Notes under the pieces: model-generated
Seen by the model: only the letters and a program-made list of their open reading frames with translations
Told to the model about the DNA's origin: nothing
Databases searched by the model: none
Shown here: piece by piece, positions 1-64,000 of the stretch
Layout: each line of letters begins with the position of its first letter
Position numbering within the stretch: the stretch's first letter is position 1
Position numbers and translations under genes: made by a program
Assembly: GCA_010093995.1 (NCBI GenBank)
Contig: ML992507.1
Location: 1,175,868-1,239,867, forward strand
Origin: Elsinoe ampelina
Taxonomy: Eukaryota
Direction: 5' to 3'
Length of the DNA stretch: 64,000 bases

Positions 1-350
1 GGGAGGAAATGGTCACGGATTCGTAGATGGCGTTTGTTGAAGAGGGGAAAGAGTTCGACAAGGAAGCGCGGACAGATGCTGGTGTGATCCTCACGGACAC
101 GACAGCAAGACGCTGGAAAGGGAGTGGTAATGTCCAATCATCATTGACGAGCTCAAGAATCGCTGCCGAAGCAAATAATGCACCCCGCTCGACTAGGCTA
201 ATTCGCTCGCTCGAAAAGCAGAAGCAGAAGTAAAAGTGGATCAGTCACTCCATCTCACCTTCACCCTCTCCCGTTCCCCCTCCGACCCACGATCCTCCCC
301 TTGGCATCTCCCTTCGCCTCTTCCGCCAACCCTGCCATCCCGTGGGTTTG

Positions 351-1523
351 CTAGATTCCACGGACATAAACAACCTTGTCCCCCCTCCCCCTACTCCTGC
401 TACGACTCCTGCTGCCCCTCTTCCTCACGATCGCCAAGCCCCCGCCTCGATCCTTCTTGGCCTCGATGAGAAACTTCTTCTTGCCTTTACCCCGCTGCTC
501 CTTTGTTTTATCGTGCAGGACCTCGAACATGGCTTGGTCCATTTCGCGGTAGATGATGATGTAGTTGGAGTCGACCTGCCACCAGTCAGTCAGGGCAGGG
601 ACGGGGAAGAAAGGGGAGGGAATGGAGGGGAGGGGGAGGGGTCAAGCAGGGGAGGGAAGGGGTGGGCTTACGGGGTCGTAGCGGTACGCGATTCCGAATT
701 CCTTGAGCACGTCGGTGGAAATGTCATGTCTGTGAGCGCGCGGGTAGACGGGTGTGCGTCCCGCGCCGGCGACGATGATGTCCCCCGCCGCGTGGTGGCC
801 GTGACCATGGTGGTGACCGGCGCCGTAGACCTGGGCGGAAGCGCCGGGGTAGGCGACGATGCTGGTCGTCTTTTGCTCGATGAGGCCCTCATTCTTCTCG
901 CCTTCGGCTCGGCGCATGATGCGGTCGATCTGGTTGTCGCTGTAGCCTGCCTTGCGGAGGTTGTCGCGGGTGGCTTCGTCGGCCTTGTCCTTTTCCTTTT
1001 TGGCCTTGAGCTCGGCTTCCTGGCGTTTCTTTTCCTGGAGAGCTTCGAATTCTTTGTATGCCTTGTCGGCCTTTTCCTTGGCCATGATCTCGTCGACGCG
1101 GATTTGTTCCTTGATTCGCTCCATTTCTTCCTCCTTTTTGCGTTTCTTGGCGGCTTGTTCGTTCTCCCATTGTGAGATGATCTGTTTGCGGTCCTCCTCT
1201 TCGTGGTGTTTGGCTTCGCTGTCGTCGAGGTTCTTCTTTAGACGTTCGATTTCTCGTTCCAAATGCCCGTAGGACGGACTGCGCGAGCGAGCATAGCTCA
1301 AGTCGGAGTGTGCTCGGTGTCTCCCTCGAGATTGGGAGACACGCAGATCGTGAATCTCATCCGCGATGCGGTCGATTTGACGCCCACGGTAGTCTGGCGA
1401 CGAGGGGACGAAGACATTGGTGGTATTTTCAGTTCGACCATGAGAGGATGATCGGTAATGATATGCGGGCGGAGAGAGATGAGGCGGTGGGTAGTATGGA
1501 TCATAGGGAGCGTAATAGACCAT
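351..1523 (-). CDS. Conserved fungal hypothetical protein (charged coiled-coil centre; C-terminal DUF8035-like motif), 2 exons: 1523-672, 575-351
   Basis: ORFs 642..1598 and 351..542 join through intron 671..576 (GTAAG donor, CTGAC branch, CAG acceptor), giving ...HRHDISTDVLKEFGIAYRYDP|VDSNYIIIYREMDQAMFEVLHDKTK. First in-frame ATG is at 1523. The family label is from memory of the motif. Confidence 0.7.
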
Positions 1524-2969
1524 GGTCACCGCTCCGGACTCGAGGCCAAGAAAATCGGGGCTTTCTCTATCCGAGGCTCGTGGTAGGGCTGAGATCAAGT
1601 GGGAGGAGTGAAATCGGAGCCAAACTCCGGTAAAGGAAGAACGCTGATGTTAGGATTGAAAGAATAGGCTTACAATGGCAGTGTAGACAAGGTGGGTAAG
1701 ATGTGGACGAATAGCAGAGAGTCTTACGGCGCGTCTTGTGGTTCATGTCAGATCAGATCAGCTGGCATGCGGCTGAGGACGAGATCAGGCCAGCAGCCAT
1801 CTATTCCGCTACCTTCTCTAGAGAGTGGGGCAGACATGTTGGGCATGGGAGATGGCGTTGTCGCTATGCTCGATTTGGGCCGTGGTGGTTCACGCTCTGG
1901 CTGCTAGACGGTTAGCATTTGTTACTGTAGCTCTGGTCGCGTATATCGAAGCGTGACAGCGAACCATGCTTCACGTCGAGTTCAAGAACCGGTGAAGGAC
2001 CCTCCAGGCGCTTGCTGACACTCGAACCTGTCATCAGTCACCCTCTCCCTAGGTTGGTCGAGCATGACCAAGAGCAGCGGCGCGTGCCGGTGAAGCCCAA
2101 AAGAGGCCCGGAGTATTTGGGTGAACCAGAGTTCAGGTCTCGTAGCCCTATGCTGCAGCTCGAGATTAAACCATGTGCATGTCAGCAAAACTGCCGTCTG
2201 GTGATTCTTTCCTTTCTGGGTCCACTTCGCTTTGACCACCTCACTCGTAGCTTCGGCCGTCGCCCAATCCACACTTCAACCCAAGACACTGTTGATACAG
2301 ACATCGTGGTCAAGACGACTACTTCTCATCGGTCCTTCTTCTAAAATTGACTACATGTCAGCCGAGAGCGACACCCAGCACCGAGCGCATCCATATCAAA
2401 GCATATGTGAAAGCCTACCGTCTTCCGATATTCGAGCCTTCCATCCTGTGGTCGTCCTCTGCCATTCAGAGTGTTCACGCACTACATACGGATGGTGCTC
2501 GTGGCAAACGATCCGGCCGGAAGAGCAAACAACCACAGCAGGTGGTCCGGTCCATACGAGAACATGGAACGTCCATCGACGGCAACGTCCCGGCAAATTT
2601 CATGGAAATGATACATTATCAGGATGGTATGTATAAGATAATAGTAATCATTCTTCAGTACTTGTTTCCCCCATTGCTTCGTCCTCAGATCCTCGACATA
2701 TATTTCTCCAGCATCTCATCCGGTACTGCTGCATCGCCAAAGCCAGCACAATTTAAGAAAGCACCATGTACACTCGATGGAAGAGCTAAAGGACGGAAAG
2801 AGGAGGGGGCAAAGGGAGAGGTCTATGGACGGGATTATTTGTAAATACTTTCGCGAAGCGTGGCTCTACGAACGAAGCAAAGGTAGTCGAAGCTATGGTA
2901 TCATACCGAGTCCGCACCTACACCTGCTCAACCTGCGATGCATCTATAATTCTCATCCCGCGCCACAGC

Positions 2970-5447
2970 TCAAAATCTCTGCATGACAGCCCTCACCACC
3001 CCAGGCAGCTCAACATGTCCCTTGACCATCACCTCCCCTATCCCCGTCTCCCCTCCACTCCCCACCTCCAACCACCTCGCCAACAAGTCGTTGCTCTCTT
3101 TCGGCTTGATGCTCTCATCCTCCGTGCCGACCGTGACATGCGCCACCCTGTTAGCAGATCTGAACTCCACTCCCTGTGCCTTGCCATTTTGATTCTCCTC
3201 CGCTTCAGTCACGATGCGAACGACGAAAGCCATGACCCTGTTGTCCCAGACTAGTCTCTCCAGCTGTACCTTGACTTTGCTAAGAGAGGGTTGCTCGGCG
3301 CCGTCTTTGGCTGATCCGGCCTGGGTCTGGAGGCCGTTCAGTTGTACCCAGTAGTCTTTCCACTGAGGCGTGTTGCTGTTGGCGCGGTGGATCAGAGTAA
3401 CGTGGAAGGCGGGTTGAATGCGTTTCATGCCTTTGAGGCGGTTGTACATTATGCTTGTGGTGGGGTCGGCGTCGCGGAAGATGGCTTCGAGGATGCTCTG
3501 AACGCGAGCGGCAGAGAGGGAGACACCAAAGTACTCGACCTTTGGAGGTTTCTGTTTTGGTTGTTGGTAGGTTTCTTGTCGTTGAGGTTTGGCAGCTTGC
3601 TTTTGCGCCTTATTGGAGTATTGGCTGCCATTGACAGAGTGTTTGATCTCGGGAGCGTAGTCGTTCACAGCGTAAGAGATGGCGTAGTCCATATCAGCCG
3701 AGGAAGGTAGAGTAGGGATGAGATTGGGGTAATGCTCGGAGAGAGAGGTGATGACGGTCTCCAGGTTCTGACGAGAGTCGGCGGCCACATCGAGGTCTAT
3801 CACATGGTCGAACATGTCGTCTGGATCTCCAGTCGGGTCCAGAGGTTCAAAGCGGTACATGAAGCCTTCCATAATCTCGATGATCTCGCTTGGGCCCTTT
3901 GTGCCTGCATGAATCGTTTGATGCTTGTCGCCGCGACCAAACACCCGATCACGCATCTTCTGACGGATATAGTCGTAGTCGGCACGGTCATGGACGTAGT
4001 GTAACGCCACAAACTTGGCTTCGTGAACGGTCTTGCCGACATCGTTGATGAGCTGCTTCCTCTCTCGCTTTTGATGATTGTTACGGTCAGCGATCATGAC
4101 AGGATAGTTGATCAGACCTTCACGGATGCCTTCAGCAAATCGTGCAGGCCGGCCTTTGCCCTGAATATTGTCGTTTTGAAGATGTCCCCAGCTGAAAAGT
4201 TTGGCAAGGGCTGTAGCAACAGTGGTCTTGCCACACCCGATGGTCGCTATGGGTACGAGGACAACGTTGCGGGTGGCTTCCCCCTTGTGCTGCTCTTCTT
4301 GCTCCTTCTCATTCTTAATAAGGTCTGCACCCCGGACACCAATATGCTTCAAGAACTTGTCTCGAAGTTCGATTATACCGTGGTTTTGGTTGTAGCGCCT
4401 CCCGAGCTTCGGGTCCTTCGCAAGCTGCTCCTTTGCGAATCTCAGGTATTCCTGGGTGATCTCCTTGTGTTTGTTGATGCGAGGCTCTTTGCCGCTGATG
4501 ATCGCCTTGGTGCACTCCCGCCATTGTCGATACATAAGGTATGGCTCCTCGAACTTGTATTTGAAGAACCAGTCATGCCACGGGCTGTCTGGAGTCTCTC
4601 TTGCTTGACATCGAATAACGAAACCTTCTGTGTCTCGACCTGCGTAGGCACCAGTATCTGCAATGTCATCGAGAAACGACTTTACCGTAGCGATATCGTC
4701 CTTGATGAGATGCATGGTTTTCTTGAATCCCCAGTCTTCGGCGAATTTGTCCACCAGATGAGCTGGGTATGTTGCAAACTCTGGTAGATTCAGATTGACA
4801 CCATGGAGGTAGAGACCTGCTTGATCTGGTGTGTACGCAAGGACGTGCTCCTCGAATTCATCATCGCACAGCTCGGCGACGGCAGTGATGTTGGCATTGT
4901 AGAGGTGTCGGGCTAGGTCCTTGCGATTCTTGCCGACCGACCCAAGATGACGATCGACCCATTGCTCCCCAGCAGAAGCATGTGACATTTCGACATCTTC
5001 ACGAGCTCCTGTCGAGTGCTTGCTGCAGACGAGTAGAGTGCCGTCTTCAAGTCCTGATAGGAAGATGATACATCCATTCTCTTTGACGGATAGCTCATAT
5101 GGTCCACGAGTATTCACCTCGACATTTTGCCACTTTGTCTTTGGGACCTCGCCGTGGTTGAAGAATTTGTCGTAGCCTCGGACAGCAATTTCGTAGTCAC
5201 CTCTGGAGTTCTTGTAGGTGAAGAGGCCACGTGCATATGTTGGAAGGAACGGTTTCTTGTAATCGTGATCTAGCAGTTTCCAGGATGTGACTTTGATGTT
5301 GGATCCAGCGACTGGGAAGACTGATTTTCTGCATGAGAAGCCACTTTTCTTCTTGCCTGTGTGTTCCTCGAGTGCCCCTACGACATGATTCACTTGTCGC
5401 GGATCTTGACGGCGATATGGAGGACGGTTCTCATCCCCATAATCCAT
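2970..5447 (-). CDS. TRL1: Fungal tRNA ligase (ligase-kinase-cyclic phosphodiesterase), intronless
   Basis: Ligase motifs ELSVKENG, EGFVIR, FFKYK; kinase P-loop ATIGCGKTT and ADRNNH; CPD HxT motifs FHVTL and AHVTVGT. First in-frame ATG is 5447; the track ORF starts at a TTG. Confidence 0.95.
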   Translation of the reverse strand: MDYGDENRPPYRRQDPRQVNHVVGALEEHTGKKKSGFSCRKSVFPVAGSNIKVTSWKLLDHDYKKPFLPTYARGLFTYKNSRGDYEIAVRGYDKFFNHGEVPKTKWQNVEVNTRGPYELSVKENGCIIFLSGLEDGTLLVCSKHSTGAREDVEMSHASAGEQWVDRHLGSVGKNRKDLARHLYNANITAVAELCDDEFEEHVLAYTPDQAGLYLHGVNLNLPEFATYPAHLVDKFAEDWGFKKTMHLIKDDIATVKSFLDDIADTGAYAGRDTEGFVIRCQARETPDSPWHDWFFKYKFEEPYLMYRQWRECTKAIISGKEPRINKHKEITQEYLRFAKEQLAKDPKLGRRYNQNHGIIELRDKFLKHIGVRGADLIKNEKEQEEQHKGEATRNVVLVPIATIGCGKTTVATALAKLFSWGHLQNDNIQGKGRPARFAEGIREGLINYPVMIADRNNHQKRERKQLINDVGKTVHEAKFVALHYVHDRADYDYIRQKMRDRVFGRGDKHQTIHAGTKGPSEIIEIMEGFMYRFEPLDPTGDPDDMFDHVIDLDVAADSRQNLETVITSLSEHYPNLIPTLPSSADMDYAISYAVNDYAPEIKHSVNGSQYSNKAQKQAAKPQRQETYQQPKQKPPKVEYFGVSLSAARVQSILEAIFRDADPTTSIMYNRLKGMKRIQPAFHVTLIHRANSNTPQWKDYWVQLNGLQTQAGSAKDGAEQPSLSKVKVQLERLVWDNRVMAFVVRIVTEAEENQNGKAQGVEFRSANRVAHVTVGTEDESIKPKESNDLLARWLEVGSGGETGIGEVMVKGHVELPGVVRAVMQRF

Positions 5448-5814
5448 GGCTGTAATTTCTGAGCGCGCTGAGCGCGGCCTTTTTCCAGAAGAGTAGCCAG
5501 TATCAGTGTTGGAATGTGCAATCGGATTTTCGGATGTGCGTTTGATCGAGCAGTCCCAATGAGGGTTGGAGCTGCGGTTATAATATTCACGAATCAGTCG
5601 AGTCGCTTTTGTGATGTTGTGTGACTGTTCACTGAGCGGTGCCAAAGATGGACGTCGGTGTGATGCGAGGCAGGCGCGCGGGGCACGTCAAGGTGGGGCA
5701 GAGAATTTTTGGTGGCGGTGCATCGACGACATACACATCTTCTCGTTGTACATCGACACAACTTCACATTGGATTTCTTCGTCACGCCCAGAGATACTTC
5801 ACAGGAGTCCAAGC

Positions 5815-6555
5815 ATGGCTCAAACAGTCACAATCGACCGGTTACTCAACCTTGTGCCTGACAGACCTAACCATGTCATGGAGCATCTTTTGACTCATCC
5901 CAACCTCGCCTCAGCACAGGATGGACATGGCTACTCCTTGCTTCATGCTGCTGTATCGTACGACCAATTTGAGCTGGCAAAAAAACTTGTCAATGACTAC
6001 CATGTGGACGTCAATATTCGAGACGAAGATGGAGATCCACCCCTCTGCTCTACAGAGACGGTCGAAATGGCAAGATTACTAGTGGAAGAACTGCACGCGG
6101 ATCTCGGGTGCCGGAACGACGAAGGTCAGACACCAGAAGAGAAGATCGATGCAGACGAAGAATTCCCATTGATTTCTGCTTACCTGCGGGAAGCTACGTC
6201 TCGCGGAGCTGGCGGTGCAGGTGCCTCGGCTGTGGCGCAGACTGCTGGTGCAAATGCCTCTGTGACTGCCCTTTCTGGCACCACAAATGATCCTGGAATG
6301 ACCAATGGTGTGCACCACCCTCCGAGAGTACCACCCGGTATCAACGATATTCGCGTCGGACAGACTACGGAACCCATGGACGAGGACTTTCAGCCTGATC
6401 CAGAGATCAGAAGACGGATCGAGGAGCTCGCTTCTCGAGAAGACTTTCAGACCGAGCAGGGTCAAGCGGATCTTCGCGACCTCGTCTCAGACGTCGTTAG
6501 TGGTCTGCGGCAAGAACAGACCGACGATCGCTCTACACGCAGACGAGTCGACTGA
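5815..6555 (+). CDS. Ankyrin-repeat protein (YCR051W-like)
   Basis: Ankyrin motifs GYSLLHAAVSY, VNIRDEDGDPPL, RNDEGQTP; C-terminal RRRIEELA...QADLRDLV helix; ATG at 5815. Confidence 0.85.
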   Translation: MAQTVTIDRLLNLVPDRPNHVMEHLLTHPNLASAQDGHGYSLLHAAVSYDQFELAKKLVNDYHVDVNIRDEDGDPPLCSTETVEMARLLVEELHADLGCRNDEGQTPEEKIDADEEFPLISAYLREATSRGAGGAGASAVAQTAGANASVTALSGTTNDPGMTNGVHHPPRVPPGINDIRVGQTTEPMDEDFQPDPEIRRRIEELASREDFQTEQGQADLRDLVSDVVSGLRQEQTDDRSTRRRVD

Positions 6556-6574
6556 GCATATGCCATCATCCTTT

Positions 6575-9056
6575 TCACCAGTGCCTCACTATACACAATA
6601 CTCCCTCAAGCTCGAGTCGTGATACCACGTTAGCCACACGACTTCGCTTCATACCCTCACGAGCTGCAATCTCCTCCAGAGCCCACTTGCCATCGAAGTA
6701 ATTGCTGATGGTCGACCACGTGCTCCTCAGCTCATCACTTGGTAGTGATTCCTTCATCAGCCCTATCCATCTGGACTCTTCTGGGCTTGCTTTCCGCGGA
6801 TCGAGAATCAACGATGGCTCGTGCGTCGTGAGTTCCAGGGGTGGGATACCACTTGAGCTGTCCTCTGTTGGGCCTGCAACCCCACCATTTATACTAAACG
6901 GCGAGGGCGGTTCCGGCGTACTCACCTGATTGAGCCTTGACGGTCCTGGTGTACTACTGTGGCTCACTTGGACTGTGGTCTTCTGACTGCTGACACTACC
7001 TGTCTCGGATCTGTTGCCATCGCTTACCGGCTTCAGCAAAGGTGAAAGCAATTCGGCAGCAACCGGTCTGTCATCCGTTGAAAGCGAGTCCCTTGTGCCG
7101 CTCTCATTTGTCCTCAGCCTCTCTAGACTCGATCCAGACAGACCAGATGCTGTAGAATCTCGCTTCGATGCCCGCTCTCGAGTACTTCCTCTCTGCTCAT
7201 CCTTCCTGGCCAAAATAGCAGCTTTGGCTTTGATATCGCCCGACACACGAATCCAGCCGAACGTTCGGAGTTGCGTCACCCAATTTCCTCTCAGTAACCA
7301 AGCTAAAATTTCCATGTAAGGGGCCTTGTGATCTTGACTGGGTACAAGAAAACCGTATGGCAACGACCTCGAGCTAAGGGATTGCAGCATACGAGATAAG
7401 CTCGGAAGACCTGGAAAGCGTTTCTCGAATACCTGACTTGCTTCGGGGTACTTTCTCATGTCTGCAAGTGGCGAGACCATGTAGATATCGCGAAGATGGA
7501 GTGGTGGAATTGCTCGAGCTCTCCTCCAGCTGATCAAGTGACGGGCAAGGAATAATAGATCTGGTAATCGCAAGGATAGCCGCACTGCCATCTTCTGCAG
7601 GGACTTGGTAGGCGTGAGCTCTCGAATGAATAATGCCAGAGGACTTGCCAGTTCACGATTGTCGTTTTCAATCTCTTTCAGTATTGCCTCCTTGTCTTGT
7701 AGAAGCAACAATGCCGCATGTGGACTCAACGCGCCATCATCCTCCAGCATGGTCGCTGTCGTCAACCAGAGTCCTGGTGTTCTCGGGTCACCTGGCGTAG
7801 GTGCAAAAGGTGTGGATACAGGCTGCGGTATCTGCAGAATAATGTCCACCGTTTCGCCGATCGCCACATGCGCAATCTTCGACGCTGAAATAGCCGAATA
7901 GACATGAGCCATCGACCTCGCAAGATGCGATGCCTGCATGATTGTCGGCCAGAGTAGGCTCAATGGCGTACCTGTAACCTGATCAGCTCCGCCCGGGCAG
8001 CTTGACATGACCCCTACCATTCTCCTTTCCCTTGACCTTCAACTCCAAGATCTTCTTGCTCTCCATCCAAACATACCCCGACCTCGCCTGCTCATACTTG
8101 AGCGCCTTCGCAAACTTCTTTACCACAAAATCATACATCTCGCCCACCCTCTCTTGGAACTCCAATGGCCGTGGCCGCATAACAAACACCACATGATACA
8201 TGACCATCTCATTACTGCTCACCCCCGAACTCGTACTCGTGCTTCTGACCTCATCGCTCAACCCCCCTTCACTCCTAAAACTCGCCTTATCCACCAACTC
8301 ATCCCCCAATCTCTCCCCACCCTTATCCCTATCCCTGCTCTTCTCCCTCTCCCCCTCCCCTCCCCCCCTCCTCCTCCCCTTCCGTTTCCTCCACCCCCCA
8401 TCCTCTCTGACAAACACCGGATACCCAAGAAACACCACCTCCCCCACCCCAACCTCGAACCTTTTCTTCCTCGTCTCCCGCCCAGGACTAAGCAATTTCT
8501 CCAGCCCCTCCACAGAATACCCAAGTACATCCTCCCACTCGGCCCTCCCCTGCTCTTGCCCTCCCCCTCTGTACCCCGTCCCTCCCCCCGCACGCGTCCC
8601 GGTCATATCCCCCTCCCGATCCTCCTCCTCCAACCCCTCCGGTCCATCCTCCCTCAACGTCCGCCCTTTCCTCCCCGCAGCTGCTCCTTTCTCCCTCCGC
8701 CGTGTACCCACGCTTTTGCTCCCCCCTCCCCCTCCCCCTGCCCCTCCTCTGCCGCTTCCCGTCCCGGCCCCCGTCCCTGCCCCCGTCCCATTCGTCGACA
8801 CCCCTACACTCGGCGCGAGGAGCGACGTCTTGTCGTCGTCCGAGGTGCTGGACGGGGCGGTCGCGGTATCGGGTTCGGTATCGGAAGGGGAGGCGGAGGT
8901 GAGGCTGTCGAGGGAGGGGCGGCGGGGGCGGTGGGCGCGTTTGGTGGAGGGGGAGGTGAGGGTGGGGGATGGCGGGTAGTGGAAGATGAAGCGAGGGCCG
9001 GAGCGGGTGGAGATTGTGAGGAGGAGGGCGAGGAGGGGGGGTTGGGTTGGTGGCAT
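6575..9056 (-). CDS. NPR3: Nitrogen permease regulator 3 (SEACIT/GATOR1 subunit), 2 exons: 9056-8018, 7971-6575
   Basis: N-terminal LLLTISTRSGPRFIFHYPP, KFAKALKYEQARSGYV, HLISWRRARAIPPLH, C-terminal FDGKWALEEIAAREG...VRHW. The 46-nt intron 8017..7972 (GTAGGG/CTGAT/CAG) joins the two ORFs in frame. Confidence 0.92.
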
Positions 9057-9309
9057 CTGGTCGGTGTCCTGGGGGTTAGAGAGTAATTGGGACGGCAATG
9101 GGTGGATTTGGGGGGGAGAGGTGATGGGTTGGGAGGTGCGGAGGTTGGGGCGGAGGTGTCACGTGCCGGATGGGGAGTCGCGACAACGCGACATGGGTTT
9201 CTAAATCGAGGATGGACGAAAGGGTCAAATATGCTGGTCACGTCGAGCTGAGCAGAGAGGTGTTGTAATATGCTTGGGACAGGCTGGCTATCCAATAACT
9301 TCCAGCCCT

Positions 9310-12300
9310 TTATTCTAATATCATGCTCATCACGTCCTGACTTATCGGCCTCTTCTTGAGCAGAAGATCCTTGCCAATCCTCCCTTGCTTGACCGGTTTT
9401 CTCTGCAATCCATTGTTGCCTCCTGTCTTTATCTCTCGCAATGGCGCCCTGCTCTCCTCAACCTTATCTTCCGGGGGAACTACGCCGCTGAAAGCCTCCT
9501 TGTCTGGCATCGAGTGCCCGCTGATCAGACTCTCATCGAGCTCGACCACACCATCCATGGCCTCCACAACGTCGATCAGCTTCCCCCATAAGTCGTCTCC
9601 GCGGAGAGTTCTCCGACTGCCCACAATGACAAACTTGCTCCTCGCTCTGGTCACAGCCACATTCACTCTCCGCCAGTCCCTCAAAAGATCCCCGACGTTG
9701 CCATCCTTGTTGTTCCGCACACAGCTTAGAATAATCACTTCCTTGTCCCGTCCCTGGAACTTGTCCGCCGTGTGCATCTCGATAGCTTCTGCAGGGGTAC
9801 CCTTGACTGTCTGTCGGAGCAGAGACAGCTGAGATCGATAGAAGGTAATGATGCCGATTTGCGAGGGAGAAAGACCTTGAGCAAGCAGAGTAGACACGAC
9901 CAGGTGGACAGTAGATGCCTCGTACGGGTTGGTGATGCGAGAGCCGGATAGGGACTCATGTGCGTTTGCGATGGTGTCGGTGTTGCCGAAGAGCACCTTT
10001 TCCCGAGGATTGACAAGTCTGGCTAGCAGAGAGCAACGAGACTTGGAGTGGCAGAGTTCAACCTGTACTGAGCCAATTCTGTGAAATGCATGCAAGGCAG
10101 GCTGATTTGGAATGTGCAGCGTTCGCTGAGCAACTGCTTCGTTGCCACATTTCAATCGTCCACTGTAGATGAGTGTGTTGGACAGGTGCATGATCTCTTC
10201 GGACATCCGATATTGGTGCTCTAGGTTGACGACACTTTCTGGTCGTCGATCCGAGAGGAGCTTGAAGAGAGAAATGTCCAGCCCACCTTCCTGAGCTTCC
10301 TTGTTCTGCACAAGTGGTGGAAGCTGGTAGTGATCACCGACCAGGACGAAAGTGCGTGCCATTCGAATCGGTCCTAGGCAGACCGGTAAAGTGATTTGAG
10401 AAGCCTCGTCCACGATGCAGTAGTCGAAGATGCGCTTGTGAAATAACTGGTGATTGACACCCAAGCAGGTTGTGGCGACCACGGAAGGTGCCATGTACAT
10501 TTCCTCAAGCTCAGGAATAGTCTGAGGAGGCATGCATGCTAGCTTTGCAAATTGCTGGACCTCTGGATGGATCTTCGCCTGCACGCCCAGTCGCAGGACT
10601 GAGATGGACGAATCTCGTAGCTTGAGCAGGATGTTGTCCACAGCTGTATGGGTATATGATGTGAGCAAGACTGACTTGCCTCTTGCAACCAGAGCTCGAA
10701 TGATGTGGGCAATCGTGGTCGTCTTGCCTGTTCCTGGCATACCTAGCACCAAAGCATAGTCCTGAGCAGACATGATCTTGTCGATGGCCCCTCGCTGATC
10801 GGAGTTGATCTGCATCTGGCTTGCTGGTCCGCTGAGCGTGTACGCCGTAGGACTCGGCTTGAATGAGGGCGCTTTGTTCTCGATGATCAGCTCGCGTAAT
10901 TCGTATGAACGAAAGACATCATCATCCATAATTGCAAGCAGATTGTTGCGGACAGTCGCCATGCCGTTACTGAACTCGTCCTTGTCCAGTCGGTACACGA
11001 CTTGGTGACCCTGCTCTTCGTCCTTTGCTGCAGTGCTTCGTACATTAGTCTTATCGACTTCCATGATCGCTGCGAACGACTGGTTCGTGTTGTCGTCAAA
11101 TCCAGGTTGACGAATCCGAGCATTGTGTAATCTGCGATCAACAGCTACACTGATCCTGTTCGAGGACACCTTCGTTACATATCCATTCGCCAATGCAAAG
11201 TGGCCCTTCTCGCTTGAGATGACGATCGGCTCGCCGACGGTGATCTGACTCTCAGCGAACGAGAAGCCAGCTCCAACACTTTTCTTGAGGAAGGTGTAGC
11301 TAAATCTGTTAATCTTCTGTGCATCTCGATCTTCGTGTGCAGATCCCGACTCGATAATGACTTCCGAAAAGCACCTTCCCAGCCTTTCTCGTTCATGGCT
11401 GAGCATTGTCCAAAGTTCTCGACGAAACTTGAACATCTCGGTCTCTTCCTTGGTCAGCAGCTCATCCCACTTCTTGAAGAAGCCTTGATGAGCAGGTCGA
11501 AGCTTCGCAACCACTTGAGCGAACTTCGTTCCAACGCCTGCTGAGTCTGCAGTGCCGTCTTCTGCGAGTTTGTGGTACAAGAAGCATGATGTTTTGGCGT
11601 AGCACCTTCCGCACTTGAACTCATTCTTCAGCATTGGAGGCAGAGACAAGCGTTCTCTGACATAGCTCGCAAGCTCGTTTCTCTGCATCACCATGTGTCG
11701 GAGCTCGTTCCGAATCGCTGGAATCCGACTGACTGCCGAGTTGTCCATGTAGTATAGTACACCGTACTGCACGTCGACATCTACATTCGTGAGTGACATT
11801 CGTCTGTCTGCCATATGATGCTTACCGTATCGATCAGATAATAGCAGAGTGTAGAGTGCCGTCTGAGCCCTGTGGGCTGCACTCTGATACTTTCCTGTTT
11901 TCACCTCGAAAGGAACTGTCAAATTCCTTCTCCCTTCGTCGTCGTCGAGAGCAATCTCCACTGTGGCATCAATATTGCCTTTCAGACCGTATTTTGGAGA
12001 CCACACATGCTCTTCGACATCGAGTAGCTTGGTCACGCTCAAGCCAACCGTCTTGCCATTTCGATCTTGTGCTTTGACTGTGTTCTGAGGGCTGTCAGTT
12101 CGATGTCTGTCAATGTGCATGCAGAACTGCTTACGCTCGGTGTTGACCGGATGAAGTGACCCGCCCAATCGCGCAGCTCGGGCATCTTCGAGGTCAAGAA
12201 CTCCACGGCTTCCACAGTGTCTTTTGCCCCAGCTTCGAACAAGCCTTCCACGTACTTGGCCACGAGATCTTCTATCAGATGACAAAGCCATTCCAGATCC

Positions 12301-14509
12301 CACCGGTTGTGCTGCATAGCGATCTGGAAGAGCTCATGCAGAATAGAACCATACACGGTGGGTTTGCTTGTGACACTAGTAGCCTTTACCCGGTCTTGCA
12401 GGACGGCCTTTCGTAGGCAATCGAAAGAATCCGCTACTGCTGTGGCAGAGACTAGGTGATCAGGATGGACAATGATCAGATTGGCAGCGTCATCGATGGT
12501 GATTTGACCTGTCTTGGAGAATTGACCAACGACATGGACGAACGCACCGGTTGTGCAGTGTGTGTCGAGCCACGATTGTCGCAGAGTGATGGCTTTGACC
12601 GACTTTTTGCGATCCTCTTCTACAAGTAGCACCTGCTTTTGTGAGTAAGTTGTTGCAGACGATATCCAGATCTTACCTTCTCCTCCTGCTCGTATCCACG
12701 ATGGTCGACGTATTTGCCAGTCACAACTTTCTGCACAAGGTAGCGTTGAATCTTTCGAGACTTTGTAGGAATGCCCTATATACTCTTAGCTATCTACACC
12801 CTTGGAATATTTGACTGACGTACAGATGCTTGTGATCCCACACTCGCTCGGTATGCCTGCGTCGCTGCTATCTCCGCGGCTGCGAAAGACTCTTCATCGG
12901 CATCCAATTCTCCGAATTCATCATCGTCATCATCATGGTCGTTACTGGTAAATTTCGGAGCTGGTCGATTCTTAATGGAAGGTCGCTCAGCTCTGCTCTG
13001 GTCATTGTGGCCATCATATTGGGGTCCGATGTTACTGCTTCGCTGTTTTTGGGTGGCAAGCTTTTCGATCTGCGTCAAAGCCGTTTCCAAATCTTCAGCA
13101 GTGATGTCGTCGTCTTCGCCGAATTCGTCGGATTCTTCGTCAATAGTCGGCAAATGTCCTGCATAGATGTTGTGGCTGTCCCCGCCATGGCTATTGTCGA
13201 TGGCTTCTGACTCTTCCTGATAGCCGGAGTCTTGACAGATGTCGACTTGGCCACCTTTGCTCTCTGATCTTAGTCCTGCAGGAGATGCTTCGTCCAAAGC
13301 AAATTCATCAAGATCGATATTATCGTCACCGTAATCCGAGGATTGGTCGGCTTCATCGGTCGTTGTAGGATTCGAAACTGCAGCAGGGGCTTGAACGTGA
13401 TCTCCATGGCTGGTACGAGCATTGCTTGACCTCGAAGCTGCTCGATTGACAGGCGATTCGGGTCCATTGGAATCGAAACTGCCTTTATCAGGTAATGGCG
13501 AAGAGCTAGAGGGGTCCTGAAGTCGCTTGGCTGGTTTCTCATGCGCCAGATTTGCCTGAACCCGATCCACCATAGCTCCTAGTCGAGATCCATTACTATG
13601 CTCTCGTGAAGGTAGTGCGTCCTCATGTGAGGACTGGTCTCTATCTCTAAAGACACCATTTGTTCTCCTTCTCTTACTCTTTGAAGCCGGCCATTCATTG
13701 CCGCAACTCGCCCATCGTCTGAGTCCTCCAATACTACCACCCGGCGTCCGAGGCAACGATTGGGGAGAAGAGTCCTGCAGAAGATGTGCCAGAGATGGGA
13801 GTCGCGCAACGGCGTGGTCTTCACTGTCATTCAAAGCATTGTATCGAGTCCACAAATCTGCTGCCGGGTCGGCTTTCGGCGTCTTCAGTGCTTGTTGAAT
13901 CTGATGCAGGTCGAGCGGAGCCCTTGGTCCAAAGTGTGAAGATGCCTCGTTCTGAGAAGATGTGGCAGGTGACGAGCTAGCCGCTCGCTTCCTTCGTTTG
14001 CCAGGCGTGAAGTCTGGATGCTGGCTGTTCGTAACCCAATTGAGTTCAGGAGAATCTTCCTTTTGTGGCAACTCTTTCACGATCTCTTCATTGTTACCGA
14101 GGAGATCCGCGAGCGGAAGCCTGACGGCTGGCGTAGATGGTGGTAGATAATATGCCGTGTCGTTCTTTGCGTCGACCTCTGCTGCGAAGGAGCAATTTTT
14201 CCGCATCGGCGACTGGCCGAGAAAGTGCTTGCTGTTCTCCTTTCCCTGGCTGCGCTGAGGACTAGCAATAGGAGCCATGTTCAACTTGTAGGCTCCCAGT
14301 TTCGACTTTGCCTCTTCCGAAGCAGCTATCGCTGATCGCCGTACCGGTACAGGATCTCGATAGGTTGCCCCTCTATCGTCGGCATGCTTACGGTAGGAGT
14401 GGAAGTTGCGTACAGACTAGTGACTAGTTGGACGTGTGTTATTGATGACTTCTGATCAACATACCTTCTTGCTCTTCTGATCGAAAAAGCTTTTCTGTTT
14501 AGTAGACAT
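9310..14509 (-). CDS. DNA2: DNA replication nuclease/helicase Dna2, 6 exons: 14509-14465, 14416-12824, 12775-12677, 12632-12135, 12084-11826, 11780-9310
   Basis: Nuclease motifs GLKGNIDAT and PFEVKTG; Fe-S cysteines (CLRK, CGRCYAKTSC); SF1 helicase motifs GMPGTGKT, DEASQ, GDHYQLPP, QYRM, DKFQGRDKE, NVAVTRAR. Five 44-50 nt GT-AG introns restore the frame. Confidence 0.95.
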
Positions 14510-14555
14510 AAGGTAGCGAATGTATGCTTCAATGTGTCGGGAAGTGGACAGTCTC

Positions 14556-14575
14556 ACGCGACGCGTTGAGACGCG
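14556..14575. promoter_or_regulatory. Cluster of MCB-like elements (ACGCG, ACGCGT, ACGCG) in the DNA2/ODC bidirectional promoter
   Basis: Sequence acgcg-acgcgt-tgag-acgcg lies 47-66 nt upstream of the DNA2 ATG. ACGCGT is the MBF site of fungal S-phase genes. Confidence 0.6.
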
Positions 14576-14776
14576 AGGTCATGTGGGTTTGCTCCATGCG
14601 GCTCTGCAGTCCGCTCGGACTCTCCCATCGGAAGCTCTCCCGACCTCACTGCTCAGCAACTCCGAGATTCGGCGTGCTTTGAATTGTATCGTTAGCGGCC
14701 TTTGACTCGACGGCATCAATCACTACGAGCATCCCACCAGCGACACCACGCCAATTGCACGCTCGCGACCGCAATC

Positions 14777-15866
14777 ATGTCGACCGATAAGCCACTTCCA
14801 TTCATATATCAGTTCGCCGCTGGTGCGGTAGCTGGTGTATCTGAGGTGGGTACTCTATCTCTGCACATATCGAGCCAATTTGACCTGTTTCTAGATTCTT
14901 GTCATGTACCCGCTGGATGTGGTCAAGACCCGAGTGTAAGTCATGACTATCATCAATGGCACAAGTACGTGCTGACACTGTGGCCAGTCAGCTGCAAACT
15001 GGCGCCGGGACTGGTGGCGATGCTTACAATGGCATGCTCGATTGCTTCCGCAAGATCATCAAGAACGAAGGGTAAGTCGTTTTATTTGTTCGCTTGTTAC
15101 TGCCGCCGTAAAGCATGGCATCGATCGTGCACATTCAGGACTTCATGCTCACACATCCAGCTTTGGTCGTCTCTACCGTGGCATTGAGGCTCCAATTCTC
15201 ATGGAAGCCCCAAAGCGTGCCACCAAGTTCGCTGCCAACGACGAGTGGGGCAAGGTGTACCGCAATCTTTTCAATGCCCCAAAGATGACTCAAGGACTCT
15301 CGATTCTTACTGGTGCGACAGCAGGTGCTACGGAGGCATTCGTGGTAGTTCCTTTCGAGCTTGTCAAGATCCGACTCCAAGACAAGGCTCAAGCGCACAA
15401 GTACACTGGCATGATTGACTGCGTACAAAAGATCATTCGCCACGAAGGACCTCTCACGCTGTACCAAGGATTAGAGTCAACTATCTGGCGCCACGTCCTC
15501 TGGAATGCAGGGTATTTCGGCTGTATCTTCCAAGTCCGAGCACTGTTGCCAAAGGCTTCAGACAAGAAAGGTCAGGTTCTGAACGACTTGACGAGTGGTG
15601 CAATTGGTGGCACAGTGGGTACGATTCTGAACACTCCTATGGATGTGGTCAAAAGCAGAATCCAGAACAGCCAGAAGGGTGCCGGAGCGAGAAAGTACAA
15701 CTGGGCGGTACCTGCTCTGGGAACTGTGTACAAAGAGGAAGGTTTCCGTGCTCTTTACAAGGGATTCCTACCAAAGGTATTGAGGTTGGGACCTGGAGGT
15801 GGTATCCTGCTTGTAGTATTCACGGGTGTGATGGACTTCTTCAGACAGATGAGGGGAGATGCATAG
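14777..15866 (+). CDS. ODC1: Mitochondrial 2-oxodicarboxylate carrier (SLC25), 4 exons: 14777-14845, 14895-14935, 14988-15071, 15161-15866
   Basis: Three carrier signatures PLDVVKTR, PFELVKIR, PMDVVKSR; N-terminus PLPFIYQFAAGAVAGVSE; EAPKRATKF; RLGPGGG. Three canonical introns. Confidence 0.93.
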
Positions 15867-16129
15867 AGCAGATTAGCACGCTAGGCAGAGATCCAATGAT
15901 AAATGTCGCCAAATCTGTTGGCATATATGCTCACGTGACAGTGTCTACCAGAAAACATTGCCCCTATTAGAGCCTCGCAGCGTCACAAGATTGCAACATT
16001 CGGAGTGGCACAGATCACGACCAGACAATCATATTTTTCCAAAAGGTGCAAGGGACAAATCCCACTAGTCGAGAAGAGACCAAATCATTTCCATACGCTG
16101 CGGGTCAATCGAATGTCTATCACCCGAGC

Positions 16130-17760
16130 CTAGGCCTCAGAGAGCTCATAGTCCCCTCTTCCCAGACGATTATATCCCTGTCCTCCGCCTCTTTTGTCGA
16201 AACATTTCGACCTGTGAAACAAGTGGCCCCTCTCCCTCCTCACGTACAAAGCATACAACACCGCCGCCCCCGCAGTACTACCAGCACTAATCAGCGCCGG
16301 TACCTTGAACTCCTCCGGTCTGGCCCAAATGATAGTCGTCGCAAACGCCAACATCTCGAACAAATTCTGAAACCCAGCCTCAATAGCCGAGAATCTCCCC
16401 CTGCCTTCCGCCTCCACCTCCTCCTGAATCAACACCTGCGCGGATAGATCAAACCCCCACAAACCCGCACGACTCAGCATCACAGCCGGCAAGAACAGCC
16501 ACAGCCCTCCAATGGCCAAGTCCTGCACCCACATCGTCGCAGTCGCAATGGCGAGGCAAAAGAGTTGCCAATTGAGCAGCCAGATTCCAGAGCGCACAGG
16601 ACCGATGCGGGACATGAGAAGGGGCGCGATGAAGGTGGCGGAGATCTCGAAGAGGGCGGATGTGGTGCGGAGGAGACCGATGGTGAGGGACGCCAGGGTG
16701 CGGGAGACGAGGTAGTTGATCATCTGGCCGCCGAAGGAGAGGACGGTGAGGTAGAGCAGGGCGAGGGACACGGAGGGGAGAAAGGCGCGGTGGGTGGTGT
16801 AGTAGTGGAGATCGGAAGTTGTGGATGATAAGGCGGTCGAGAGCCATGAGGAGAGGTGAGAGAGGAGCTTCGACGATGAGGGAGACCCGCTGGAGCCAGT
16901 AGTCGAAGGCGGAAGCCGTTGAAGCGCAGGGCAAGCTCTGTGCACTCGAGCGATTAGGAGGTACTCTGTTGGCACGGAAAGGAGGGCTATGGCGAAAGTC
17001 GCGAGGTACCCTATCTTGGGGGACCAGCCGTGGATGAAAGCGATCAGTAAAGGTGCTACGAGTTTGCAGGTGAGATCGATCCGACGCATTGTCGAGTTCA
17101 TCGCTACTTTGTCAAAACTTCATTCGACTTCATCTGGGAAATGCCTACCTCGAAGGTCTTCAGTGGAGCCTGCAGCGACCACAACGACCCAATCTCGCTC
17201 TATGGCGATCGTGTTCATGGTGGCACTGAGCTTCTCCACGCACGCTAATAGGGATAGAATGGCCAACAGAAGCCATGGCGTCAAGCCAGCTGGGCCGCGC
17301 AACCGGTCGAGGAGATAGATGAGACCGCAGGAAACTATGACCGAGACTCTCTGGCCAACTGATCCGAGCTGTCAAAGAGAGCAAAAGAACGAGACGAAGG
17401 ACACCTACCTATTGAAATCCGAACCACTGAGATTCTGCTCTTCGTGTCCACTATCTTACCGAGCCAAGTGGAAAGCAGTACTGCCGCCAAGGATCGAGCC
17501 AGGGCATAGACCGAAGCAGGAAGCAGAGTATTAGGATAGATAGTGGAAAGAAAGAGGACCGCCCCGAATTCAAACATCCTCGAATTCCATGCTGCGAGAC
17601 TGTGAGAGACGTATAGTTTGCGCTTCGTACTGGTCATGGATGTGATCGAGCTCTCGACAGCTGGCAGGGAATGGCGATTCGATCCGATGAAAGACGCAGC
17701 GTCGTCATGATCAATGACATCCTCTTCCTCCATGCTTCGGTTGTGATTCATCTCAACCAT
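16130..17760 (-). CDS. Ferroportin (SLC40/IREG)-family metal exporter, 3 exons: 17760-17409, 17358-17149, 17103-16130
   Basis: Motifs LYVSHSLAAWNSRMFEFG, NTIAIERDWVVV, MNSTMRRIDLTCKLVAP, LYLTVLSFGGQM, SRAGLWGFDL, QEEVE; many hydrophobic helices; introns of 50 and 45 nt. Confidence 0.9.
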
Positions 17761-18084
17761 TTCTTAGAGGACGCTCTCGCATCGCACTCTGAATGATGAC
17801 GAGCGAACAGAAGAGGGACAAGCATGGTGGAGAAACAAGGTTTTGCTACCGCGACGGATTTCGGGCCGAAAATCCTGCGGCCGACTTTACTCTACTCCTC
17901 CATCGCGTCTCTTCATGAGCATGTGAAGTTCACCTGCGCCGCTGGTCCTCCTATTGTTGGGAAATTCCTTATTGATCTTGGAATAGCTATTTGAGATCCC
18001 TGACCTCCTCAGGATGATACGCGACCTCGACCAGAACTCACAACCGCTATAGCGCTTCGTAGCTCATCGCGGAGCAATTCTAAC

Positions 18085-21000
18085 ATGCCTCGCAAACGTA
18101 CCCGCGAAGACGCCGATCTGGATCTCAGCCTATTCGAAGAAGAGAAGCAGGTCGATACCGAACTTTTGAAGCGCCTTCGAAGCACATGGCAGTTCGCAAA
18201 TTTCTACCAATATGTCTACATATTCGGTGAAGCTGTCAAGCTTCCTGACTTTGACATCGATGTATGCCAAGTCATGCTACACCACGCGAGCAACGCCTGA
18301 CATTGCTATAGGATTTTGAGGAGTGGTGTTCAGATCCAAGCAAACATGAGAAGCTGGCAGAGCTCGGGTTGATCCTGCTCAAATACGTCTCATCCCATCG
18401 TGGGCTCAAGTATGTCATCTGTAATATGCTACTTGGACACAATACTGATTACCTTGGTAGCGCTCAGCTCTTTGACGAGTACACCCGTCGCCAGTTCGTC
18501 GCGAAAGCACCCCAGCGTAATCCATTCGGAGAGGAAGACGAGCCGAAGAAGTTTGCAGATTTCGATGTCTTCACAAAGATCAAGGTTCTCCAACAATTGT
18601 CGGTATGGACGCTGGGAAACGCCGACCGGATACGAGGCCTGATGGGCGAGATTGATAATGATCAGCTCCTATGGGTATAGCAGCCTCCCCAGTCATAGAT
18701 TAATGGCGTCTGACATCACGTAGCGCATCGAGCCCTTCGGCTACGATTCAGAAGATCGAGATTACTTCGTCCTTGACGATTCGAGACTCTATCGCCGGAC
18801 CAACGTACCGATCCCACCGACACCAACGAAGCCCAAAGCGAAGCCCAAACCAAAAGCCAAAGCCAAATCGAAAGCAAAACCTCGTACCAAGCCGACCCGC
18901 TCAAGTAAGCGCATCAAGCTCTCGACCCCTGAGGCCGAGAGCGAAGCAGAGGAAGATGAAGAGATGATCGACGACACCGAGCTGAATGGCGAGGACAAGA
19001 TCGATTCTGCAATGAATGAGCCCGAAGAAGACGATGGTCTTGGTGGTATGAAATGGCAATGCATCGCGATCACCATGGACGAATATCAGGACTTCCTGGA
19101 GTCAATACGACGGAGCCGCGATCCTAACGAGAAGGCTCTCCATAAGCGTATTGTCGACACCGTCATGCCCGAATTAGAGAAGAAAGAGGAAGCACGACAG
19201 AGGAAAATACTCAAACAACTTCGTGAGCGCGAAAATGAGCAAAAGATGGCTACGGCCAAACGATCCACTCGTATCGCGGGACGCAAGGAGAAAGAGCGCG
19301 AGGAAGAGGAAGCCAGACTTGCAGAGGAGAAGAAACGTCAAGATCTCGCCATGGCGCACAAAGCTCAGGCCAAGCAGCAGAAGCTCGAAGAGGTTTGCTC
19401 TACTGACCACTAAAGAGCCATATATACTGACCTTGACCAGGCACGAGAATCCCGTATGCAGACACGCGAACAACGCCTTAAAGAGCGCGAGGTAAAGCGC
19501 ATCCTCCACGAAGAAGAGCTTGCTAAGCTGGAAGAGCGTAAGGCCAGAGGTGAAGACGATGAAGAAGCTCGTCACTCGTCCCGCAATTTGCTGATTGAAA
19601 TGGAGAGAAGACAAAAGGAGCTGGAGGAACTGAAAGAAGAGGAAGATAAGTGGATCTTCGACTGTGCTGGATGCGGGCTTTACGGCGAGAACATCGACGA
19701 CGGCACTCACAGTATAGCTTGTGAACGCTGCAATATCTGGCAGCATTCGAAATGCAACGGCATTGAAGAGTCTGACGCCGAGCGTGAGGACTTTCACTTC
19801 ATCTGCTCCGACTGCAAGAGGAAAGAGGAGGATGCAAAGAAGCCAAAGATACCTCCTCTCAAGCTTGGTCGTGTCGGAGCATCCTCTTCGCCGCAGACAG
19901 ACAAATCGGAAAGTCGTCCTGTAAGCAGCGGCGTCAATGGAGCACTGTCGCCGCAGATCGGCCGTATAGTAGAAGGCGTCTCCATCATCCGACCTTCACA
20001 AAGCAAAGCACACAGTCCGCAGACCGCGCGCATGGGCAACCTGCAAAATGGACCATCCTTGTCGCCACATGGTCAGCATCCAGGGCCACCGGGATATCAT
20101 CCTCATGGACCGCCAGCAGTTGGAGTTCCTCAGGCCGCCTGGAATGGGACTGCGTTAGGTCCGCCACAAGTGCAAGCGGCTCCCAATAACTACCATTCGC
20201 ATAATGGAGCACCACCACTACCAGGCTCGCACCACCAGATCCACCAACAAGCGCATGCCAGTGCTCTGGCAAATGCTGGCCTACACCAGAACTCTCCTGG
20301 CAACCAAAGCAACGGATATACCATGCCTCAGCAGCCTGTGTTCCCGCCACAGCAACAACAATATCGACAGCCACTGCCCCAGAGTTCTTACATGAACTCT
20401 TTTAGCACTCAGCGACCTTCGAGTAGTGCCTCGAACGGCGCTACACCTTCGCCGGTTAAGAAGCGAGCAACGCCATCTCCATCTGCGCCACGACACGTTG
20501 ATCGTAACAGTCCCTTCTCGGCTTCGCGACCATCAGGGCAATCGCCATATCATCAGCTATCGCCACCACCCAACAGTGTACACCAGCAGCGAATGGCAGG
20601 TCAGTCGCCGGTGAAACAGCCATCGCCCTCTCCGCCGCCTCCATACCGATACCAAGCACCTCTGCAGTCATCACCATCCATGCCGCCGCCATTGAACGCA
20701 CTGCAGTCATCACCCTCCTTGCCCCCACCAGCAGCTACGCCTTCTGCTCAAGTCACACAGCCGGCTGCCTCTCCAGCCGCATCCTTGCTCCGCGCTACAC
20801 CACAGGCGGCCAGCAGCCCCATACCGCCAGTCGGAGACGGACCTGTGATACCTCAGAAGCACGATGCGGTACGTCCGCCGTCACGAGATCACGTCAGCGA
20901 AACGCCAGTGTTCCCTCCAGCCACGGCGCTGAGTCCTAGCAGGACGCGAGACGGGAAGGGCATGGGTACACAGGCAGGAGAGGGTGGACTTGGTACAGGT

Positions 21001-21135
21001 ACGGTACCTGTCAAGAAGGTCCCTGATAGCCCTATACTGGCCACCGCGCAACCAGCAGCTTCAGTGGTATCTGCTTCGCCCGTTGCTCCGAGAGAGGAAA
21101 ACGGACATCATGATGGGCAAAATGGACATGCTTAA
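18085..21135 (+). CDS. WHIM/WSD- and PHD-finger chromatin protein (RSF1/ISWI-accessory-like), 5 exons: 18085-18261, 18312-18409, 18461-18674, 18724-19392, 19441-21135
   Basis: Spliced protein has KIKVLQQLSVW, WRIEPFGYDSEDRDYFVLDDSRLYR, KWQCIAITMDEY, a coiled coil, the PHD finger CAGC...CERCNIWQHSKC...FICSDC and a long P/Q/S-rich tail. Four 48-51 nt introns. Confidence 0.8.
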
Positions 21136-21459
21136 TGGGCACTGATGTACGAGGGAAAGTTGGACTTGCAGGTCACCCAACTAGGATAGATGCAACATGG
21201 ATGAATGAAGATGATTATGAAAAGCTCGGGATTATGACTTTGTGACCGATGCAACATATTTGACTTGTGCATAGACTTGGTGGCCAATTTGATGGGCAAA
21301 GGGTGGGAGCCATGAGAATGAGAGGACATGCTGTGACGTCACGCCTTGACTGCACCTATCATCGGTCTTTGGTCCATTTATATAGTATCTCTCTCTACTC
21401 CTTCTTGCCATATTCCCCTCTACTTCAAATCGATAACACACATAACCAAGTAATCCAAC

Positions 21460-21893
21460 ATGTCCTCCAACGAACAGCAACCAGGTCTCATCGGCGGCCA
21501 CGCCCTCTACGTCAAAGGAGCAGCAGAGGTACGTCCTCCCATCCCTCTCCTCCTCTCTCCCGTCCTTACCATCCCTATCCCTCCCCCCCTATCTCCCTCT
21601 TCCCCCATCCTCTTCCCCCATCCTCTTCCCCCATCCTCCCCCTTCCCTCCACACCCTCCCCCCTTCTCACCCATGCTAACATCCCCAAGGAAGCAATAGG
21701 CAAAACCACCTCGTCCCCAGCGTGGACCGAGTCAGGCGCAACCGACAAGCAACAAGGGGTGGAGGCCATGAAGGCCGCGAGCGCGCAGAGGGATAGCCAG
21801 CAGCAAGGGTATGGGAAGGTGGAGGAGGTGGCGGGGAAGGTGGCGGGGTGTGAGGGGATGGTGGAGGAGGGGAGGGAGAGTAAGGCTTCCTGA
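21460..21893 (+). CDS. Small hydrophilic CsbD-like/stress-type protein (~90 aa), 2 exons: 21460-21528, 21690-21893
   Basis: MSSNEQQPGLIGGHALYVKGAAE|EAIGKTTSSPAWTESG...GKVEEVAGKVAGCEGMVEEG. The 161-nt pyrimidine-rich intron has GTACGT, GCTAAC and an AAG acceptor; a TATA-like tttatata lies near 21377. Confidence 0.75.
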
Positions 21894-22164
21894 ACGCGAA
21901 AACGGTCCATGGAGGGGAGGTTGGGAGTATACCAGAGACGATAGCGGGGAGGAAGTAGTGGGGAAGAGGAAAGGATGGGGATCAGGCAGTGAGGAGGAGA
22001 TGGATAGATGGTGTCAAGTGTATGTGATATGCCGCATGGGAGGAGGAGTTCAGGGTCATGGGATTTTGGCAGGGAGGATCTACAACAGCCATAGCTCAGA
22101 CATCGACAGAATCTAAACACTAGTGTCCTCGCTTTCTCCCCTTCCTAGCGATACGTCACCAGTC

Positions 22165-25124
22165 TCAAGCCTCAACCATCCAATACCCCAAACAAACACA
22201 ATTCCTCTGCGCATGCTGCAACCAAGCCGGCAGTCCCTGCCTCTCCGTCCCCACCCAGACATCCTCCATCAGACTCCCACACCGCTTACAAACCCTCACC
22301 CTCGTCCCCTCAGCCACCTGCGTCTTCCGCACCACGTCCATCCTCCCCTGCGCCTTCCTCGCGACCCCAACTCCATCCCTGATCCCCAACCCGCTCGTGT
22401 CCCACCCCCACAGTGCCCCCCGGTCGATACTCTCCACCACCTTGCCCGCGATCTTGGGGCTGAAGACGTGCTCCACGACCACCTGCAGCGGCTCGGGCAC
22501 CTCTCCTTCGACGAGCATGCGGAGTTCGCTGTCCACCCGTCCGGACGGGGGGAGTTTGGCGCTGTTGTAGGCCTGGCGGACGCCCGAGTCGACTTCGGCG
22601 AGGACGCTCTCGAGGTGAGGGAGTTTGACGGGGAGGGTGCGCGAGTAGGTCATGAGTTCTTGGATGGCGACGCGTTGGTGGATGCTGGTCGGGGTGCATT
22701 GGGCCATTTTTGGGAAGTACATTTTGAGGAGCTCGAGGGTCATGCGGAGGAGGGCGCGAGGGGTGGAGGAGAGGAGGAGGAGGATGGTTGGGGAGCCGGT
22801 GCGGGCGAGGACTCGGGTGAGAGTGGAGTAGGGGATGGGGTTCGAGGAGTGTTTGGTTGTTTCGGCGAGGTCGTCGAGGATGTGTACGCAGAGGTCGATG
22901 CACCATTTCACCGAGGGGCCGAGGGCGATGACTGCGTCAGCTTTGGAAGGGTCTTTCGGGGTGACGGTCGCGGCGATACTGCTGGCTATAAGGCGTAGGT
23001 TGAGAGATATCCACACAACTTTGCCAGGGAGGTCCAAGGCGTGGTCTTGGGTGTAGGAGGCGAAGAGGTGAGTGGAGAGGGTCTTGGCGAGTACAGAGTC
23101 GCGCAAGATGCGGCCGGACATTTTACGATTTTCCTCGAGAGTGAAGTCGAAGGGCCGTTGAAGCATGCGGTAGATCTGTTTGATCAGAAAGTGACGATGT
23201 GCTTTGGGTAACGACGGCGGCAGTAATGCAAAGGGCTCATCTGCGGAGATGACCAGCCCGGCCAAGGTAGCGACGCTGCGTGCGATGGTGCACAACGCAG
23301 CTTGAGTACGATCTGTGGATGTTAGTCGGGTCAATTGCATGTTAGAGTGGACTGACAGTCTGGCGTATCGCTATTGTCCCATCCTGGCAGATATTCCATG
23401 ATCTTCAGGATGACCCGACCGTCATTGGTGAGGGCGGCAGCTACAGAGGCGTCCGGAGTCAGTGCCACATCGCAGTCTGGTAATGTCAGCAAGTACCAGG
23501 AAGTTGATCCTTCCTACTAACATTTCTCCGTCGGCATGAACGCAAAACCGGTCTGGGCATAGCTGCTGGCTTTCGTGTCGTCGTTATCTGGGTTCAACAC
23601 CTGCAGATCTGTCCGGCTGTGAAAGTCGATGGATCCGTCAGACGTCGCCAGTGCGATATATGGTTCGGAAAGCACAGTAGCTGTATGCAGAATGATCTTT
23701 GGCATGCATACATCAGGTAATCGTTTGATGACAGTTACGGCCTGCGAGAGGTCAGCGACTAATTCTACAATGGTACACAATTCGAGCCTACCTCTGGAGC
23801 GAGCTTAGCGTTTCCAGACTTGAAGGTCTTGAAAACGTCGAGTAGCTCCGGTTCCTCGGTCGTGATGTCCCAGCGCAAGAGAGCGCTACAACTGGTGGAG
23901 GGATTTTGTGGATTATATGGATCGCCGGCATAAGAGAAGGTCGCTTGGATTTGAGAATGCCGTGAGTCCATCAGAGGAGATGGTGGAAGAATGGAAAGAT
24001 TGGTCAGGCGACTTCTGTATAGAGCTTGCTGAATATCAAGCCCGGTGGCGGGAGTCGGTTGGGTGATGATAGTCTCAAGGCCACACAGATAGTCCACTCG
24101 TAGCTGAGCTTGTACTATTTGAAAAGGAGGTCTGGTTGGGTCCTTGCTCTGGCTTGAAGACCAATCTATGGTAACCTTATAGAGACTGAGGCTGCCACGT
24201 GAAGAGTAAGTGACGAGATGAAGATACTCTGCCGTCTGTCAGTCGATCTGTCCATTGATAATCTCTCTGAGTCAGAGCGACTTACTGTTCTCGTCTGAAA
24301 AGGCAGCATGCGTCAGTATTTCCTCAGTGCCACCTGATTCCCACAATGAAGCCGTAGCTTCCGACCAGGGACCAAAGTCTTGCTGGTAGTACAGCTTCAG
24401 GATGTGAGACTCTGTCAACATCAGGAAAGCGGATTTGCCATCAATCAGGTGATGTGGCCAGTCGATGTTGGTCGCACCCATCTTGTTGGACCACTCATCG
24501 CCTTGTCTGGTACCAATACTGTGGTGAGGAGGCTGCTAATGTCAGACTAACTCTGGTCAAGGTCTCAAAGCCGTCACTTACCCGAAACTGTATTGTGTGA
24601 ACTGGTAACCAGTGTAGACCAACCACGGTATTCAGATCGTCCATCGGCGCTGGGAGGGAGAGAGTATGGGGTTGTACTCGGTCTAATGCAAAAGCTAGTT
24701 GGTATAGATGTGGGCGTCCATACTGGTCTAGAGCGACAAGGTCGAGACCAACACTGCTCCATTGGACATGAACGAATAGCACATCATCCTGAGCCGTAAT
24801 GGGTGCAGGAGAGTCATTGGTAAAAGCCCACTCCAGTGTCCCTGGATCTCGCACTACGAGTCTGAAGTTGATGGTGCGGCCGTCCGCCGAGATGTACGCC
24901 AGGGTAGCGTTCTTGGACCATGTCAAACGTCTGCGCACGTGATCAGCCTTGGTGGTCACCTTGCTCGCCCATCGTACTCACTGACAGCATCCACTTCTTT
25001 GCAGCTGATCAAGACGCTGTAGTACCGCTGGGTTTTCAGGATCCTGGACCTGGAGGGCGGCAAGACCATCGTTCACGGCATCCTCGCCAAACAGGTCCAG
25101 CATAGCATCATCCATGTAGGGCAT
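22165..25124 (-). CDS. MED16: Mediator subunit 16 (Sin4), 7 exons: 25124-24982, 24930-24582, ~24535-24286, 24228-23792, 23741-23522, 23476-23357, 23312-22165
   Basis: N-terminal MPYMDDAMLDLFGED...QRLDQLQRSGCCQ|RLTWSK, WD-like segments (VHVQWS, VVGLHWL, LTHAAF), C-terminal MDVVRK...RVCKRCGSLMED...CVCLGYW. Six canonical introns restore one frame. Confidence 0.88.
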
Positions 25125-25892
25125 GAGGTCCTCTACGTCTTGGACCGACAATGGATTTTGCTAAGTCATTGCCGATTAATGTAACAATGTACAGATTTGT
25201 TATGAATAAGGTTCGCTACTTGCATGCAATTGGGGGAGTAGTACAAAGCATGTTCAAGCACAAGAAGCATACAAGCAGTCGGGAGCACAAGCAGCGAGAG
25301 CAAAGACGGAGCAAGCAAAAGATCGGGATCGGCAGGGCGAACACACGCGAGATGCGGCCGAGACTATGCCGTTCTGGGAAGGGAGGACCTGAGGTCCAGT
25401 CTGCAGCTGCACAGAGAAGATACGTACTGCAGCACAAAGGACGGCAGAGGAGGGGATGAAAAATGGATCAGACAACGAGGTCATTGAAAAGTCATTTGCT
25501 ACGTTCGGGCATAATTGGATGATACGTTTTTCTCTTTATTGTCCACATTCATGCTCGCCATTGTTGATCCTCGCCAGACCAGCCAAAACAAACCAAGTTG
25601 CGGCTCCCGGCCCAAGCGCAAAAAGGTCCCAAAGGTCCCGCATGCACGACGCCAACTCGTCGTCAACTCCAACTCCACCTGCGACGACCGTTCCACCCAG
25701 CCCGCCGCTCTTTCAACATTCTATCTTTTGCTCTCCCGGCCATCCCTGGTGTCGCGCAATCATCTCGTACACGCGCAGAAGAATTTTGACAGCATTGGAC
25801 CATGAAATAGTCGATCCCGCCCTCTTTCTCAACACCGACCGCGAAAACGTCACGCGTCCGTCCCGACGACCGCTCCTTCCTCGTCCGACACA

Positions 25893-27850
25893 ATGTCCTC
25901 TCGCGACAGCAGTCCGCTGAGCAGCCTGCCGAGCTCGCCGCTCAGCGAAGCAACCTCTCTATCACCACCACCAGAATTTCCTCCTCTGCATCTTCCACCT
26001 TCCCCACCTGCGTCTCAAGATTCTTCCGATGCAGAATCCCCCTGTCCTGATGGAATGGACTCGACAATAAGAGTGTCCAACAAGGACGGTCCACCCCCTG
26101 CGAAGAAACGACGCATCAGCGAACGCAAAGAGCGTACAACAGAGTATCTAGATATTCGTCATGATCCTGTCGAAGAGGATGAGCAGGAACATCTCGATCG
26201 ATTGATCAAAACTCTACACAAGCGACGCAAAATTGTCGTCGTGGCCGGTGCGGGTATTTCAGTGTCTGCTGGCAGTAAGTCTCTACCGCGCGACGACCTG
26301 GTCGAACTCAGCTAACATACCCCGCAGTCCCTGACTTCCGATCATCCACTGGTCTCTTCACATCGCTACGCTCAGAACATAACCTGAAAGGCTCTGGGAA
26401 AAGTCTGTTCGATGCCTCTGTCTACAAGGATGACGACTCTACGTCATCATTCCACGACATGGTACGATCAATGTCCAAATTGACCAAGAACGCACAACCT
26501 TCAAACTTCCATCACCTCCTCGCCACCCTAGCCGATGAAGGGAGGCTCCTACGACTGTATACACAAAACGTTGACGGCATTGATGTCGGTCTCGAGCCAT
26601 TGGCGACTACTGTTCCGCTTCGCAAGGTAGAGGGCAAATGGCCAAGGACTATTCAACTACACGGTGGATTGGCCAAAATGGTATGCTCAAAATGCAAGGC
26701 GCTATCCGATTTCGATGCCGACCTGTTCGATGGACCCGTCCCGCCTACCTGTCAGGAATGCGTCGAGATGGATCGAGTGCGCACGGACGTGGCTGGGAAG
26801 CGAAGCCACGGGATTGGTCGGCTCAGGCCCCGTATGGTCCTCTACAACGAGCATAATCCAGATGAGGAGGCCATTGGCAGTGTCGTATCAGAGGATTTGC
26901 GTAAGCGACCTGACGCCATTATCGTTGTTGGCACATCTCTCAAAATTCCCGGCGTGAGGCGAATCGTCCGAGAAATGTGCGCCACAGTCCGAGATCGCAA
27001 GGATGGTGTTGCAGTGTGGATCAACAACGACCCCGAGCCAACCGGCGTTGAGTTCAAAGACTGCTGGGATATCGTGGTGCAAGGTACTTGTGACGAGGTT
27101 GCTAGGTACGCAGCAATGAGGCGCTGGTACGAGCAGGGCGAGATTACTGAAGAGGAGTGGGAGGAAGCAGTCAAGACCAAGGCCGAAGTCGTCATCAACA
27201 AGGCCTACAAGCCACTCAGCAAGATTGCTCCATTCCGCTTGTCCTCAGGCTCGCCCGACTACTCACCGCTTCCTCGGAAGACCATTTCAGAAATTGGAGA
27301 CTTGACGACCGACAGCGAGGACATGCCATTTGGAGCACCGCCAACGCCGTCCAAATCCGCTCGCAACTCTCCAGCGAAAAAGACAGTAACGGCATTTGAC
27401 GCTATGAAGTCAAAGAAAGGCACAGAGACGAAGAAAACCGCGGCAAACAAGAAGTCCACAGGCAAGGCTGCGGCTACGATCAAAGCAAAGGCCGCGCCAA
27501 AGCACGCGAAAAAGCCTGCAAAGAAGGCCGAGCCCAAGGTCACAATCAGGCTCAACCAGACCATGACCCAGTCGAAATCCTCCGTGGCGGCGACAGGTAA
27601 AGGGGACAAGACTCCAACGAAAGCCGGCACGAAGAGGCGTGGCTCAGAGATAGATCCAGAGCAGGTCATGGGAGATGTGCCACAGAAGAATGTGCGCCGC
27701 AATTCACCTCCCAAGATCAGACTGCCCTCGAAGCTCCGCGAAGAGTTCTCGCCAGAACTCGGGGATCCAGTCCCCAAGATGGCGGCCTTGACCAGAGAGA
27801 CGGGCCATCAGGACTCACGCATGAGCATCTCCAGCATCCTCTCGGATTGA
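25893..27850 (+). CDS. HST4: NAD-dependent histone deacetylase, Hst3/Hst4-type sirtuin, 2 exons: 25893-26274, 26328-27850
   Basis: GAGISVSAG|IPDFRS across a 53-nt intron; RLYTQNVDG; QLHG; zinc cysteines CSKC/CQEC; GRLRPRMVLYNE; VGTSLKIPG; Lys-rich tail. Confidence 0.9.
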
Positions 27851-28378
27851 GGGCATATTATGACAGCGATGGACGATTTGGCATTTCTTACACAAACATA
27901 CAGGAGCATGGAGTACAAGGGGTTTCAGCTCGGTCTTGTCATGACCTAGAGCTTTGTTCATGTAGCTTTTGCATGTCGCTACAGAGAGTATTGTTATTGA
28001 ATAACTATTTCCTCGGCAGACATGGTCCCAATTGTGCTGTGCATGTTGTATATAGTCGCGCCATTTCTATCGTCTTCAACCCAATTGACGTGGCCGGATT
28101 TCGCCGACGACATCACACTCGGTCACGCTCGAGCATCCCTTCTTCTTCCATACATCGTCATGGTCCTTCCTCCTCGGTGTGATCCGCTAGAGACTCGAGA
28201 GTTGACGGTATGGTATGCTGTAGGATTTAGTCCGCCTAGCGAACAGATCTGGAGGCCAATGGCTATGACTGCGCAGCCGAATTGACTGTGCCCATAACTT
28301 TGAGTCACACAGATACACACGACACGACATCAAATTCAGCTATCTGACCTCAATGATCCCACAACTTCTAAACGTCAG

Positions 28379-29704
28379 ATGTCAGAACACATGACCAGCA
28401 ACGACTTTGGACGACAGCTTAGGCTCTCGTCCTTCAACTTTGACCCGGAGTATGTGCCACTCAACCACGGATCCTACGGCGCATTTCCCAAAGTCGTGAG
28501 GGACAAGCAAAGAATGATTCAGGACCTTACAGAACAGAGGTCAGACGCCTTTATTCGATACGGTATCCCCCATCACCTCAAGGTATCGAGACAGGCAATC
28601 GCAAACCTCCTTGGTGCCTCCTACCAAGAGCTCGTCTTCATCACCAATGCGACCACCGGCGTGAACACCGCCCTTCGCAACCTCAACTACCAACAAGGCG
28701 ACGTTATCGTCTACTTCAGCACAGCATACGGAGCCTGCGAGAAAACAATCCAGCACATCTGCGAGACCACCCCTGCTACCTCTCACCGCATCGGGGTGCA
28801 CTTCCCAATCGAAGATGACGAGTTACTGGATCTCTTCCGCACCGCCATCGCTCAGCTCCATAATGAGAACAAGCGGCCACGCATCGCCATGTTCGACACC
28901 GTGGCAACCTTTCCTGGCGTCCGTCTCCCCTTCGAGGCATTGGTCCAAGCATGCAAAGACCTCGGTGTACTGAGTCTAGTCGATGGCGCCCACGGTGTAG
29001 GCCATATCGACCTGACGCACCTCGGGAGGGTTCAGCCAGACTTCTTCACGAGTAATTGCTACAAGTGGCTTTACACCCCTCGACCATGTGCGATACTCTA
29101 CTTGCCGCGGCGGAACTGGGGGATCATCAGGACTACCATTCCAACTGGCAATGGGTTTGTCGTGGATCAAACAGCAACAGGCCCAGATGATCCGCTAGGT
29201 GCTCTGTTCTCCTGGCCGGCTGCGTCGGATATGAGTCCATATCTGTGTGTTCCTGCGGCATTGGCATTTCGTGAGCAAGAGCTCGGGGGCGAGGACAGTA
29301 TAAGGCGTTACTGCTTCGAGTTGGCCAAGGAAGGAGGACGAAGGGTGGCTGAGATACTGGGGACTGAGGTGCTAGACAACAAGAGTCGTAGCTTGAGTCA
29401 GTGCTGCTTCGCTATGGTCAGATTGCCACTGGTTTTCGATCAAGACAAGGAGGATGTCAATGATGCCGCTGATCAGCGACTACTCGCGCGAGACGGACCT
29501 GCGATCATCAAGTGGATTATGGAGACTCTGATGACGGACCACGATACCTGGGTACCTGGGAGGTTCTTCCAGGGCGCCTTGTGGGTCAGGATCAGTGCTC
29601 AGACTTACCTGGAGATGAAGGACTTTGAATGGATCGCTGGAGTGCTGGGCGACTTGTGCAGGCGAGTGGCAACAGAGGACGTATTACAAAAGGGTGAGGC
29701 ATGA
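28379..29704 (+). CDS. PLP-dependent class-V aminotransferase-fold enzyme, Egt2 (hercynylcysteine sulfoxide lyase)/LolT/cysteine desulfhydrase-like, intronless
   Basis: LNHGSYGA, NATTGVNT, VDGAHGVG, DFFTSNCYKWLYTPR (PLP lysine), WVRISAQTYLE. Confidence 0.85.
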   Translation: MSEHMTSNDFGRQLRLSSFNFDPEYVPLNHGSYGAFPKVVRDKQRMIQDLTEQRSDAFIRYGIPHHLKVSRQAIANLLGASYQELVFITNATTGVNTALRNLNYQQGDVIVYFSTAYGACEKTIQHICETTPATSHRIGVHFPIEDDELLDLFRTAIAQLHNENKRPRIAMFDTVATFPGVRLPFEALVQACKDLGVLSLVDGAHGVGHIDLTHLGRVQPDFFTSNCYKWLYTPRPCAILYLPRRNWGIIRTTIPTGNGFVVDQTATGPDDPLGALFSWPAASDMSPYLCVPAALAFREQELGGEDSIRRYCFELAKEGGRRVAEILGTEVLDNKSRSLSQCCFAMVRLPLVFDQDKEDVNDAADQRLLARDGPAIIKWIMETLMTDHDTWVPGRFFQGALWVRISAQTYLEMKDFEWIAGVLGDLCRRVATEDVLQKGEA

Positions 29705-30878
29705 ATGTGTATATCGATGGCCCAATATCGAGGCAGCAACAGAGATGGTTCACTTTCAGAGACCCATCGCACCCTCTCGAGTGATGTAGCATGTGATCTC
29801 GGCATTTCATAAGTACAAATTCATTCGCACCCCCTCACCACCTTATCGGGCCATCGCAAGCACTCTGCCGGCGACGGATCTAGGAGTTCCCGCAACGGCG
29901 ATGTCACTGCTGCTGACACATGTCTCATAGCGTTGTTCAGGCCCCTACATGCCGAGCACGGCCAACTTTGATGTCGAGGCTTCCAAGCAATACGGCAACG
30001 GATTTCGCTACACCATCATACTACAAGCACATCGCTCTCGGTATCGAGCTTCACACTCCTCGACTCCGGAATATTCCATCTTGGCATTATTTACTTGCTC
30101 AGTCGGACGGACGAGGTGATATAAAATGGTATGGCGGCTTCCATCGGCTTTCGTCGGCATAGCGAATATCATGCACCTAACAGCACCTCTCGAGCCTCTT
30201 TGCGTAAACAATGCATCTCGCACAGACACTAATGGAAGAGATTTCGACGCTACAATCTTCAAAGCTGCGCAATAGATGAAATGGATCGCTGGGCACTTTC
30301 GGGTCCCGGATGTCGCGCGTTCCTTGCCTGTTGCTCCGATTGGCCTTTTCCCCTGTTTCCTGCTCTTGGCCAGGCTAGAACAGCAGTTCAATGGCTTCTA
30401 GCTCTGCACGTTCCCAGAGCATCGACTTCTGGTGGGAAGTGTAGCCTTACGAAGACCTCTCGTGTGCGGTTCGGACATGTTTAGATTGCTCGGAGCTCAG
30501 TGACACCGCCTCACTTCATGCCGGAGTTCGAGATGTGTTCGTGCATGGACATTAATACCAAGAGGAAAGAATTTTCGAAATGGCTTCCATGCCATGGATA
30601 GCCGTGTGGTGATGGACAACAACACAGCGGCTCGTAGCTCCAACGGAAAAGTGCTGCAGTCTGTTACAGACTTACGAGGTATAAGACAAGGCTGCTGTCC
30701 CCGAAGATAAGTCATCTCATCAGCTCAAAGCATCATCGCATCCCTCGACCAGTACATCACGCAAACAATCAGCCCCTCTCATCTATCCTGTCCACTAGAA
30801 ACAGTCGACTCAACCCTCAACAACCCAGCCCAACCTCCACACCTAACCCGGAGTCCCAACCAACCACACCACCCCAAG

Positions 30879-31241
30879 ATGTTCACCCTCCCCACCATCC
30901 TCGCCCTCACTCTCTCCCTCACCACCGCCTCCCCTCTCACCCTCCGCCAACCCCACCCCACCTCCGTCCCAGCTCCAAGCTGCACCACAACCCTCGAATA
31001 CAACCCCACCTTCCACATCGAAGTCATGTACTCCACGACCGTGACGGCCACCAGCTCGGTCGACTGTGGTGGTTGCGCGCTCACGATCGTTGGCAAGGAG
31101 GAGGCGCCGGCGGAGACGCCTGCGCCGGAGATGCGGGCGAGAGGGGAGAGGAGGCAGGTGGAGGGAGGGGAAGAGGGAGGGGATCCGTTTGCTACGCGGA
31201 CGGTTTGGGAGACGGAGTGTGCTGTTAGTACTGCTTTGTAG
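30879..31241 (+). CDS. Small putatively secreted protein (120 aa, 4 Cys)
   Basis: Hydrophobic N-terminus MFTLPTILALTLSLTTA|SP, Thr-rich body, VDCGGCAL motif, C-terminal TEC; start context caagATG. Confidence 0.7.
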   Translation: MFTLPTILALTLSLTTASPLTLRQPHPTSVPAPSCTTTLEYNPTFHIEVMYSTTVTATSSVDCGGCALTIVGKEEAPAETPAPEMRARGERRQVEGGEEGGDPFATRTVWETECAVSTAL

Positions 31242-31496
31242 AGTACAAGGGGAGAAAAGGGGCTTGGGAGACAGGATGGGTGGAAGAGAATGGGGGAAGG
31301 GGAGAGGAGGGTGGGGCTTGGACCAGACGAGCTGGCTTAGGCGGCAGAGGAGGGTACGTGGAAGGGAAATACGGACATGGAAAAGTTATGGCTTGATATA
31401 GACTTCAGATAATCATATTTCCTTCGATTGCTCACCACACCCACTCCCTGAGCCAGTACCCCCATCGTAAAACTCAGCCCCCATTGCCATCACAAC

Positions 31497-32801
31497 CTAC
31501 ATCTTCGCCCCCTTCAACATCTTCCCCATCCACTCCCCGCCCAACACCCCCAGCACCTCCTTCCCCAAAACCTGCCCCTCCCCCTCCTTCATCCCCCTGA
31601 TCTCCCCCTCCCACTCCCCCTCCTCCCTCCTCCACCTCCCCACCTCCTTCCCCAGCCACTCCGCCGCATGGCCCGCACACTCCTCCACCCTCTCCATCGC
31701 CACCAAATGCCCACAATCAACACTCACCTCCTTGGTCCCGCCCGTCTTCACACCCCCATTCCCACCCGGCCCCGTCCCCGTCACGGCCATCTTATCCGTC
31801 CTCAAAAGCGGAGTGGACACCTCGCTCGTCTCCCCGAAGATATACAGCACCGTCGGCCTCACGAACGGCAGGCGATGGAACGTCTCGCTCGGTTCGGGGC
31901 GGTAGAACGGCGTCGCGGGGGGGTCGAGCCGGGTGTCGACGTCGGGATGGGTGCGGGGGTTGGGGACGCGGCCGGGGTCGGGACGGGACGGGGAGGGGAG
32001 GTTGGGGCGGAGGAAGGAGAAGACCTCGTTGTGTTTAGTCGTGCGGAGGGTGACGGGGGTGGCGCCCTCGATGCGTCCGCGGACGAGGGTCGGCGAGGAG
32101 GCGTCCGGGTAGAGGCGCGTGGGGAGGTCGCGGAGGCCGTGCTCGGTCCAGCGCTCGAGGACCCGTGGGTCCCATGCTTGGTAGAATTTGGATTTGGCGA
32201 ACGAGGTCGCGGCGGATGAGCGCGAGGGCCAGATGTCCCGGCGGACGGCGGAGGCGCGGGCGGGGAGGAAGTTGCCGACCCCGGGGACGCGGGCGATGAT
32301 GGGGTCGAGGAGGATGAGGGTGTGGAAGAGCCGGGGGTGCATGAGGGAGAGGTTGGTGAGGTTGTGTCCGCCCATGGAGTGGCCGATGCCGATGATGGGG
32401 CGTTGGAATTCCGAGGGGAAGTGGTTGACCAGGAGGAAGAGGTCGCGTGCGTGGTCGGTCCAGTAGGGGTCGTTGCCGAGGAGGTCTTCGTTTAGGACCG
32501 AGGAGTAGCCTTGCCATGCTGCGTCGGCGATCCAAATACCGCGGATTTTGATGCCTTGGGAGGAGAGACGGGCGTGAAGAGCATCCCAGAGGGGTTCATA
32601 GAGTTCCTTTGGGAAGCCATTGGCGTGAGCCCCGAGGATGGTGATGTCGCCTTCTTGTGGATTCGGGTTGTCGTGTGGAATATATTGCTTGACTGCGAGC
32701 CGCAGACGCTCTTCTTTGCCGCTCAGAGTGCCTCGATTGTATTGGCGAATATGTGAGCAGGGGACAGTATGCTCTTTGATGGCAAATATTGAAGTCGACA
32801 T
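31497..32801 (-). CDS. Alpha/beta hydrolase (Abhydrolase_6; MpaH/Lpx1-like), probably peroxisomal
   Basis: AHANGFPKELYEPLW, nucleophile GHSMG, LILLDP, GHLVAME; C-terminus -AKM is a PTS1-like tripeptide. ATG at 32801 (MSTSIFAIKEH). Confidence 0.85.
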   Translation of the reverse strand: MSTSIFAIKEHTVPCSHIRQYNRGTLSGKEERLRLAVKQYIPHDNPNPQEGDITILGAHANGFPKELYEPLWDALHARLSSQGIKIRGIWIADAAWQGYSSVLNEDLLGNDPYWTDHARDLFLLVNHFPSEFQRPIIGIGHSMGGHNLTNLSLMHPRLFHTLILLDPIIARVPGVGNFLPARASAVRRDIWPSRSSAATSFAKSKFYQAWDPRVLERWTEHGLRDLPTRLYPDASSPTLVRGRIEGATPVTLRTTKHNEVFSFLRPNLPSPSRPDPGRVPNPRTHPDVDTRLDPPATPFYRPEPSETFHRLPFVRPTVLYIFGETSEVSTPLLRTDKMAVTGTGPGGNGGVKTGGTKEVSVDCGHLVAMERVEECAGHAAEWLGKEVGRWRREEGEWEGEIRGMKEGEGQVLGKEVLGVLGGEWMGKMLKGAKM

Positions 32802-33348
32802 CGTGCTATACTGTGCTCTGCGAGTTGCGGGGCGACGGCGCACTACTCTATCGCTCCTTGATGAGTCCGGAGAATGGACAACCAGGACCAGATGGTAATA
32901 TGTATTATATCGATACAGGAAGATCACTTGTGGATATACTGAGCAGGTCTGAAGTTTGTATACTCATCTGATGGCGATTACATGGTTGACCTGAGGGCCT
33001 TCGGCAGTCGACGTTGGACTTCCCGAGGTTGTGGTTCAGCTTCAGAGGTTAGCCGGCAGTCTTCTCGGGCCATTCACGGGGAGGCTGCATGACCACAGAT
33101 TGCACCATATCGAAGGCATTTCAAGAGACAGTGAGAATGACGAACACAAGATCATCATTGAACCATTTATTCTCTGTTCAGTAGTCGTAGAAGGAAAAAG
33201 GAAAAGCCAAGCGCCATTGCTCGCTCGACAAGTCACAAAAGGACAAGTCGTCTATCGCCCCCAACCCAACATCGCTTCTGTGACGGAAGAGGAATTACTG
33301 CTGACTGGTATCTTGGACGGACGGCTCGGGTACGTTGAAGGTCGTGAT

Positions 33349-34966
33349 TTACTCCTCAGCCTCAAGAGGCGCCTCCTCCTCGTAATCCTCCTCACCCTCG
33401 GACACGGATGCCTCCTGGTACTGCTGGTACTCGCTGACCAAGTCGTTCATGTTGGACTCAGCCTCGGTGAACTCCATCTCGTCCATACCCTCGCCCGTGT
33501 ACCAATGCAAGAAGGCCTTGCGACGGAACATGGCAGTGAACTGATCGCCGACACGCTTGAAGAGTTCCTGGATCGAGGTCGAGTTGCCGACGAAGGTGGA
33601 CGACATCTTCAGACCACGTGGAGGAATGGAGCAGAGGGCGGTCTGGACGTTGTTGGGAATCCACTCGACAAAGTATGAGGGGTTCTTGTTCTGGACGTTG
33701 CGGATCTGATCCTCAACCTCCTTCATGGAGATCTTGCCACGGAAGATGGCAGAGCAGGTGAGGTAGCGGCCGTTGCGGAAGTCAGAAGCGGCCATCATGT
33801 TTCTCGGGTCGAAGATCTGCTGGGTAAGCTCAGGGACAGTGACGGCACGGAAGGAGTGGGCGCCACGGCTGGTCAGAGGAGCGAAGCCGACCATGAAGAA
33901 GTGAAGACGTGGGAACGGCACCATGTTGACAGCGAGCTTGCGAAGATCGGAGTTGAGCTGTCCAGGGAAGCGGAGGCAGGTAGTGACACCAGACATGACG
34001 GCGGAGACCAGGTAGTTGAGATCGCCGTATGATGGTGCGTTAAGCTTGAGGGTGCGCATGCAGATGTCGTAGAGAGCCTCATTGTCGATACAGAAGGTCT
34101 CGTCAGAGTTTTCGACGAGCTGATGGACGGAGAGGGTGGCGTTGTAAGGCTCGACGACAGTGTCGGAGACCTTTGGTGAAGGAACGACAGAAAAGGTCGC
34201 CATCATGCGGTCTGGGAACTCCTCACGGATCTTGGAGATCAGGAGGGTACCCATGCCGGCACCAGTACCACCACCGAGAGAGTGGGTGATCTGGAAGCCC
34301 TGGAGGCAATCACAGCCCTCAGCCTCACGACGAACGACATCCAAGACTTGGTCGACAAGCTCAGCTCCCTCGGTGTAATGACCCTTTGCCCAGTTGTTGC
34401 CTGCTCCTGACTGACCAAACACAAAGTTGTCGGGACGGAAAAGCTGACCGCATGGACCGGCACGGACAGCGTCCATGGTACCTGGCTCGAGATCGACGAG
34501 GACTGCACGCGGGACATACTTGTTGCCGGCGCCCTGGAAAATTGTGTGAGCTCATGTTATATGTGGGAGCCTTGGCGGCATCTCACCTCGTTGAAGTAGA
34601 CATTCATGCGTTCGAGCTGGAGATCTGAGGTACCATTGTAGCTTTGTGACAGTCAGTACCGCGTCACAAATGTTGGCGAATGCGTCTCGAGACATACACT
34701 CCGGATCCGTCAAGGCCATGCTCGCCTGAGATGGTCTGCCAGAAGGCGGCACCAATCTGGTTACCCTGAAGATTGTCAATACACCGTACTCGATCGTCGA
34801 TGAGACTTTTGGTGAATTGGACTTACGCATTGGCCGGTCTGAAGATGGACCTATTGAAACATGGTCAGCAGAGTTCTTCGTGAGTCGAGTGAAGCGGTGT
34901 GTTGCTGAAACGATCGACGCGCGATGCAGTCTTCGTGAGAGCGGCGAGACTTACAATTTCGCGCAT
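33349..34966 (-). CDS. TUB2: Beta-tubulin (447 aa), 5 exons: 34966-34955, 34850-34827, 34765-34698, 34641-34587, 34533-33349
   Basis: [43 protein letters not shown], acidic tail. Exon lengths sum to 1344 nt. Confidence 0.98.
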
Positions 34967-35379
34967 GGTGACAGAATGCGGATGTCTTGATTGTGAGGAA
35001 GCTCGTTATTGGATGGTGCGAGAGCTCAAGATAGACGTTGAGCAGATATCGTTTGATGGAGGGGACGACGCGACAGTGGGTGCGGGAGATTTCAGCTTTG
35101 TTCCGTGTAAACAGCGAGTCCCATTTAGGCTTGGCACCTGCAGGCGGCTGAGTGGGGTCTGCTTAGTAAGCATTTCCCGGTCAACTCAAGGTTTACTCAC
35201 AATGGTCTGGGTCAAAGAGACGGAGCACGTGTGGTATTATCCTAGCCCAACCTCACCTCCACATTACAGCAATAGTTCAACACTTCATAAAGCTATCACT
35301 GGAGAGCATAATACATGTTAGACCATAATTCGCTACTGCCAGACCACTCCACGACGGAGCCGCTCTGTCCTGTGTAATC

Positions 35380-38172
35380 ATGCTGGCCAAGACTCGAGAC
35401 GACAAGAGTACAAAAAACAGCAATGGCAACTTCATGTCGGATGGTCAATTGGGTATGAATTACAGATGGAAGTGGCAAGAAGACTCGACTGACATGGATA
35501 ATAGCGGACTATCTCGCAGATCTAAGGACAAATCGAGCAGCTAGGCTTAATGGGTCTCGTCCTTTGCCATCTTCCCGATACGACAGCCAAAGGAAATCGG
35601 ACACAGCAACGAGTGAGCGAGGTTTTATCAACGAGTATGCAGGGAGACCTCTTGTTCCAGCGCCGCTACGTGTCAGTAGCCCGGCACCGAAAGCAGAAGA
35701 GGTGGATGCTTCCAAGATGAAAGGGAATCTTGCTACAGGTCCAAGTATCGTGTACATGGAGAACGGTGCAAGATGGATGGACAAGCAAGAGGCTCGCTCA
35801 CTTCGGATGGCTCTTGAAGACATGGACATAGACGAAGAGAAGAGGATACATGAAGCAGCACAGGATGAGGCATCACAACTGGTCCTGGAGCACAAGCATC
35901 CGAGTAGGAAAAGCGAGGCTTCAGCATACGCCAACCCAGATGTTCCAAAACGAGATTACAAGGTGCACTTGAGAAAAGGTAGCTATGGGAGATCACACAG
36001 TCCCATGCCAGTACTAGCAGATTCTGGGTCAACAACTTCGCCGACTAAGAGCAGATCGAGTTGGGGAAACACAGCAAGCTCTAAGGTTGATCATAGCAGG
36101 ATGGGTAGCCTTCCTGGCACGGAAACCGAATCAACCCAAGTCAACACTAGATCTGGTAGCTCGGCCGAAGCACCAAGTTTGGCCGGACCTCGTAAGAAGA
36201 AGAGCTACTCGGGTCTTGCCAGTGCCGTCGCGGCTGACATCGCCTCGTTGTCGAGGAGAGTGAGCAGTGGTGGGAAGAGAAAGGCTAGCGGTGAGAAGAG
36301 AATGTTTCCAACGGCAGAGGATAAGATCTACGAGGAACCAGAACCGATCAAGGAGGAAGAAGTGGTCGAGCCTATCAAGCTGCCAGCGCCAGAGCCAGCA
36401 CCATCCGACGCCAGCGTCTCAGAAGTACCAAGACATATGAGGAAGAATCCTTTCGCAAGAGTGAAATTCAACAAGGACAATCTCGAACGGGCAAACTCGA
36501 TCGCGGCAGGCCAAACCCCCAGGTTCAACCCGATTGAGATTCAGAAGAACCCGCCCAGTCAAAGTCGAAGACCATGGTATTTGTCCAACAAGCCTGCGAG
36601 TGCACCACTTGTCCCGCAGACCAACAAAGAAGAAAAGCCGGAAGAACAGGCAGAAGAGGCACCCAAAATGAAGGATGGCAAGGAGATACGAAGTGATGAA
36701 ATCCGTGCTGCAACAAGTATGAAACGCGGTGACAGAAGTTCGAATCTGCCACAGCCAACGGCAGTGAGTGATAGTCCGGGTCGACCGATTGTCAGCTTCA
36801 CCAACGAGTGGAAGAAGAAAGAGGCTGCAAGGGAGGGCAGTGCTTCACCTGTAGCAGGGGCTCGCCCTTTACCCAGACCAGGATCATCTGGTGGGTCGTC
36901 TCCGGTCATCTCACCGACCAAGAATTCGCCTGTCAAGTGTATGCCATCAAAGCCACAACCATCAAGACCACAGCCACGAGCAATGCCTGCTGTACGAGCT
37001 CCTCAACCCCCTGTTCGGACAAGCACAGCCCCTGCTGCCATTAACATTCCCAATGGGATACCCATTCTCAACCTACCAGATGACGACGATGGTGCAGCAT
37101 CAGAGGTCTTGTCCGAAGAACCTGATTTGCCACAAATGGATTTGCTGGGCACGAGTGGCCAGCCTAGAATTGCAGCAACGCCGTCTAGACCAGCTAGATC
37201 GATGCCGAGTATACCGACGATCAACGCTCCTGATAATGGCAGTCGGCCTGATGTGCCAGTCAATTCACCGTCAGCCAGACCACTACCGAGCCCGCAACAG
37301 TCCAGTCGCCATCAGCCAGCGTCCGATCCTGGACCACATCTTTCGGCTCGAGGTGGGCCATCCAGCACACCACATCTCACGCCAACCCAGGCTCGAAGTG
37401 GAGCACTCTGCGCCCATTGTGCACTACCTATCGCAGGTCGTATCCTCAGTGCAGCAGGTGAGCGATTCCATCCAGAGTGCTTCGCATGCCATCAGTGCGG
37501 TATCAACCTTGAATGCGTGGCGTTTTACCCGGAGCCAGATCAGAAGTACTATGAGCGAATCGCCAGGATCCAGCATCGTATGCAGGGCTACGAAATCGCA
37601 GTCCCAGATGGCGTAACATCTGAAGACATTCGCAGGCTCGAAGAGCAAGATGGCGATGAGAGCATGCGCTTCTTTTGCCATCTTGACTTTCACGAGCTCT
37701 TCAGTCCAAGGTGTAGGAGCTGCAAAACGCCCATTGAAGGGGAGGTTGTTGTCGCTTGTGGGGCCGAATGGCACGTTGGTCACTTTTTCTGTGCCCAATG
37801 TGGAGATGTATGTCAATCAAATCAACTTGCATTCGTGAAGCTGACAAAATGATAGCCTTTCGACTCTAGCACACCATTCGTCGAAAAAGATGGGTATGCG
37901 TGGTGCTTGGGCTGCCATACTCACCGCTACAGTCCCAAGTGCAGAAAGTGCAGAAAGCCAATCACGGACCTCGTCGTCAACGCTCTGGACTACGACTGGC
38001 ATAGCGACTGCTTCTGCTGCGTGGTACGTATTAACTCACAAACCCAGAAAGCTGATCTCCTAATGCTGAACAGGAATGTGGCGGTGGTTTCGACGATGGT
38101 CAATATTTTCTCCGAGGCGACTCGACTGAACCGGTGTGCATCAAGTGCGAAGATCGACGACTAAAGGCATGA
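35380..38172 (+). CDS. Paxillin-like LIM-domain protein, 4 exons: 35380-35452, 35505-37807, 37856-38023, 38074-38172
   Basis: Long Pro/Ser-rich N-terminus then three LIM domains (CAHC...HPECFACHQC...CHLD; CRSC...HVGHFFCAQC...CLGC; CRKC...HSDCFCCVEC...CIKC). Three canonical introns. Confidence 0.87.
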
Positions 38173-38973
38173 GTCCACGATTCATTTGAGGACAGATTTG
38201 GATATCAAATAGACAGCATATATCCTGGCGCGTTCGGTGTTCGGCAGGGATGATTTCGCCGTGGCAGCCGTTGTTCAAACGTTGACAAGCGCGACAGGTT
38301 CGTGAGAGCTCACAACAAAGCCGGGGGGGATAAGGCGAGATAGCTCGATAGATAATAGCTCCTGACAAGGTGTATGGAGTTTGATGGTCCAACACATTGA
38401 TGCAACGTGGCAATCATGAATTCTCCACCATTGATGCCCAGAAGACGCATACCGAGAGTGGGTCGAGAATCAAGGAAAGCAAGTGACGTCCTCCGGGTAC
38501 GGACCCTTTCTTTTGCTGGACCGAGCTCGACGCGCGCGCGGACCAGGCTGTCTCTCATCAAGGAAATTAGTATACTACCACATCCTTCCAATACGCTCAG
38601 TTTGTCCTGTATCTGCTCCTCGTTAACCTCGAGAGCTCTGTCATGTCTTCATTTGTTCTGCACTAATTTGTCTCTCTTTTCCAACACTACTCTCTTTAGT
38701 CACATTGTACTTTCCAGCGGTCTTTCCTTGATACCCAAAAGCGACGCGTGCTTCACTGCATTGCACAACAAAAAACGATCTAGGAGAGATCTGAGAGCAT
38801 ACATATTGAATAAGAACCAAGTCGATAGCTGACGGGCGACTCCAAATCGCTCAAAGCTCTCGCGCAAAGGTACAATGGGTGATATCTGGCTCGAGTCCTC
38901 AGACTGACCCATCTCTCTCAGGAACACCACGAGTACCTTTTCGCAATCCCCATCTCCGACTCGACAGACCCCT

Positions 38974-41900
38974 GTGCGAAGCAAGAAGCCAGATCCAAGC
39001 CATGGTACAACATTGACCGGTCGCATACCTCAGTCTGCTGCTTCTGTTCCAACAGGAGGTCCTGCGGCAAGATACTTCACCCCAGCCCTCTTCCCTCGAC
39101 GTATCGACTCTTTGGAGCAATCGAGTGATCGTCCAAATTCTTTCCACGGACGAAGCGACTCCAATACCAGCGAGAGCTACTACTACACCGCTACCTGGAA
39201 CACACCGAACGATCCGTTGTTTCAATCAGGCCAGGGTAGTAGGAGACCCCATACTTCGGGCAAAGACTCTGGGAGAGACAAGAGTGGGAAATTGCCGGCA
39301 GGGTTCGTGTTTGGATTAGACCACTTGCTGCCATCACGCCTTCCCAACAGCTTGTTTGGGGACAGTATAGACGGTCCCCTCAGTCCGACTGTCGCGAAAC
39401 AATTGCGAGCGTCGCAAAAGTTGTCAGAGCAAACTGGTGGACTTTTCGGGGATCAACAGGACTTCCTGACTCAAGCTAGAGGGGTGCCTGTTCCAGATAC
39501 TCCCCCACGGACACGAAACGCAGGAGCCGCTATGTTGTCTTCAAGATGGGCCCCGACGCCGGACAGAGAATTGCGAGAGCAGGATAAGGTAGCAGAAATG
39601 GAGAGGAAAGAGTCGACACCACAGTCGACACCTGTGAAGGCCAAGAATCAGACGACGGAGTCGCCTCGACCTCGACCGGTCCGTGCAGGATCGGCTAGTG
39701 CACCAAAGGAGTCGCCCAGGAAGAAGAAAAAGGTTCTCTGGAATGGTCGCCAATGCGTAATATATCTCCCATCTGGGTCGCCGGAGAAATTTGGCGGAGC
39801 GCGGCCCATGAGCCTGGAGCAGGTGTCCAATTTGATGCGCGGATGGCGAGCAGCAGGCCACGATACCAATGGCTTTGATGTGCAGCATTCAGAGAATCCG
39901 GAGATTGAAGCAGACAGGGGAAAATTACGCTACATCGAAGCTCAAGACCTGTTCACTGCTCCTTCAGGTTCACGACCTGCCGTCAGAATTGCCAATCCCA
40001 AAGCCTGGCAAGACTACACCAACTGGCTGATGGAGGAGAAGCTGCGTGCACTGGGTGTAGGGAGTGTCGACGAACCGCCACCAATGTCCCGCGAAGCGTC
40101 CAATCAACAACAAACAAGGACATTCTCGCCGTCTTTCAATGCCTCTGCAGCCGGCTCACATGGCTTCCCCTTCTCTCAGCGGTCCACCCCAGGCTTGTCG
40201 AACTTCAGCACTGGTCCACACTCCCGCACAATGTCAATTGCGTCGCCTCTGTCCTCAGGCCCAGAAACCAGAGGTCATGCTCATAGACACTCGGTCTTCG
40301 GTATGCCACAAGCGTTCCAGCAGCTCCCTGGTCTAAGCCCTAACATGCGACCATTCTCGCCTTCGCAACAATTGAGTCTGAACGCTGTCGCTCGTGCTCA
40401 TTCACCAATCGACAGACTGAAAGGTAGTGTCAGTCCTGTGCCACAGTCTGCTCCGCCACTTGACGGTCAGCCATTCCGCCCAAGCCCAGTTGGGGAGAGA
40501 AGATTCACACCTCCAGCGCATATGCGTCATCAATCGCTCGCTCCAACCTTCTCTCCACAGCAGATGCCAACGACCGTCACTCCGCAGCAGCCACTTGCCG
40601 GCGTACCCGAGGATGAGGAAGAGGGTCCTCAAGAATACACTCCACGAGCTCCGACTCAGCCTGCTGATATTGTTATCCCTACCCCACGTGGGCACCGACA
40701 CAACATTAGTGAAAATCTCGAGAAGGAAATCCGTGATGCAGAGCAGGTGCTGGAGCAGCAAAGTGCATTTGATCTACCTCCACCTCAGCAGCAGCAAGCG
40801 TTCAGTCAATTCGGTGCCCCCAGCCAGGATTCGTTCGCCTTCAGGCCGCCGATACCAATGCCATCACCTGGACAGTTCCAGTTTGGCGGTCCACCGAATG
40901 TCCCATCCTTCCAACCTCAAGCGTTTGCCTTTCAGCAGCAGATGCCTTTCGGGCAGCCATCTTTCAATCCTCAGCAACCTGTGTTCCAGCCTCAAGCTCC
41001 AAGCTTCAACTTTAATCCTGGCATCGCGGCTCGTGCGCAGTCTTTCCAGCCAGGCCCGATCACGAATATGTTCCAGCAGGCTCCGCCACATCGGCCTAGT
41101 CAGCCAGGACATGTCCGTCAACAATCGTCTGGCAATTTGGATGTGTCTGCGCCCGCATTCAAGCCACAAAGCTTTGGTGGTCCTTCGCTGCCTTCCAAGA
41201 GCTTCGATTTCTCCTCAGGGTTCGAGTTTAAGCCCGGCGCTCAGTCATTCCAGCCACCGAAGTCTGTCAACCTAGAGCCGAACAAAAGCTCTATCTTCGG
41301 CGAGGTCAATATCCCAGAAGTTGTGAAGCCGGCTCGCAAGTCCAAGGCAGTCGCAATCATACGTCCTGCGAGCTCTCGGAAAGAGGACGATGCTGCTGCT
41401 GTGGAGGAGGACGAGACTGGTAGGCTGATACAAAGCACCGACAGACAAAAACGTGCATTCCAGGCTGCAAAGGATGACGGCGATGCTATACCGATGTTTG
41501 CTGAACGTCCTGCGTCGCCCGTCCGTGCTATCGAAGCTGGACACATCTCCGCCAAGGTGTCTGTTGACACCACTCTGCCTATACAGGGCACGTCAGATAA
41601 CGACGAGATGGTAAAGAGGAAGGAGCTCGATGACAGTGCGATGGATCTGGACAATGCAAGGCTTAGGGATTCCGAAAACGATGAACCCCTGGATCTCAAC
41701 GAACGGTCGTCAGTACTGGGTTACTCTACGGACGAGAACAAGGAGAATGCGCCTCTTCAAAGTGGTCCAGCCATCGCAAATGGCAGGAGAACGTCCCACG
41801 CCAGGAACATCAGCTCTCTGTCTGCATTGGCCAAGCCATTTGAATTCATGCCGAGACCACAGCCTGCGCAGGAACCACCTTTGCGTATGCCTTCTTTCGA

Positions 41901-44900
41901 AGCTCAACCGCCACCAGAGAAGACAATACCGCTTGACCCAGAGAAGCCCGATTTCAGCCCTGCTCGTATCTTCTCTCGGGATGCCACGCAGGACGAGGCC
42001 GCACTGGCCCCAGCGTTTGAGCCCGAGAAGAGGATTCCCTCACCCGTGCGCGAAGCCACCCCACCACAGCTTGCTGAGCTGTCGTTTGAGCCTTCGTTTG
42101 ATGAGATTGATGCTGTCATGCGACAATTGAATGATGAAGATGAAGAGCATGATCAGAATATTGAACAGCCCATGGAAGGCGACCGTCTTGACACGGACCA
42201 ACTCCGTCCATCATCGCCTTCTGCAATGCTCTCACAAGCCGAGGCTTTGCGGAGTGATGCGCCCAGTCCCGGATCTGTTCAGATTCATCCTATTCACGAG
42301 GATCGGCCTACTTCTGTCTCTTCGCTGTCGAGTGAGGCACCCCTCGATCTGCCATCCCCAATGGATACCATTTCACCAACAATGCAAGGTCCGAGGAACA
42401 GGAATCTTGGCCCGTCTAGCGAATGGTCGGAGGACTTTTCGTCCGGAGCTGGCGATCGCATCAGGCAGCGTAGTGGATTCTTCGATGACCGCGTCGACGA
42501 AGTCATTGGCAAGGCGCTGCAGGAGCATTTGCAGCCTTTCAAGGAGCAAATGGATACTCTGAGACGGTCATTGTCTGAGGCACGGCCGTTGACTTCTGGA
42601 TCTCAGCCTCGCAGACTTGCTTCTTCTGGACTTGACAGCGATGCTGATGACGAAGATGATATCGCTGATAGCAAATTCTTGCCTCGACCTGTGTCAAGCA
42701 GGGGTGGCCGCAAGTACGATTTGATCAAGGCTGCGGTCACCGAAGCTTTCCTTCAACGTCCTGCTTCTCCCATCAAGGACAGTCATGCCGACCTGCTTCA
42801 CGGATTCGAAATGGTCAACAGTCGACTGGACACTCTGCTCATCCGAGGATTCGACATTCATGATGTTCGCGAAGCTGTGGAGGAGGCTTTCCAAAAGCAG
42901 TCTACTTCGCTTGTCCACGTTCCTCGTCAAGACTCCTCGGACAGTGAGATGGAAGTCTACAAGCGTGAGAACTTTGACACCAAGAAGCTTCTACGTCTTG
43001 CTGAAGAGGAGCTGGACATTCTCCGCGCCTCGTTGTCGGACAAGGACAGCAGATTGGACTTGCTCGAGCGGGAGCGCCGTGACCTTCGGGACCGTGCAGA
43101 GAATGGCGAAGAGCTTGCCGACAGGTACCGTCGTAAGGTCAGTGACTTGGAAGCTGAAAGCACGACATTGCACTCTACTTTGGAGGAGTACAGAGCGCTC
43201 CGCTTGAAGCTCAAGCACGATCAGGAAGACGCCGAAGCGGAGAACAGACACCTCCGAGCGACGGTCTCTGAGCTCGAAGGTCAAGTGGGTGATGGCAAGA
43301 ATGTTCGCGACAACATGCGCGATAAGCTCGATCGCATCCAGGCCGACATGGCTAGTGCCGCTGAGCAGCTTGCCAACCAGAAAGTCGCTTGGCAACGCCA
43401 GAACGAGGAATTGCAGAAGCGATGTGCAATTTTCCAGTCTCGCCTCGATGCTGAGTCCCAACTTCGTCTCGGCCTTGAAAATGAAGTTGCGCGTCTGCGC
43501 ATGGTAGCCTCTGAGGGTGAGAGCGCGAAGATGCAGCTTGAACAGAATGTGCAGACGAATGCGATGCTGGAGGAGACAATCCATTCGCTTCGTGATGAGG
43601 TCAATGAGTTGCAGACTAGCAATTCTCGTGTGCACCGCGAGCTTCAGGATGCGAGGGAGAATTCTCGTCTCGAAGTCCAGCGTGCTCAGCTCATGATGCA
43701 AGCTGGAGTGGAGACTGCCAACAACCAGTCTGATGCTGTCAGAGCTGGTTTAGAGAGCAAGCTGTCAATCACTCACAACGAGCTTGACAACCTGAAAGCT
43801 CTTATGGAAGCGATGAAGTCAAGGCATGAGATTCTCCTGCAGGAAGAGGCTGATCTCCGTCGCGACACGCTGCTCAAGGTCAACGAAGCTAGCAATTCTG
43901 CTCTGGAGAATCTTCGTGCTCGTCATGAAGAGGATATCCAATTCATCAAGCTGCAGAACGAGCGCAATCTAGCTGATGCTAGGCAAGACAAGGATCGCTC
44001 CGAGCGCTTCTGGAATGAGCGCTTGACGATGTCCGAGGAACGACATGGACACTTCAAGGAGCGCATCGCCCACCTTGAGGAGCGTCTGGCAATCGCCAAA
44101 TCAGCTGCCTCGGCCGCAGTTCAAGCAGCGCAGCAGGCCGCTAAACCATCGTCTTCTGCTTCGCGCGAACCAGAACGCATCTCACCCCAAGCCCTCCGCG
44201 AGTCCATCCTCGTTCTCCAAGAACAGCTTCAGGACCGGGAAGCTCAAATCGAGCAGCTCCACTCCGCCCTCAACACAACCCAATCCACCCTCCCCGCCAA
44301 ACTCAAAGAAAAAGACATTGAAATCAACTGGCTCCGCGAGCTGCTCGCCGTCCGCGCCGACGACCTCCAAGACCTCATCACCACCCTCGACAACCCCAAT
44401 TTCGACCGGCAATCCGCCCGCGACGCCGCCATCCGCATCCAGACCCAAATGCAGATCGAAATCCAAGAAAAAGAACGCCACATCCGCGCAGGCGACAGTC
44501 TCCCCGCGCAAGCCCTGGCTGGCCTGACGAATTTCGCCTCGCCCAAAGCCGTGCAACTCGCCGCTGCCTTTGGCAGTTGGCGCGCGAGAGGCGCCCCGAG
44601 CGCGCCCACGCCGAGGAGCGTCAGACGGCAGGCGCCGCGGGCGAGGGAGATGTCCCCCCAGCCTCCCCACAAGCCGGTGGACAGCGCCGGCCCCACACCC
44701 GTGTCCGCTTCTCCCGCGGGCCCGGCGGACGAGACGCCGAGTAAATCCAACCCGCCCAGGCCCGGGAGCGCGGCGAGCTGGATGTCCGGGCTGATGACGC
44801 CGCCGGCGAGCGGGTTGAGGCGGACGCCGAGTCCGGGGGTGGCGGGGGGAGGGAGGCCCGGGAGCGCGGGGAGCGAGGATGCGGTTGGGAAATTGAGTTT

Positions 44901-45045
44901 GAGGAGGGGGAGTTTTGACGAGGATGCCGGGGAGGTTGGGGGTTGGGAGGGCGTGGCGGCGGCGATGGGAAGGGGGGGAGGAGGAGAGGGGGGATGGGGG
45001 AGGGAGGGGAGGTCGTTGGCTGAGGAGTTGGAGCCGCTTGGGTAG
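38974..45045 (+). CDS. Very large (~2000 aa) disordered plus coiled-coil protein (type often labelled 'myosin heavy chain-like'; no motor domain visible); 5' end unresolved
   Basis: 6-kb uninterrupted ORF with F/Q/P-rich repeats (APAFKP, FEFKPGA), a heptad-rich region at ~42950-44480 and EINWLRELLAVRADDLQDLI. First ATG is 39532, but the frame is open back to a splice acceptor at 38921. Confidence 0.8.
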   Translation: MRSKKPDPSHGTTLTGRIPQSAASVPTGGPAARYFTPALFPRRIDSLEQSSDRPNSFHGRSDSNTSESYYYTATWNTPNDPLFQSGQGSRRPHTSGKDSGRDKSGKLPAGFVFGLDHLLPSRLPNSLFGDSIDGPLSPTVAKQLRASQKLSEQTGGLFGDQQDFLTQARGVPVPDTPPRTRNAGAAMLSSRWAPTPDRELREQDKVAEMERKESTPQSTPVKAKNQTTESPRPRPVRAGSASAPKESPRKKKKVLWNGRQCVIYLPSGSPEKFGGARPMSLEQVSNLMRGWRAAGHDTNGFDVQHSENPEIEADRGKLRYIEAQDLFTAPSGSRPAVRIANPKAWQDYTNWLMEEKLRALGVGSVDEPPPMSREASNQQQTRTFSPSFNASAAGSHGFPFSQRSTPGLSNFSTGPHSRTMSIASPLSSGPETRGHAHRHSVFGMPQAFQQLPGLSPNMRPFSPSQQLSLNAVARAHSPIDRLKGSVSPVPQSAPPLDGQPFRPSPVGERRFTPPAHMRHQSLAPTFSPQQMPTTVTPQQPLAGVPEDEEEGPQEYTPRAPTQPADIVIPTPRGHRHNISENLEKEIRDAEQVLEQQSAFDLPPPQQQQAFSQFGAPSQDSFAFRPPIPMPSPGQFQFGGPPNVPSFQPQAFAFQQQMPFGQPSFNPQQPVFQPQAPSFNFNPGIAARAQSFQPGPITNMFQQAPPHRPSQPGHVRQQSSGNLDVSAPAFKPQSFGGPSLPSKSFDFSSGFEFKPGAQSFQPPKSVNLEPNKSSIFGEVNIPEVVKPARKSKAVAIIRPASSRKEDDAAAVEEDETGRLIQSTDRQKRAFQAAKDDGDAIPMFAERPASPVRAIEAGHISAKVSVDTTLPIQGTSDNDEMVKRKELDDSAMDLDNARLRDSENDEPLDLNERSSVLGYSTDENKENAPLQSGPAIANGRRTSHARNISSLSALAKPFEFMPRPQPAQEPPLRMPSFEAQPPPEKTIPLDPEKPDFSPARIFSRDATQDEAALAPAFEPEKRIPSPVREATPPQLAELSFEPSFDEIDAVMRQLNDEDEEHDQNIEQPMEGDRLDTDQLRPSSPSAMLSQAEALRSDAPSPGSVQIHPIHEDRPTSVSSLSSEAPLDLPSPMDTISPTMQGPRNRNLGPSSEWSEDFSSGAGDRIRQRSGFFDDRVDEVIGKALQEHLQPFKEQMDTLRRSLSEARPLTSGSQPRRLASSGLDSDADDEDDIADSKFLPRPVSSRGGRKYDLIKAAVTEAFLQRPASPIKDSHADLLHGFEMVNSRLDTLLIRGFDIHDVREAVEEAFQKQSTSLVHVPRQDSSDSEMEVYKRENFDTKKLLRLAEEELDILRASLSDKDSRLDLLERERRDLRDRAENGEELADRYRRKVSDLEAESTTLHSTLEEYRALRLKLKHDQEDAEAENRHLRATVSELEGQVGDGKNVRDNMRDKLDRIQADMASAAEQLANQKVAWQRQNEELQKRCAIFQSRLDAESQLRLGLENEVARLRMVASEGESAKMQLEQNVQTNAMLEETIHSLRDEVNELQTSNSRVHRELQDARENSRLEVQRAQLMMQAGVETANNQSDAVRAGLESKLSITHNELDNLKALMEAMKSRHEILLQEEADLRRDTLLKVNEASNSALENLRARHEEDIQFIKLQNERNLADARQDKDRSERFWNERLTMSEERHGHFKERIAHLEERLAIAKSAASAAVQAAQQAAKPSSSASREPERISPQALRESILVLQEQLQDREAQIEQLHSALNTTQSTLPAKLKEKDIEINWLRELLAVRADDLQDLITTLDNPNFDRQSARDAAIRIQTQMQIEIQEKERHIRAGDSLPAQALAGLTNFASPKAVQLAAAFGSWRARGAPSAPTPRSVRRQAPRAREMSPQPPHKPVDSAGPTPVSASPAGPADETPSKSNPPRPGSAASWMSGLMTPPASGLRRTPSPGVAGGGRPGSAGSEDAVGKLSLRRGSFDEDAGEVGGWEGVAAAMGRGGGGEGGWGREGRSLAEELEPLG

Positions 45046-45863
45046 AGGGGATGCAAGAGATTTCTTATGTTATTGACGAGGGCGATGGTGGAGGCGGAGG
45101 TGAAGTGAGGTTTGGAGGTGGAGGAGAAAGAGGAAGGCGGATGAGGACAAGATTGTTGATATGCATTGTCGGGGCCTGAACAGATTGATGGATGATACCC
45201 CTGTTTAACTTTGATGTTTTTTTTTTGGCTGGTAGCTGTCAGAGAATGTTCCCTATACATAGCTGTGATGGCCGGACGAGGGATGGTGGATCACCCGCTT
45301 GCTGTGTAGATTTCGACATTATCAATTCATTCACACAGACCATTTCGCTCTGATATATGTATCATTGACCTACGCTAGAAATGGGAAAAAGTGGTATCTC
45401 TTGCCCTGTCCCCTCTTCGCCCGCTCGCTCGCGCCGGTCGCTAATCGATGGATGGATGTATCAGTACCGACGCCGTGGAGGTCCGATCCTGCTCATGCTG
45501 CTGTGCCTGTCCTGTTGCATCGCCGTCATGCGTCATGCGTCAATCCGTCGTTGGTCGTGATCATTCTGCCCTACTACCGCGCCGTACTAGTGCCGGTGTC
45601 TTGTCCTTCGTGTTCATGGTAGTCATGCTGTCCCTGTCCTGCCAGCCTGTCCCTCGTGCGTCGTTGACCCGTGCCTTGCCTGGTCGTGGGTCCAATTCTT
45701 CTGAGCTGTGAGGAATGTGTTGTGGTTTCACTTGTGCCCGCTGAGGTCGATTGGCTCTGATTTCAATAATCGCTCGTAACAGCTAGGAAGGTAATATATG
45801 CGCTTTGTCATGCACGTGCCCTCCTTCATGCTTCCAAGTTGTGGCTGGGGTGGGGCGAATACC

Positions 45864-48465
45864 TCATCCACCTCTCCCCTGCATGACTGCGGGTGGGAAA
45901 AGTCTTTGCGCCCCTTCGATCATCATCTCAATGTCCCCCATGCCCGTCGTCTCTAGACTCTGCATCAACTCCATCTGCTGATTCAGATTTAGCCCGAAGC
46001 CTTGCATGTCGTTACTCGTTTGGTTCCAGAAGTTGGGATCCAAGAACTCGTTCGCGGACTGTTGCAGGGATTGATTCGTCCCGCGTGTCGTCAGCGGGTA
46101 GCCGAAGTCGTAGGATTGAGGAGGTGGGTAAGTCGTTGGCGGCTGGGCCTGCTGGTATTGTTGTGGCATGATGTAGGGGTCGTAGGGCTGGATGGTCGAA
46201 GGAGCGGGACGGTGGTATTGTGGTTGGGTCCAAGTCATGGCCATGTTATTGAAGTCGTTGGGAAGAGCTTGGAATTGGGATTGTGGGATGGGCAAGGTGT
46301 CGGAGATATTCGAGGAGGAGGGAATTGATTTCGTGGATTCAGGACTGTTGGTACTGGTGTATTGATATGAAGGGGAGGAGGTGGGAAGTTGAGATGGAGA
46401 GGTATGTGGTGGAGGTGTCATGCCGAGGTGATGAGGTATTGATGATGGCTGGGATACATCGGCTCGTTTCGCTGGATGATTAAAGTAGCCAAATGGCGGT
46501 GCTTGATCTGGCGTGCCTTGTGGTGGCAGGAAAGGTGGGCTGGTAGTCCGTGACCTCGAAAGACTATCTGTGGATGCGGCAAGTGGTGACGGCGCATCTG
46601 AAGGGGTGCCTGTCGATATTGGAACATCGCCGTCCTTGTCGTAAATCTTGAGAATCGCCTCGATGATGTGAATGTACAAGGCATGAGCAGAAGCTACACC
46701 AGGCCATCGATCTACGGCAATCAAGATGTTTTGCATGCCAGTCTGTAGAATCTGCTCGACCTCATGTCGAGGGTTCTGCTTTCTGACCTGTTCGTACGAG
46801 AGTGACCACAACATGGTGTTGATGGCCATGAAAATAGCTTGTGTGAAGATCCAAGTCAGATCAACGTTCTTCCGCTTGATCTGTTCCCTGGTCATGAAAA
46901 TGTTGTATTTGGCAGCATCAAAACATTTGATGGCTCCAGTGAGAGACGGTTTCGGTATTTGTGGTGAAGGCCGGTATAGAAAGGCAATCATGGTGTTATA
47001 CCTTCCAATGAACCATGCTTTGTCGAGACCAATGCCCTGATCATTGTCTGGAGCCTTGTCTCGCCATTCGTCCATTCTGCGTAGCATGTCTGTGAACCAC
47101 GGGTCTTGGTCATCCTTTGGACTTGGTCGCTTTCTGAGGTATAATTTCCGCCTGATCTCCAGTTGCAGCAATCGCATGGTGAAGAAGTGCTGGGCGATCC
47201 ATTTCTTCAATATGATCGGCGCCCCTTGCGGAGGTGGACCTTCTCGTGTGATGTAGTAGTCGTCACACATGTAGAAGAAGTTGACATCGAACTGTTCTCG
47301 ACCCATCGCGAGAGACACTGGACGACCGAGCGCATGTGCCAGACCAGCCTCCATGGTGAAGATACACCAAAACAGTCGTCGCCTCATGTCAACCTCCAAA
47401 GGATTCAAGGGTCTGCCTCCTTCACCACGAGTGATGGATGCTTCTTCATGAATACCCAGAGCTTGTACGAGACGCACAGCAATGCCAACGACGTAGTAGA
47501 TAGCTGTCCTCGTGGGTGTGAGCAAAGAGTATTCGGCTACCAAAGCAAAGGCTTGAAGAGTCCTTAGGTCCATTCGTTTCACAACAGCCTCCATGTACTT
47601 CAGAGCAGCCAGATAGTAGCTATCGGCAAGACCAGCATATTGCGTATCCATCTTCTGAAGGCTGATAGCTATCATCATCCGTGTAACAAAGTGCTGGAAG
47701 GGATCTGCGTTACCACTCTGAGCTGCCTCGATATCCGCAGCCAAGGTCGGTTCGTGTAGCGCTGGATACATGGGCTGGACCTTGAGACAGTATAGCTGAT
47801 ATAGCAGATGCACCAAGTCTTTGTTTGGGAGATCCTCAGCGGCCACACTTGATATGAGCGGGTATACCTTTGACGTGGGCTTCGCAGCTTCGACCGCGTA
47901 CATCTCCTGCGCCTGTCTTGCTCTTGCGTCCGGGACGATTTCCTTTATCGTTTTCGAGTCGGTGAATTGCTTCGCCAGCTGCATGACCAGTCTCGTAATT
48001 TGCGTTCCGCTCGAAGGTCCCAAATACTTTGTCTCGTCCACATCTTGCAGCTTGACCGCAGCTCCACTTCGCATCATGAGCTCAGGATCCTCAGTCACAT
48101 CTTCATTCTCCAATCGATCGATCTCTTTCTCGAGGTCGTTGACTCGATTTTGCAGCCATACAACATAGTCGCGCTTGATATTGCATCGCTTACTTGGATC
48201 CCAGTACTCGCAGACGGCGTTTGTCCTTTCGCAAGGTCCACAACGTGGCAGACCTGGATCGCATCTTGTTTTCCTCTGTATCTCTGATCAGTTGCTTGTC
48301 CCGGTCGGTTTTTGCGTTCCGTACCTGGCGACACCTTGTACAAGCTGTCAGAGTATGAGCTACTCTTGTGGAGCTGCTGTCTTCGCTAGACTTTTGTCGG
48401 TTCAGAGGGGTCTTGTCATTCGTACTTTCGCCATTGGCTGGCGAGGAGTTCCCTCCTCCATTCAT
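45864..48465 (-). CDS. Zn(II)2Cys6 transcription factor with fungal-specific TF domain (Ppr1/UaY-like), 2 exons: 48465-48325, 48275-45864
   Basis: CTRCRQ|RKTRCDPGLPRCGPCERTNAVC across a 49-nt intron; YLGPSSG; DMRRRLFWC...ALGRP middle homology region; Q/P-rich tail. Confidence 0.92.
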
Positions 48466-49915
48466 CGTGGACTCGCTCACGAGCTACGATGTGTGCGCGG
48501 CTGTCTTGTCCTGTCTGGTTGTCATCGGACCTGGCCGCATGGCGCTGAGCAGCTGGTTGGTAAGGATGGCCTATCTTGTCGACGGAGCCCTGACGTGCAT
48601 GATTTGGTGGGAGGAACAGCGAGCAGAGTATCAGTGGCTATCCGAACACGGGAGGAGAGACTCGTCAAAGAGCAATGCTCGGGATATGTGAGCACATGCG
48701 GCCTTGCCCCGCAGCAGTACAGAGCGCAAAAAGTGCAACAAAATGTGGCACACAGCAGGAGTTAGGATACCGGACAAGGTTGGGCCCGAGACAAGACACA
48801 AGGGATGCTCGTTCGACTCGTTGCTGCCAAACACAGTCGAGTGCCGAGGCTGCATTCCCGGCACAAAGGACGGCACCAGCTAGGAGAAGGATTGCAAATA
48901 ACAGCTCCAGGCCCGGGAGCACAGGGCCACAGGCATGAATTGCAGCGTGGAGGTGTTCCGATGCGGCGCGGGTAGAGCCAAATTAACTTACTTTGCTGCA
49001 ACAGATACAGCACTCCACAGACAAGGTTTAGGTGGGACGAGCAAATTCAGATCGCAAATCCCTGTACCTACGGTAAGCTGACGGTGTAGGCGGATAAATG
49101 GCCGCCATGAATGACGAGGCTGCGACCAATCCAACCACCTACATGTCGTCAACAATGTCCTGACAGGGCTACGGGGCGCTGTGGATACTGGACGATAGAC
49201 AGCATAACCGAGTCTCACACAGAGTCTAAAGCGAAAGAAGCACAAGAGGAGCATCAAAGTTTGACGGGTCAACGCCAATAGATGCCCCGGGACCGCGTCA
49301 AAAGGTCCCAGAGAAAACCAGAGGGGCTCTGGCTATGTCGTGGCTCCTTTTCGGTGGTGCTGGGCGCGTTCCCGTTGTTCGTTTTAGTGCGTGGACACAC
49401 AATCAGCGATACAGAGCAGATACCCTTTCCGCTCTCCCGTCAGCCCACGAGAGCTACTCGGGCAAGCTGATGTGGCGTGGAACTGTCCAACGGCACTTTC
49501 ATTCCTCCCCTTACCCTCTGACAATCATTTCTGAAAGACGATCATCAGGCACTCCGAGAAAAGGCAAAGAGTCCGTACAACCACAAGGCAAGAACAGGAG
49601 TTCCCAGAAGCACGAACACGGCAGCCCCTCCCTTTGCTTGGCCGCCGATCCAACAGCTTCTCGCCCTTTAGCATCCACCAAACGAAGGTATGAAACGTTC
49701 CTTATTTCCCACATGCTATTCCACAAACCGGTGGCCCTGCATCCTGTGGGAGCCGCAAAGGCTCGAGCGCACTGTTGGCAGGCACGTCTTCGTACTCTGT
49801 CACTGATTGTGATCGAGCCTCTTCCGCAAGCTCCAAGCTGGACGATACCAGCCACCGACTTGACATCTGACGTATCTCACAATCTGTGCTTATTACATGA
49901 CCGCTGACATGAGGC

Positions 49916-52245
49916 ATGGCAGCTCAAAGATTCAAGTCGGGTACGGGTTTAATGGTTCTGGAGACGCCACTCCTCAAAGTCAGCAGGCCGGTGGCGGCGT
50001 GCTCGAGATGCAGAGCTGCAAAGATCAAATGCGACGGCAAGCTGCCTGCATGTTCCGCCTGTGAGAAGACGGGCAAATCAGCAGAATGCGCCAGCGCAAA
50101 TGATAACTTTGCGCGAGGCAAGGAACGCAGCTATGTCTCGACACTGGAAACGAGGATCGAGAAGCTGGAGAGACGCCTGCGCGAAGTTCAGCAGCGGAAA
50201 TCATCGGTCATCAGTATGAGTGAGATCGACACCGAGCAAGCACGAGCCGGTGCACAAGCATTGCGAGAAACGACACATCCTGCAAAGAATCAAAGGGCGG
50301 CAAAGAGGAAAGAAGCACGTGACATTGACGAATTGGTGTCTGATTTTGGCTACCTGTAAGTACAAGACAACAGTTTCCAGATCTCCTCCATTAATGACTC
50401 CAAAGTACCGTTAATGCCTCGGCGAGAGATTATCATGGCTTCAGCTCATTCATGTCATATGCACGACTCATACTTTCAGCTTGTTCAAAGGATCGACTTC
50501 CTGTTGGCATGCGGGTTTCATATCCGCCTCGACAGACCGCCACAGTCACTGTCCAGCACTACCTCGACAACATGTATACATTACTGCCCTTTTTCGACGA
50601 GACGAGCTTATACTACTCCATCGACAGCGTTTATCGCTCGCTAGAAGACCCGAATGTTCAGCCTAGCCATTTCGATCAGTGGCAAGTGCGGATGATACTG
50701 GGCATAACAAATGCCTTCATCTCTGAGCAAAGAGGCGATCAATATTATCTGGAAGGTGTTGCTCATGTCGGCGCTGCCCTGGACCTGGCCGAGCATGTCC
50801 TTAAGCCAGGCACTATCCAGAGCGTCCAGGCTCTTCTATTCCTAGTGGAGTATGCACTTATGGACCCGCATCATTTCGACGCTTGGAGCTTAATTGGAGC
50901 CGCATCACGGGCGATGATCGATCTCGGGCTACACCAAGATCCACCAAAAGGCAGTATTCCATCCAAAGCGAAGCTCGAACTACGACGAAGGGTCTTCCAA
51001 TGTGTCTATGTGCTTGACCGGTCTTCGGCGATAGTCCAAACCAGGGTATTCTCCTTCTCCGATGATTCTGCGAACGTCATGAATCCATTCAGCAAATCGC
51101 AAACGCCTCAAACAACTTCTACCTCTCAGCGTTGGCTCAAGACGTTTGACCATGCGATGGACCTGGTAGCTCTGCGTCAGATACAGTCAAAGTGGTACTA
51201 TGACATCTTCCAATCCGGTAGAGAACAGTGGGGCGAGCCGTATCCTTATATCTGGCAGACCTATCACAGCATGACTTCATGGTTCAACAGTATCTCACCA
51301 AACACGACAGAGCCTATCCGGGCCTTCTTTGAGCTGGAACTTTTGTATTCTTACATTTACATACTGGGCTCCTCGCCTCGTGTGCACAAACCTGCACCGT
51401 ATTCTCAGACATTGCTCTTCGAGCACTGCATATCCTACGCCAATCTGCTGACTCAATTGCTCAACAATCCGAAACATCTTGCTCCAGTGAGCTTTGACGA
51501 CAACATGCGAGCATACATGACAGGTATGCAGCTCCTCGATGTGCTCGTGAAGCACCGCGATCAACTGATCTCGGGCGTCTCCCCAGAACCACCTCATCTG
51601 CCACCCGGGTCAGCTCCGGCACCTACCCTCCCGAACCTCCAGACCGAGCCGAATGTCAACTTACTACGGACTATCAACGCCATCAATCAGATCTCCGAGG
51701 CGTTGAAGGTCTTTGGCCTTCGATGGGGTTTCAACAATTGGAAAGACGACTTTGAACGAGCTGTTGAACCCATGCTCAAAGCTCTGAACTCGAGGTTGTG
51801 GGAACTCGATCACAATAACGTCGACTCGCATCGTCGACCTTCTCACGTCCTCCACGGTTCTTCCGGATCCATCGTCACTGTCGAAAATTTGAGCAGGCAC
51901 TCATCACAAACATCGACGCATCCAGGCTACGCTCCTTCCATGTCCGGGCAGCAGCTCCGGGCCATGCGGTCATCGTCGGCAGGTATCTATGCTCCCCTCC
52001 CGTACGGCATGCAGGATAGCCCGCCGTACTCATCTGTGCCGATGGGACCACCTATGGGCAACTCTCCCCCTTCAGCGCAGCAATCGCCGCCGACCCAGCA
52101 ACCGCCCTTCGCTGCCCCACCACCTCCTTCGAACTATGAAGATCCGAGTAGACAATTCGCTAGCTGGTCGGGATTGACTTCAGCTGATGGTCGGCACCAG
52201 TCTCTACAAGTTGGATCCCCCGGCAGACTGCCGCCACAGCAGTAG
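49916..52245 (+). CDS. Zn(II)2Cys6 transcription factor with fungal-specific TF domain (Ppr1/Stb5-like), 2 exons: 49916-50355, 50406-52245
   Basis: CSRCRAAKIKCDGKLPACSACEKTGKSAEC; RSYVSTLETRIEKLE coiled coil; IDLGLHQD...ELRRRVFQCVYVLDR. The 50-nt intron GTAAG...AAG restores the frame. Confidence 0.92.
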
Positions 52246-53666
52246 TCTCGATACTTGGCACGAGGATATGTCTGTACGAATGTATGGGAATCGTGAATGA
52301 TGGGAAGGGGACCAGCGCAGTGTCAGTCAATCTGTAGAGTCTCGACGCGGCAAGAGCTGCTATTGAGCTGTTGCGAAGAGTACACCAGTTGTGCACAGTG
52401 AAGGGAAGCCGAGGCGGCAGAAAAGTTGTTGAGAAGAACAAGGCGCATGTGCGTCGGCCTCAACAGCACTTCCAACACATTGCTATACATCACAGCGCTT
52501 CTTTGTGCTTCTCCCGTCACTAGGACAGTCAGGTATGCAGTCCCTGAGAATGGACACGGCCGATTGCCCGAGACTGCCACTCCACGTGAACATGCTTCTT
52601 CGACTACTGAAAGACAAAATCATCGTTCCCGACGAACAAGCCGGTACACGTCCCGTTCGAAAGAGGTTACAGGCTTACAGCCCAGGCTACAGTATGAAGG
52701 CATCAGACAGGATCGTGGCGGTGCAAGTATGTGGCTTCGACCTGTGGCGCTTTCTTCTCGCGCTTGCGAGGTCAAGCGAAGAAGGAAAAAGCAGATGCCT
52801 GAACAGAAAGAAAGTTACGCAAGGCTCGACAAGCCCAATCGTCATGTACACATGTTTTCCCGATGCTAGTCATGAAGCAGTGCAAATTCCGACGATCGCC
52901 TTCGAGAAACCTGTTTGATGCCCCGCTATCATCCACGATCGAGCCGTCCGGTCCAAAACACCCTCCAGACCGTCGATCACCGCCACTCGACATGCCAACT
53001 TCCGCCTATCGAACCCTTCATCCTTCCAACACGGCCAAAGCCACAGATCTACTCGCTGTCCAGGACCAATTCTTCCGCCCTGCGCCACACGATCGACCAC
53101 CATGCAGCAGTCCGTCCCTGGCCCTCTCCACCTTTTCCTCCACGTTCGCTGTCAGGACAGGCGGTGATAGGGTCGATATGAGCAAGCCACGCATGTCCCG
53201 TCGACCAAGTCGCTTGGAGTCTGCCGGAGCGACTGGAGTCAATTGCCTGATATGCTGTCGTTCCCGTCTCTTGTCTGTTGGCCGACTGCCGTGACCCTGC
53301 ATCGGGTGGGGGACGAGTGACTGCGTGCGTGATCCCGGACAAAGGTTGGTGGTACCTGAGGTTTAGTATAGAAGGTCGCTTTTGGTCCTTGCTCGTTGTT
53401 CTTGGTTTTGTTCCCTTAGGCATTGGTGCTTGAATACCTCAGTATTTCTTAGCCCGGCATATACCAAGCTCAGTCTATGCATTGGATCAACATGTGCTGT
53501 CGGTAGCCCCATTTGAATCAACCTCAACACCAGTTCACCTCGACCCAGCCATCTATTGGAACCGTGAGCCAGCTCAGGCACCGACCGGAATTGTATAGCA
53601 GGCAAAGTTGCTGCAATAGACCACAACAATTGATCGGATTGTCCGGGCGTCAGAATCGTCTCAACC

Positions 53667-55745
53667 ATGGATCAGCTCTTACAAGGCGCCAAGTCGATCC
53701 TCGACTCGGTGTACCCAGAGATCTCCTCCATCGCAACATTCAGCATTCCAACCACCGTAGTGATTGATGGCTCTACATACCGGATACCGGCCATTGCGCT
53801 ACCGACGCCTTCGACCACAAGTAGCTCTTCGTCGTCCTCGTCGGGCTCATCCTCGACACCATCATCCACATCTTCGAGAGCTTCCTCTACCAGCTCGGCT
53901 CAAATAACCACCCCAGCTCCAGCTCAGACTTCTCTCGACCTGAACCGGACCCCAACTTCTTCACCACAAGCGCCGACGGGCACAAATGCCGGTCACAGTC
54001 CTGACCGTCGTCTGGGCATCATCTTGGGAGTCACTCTGTCCTTGCTCGCCATCCTCATCGCGATTGGTGTCATATGGTTCGCCTACCGCCGCAAGAAGCG
54101 CACAGGGTACTGGCTCAAGCACAAGCCCCCTCCAAGCGATGAAGAGGTGGACACGTGGCGAGATGAGAAGGGCGTCAAGGAGAAGCCAACATCCAGCTTC
54201 TTCGTTCGTCCCCTCAACCACACTTCGCATATCTGGTCCGAGCACGGCGCAAGCAATCGCTACCAACCCATCACGAACTCGGCTCCTCACATGGCAAGCG
54301 TCGAACCTGTCAAGCCGGGCAGCGCGGGCAAAGGTGATCCCTGGACCGGCGCTTCTGGTCTTCCTGGTGGTACAGGCGCTACCCGCATCAGCGAGCGCGA
54401 AGTCGCCCCCGATGGTAGCAGTGTGCCACTCATGGCCGGAGCTGCTGGCGCCGCGACAGGTGCAGCAGCAGCAGGGGCAGCAGCAGGGGCAGCAGCAGTC
54501 GGGACCACAAACTCCACCTCACCTACGAACGGAGCGCCTCTCAATTCTAACCCCAACCCCTTCTCCACATCACCACCCAAGTCGTCCCCACTAAGCCAAC
54601 CACCAATCAACGCCCCCTCGCCCTCTCCACCACCCATGCCCACCGAGATCCCAGCCGACCACTCCCACACCGTCTCCCGCACTGCCGCAGCCGCAGGCCT
54701 AGGCGGTCTCGCCGGCCTCGCCGCCGCCCGCCACGCCCGCAAATCCTCCTCTCACAGTCGCAGCCGCAGCCGCGGTCACCCCCGCCCCAGCACCGAGAAC
54801 ACGCACCCCGCCTTCCGCCCTTCCCTCGACAACCCGGACAACAACCACTCCTCCTCCGACTCCTACCACACTCCCCCCGAAGACCTCGCGGCCGAAATGA
54901 CCGTCAACGACGGGCCCTACGCCCGCGCCCGCCGCGCCAGCTGGGGCGAAAAGCGACACAGCTGGAGCCACCGGCGGTCCTCAGGAGGCGACATACCTGC
55001 GGAAGTATCCTGGCGGCAAAGCCGGGACATGGAGATCGCGCCTGTGCCCGACCCCTACACATCCGCCGGCGGGACACGCAGAAGCTGGGGCGAACGCACC
55101 GGCCTCGACACCTCCCGCACCCAAGAAGGCGAACGCAACCGGCCCCCAACACCACTCATGCACGCCTTCTTCGGCAAAGGCCACGCCAAAACCACCGACG
55201 CCACCCCCGACGCCGCAGCAGCAGCAGCAGGCACAGCCCAAGGCGCAGACGAGCCCTTCCTCCCTCGTCAACAACCCCGCGGCCGCTCCGACACCGTCAG
55301 CACCCGCCGCGGCACCATCTCCCGCAAACCCGTCCCCGCGCCCATCCAAACCAACCTGCCCCAAGAACGGCCCGTGAGCAACCCCTTCGTGAGCCCAGCG
55401 GATGACTACGCGGAGCACTCCCCCGGCCCCTACGGCGGGAGCCCGGTGTACGCCGCCAACCGTCACAGCAGCGGGATGTATACGAGGGGTGACTACGAAG
55501 AAGATTACGGTCCCGCGCCGCTGGTGCCGACGCGGAGTCCGCAGAGGGGGTCGAGGGAGTGGACCCCGACGCGCAGGGAGAGTCCCAGGGTGCATTACCC
55601 TTCCGGACAGGAGGTGGGCATGTTTGATTTTGGGTTGACGAGGGAGGAGTTGAGGGGTTTGAGGGAGGCCGGGGGGAGGGGGAGTATGGATGGGCCTGGG
55701 GGAGAGGGGAGGACGTGGAGTTTTGAGAGGGGGGAGGGGGTTTGA
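53667..55745 (+). CDS. Single-pass membrane protein with Ser/Thr-rich N-terminal region and long disordered tail (Mid2/Wsc-like architecture)
   Basis: Poly-Ser/Thr tract, TM segment LGIILGVTLSLLAILIAIGVIWFAY followed by RRKKR, then a ~550-aa Pro/Ser/Arg-rich tail; start context aaccATGg. Confidence 0.75.
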   Translation: MDQLLQGAKSILDSVYPEISSIATFSIPTTVVIDGSTYRIPAIALPTPSTTSSSSSSSSGSSSTPSSTSSRASSTSSAQITTPAPAQTSLDLNRTPTSSPQAPTGTNAGHSPDRRLGIILGVTLSLLAILIAIGVIWFAYRRKKRTGYWLKHKPPPSDEEVDTWRDEKGVKEKPTSSFFVRPLNHTSHIWSEHGASNRYQPITNSAPHMASVEPVKPGSAGKGDPWTGASGLPGGTGATRISEREVAPDGSSVPLMAGAAGAATGAAAAGAAAGAAAVGTTNSTSPTNGAPLNSNPNPFSTSPPKSSPLSQPPINAPSPSPPPMPTEIPADHSHTVSRTAAAAGLGGLAGLAAARHARKSSSHSRSRSRGHPRPSTENTHPAFRPSLDNPDNNHSSSDSYHTPPEDLAAEMTVNDGPYARARRASWGEKRHSWSHRRSSGGDIPAEVSWRQSRDMEIAPVPDPYTSAGGTRRSWGERTGLDTSRTQEGERNRPPTPLMHAFFGKGHAKTTDATPDAAAAAAGTAQGADEPFLPRQQPRGRSDTVSTRRGTISRKPVPAPIQTNLPQERPVSNPFVSPADDYAEHSPGPYGGSPVYAANRHSSGMYTRGDYEEDYGPAPLVPTRSPQRGSREWTPTRRESPRVHYPSGQEVGMFDFGLTREELRGLREAGGRGSMDGPGGEGRTWSFERGEGV

Positions 55746-56054
55746 TTGTGAGAGGTGAGGAGGGGCAGGGGAAAAGGGGAGGGATGATGTATATGATGTG
55801 ATGGATTTCTTTGTCTTTTTTTGATACCAGGTCTAGATACACAAACGAGTTTCACCAATGTCATCAAGCTTCGAAATCCAACCCAATGTCTTCTTTTTTC
55901 CCCCTCTGTTATCACATCTCGTGCATCTCCGAGCGAATCTTGAGCTGTCCCTGGCGACCTCGCAGGTTTGGATCTGCGCTGTAAGTCATGTATTATAGGA
56001 AAATCGACGTTGGTATTGTCTTCGAGGTTGTAGCCAGACGCTGGTAGAGTGGGG

Positions 56055-57017
56055 TCAGTTTGGTTGACCAATATTGACCCTCGTTCCCTCCCTCAGCAGG
56101 AGACGCCATCGATGGTCTGGCTCGAAGTAGGTCTCAATCGGGACCGATGGCATCGTCGCTGCCAAAGCCATTGCGACTAGATCGGCGTCGAGGTCGAGCA
56201 GAGAAGCCACTGCTTTTCCTTTTCGAGTGCGCTCTGTTTCAGAATCGTGCATGTCACCTTCATCGAGCGAGATCTCCAAGATCACCACCGCTACATGGTC
56301 GACGACAGTGGTTACATCATCTTCAAGGTTAATACCAGGTCTCGCGACGCCGAGCACGGCGTATGCTTGGGTATCTTGTCTGATGTCTCGATCCAAGATT
56401 AATACAAGCCTACCATCTTCCTGTGCTTCCCGCGGGGTTCGTGGCATACGCATAGGTTTGGGTGCGGCGTTTGCTCTGTAATTGATGAAGAATTTGAGAC
56501 CTGACCCCGGCAAACAGATGTGGATAAAATCATCGGAATAAGACGCTTTTGAGGCGCAACTTGGTGGCAAGACAAAGCCGGGCCTTCGAAAGACCAGTCC
56601 AGCCGAGGTTGCTTCAGCTAATGAACCTGAAGTGCGAACATCCCGTTCCGTGCCACCGGACGCCCCAGCAAGGATGGAGGTGCCCACTTGAAAGGGGCTG
56701 TGGTTATCCTGGGGCCAGATAGAAAGGTCAAGTCGACTGTTGAAGCGGGGTCCATATGTGAAGTTGCGCCAAAGAAGTGCCTGCTTGTCCAATCCACAGT
56801 ACCGTGGAAAATCAGAGAAAAGGGGTCGAAATCGGGGCACACGAGGTGTCAACGGTGCGAGATATATGAAAGAAGCATTGCCAGGCTGCTCGCTTGCCAT
56901 ATATTTGAAGAGCAATGCTCTCCACCTATCCCTGTCCATACTTTGACCGCCAGTGTTCGCCAGAACCGCCGCTGAAACGACGATGTCCGTGCAAGTGTTG
57001 CAGTCTAAGTGTTGCAC
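56055..57017 (-). pseudogene. Uncharacterised 320-codon ORF, possibly the 3' remnant of a larger gene
   Basis: Globular-looking composition; frame is open from GTG 57017 (first ATG 56939) and starts only ~230 nt after the stop of the upstream frameshifted gene. No recognisable motif. Confidence 0.35.
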
Positions 57018-57250
57018 AGGGTCGTGCTGGCGATTGTATCCAGTCCTGTTCAGAATGCAGCATTCATCCGATCACCAAGTTCAAGTGAGTCAGACGGCTT
57101 GGTTATTGAAAAGCGCCAATTGGTAGAGATATCATACTGCCATGCGTTCGGTGAAATGCGCGGTCGCCACAAGCGCACCATGCAGACCGTTCCCTTTATT
57201 AGAGCCACAGGCAGCGCAATGACCAGAGTCTCAGGTCTGAGGGCTCGCCA

Positions 57251-58505
57251 TTACTGGCTTGCGGCATGCGCCCAAAACAGCCTCTCTCGTGCATAGCTGA
57301 GACTGGCCGTCTCGTACTGTACTCCGCCGGGAAAGAATAGTCGCAATAGCGTCGCACCCACGTTTTTGTGAATCTTCTCTATCTCCATAAGGGCGCCCAT
57401 GACCCCACGCACTCCTTCTGTGGATACTGGCCGGAGGAACTCTTCAGCCGCTTGACGCTCTGACCAGACGGACCACGACGAACGGAGTGCTCGTTTTCGT
57501 TCGTGCTCTAGTTGATACCCACAAACGACAGGTACCGTGGGGTGCGGTCGGAACGGAAAATCATAGTCCGCGGCGGTACTAGTCGCCCATGCCAGGTAGA
57601 CGTGCTGAACCATACCTAATGAGCCGATTGAGATGAGGTACCACGTATTTTTCGGTGAGACCTGTAGCAGCGATGAGCAGGATGACCCATATCGATGTCG
57701 TTGTTGCAAGGATCCACCCGGTGTGTGGCAAGACATGCAGTCGACTTGCAGCTGTAGCTTCAAGATCGTAGACGCCGGTATAAGACAAGATCAGCATGAC
57801 ATACTGGTGGCCATTCCCGCGCGTTAAGACGATGGGTTTATGTTCATCCTTGCGTAAACGCCGGCCTGACCATTTTTCCAATTTCCACTGCGGGAGGCTG
57901 CTTGTTAGAACGGCAAGAAAAAAGCCGAGACAAGTGAGAACCACAATCGACCAGTCATGGTTGAGCATAGCAGGAATCGCCGCGATGCCATGCTGCAAAG
58001 CGATCAGAGCCCAAGAGAGCCACCAGATGAGACCGTAGCGTGGCTTCTGCAGGCCGTCATCCTCCGCAACGTAAACTTCGATCACGAGGGAGACCTTGCC
58101 AGTTGAGCCATTCGGTATCTCCCTGGGCGAGAGATGCGATTTGTCAAGTGTCGCAGGGATGTGCTCCCTATCCCGCAAGATCCGGCCAAGCATCCAGGAA
58201 TTGTTCGAACGTATGTAGCCAGTGTCGCATTTGCCTACCAGGACTTCGTTCTCTGGCTTAGGCATGAGCCGTCGATCGCCCACTGCGCTCGCAAGGGCCA
58301 CAAACGCGTATGAGACCCATCCGAATGACAGGGCAACCGGAGTGAGATTTGCATCAGTTCCTGTCAATCTGGCACCGCGGCCTGCAAGACGAGCGATAGC
58401 TTTCTGCACGACATCTCCACCAATAAGCAGCAAGAGCGAAAAGATGTCTTGGGGATTCAACCACTGCGCTGCAATGCGGTCGGCGGCCGATGGATGATCG
58501 GCCAT
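57251..58505 (-). pseudogene. Multi-pass membrane protein of an uncharacterised fungal family, split by a +1 frameshift at 57648-57652
   Basis: ORF 58505..57579 (WLNPQDIFSLLLLIGGDVVQKAIA, TPVALSFGWVSYAF, LPQWKLEKW, LTRGNGHQYV) continues in ORF 57763..57251 if one A is removed from GAAAAAT, giving ...GLTENTWYLISIGSLGMVQH and a 417-aa protein. Confidence 0.7.
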
Positions 58506-59195
58506 GCTGCAGATTAGTGTTCTGGCGGGTCGGTGATGTCTTGTTATCGATAGTGCTCAACGTCCGGTTTCGTGCTCGACTGGGTTCTGCCATCATGAGC
58601 GACCAAGAGTCCATCTATACCTACCTCGTTTCTGCTTGCTCTTGATGGGAGCAGTTCACGCTCTGAAGACATTAGCCACGATAGTGCCGGGACGTGTTTG
58701 CTAGCCAGCTTGTATGTTGATAGGGGTATCATTTGAGATCTCGCATTGCCTGATCATACAAGGATGGTGTGCTGGACAAACGCAGAGCTTGAGGTTGAAG
58801 TCAGTAGCAATCTCGCCTAGAAATGCCCATGGATGCCAGACCTCGGCTGTCCTTCCCCGCTTTTGAGCACCCCTGACCAGAGCCTCATGGTTCAGTGAAT
58901 TCCATTGATTCCCTCCTCAGTTTGTGACGCGAATACGATCTACGTGACAAGGTGACATTAACCAAACGGAGTCAAATCAGTGGTCTCTTGCATCAGGACG
59001 GAGCAGCTGGTCTGCACTGGAAACGCAAGCCGTCTCAGCACGGCCGAGCTATACGGTCCAGTTCCGTACAAAGACTCACGCAAACGGTGCAGACTGAAGC
59101 TTCACTGAGTCAACAAGTCATCTCTCGTTGCTAGTAGCAAGCAATATTCCATCTGCAATCCCCTGCGCTTCGCGATTCCACCGACCACCGCCATC

Positions 59196-60229
59196 ATGGT
59201 CCGCTCACCATCCCGATCCCGCTTCCGACCTTTCCTCATCCTAGCTCTCATCGTTCTGACTGTCATCTACCTCACCACCGGCTCCCGATCGACACAGACC
59301 TCGGAGTTCTACACCCGGACCGTCGCAGCCATGGACGCGCGCCAAAAGTCCCTCCGCGAAGGGATGCATGGGGCGCTCGACCCTGCCGCAAAAGCACAAG
59401 CGGCTGCGGAAGCCAAGGTTCGCGAGGGCGATGGAGAGATCGTGTTGCCAAAAGTCAAGGATCACGGCGATGGAAAGGGCGAGCAGTTGAGCAAGGAGAA
59501 GCCAAAGCAAAAGGTACTCACGGACGACGAAGATGAGGAAGAGGAGAAGGCGTCGACAGTGAAGAAGGCCAAGTCCAAGGCAAAGGAGGTCGCAGATGAG
59601 GTTACTGGAAACAAGAAGAAGGGGAAAAAGGTGGATGCGGATGAGGGTAACGGGCGAGACACTGACGGCGTGCATGGGCCAAAGAATAAGTCCCAGAGCA
59701 CGGCCGGCAAAAAGAAGGTGCAAGGGAAGGCGGGCGCCGATGACGGCGTAGCGAAGGTCGGCAACACGGAGAAGCACTTGAAGGAGAAGACGAAGGGCAA
59801 GGAAGAGGTAGGAGATCATGAAGCAGAGGTAGCACTGGATGGCATCTTGAAGAAGAGTCCAAGTACGTTGACCTCGACTGAAACATGGAAGACCACATAC
59901 TGACAATCCTAGTCATCATCTTCTCCAAGACTTTCTGCCCGTACTCCATGAAGGCGAAGCGGATCTTACTGCAAGGCTACAAGATCGTACCAGCCCCATA
60001 TGTCGAGGAACTGGACGAGCACGCAATGGGCGACAGACTTCAGAACGCGCTGATGAAGATGACAGGCCGCAGGACGGTACCGAATATTCTCATTAATGGC
60101 AAGAGCATTGGTGGAGGTGACGACATTCAAGAGATGGACGAGGAGAATACACTAGCGAAGAAGATACTCAGTCTTGGTGGCAAGCGGATGGTGGAAGTCA
60201 AGAAGCTCCAGCGCAAGGATGATAACTGA
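59196..60229 (+). CDS. Membrane-anchored monothiol glutaredoxin (Grx6/Grx7-like), 2 exons: 59196-59862, 59913-60229
   Basis: N-terminal anchor FLILALIVLTVIYL, Lys/Glu-rich linker, IIIFSKTFCPYS active site, TGRRTVPNILINGKSIGGGDD; 50-nt intron. Confidence 0.9.
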
Positions 60230-60495
60230 TATCATGTACTCTGATCTCTTCACTTTGGATACAGGCCATTCTTAGGGACGGTAGGATCAGGCGCAATCGG
60301 CCTCCGATACCCAGTCACATTCCCAGCATCTCGCATCTTCAAAATCAAAAACACATTTGAATATTCTCCATTGACGGACCTGCTCGCAAAAGAACCCAGT
60401 TGACTGTTGCAAGCCATCGATGTTTAGACGCCAGCCAGTCCATCTTGTCACTCATGCACTCTCTCCTCTGTCCCTCTCCCGCATCATGCACCCCT

Positions 60496-61257
60496 CTAGT
60501 CCGTCTCAATGTTCGTCCTCTCCGACACATAAAGACCATCCAAGAACTTTCGGATATCCTTGTTCCTCACCCTGCAGATCTGCTGAATATCGGCGGCCGA
60601 CTGCGACACAGCCTCGAGCGAGTTGCCAGTGATCTGGAGCTCATCCTTGACGTTCTTGGAAGCCTCAACATCGACGCCTGGCTGCATCTTGACGTTGCGG
60701 ACGAGCTTCTCGCCCAAGAAATTCCTAATCACAGCCCGTCAGGAATCGTTTCTTCAGGACAAAAGATTGCCGGGCAAAAAAAATCTTACCTGATCTCCAC
60801 GTTCCACAGATCCGTCTCCTTGTCCTTCTCAAAGTTGACGTTGATGGGGAAATGTGCGTACACGTAGCGCATCTTGTACTTGTAGCCCTTTGTGACGCCG
60901 ATGATCATGTTGTTGATGATGGAGCGGACGGTGCGGAGCGTGGCGACGGCTTTGCGCGAGCCATGGTGGAGTTCGATTGAGATGATGTTCTTCTTGGGGT
61001 GGGAGAAGGAGACTGAGAGATGGCCGAGGTTCTTGGTGAGTTTGCCTGTTGGTCAATTGGTGAGTTTGGGTGTTCCGTGTCCTTGCTCTTCTTTGGAATT
61101 CATACCTCGTGGGCCTTCTACCGTGACGATTCTTGTCTTGATGCCGACCTTGACTGGAGCGCATTGTGTTAGTCGCATGATGCGTATGCTGGGAGGATGG
61201 AGTCGTCTAACCTCCTTCTGGAATCTCCAGGGTTTGGTCCGAGTGGATGTACTTCAT
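60496..61257 (-). CDS. RPL9: 60S ribosomal protein L9 (uL6), 192 aa, 4 exons: 61257-61212, 61153-61106, 61045-60790, 60724-60496
   Basis: [61 protein letters not shown]. Exon lengths sum to 579 nt. Confidence 0.97.
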
Positions 61258-61644
61258 TTTGAATGTGCCGGAGTGATTTTGTCGCTCTGGTCGTCGTCGA
61301 TGCCGGAGATTGACTCTGTACGTCGTTTGGCTGGATGTCAAAAATTCCACATTGTGGGAGTGCGGTCGGAAGCACGGGCCGACCGATTAGACTTTGTCCG
61401 CCCCACTTTCTCATTCGTCAACCTCGAGTATTGTCAACATGGACTTCGAATTTCTACCGCATCATAATTCGAATATTCTAACATCTGCTCTCTACAAAGC
61501 GTGCAGGATCGCGACTTCGGACCTAGGGAACTAGCGGTCTCCATAATCGACTAAATAAGGCGTCGTCCATAATGGTATCAATGGCGATGCTCACACAATC
61601 TCCCTGAGGAAGTTTGAGGCTTCACGTTCCGAACGTCGTACATC

Positions 61645-64000
61645 ATGGCAAAAAATTCACCGTTCGCAAAAGATGCGGGCATCAACGGCAAAGATCGTAA
61701 AGGATCCAATTCTCTAGTAATATGCAGAAACAAGTGAGTTGTACGTCCTGCAAATTTCTGATTGTCTCCTTTTCATATTGTGGAGGATGGATCTGCATGT
61801 CGAGCATCACTCGGGTTCAACGACGCTCGAGATTATCGAGTCAGGAGTTTTCCTCAGAAGCATCGCTTCCCTTATACGATTGAATTGGACGACAAGGATT
61901 GTACTGACCCTACAAAGACACTGGAGATATATCTCTTGCTATCATGGACCATGGTTCCAGCTACCACCAGAGCTTCTCGAATCGCTGGCCCACGAAAACT
62001 TCATTATGCCACAGCCAAGACTGATCGATCCAGCCGTCTTCTTCGACATTGTCAAAATCAGGCGAGCCATCGATGAGGCTACGGAAGAGGCTGTTCGTGC
62101 GAACAGTGGCGTCAGCAATGTCGGCAATTCCTCCCGGTACGATCCGTTCGGTGGAGGTCAACAGCCTGCATCACAGATGAGTAAGGAACGCATACACCGA
62201 GTACGCCAAAAAGCCGTGAAGCTGCTTGCCAAGGCCTATGCATTGGACGAAGTGGCGGCAAGTGTGGTCACAATGTCTTCAAGCTCGTCTCTTGAAGACG
62301 TCGCCGAGCATGTGTTACGACGGGACAAGGAGGACATCGACGCTAAGTACGTGCACTTCTTCCACGAGAAGATCCCGTCAAGGATGGAGGAGCATACGCC
62401 GTTGACTCCGCTGGACGAAATCATGGCGAAGATGGCCTGGGAAGCTCAAGGTGCTCCGTTCAGGACCAGAGGCTTAGTGCGCATCATGAAGAGTGACTTA
62501 GAGCACGCAGCAGATGACTTTACATACTCGTTGAGGATTGCACAAGAGCTGAAGAAGCGACACAAGCCGGGTAACGACCAGCTCGTCCTTGCCAAAGACT
62601 TCAAGAAAGCTCAGGAACAGTGGGAGAGGAATCCAAAATCGATACCGCAACTCAAGGACGATGAGCAACCAACAAGTATGGAGCAGCAATTGTTCTTCAA
62701 TCGCGGTAACGTCTATCTTGCACTGGCTTGCGATAGCGTGCACGAGTCACTAAATGGGCTGGACGGATACATGCGAAAAATCACACCAGACCCCAAAACT
62801 GGCAACACCGAAGACCTGACGCCGAAGGAGGTTCAACAGCACTCCATCCGGCTTGAAGCTCGCAAACGAGTCAAGACGTATGCGAAGAGAGCGTGGAAGG
62901 ACTACATGTCTTTCCTGGGCTTCTTTGACTACACACCTGGCTTCCCAAATGAGGTCACCCAGGAGATTATGCAAAGGGTGTACGACATCGCCGACGGGGC
63001 TAAGTCCAATGTGAATGGTCATCACGATGATGATACTCACTCAGCCTTGAGCTCGATCCGTCGAGATGCTCTTGCGGTCAAACAATCCAGCAAGCCATCG
63101 CCATTCGATCTATCTTCTATTCCTCCACCAAAAGTGTACTCCTCGGATGCCCTATTCGCCTCTCAACCTCTTCCCGATCTACCACCTTTTCCAAGTTCCG
63201 AGCCTCCGAACAACAATCCGGCTTCTTCAATCCCTGGTGTGCGTGAAGCGCTCACGTATCACCCTCTTTTGCCCGATGCCCTGCATTCTCTTCTTCTCAC
63301 GCACTGCCTCCTACAGACGTCCCCAACCGAATTGCAACGCCATGCTCACTCCGCCGCTCGCCTCTCCCGCATAGCTGACGGCTATCCTATCTTTCAACCC
63401 CCGCGCTCTCCAGCCCGCGCCGACTGGATCGAGATTCTCCGCAAATGCAACAATTGGATCAAGCTCCCCATGGGCTGGGCAGAAATGTGCCGTCCAGTCT
63501 CCGCCGCCGCCAGCACCAAACCCAATACCAACGGCACGGTAGCCAGGAACGGCCAGTCAGCTTCAAAGCCTACGGAGACCGACAAAGAACGTAAGAATCG
63601 GATCCGTCAACAGGCCATCGCCGACGCCATGGGCGACGAGCGTGTAGTCGACGAAGAAACCTTCCATCAATCCGTGTCTGCTCGCGAGAAACGTGCAGAG
63701 GAAGATGAAGAGCGTGACAAGCGCCTCTTCACCCCTGTAACTCCGGGGGATAAGCTTCTCCAAAACGGTGCCGCAGCTGTTGGCAAGGCAGAAGCGCGAG
63801 AGCGATTGAAGGATGAGAAGTTGAAGCGCTGGGCGGAGGATGAGGCGTTGAAGGAGTACCCCGTCACTACAGAACGTGTGGAGGCGATCAGTAGGTGGGT
63901 CAGAGAGGCGCCCGGGGTCATGCCTGGTGCCCCGACGAGAAAGAAGAAGAAGGCTGCGGGAAAGAGGAAGAAGAAAGAGGGTGTGCTGGAAGGGATGGAG
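61645..64000 (+). CDS. Conserved fungal protein with TPR-like helices, truncated by the window end; exons 61645-61733, 61918->64000
   Basis: Absent from the ORF track because there is no stop in the window. Spliced reading: MAKNSP...LVICRN|KHWRYISCYHGPWFQLPPELL...IDPAVFFDIVKIR...AKYVHFFHEKIPSR...QLFFNRGNVYLALA...TYHPLLPDALHSLLL. The 184-nt intron has GTGAGT, CTGAC and an AAG acceptor. Confidence 0.8.

Follow-up and report, generated by a model that had tools for sequence, protein, structure and literature searches.

Gene-anchored C-to-G skew switches in a 64-kb window of the Elsinoe ampelina genome

The window analysed here is a 64,000-nucleotide stretch of Elsinoe ampelina DNA (contig ML992507.1, positions 1,175,868 to 1,239,867, assembly GCA_010093995.1) containing islands in which C-rich sequence gives way to G-rich sequence. 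The islands are probably the most pronounced local instances of a compositional sawtooth anchored to the genes of this fungus, for which a transcription-linked bias is the favoured cause. The switches are anchored to stop codons, independent of protein coding and specific to G versus C, and the pattern is a published one, in which the two ends of fungal genes have GC skews of opposite sign.

Results

Skew tracts in the window

An initial annotation of the window had listed ten tracts that run C/T-rich and then G/A-rich, separated by ordinary DNA. All ten spans proved to have two arms, C-rich on the left (GC skew -0.26 to -0.84) and G-rich on the right (+0.29 to +0.64), and each arm lay 4.2–14.8 SD from zero. 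The GC skew of the entire 64-kb window was -0.008. GC content in the spans was 0.59–0.67 compared to 0.54 window-wide, the islands were 0.65–1.4 kb wide, and the skew of each arm returned to baseline after approximately 400–800 nt. The tracts and their skew are therefore real, but the purine switch is not, as the A/T skew of the arms did not change sign in most spans; only the balance of G and C is affected. When the arms were compared for repeats, the only matches common to them were low-complexity and at most 70 nt long, and the host genes were unrelated and single-copy. All 26 G-quadruplex (G4) motifs of the window lay inside arms, compared to 2.4 motifs in shuffled sequence.

Flips were called at a threshold of 0.6, giving 13 C-to-G and 8 G-to-C flips at L=300 and 15 and 13 at L=200, a density of about one C-to-G flip per 5 kb at L=300. 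The reported fixed order of C before G held in all ten spans but carries little information, because a C-to-G gradient on the sense strand reads C-to-G on either strand. Flips of the opposite sense were nearly as common in the window and fell at transcript ends. The gene models used to place the features below were built from open reading frames, Pfam hits and one homologue set, and may contain misplaced stops; expression, antisense RNAs and the ends of transcripts were all inferred.

125..1001, minus strand: island 1, 3' part of gene 1 (exons 642-1649 and 351-~573, intron ~574-666, stop 351-353); sense C arm (+ strand G-rich) 475-1001, sense G arm (+ strand C-rich) 125-561; flip ~541, 190 nt upstream of the stop.
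2843..3786, minus strand: weak switch, 3' end of the tRNA ligase (TRL1-like) gene, absent from the initial annotation; flip 3271, 301 nt upstream of stop 2970.
7927..9320, minus strand: island in NPR3 exon 1, the exception; flip 8816; sense C arm of ~340 nt over the 5' UTR and first codons, then sense G arm of ~800 nt ending near intron 1.
9287: G-to-C flip, 23 nt past the Dna2 stop.
9500..10100, minus strand: weak switch, Dna2 3' end; flip 9816, 506 nt upstream of stop 9310.
16103..17015, minus strand: ferroportin (FPN1) island, last exon, within the Pfam domain; flip 16533, 403 nt upstream of stop 16130.
21390..22080, plus strand: island over a whole small transcription unit, which we take from its translation to be a CsbD/Hmp1-like gene; ATG 21460, very C-rich intron ~21530-21690, flip 21718, stop 21893, G-rich 3' UTR up to ~22080.
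22079: G-to-C flip where the CsbD-like and Med16 islands adjoin tail-to-tail.
22111..23081, minus strand: Med16 3' end island; flip 22542, 377 nt upstream of stop 22165.
30713..31366, plus strand: island over a whole small secreted-protein gene (120 aa), beginning directly after a TATA-like box; ATG 30879, flip 31065, stop 31241.
31431..32663, minus strand: island over most of an LPX1-like alpha/beta-hydrolase gene; ATG 32801, flip 31835, 338 nt upstream of stop 31497.
44090..45317, plus strand: 3' end island of a 2045-aa coiled-coil ORF; flip 44764-44834, stop 45045, G arm extending into the 3' UTR.
46001..46617, minus strand: 3' end of a Zn2Cys6 transcription-factor gene, a sense C arm only, the G arm being weak; flip 46112, stop 45864.
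53758..55909, plus strand: 3' end island with a long C arm, ORF 53634-55745 (no Pfam family); flip 55467-55483, 262 nt upstream of the stop, G arm to ~55800-55900.
60285..61121, minus strand: switch in a presumed ribosomal protein L9-like gene, named from its translation; sense G arm on the low-coordinate, 3' side.
63050..64000, plus strand: weak island in ORF 61721-64000, which runs off the end of the window before reaching its stop; flip ~63629.

One further flip, at 59357 and likewise absent from the initial annotation, reflects amino-acid composition, as it falls in a Lys/Glu/Asp/Gly-rich linker of a glutaredoxin gene.

Anchoring to stop codons

The sense-strand skew was superposed on the stop codons of 19 genes in 100-nt bins. 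Each of the last two bins was G-biased in 17 of the 19 genes (means +0.24 and +0.41), while between -900 and -500 the skew was positive in just 3–5 genes (means -0.14 to -0.24). The flip lay at -485 to -155 in 14 of the 19 genes, and in 14 the G arm ended 21–243 nt past the stop. Eleven of the 13 C-to-G flips fell 175–506 nt upstream of a supported stop, compared to an expectation of 12% for a zone of 150–520 nt that was picked after the data had been seen. Seven of the 8 G-to-C flips fell 23–253 nt past a stop. The skew around 14 putative ATGs was C-biased, averaging -0.11 to -0.22 from -200 to +300, and in two small genes the island begins directly downstream of a TATA-like box and reaches the 3' end.

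The DNA between the islands is not ordinary, since weaker switches occur at most other gene ends, including those of Dna2, the mitochondrial carrier, the aminotransferase, beta-tubulin, Zn2Cys6a, the RPL9-like gene and NPR3 itself. Ank and SIR2 had no switch in the stop-aligned profiles of the 19 genes. The initial annotation had placed most islands over gene 3' ends, with NPR3 as an exception, and both points are borne out by the flip positions; its view that gene annotation does not explain the islands is overturned, as position and polarity follow from gene ends. What stands of its interpretation is a nucleotide-level strand asymmetry found mostly over 3' ends, and what falls is the notion of gene-independent, point-centred islands. 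The strongest island, in NPR3 exon 1, does not lie at a supported gene end and counts against a stop-anchored rule.

Independence from protein coding

Third codon positions track the skew, which passes through conserved protein sequence. Skew at fourfold-degenerate sites swings from about -0.85 to about +0.85 in the ferroportin domain, the LPX1-like hydrolase and the 2045-aa coiled-coil ORF, and likewise in NPR3 exon 1, in agreement with the earlier proposal of a strand-asymmetric effect that overrides codon choice. The LPX1-like protein is conserved over its whole length, and the fourfold skew of its gene changes from -0.68 upstream to +0.77 over the final 100 codons, at a fourfold-site GC of 0.91–0.94. 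Pooled fourfold skew was +0.26 in the last 100 codons, -0.42 at -900 to -400 and -0.14 farther upstream (Fisher p=2e-39). The share of G-ending Gln, Glu and Lys codons in these three zones was 78, 51 and 61%, and that of C-ending codons among the pyrimidine-ending two-fold codons was 56, 68 and 59%. Fourfold-site GC rose from 0.48 upstream to 0.61–0.63 in the last 900 nt.

The skew continues outside coding sequence, as had been reported for introns and UTRs. The intron of the CsbD-like gene contains 95 C and 5 G among 161 nt, the gene 1 intron contains 51 C and 12 G among 93 nt, and the pooled 3' flanks (+1 to +100) have a skew of +0.21 (p=5.6e-11). Since the skew persists at fourfold sites, in these two introns and in the 3' flanks, amino-acid composition is not its cause.

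The switch in other fungi

The C-to-G switch at gene ends is also present in other fungi. In a set of 51 non-redundant environmental sequences orthologous to the LPX1-like gene, the three bins of the last 300 nt were G-skewed in 51, 51 and 50 sequences, and the fourfold skew of the last 100 codons exceeded that upstream in 40. In a wider set drawn from 55 environmental fungal loci, with 111 long ORFs of which about half are orthologues of one gene, the switch was present in 100 ORFs at all sites and in 78 at fourfold sites. Compared with these relatives, the window has no greater average strength of the switch, though it contains more extreme genes.

Discussion

Comparison with known skews

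McLean and Tirosh (2011, BMC Genomics 12:638, PMC3315797) described fungal genes whose 5' and 3' ends have GC skews of opposite sign, a bias seen at fourfold sites, in amino-acid usage, and in promoters as well as UTRs, with a flat A/T skew. The skew correlated weakly with expression (R about 0.07–0.10) and negatively with GC content; mutational and adaptive hypotheses were put forward and the cause was left unknown. The window has the same pattern at fourfold sites and in UTRs, again with A/T skew that does not flip. Their data are species-wide averages over 40 bins per gene, from a species list in which Elsinoe and the Myriangiales are absent, whereas the window resolves individual genes. 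Individual genes here approach saturation (fourfold skew about -0.85 and +0.85, GC3 near 1), change sign inside about 100 nt and have a C arm that intensifies right before the flip. The strongest skews in the window coincide with raised GC, in contrast to the negative correlation of that study.

Positive terminal GC skew on the sense strand, enriched at genes with close neighbours, is reported by Ginno et al. (2013, Genome Res 23:1590, PMC3787257). The strong G arms of the window likewise favour convergent 3' ends. There, however, R-loops were mapped in human cells, while the window is known from sequence alone; human genes are G-skewed at their 5' ends where the window genes are C-skewed, and the human terminal skew is described without a preceding C arm. 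C-biased skew around plant and fungal transcription start sites, as reported by Fujimori et al. (2005, BMC Genomics 6:26, PMC555766), resembles the C-rich sense strand near the 14 putative ATGs, but as a start-site effect it leaves the terminal G arm and, in long genes, the C arms kilobases from the start unexplained. The GRINS repeats (2021, PNAS, PMC8256042) are similar in that an intense local nucleotide skew recodes coding sequence without destroying the protein. They are linked to gene conversion between paralogous modules, unlike the window arms, which lie in unrelated single-copy genes and have only low-complexity sequence in common.

Origin of the skew

Among the explanations offered in the initial annotation, only selection for G-rich 3' RNA is still viable, and we consider it rather unlikely. 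The same anatomy would here be kept by selection instead of mutation bias: in a compact genome, G-rich, C-poor terminal RNA on a C-rich template would favour the formation of G-quadruplexes or R-loops, at which RNA polymerase II would pause and terminate, and a C-rich, G-poor gene body would avoid R-loops. An alternative form, proposed in PMC3315797, is that C avoidance near 3' ends tunes elongation under limiting CTP. Strong G arms, defined as a G minus C excess of at least 100 by a threshold set post hoc, were found at 7 of the 11 genes whose neighbour is convergent and at 0 of the 6 whose neighbour is tandem (Fisher p=0.035, Mann-Whitney p=0.028), a small sample that includes one putative neighbour ORF (56058-57071). 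Six of the seven convergent genes have their stop 256–310 nt from that of the neighbour, and terminal GC skew with R-loops is reported by Ginno et al. 2013 at approximately 2000 closely spaced human genes. In the tightest convergent pair, however, Ank and NPR3, whose stops are separated by 20 nt, the switch is weak or absent, and the G4 enrichment, which would also favour selection, is a trivial result of arms being G-rich. Selection would further have to fix nearly all silent sites in genes that are normally not highly expressed, such as Med16 and ferroportin, and it is hard to see what the C arm that intensifies right before the flip would contribute to termination.

Recombination or double-strand-break hotspots are a good deal less probable. 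GC-biased gene conversion would raise GC3 and asymmetric resection or fill-in at a break would give a point-centred flip, consistent with the rise in fourfold-site GC, most pronounced in the LPX1-like gene, and with the NPR3 island away from a gene end. The width and spacing of the islands also resemble the scales of conversion tracts and hotspots in yeast. A gene-blind process would not place 11 of 13 flips at a narrow distance from stops and end 14 of 19 G arms just past them, and hotspot positions would not be expected to stay fixed over the divergence of the 51 distant orthologues, all 51 of which carry the switch in the same position. The polarity would also be opposite, because resection of DNA ends runs 5'-to-3' and cytosine deamination on the resected 3'-ended single strands predicts C loss on the strand observed to be C-rich.

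Replication origins, where the skew sign would switch as leading and lagging strands swap, share the C-rich then G-rich polarity of bacterial origins and mammalian origin skew jumps, but are highly improbable because flips recur about once per 5 kb and are tied to stops (11 of 13 in 64 kb); the skew covers only about 400–800 nt per arm where replication skew reaches the next terminus, and its sign tracks gene orientation by construction. Equally improbable is a selected RNA or DNA fold-back pairing the two arms as a long hairpin: minimum-energy folds of three islands do have 176/222, 150/206 and 184/273 pairs between arms and the CsbD-like island folds better than arm-wise shuffles (z=-8.2), but composition alone yields such pairing, the other two islands are near their arm-wise shuffles (z=-1.1 and -2.1), energies are near those of whole-sequence shuffles of the same composition (-257 vs -238, -315 vs -315), and inverted matches in six island regions are short and low-complexity (at most 30 nt, 70–100%).

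The most likely cause is a transcription-coupled asymmetry of damage or repair between the strands, because only transcription both distinguishes the strands and registers the end of a gene. Beta-tubulin is normally highly expressed and has only a weak switch, so a bias simply proportional to transcription does not fit. The sign of the asymmetry would instead reverse as RNA polymerase II enters its termination phase, and R-loops over the G-rich terminal stretch may deepen the bias by exposing the sense strand to cytosine loss, with local GC enrichment accompanying the skew. In anatomy, most genes of Elsinoe ampelina probably have a sense strand that is C-rich and G-poor at silent sites, in introns and in UTRs, most strongly within the 500 nt or so that precede the switch point. 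The last 300–500 nt or so of the transcription unit are G-rich and C-poor, in a segment beginning about 150–500 nt before the stop codon and ending about 20–250 nt after it. Short genes are covered whole, and in tail-to-tail pairs the two units adjoin, which produces a G-to-C flip.

Gene content of the window

The window was found to be nuclear DNA from a filamentous ascomycete, densely packed with genes and with a GC content of 54%. A gene map was obtained from a Pfam scan (138 of the 161 ORFs of at least 110 aa), which gave a tRNA ligase, an ankyrin protein (Ank), NPR3, Dna2, a mitochondrial carrier, ferroportin, a PHD protein, Med16, a Sir2-family protein (SIR2), an aminotransferase, an alpha/beta-hydrolase (the LPX1-like gene, − strand), tubulin, a LIM protein, two Zn2Cys6 factors and a glutaredoxin. 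The closest matches to the hydrolase came from Elsinoe fawcettii (84%), Sphaceloma murrayae (73%), E. australis (69%) and Myriangium duriaei (59%), and the source DNA is therefore that of an Elsinoe-like Dothideomycete. All results refer to this one window, with gene models consisting of ORFs and Pfam matches, and some of the thresholds were set after seeing the data.

Gene models referred to by position; islands are tracts that run C-rich (C arm) and then G-rich (G arm)
ATG 21460 to stop 21893, + strand: gene with one intron, which from its translation we take to be CsbD/Hmp1-like; its island begins immediately downstream of a TATA-like box and continues through the whole 3' UTR
ATG 30879 to stop 31241, + strand: 120-aa secreted-protein gene; its island, too, begins immediately downstream of a TATA-like box and continues through the whole 3' UTR
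59190–60229, + strand: glutaredoxin gene with an N-terminal hydrophobic anchor, a long Lys/Glu/Asp/Gly-rich linker, an intron near 59890 and a Grx domain exon
60300–61400, − strand: gene with several introns and a sense C-to-G switch, presumably ribosomal protein L9-like from its translation, with no Pfam match among the ORFs scanned

Strength and nature of the skew

The ten islands listed in the initial annotation were examined for GC skew, (G−C)/(G+C), and all ten were borne out. Runs of strong skew in 200-nt windows paired C-rich then G-rich at every listed place, and the best split of each span gave a left skew of −0.26 to −0.84 and a right skew of +0.29 to +0.64, each arm lying 4.2–14.8 SD from zero in spans with a GC of 0.59–0.67. 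Within the ferroportin Pfam domain, the hydrolase and the terminal 900 nt of a coiled-coil ORF of 2045 aa, the skew at fourfold-degenerate sites moved from approximately −0.85 to approximately +0.85, reaching up to ±0.9 in single genes, and A and T were almost absent from the third positions of these islands. At two-fold sites the Gln, Glu and Lys codons of the C arms ended in A rather than G, while codons of the G arms ended in T rather than C, giving a silent-site order on the sense strand of G >> T > A, C in the G arm and its complement in the C arm. Two introns inside C arms were more skewed than the exons (C 95 and G 5 of 161 nt; C 51 and G 12 of 93 nt), and the pooled 3' flanks (+1 to +100) had a skew of +0.21 (p = 5.6e-11), the arm continuing into non-coding DNA. 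The loss of skew at fourfold and non-coding sites was looked for and was absent. The skew overrides codon choice, as had been proposed, and its presence at fourfold sites rules out amino-acid composition as the cause of the islands. The GC of the fourfold sites (GC4) was found to travel with the skew, from 0.48 upstream to 0.61–0.63 in the last 900 nt, with values of up to 0.94.

Two parts of the original description of the skew were not upheld. The arms had been described as C/T-rich and G/A-rich, but the sign of the A/T skew was unchanged across the flip, the point at which the GC skew changes sign, in 8 of the 10 spans (the exceptions being 240–670 and 21530–22080), and the direction of its change varied, indicating that the effect is one of G versus C and not a pyrimidine-to-purine switch. 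The order, said to be always C then G, is not distinctive, since G-to-C flips were nearly as common as C-to-G flips in the window (8 against 13 with 300-nt arms, 13 against 15 with 200-nt arms; threshold 0.6), and it arises because a C-to-G gradient on the sense strand reads the same on either strand.

Anchoring of the skew switch to gene ends

The 19 genes with supported terminal ORFs were aligned at the stop codon and read on the sense strand. The last two 100-nt bins were G-skewed in 17 of the 19 genes each, with means of +0.24 and +0.41, while bins from −900 to −500 had means of −0.14 to −0.24 and were positive in just 3–5 genes. The first 100 nt past the stop were still G-skewed at +0.21, and the mean skew around 14 putative ATGs was −0.11 to −0.22. 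The pooled fourfold skew was +0.26 in the last 100 codons, −0.42 at −900 to −400 and −0.14 further upstream (Fisher p = 2e-39), and the proportion of Gln, Glu and Lys codons ending in G was 78, 51 and 61% in the same three regions. Amino-acid usage was also shifted, with a skew of +0.33 in the last 100 codons against −0.04 at −900 to −400 for codon position 1, and of +0.04 against −0.31 for position 2.

The flip lay 155–485 nt before the stop in 14 of the 19 genes and the G arm ended 21–243 nt past the stop, also in 14 of 19. When the flips themselves were considered, 11 of the 13 C-to-G flips were 175–506 nt upstream of a supported stop, a zone that was picked after seeing the data and that takes in 12% of the window (binomial p = 5e-9), and 7 of the 8 G-to-C flips were 23–253 nt past a stop. 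The same switch was present in genes that had not been listed, namely Dna2, the carrier, the aminotransferase, beta-tubulin, a Zn2Cys6 gene, the RPL9-like gene and NPR3 at its own 3' end, so that the DNA between the islands, previously considered ordinary, contains weaker switches at most gene ends. Among the 19 aligned genes the switch was weak in beta-tubulin and not seen in Ank and SIR2. The islands had been interpreted as point-centred and independent of genes, and this is not supported, as flips and G-arm ends are tied to stop codons; the islands are the strongest teeth of a gene-anchored sawtooth.

The strongest island, at 8011–9177, breaks this gene-end rule. It lies in NPR3 exon 1, with the − strand coding through both arms: the C arm encodes the conserved N-terminus of NPR3 and is followed by approximately 800 nt of G-ending codons, and the island ends near intron 1 at a distance of 2.2 kb from the NPR3 stop. 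Read on the + strand the island has a C arm of 801 nt and a G arm of 336 nt, which are typical sizes, and the G-to-C flip at 9287 is 23 nt past the Dna2 stop, resembling a tail-to-tail junction. The arm sizes and the position of this flip suggest a putative antisense transcription unit on the + strand over NPR3 exon 1.

Features of individual loci

In the CsbD/Hmp1-like gene and the 120-aa secreted-protein gene, the first half of the island is rich in C and the second half in G, and each of these islands lies directly next to the G arm of a convergently oriented neighbour. The C-rich intron of the former contains, at 21590–21640, about three tandem copies of a C/T unit of approximately 13 nt, suggesting that slippage contributes to the formation of the low-complexity arms. 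Runs of C/T and G/A of a similar kind were observed in exon 1 of NPR3 and also in 3' UTRs.

In the first island (125–1001, − strand) the flip was assigned to a stop on a corrected gene model: an in-frame stop lies within an intron (donor GTAAGC, acceptor CAG), and the true stop is at 351–353. The hydrolase protein aligned with its orthologues end to end, down to a C-terminal AKM (AKL or SKL in relatives). The public LPX1-like model P0001 (396 aa) lacks about the last 38 residues of the ORF and of the orthologues (31497–31620, − strand), while the ORF continues in frame past this point to the PTS1-like AKM terminus, and the 3' end of P0001, within the G arm, looks mis-called.

The stops of the ankyrin gene (+) and NPR3 (−) are 20 nt apart (6555–6575), so their 3' UTRs must overlap, and there is almost no skew switch at this junction. 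In the coiled-coil gene, approximately 280 nt between the arms (44500–44780) have about 75% GC, near-zero skew and many CpGs with no sharp flip, in contrast to the switches of about 100 nt elsewhere. An unlisted flip at 59357 was rejected as a G arm, the purine-rich stretch being due to the amino-acid composition of the glutaredoxin linker.

Comparison with other fungi

A skew of this kind has been described by McLean and Tirosh (2011; PMC3315797), who reported that in fungal genes the coding strand has a C bias at the 5' end and a G bias at the 3' end, with the bias reaching fourfold sites, amino-acid usage, promoters and UTRs, a flat A/T skew and a weak correlation with expression. The window matches this description in the C bias of the 5' end and gene body, the 3' G bias, the reach into UTRs and other non-coding DNA, the presence at fourfold sites, the amino-acid shift, the roughly flat A/T skew and the sharing of the pattern by relatives. 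The species list of that study includes the Dothideomycetes Pyrenophora and Stagonospora and does not include Elsinoe; the window is a further lineage with the published pattern, in which individual genes are unusually extreme.

The conservation of the switch was examined in hydrolase relatives encoded by 80 metagenome loci, among which 51 non-redundant loci reach the C-terminus. The last three 100-nt bins were G-skewed in 51, 51 and 50 of the 51, part of which reflects a conserved C-terminus rich in Gly, Glu, Trp and Arg. At fourfold sites the last 100 codons were more G-skewed than codons −300 to −134 in 40 of 51 (means of +0.16 against −0.21), and the hydrolase of the window was the most extreme, with a fourfold difference of 1.45 compared to a maximum of 1.25 in the relatives and a GC4 of 0.91–0.94. 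Long ORFs were also scanned independently of annotation in 55 non-redundant loci of at least 3 kb, and a switch was present in 100 of the 111 environmental ORFs when all sites were counted and in 78 when fourfold sites were used, compared to 17 and 16 of 21 window ORFs by the same procedure; about half of the 111 are hydrolase orthologues and hence not independent. The window was not significantly stronger on average than the environmental fungal ORFs (Mann–Whitney p = 0.16; 21 against 111 ORFs), while jumps in fourfold skew of more than 1.0 were found in 5 of 21 window ORFs and 7 of 111 environmental ORFs (p = 0.024). The window has a heavier tail, and a categorically stronger skew than in other fungi is not supported on average.

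Origin of the skew

The cause of the switch was left open by the paper that described it (PMC3315797), and literature searches gave no later paper that settles it and none on GC skew in Elsinoe. Of the candidate processes only transcription both tells the strands apart and is bounded by gene ends, and the cause is therefore taken to be linked to transcription, with the sign change approximately 300–500 nt before the end of the transcription unit. In the G arm an exposed sense strand would lose C, and possibly A, giving the silent-site pattern observed there; R-loops over G-rich RNA could provide this exposure and reinforce themselves, and the C arm would need a mirror process on the other strand. 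A bias merely proportional to transcription is disfavoured by the weak switch of beta-tubulin, its absence from Ank and SIR2 and the strong switches of Med16 and ferroportin, genes that are not normally highly expressed.

The alternative with some support is that the G-rich 3' end is kept by selection as an R-loop or G4 terminator. Strong G arms were found in 7 of the 11 genes whose neighbour is convergent and in none of the 6 whose neighbour is in tandem (p = 0.035, in a small sample with a post hoc threshold), and termination by R-loops at closely spaced human genes is proposed by Ginno et al. (2013; PMC3787257). The tightest convergent pair, Ank and NPR3, is however weak. Canonical G4 motifs numbered 26, with 13 on each strand, where shuffles gave 2.4. 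All of them lay within island arms, and on each side of a flip they were on the strand running 5' to 3' away from it, but this enrichment follows from composition. Gene conversion bias may contribute to the rise in silent-site GC, as a hotspot with GC-biased gene conversion would be expected to give a local increase such as that from 0.48 to 0.61–0.63 near gene ends.

The remaining explanations were rejected. The case for fold-back is weak, as folding energies were near those of shuffles in 2 of the 3 islands folded. True inverted repeats were not found, the inverted matches being short and of low complexity. Repeats, mobile elements and GRINS were dismissed on the comparison of arms with one another, which gave 1 non-self match (21 nt) with the low-complexity filter on and 9 matches of at most 70 nt at 74–95% identity with it off, all of low complexity; GRINS tracts (PMC8256042) are repeats, unlike the arms of the islands. 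Point-centred double-strand break hotspots with deamination of resected strands would have the wrong polarity, and the islands are gene-anchored. With 13 flips in 64 kb, arms of 0.2–0.8 kb and 11 flips tied to stops, the islands are too dense and too short for replication origins.

Within the transcription-linked reading a more specific scheme can be proposed, which we consider improbable as a whole. A self-reinforcing cycle, in which R-loops formed by G-rich terminal RNA expose the sense strand to the loss of C and a gain of G and T and so stabilise further R-loops, would push the ordinary gene-end skew near to saturation at some genes, mainly in tail-to-tail pairs; an antisense counterpart would build the C arm, and the NPR3 exon 1 island would mark an unannotated + strand antisense unit ending beside the Dna2 3' end. 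If this were true, the islands would mark strong sense and antisense R-loop sites and could act as two-way terminators.

Implications

Gene ends should be the first thing considered for skew-flip islands in fungi, ahead of origins or hotspots. The near-saturated genes, which switch within approximately 100 nt, provide a high-contrast system in which to separate mutation bias from selection. Near C-termini, codon choice and amino-acid composition are distorted by the skew, which also opens ORFs in every frame and may mislead gene prediction, as in the shortened public model of the LPX1-like gene.
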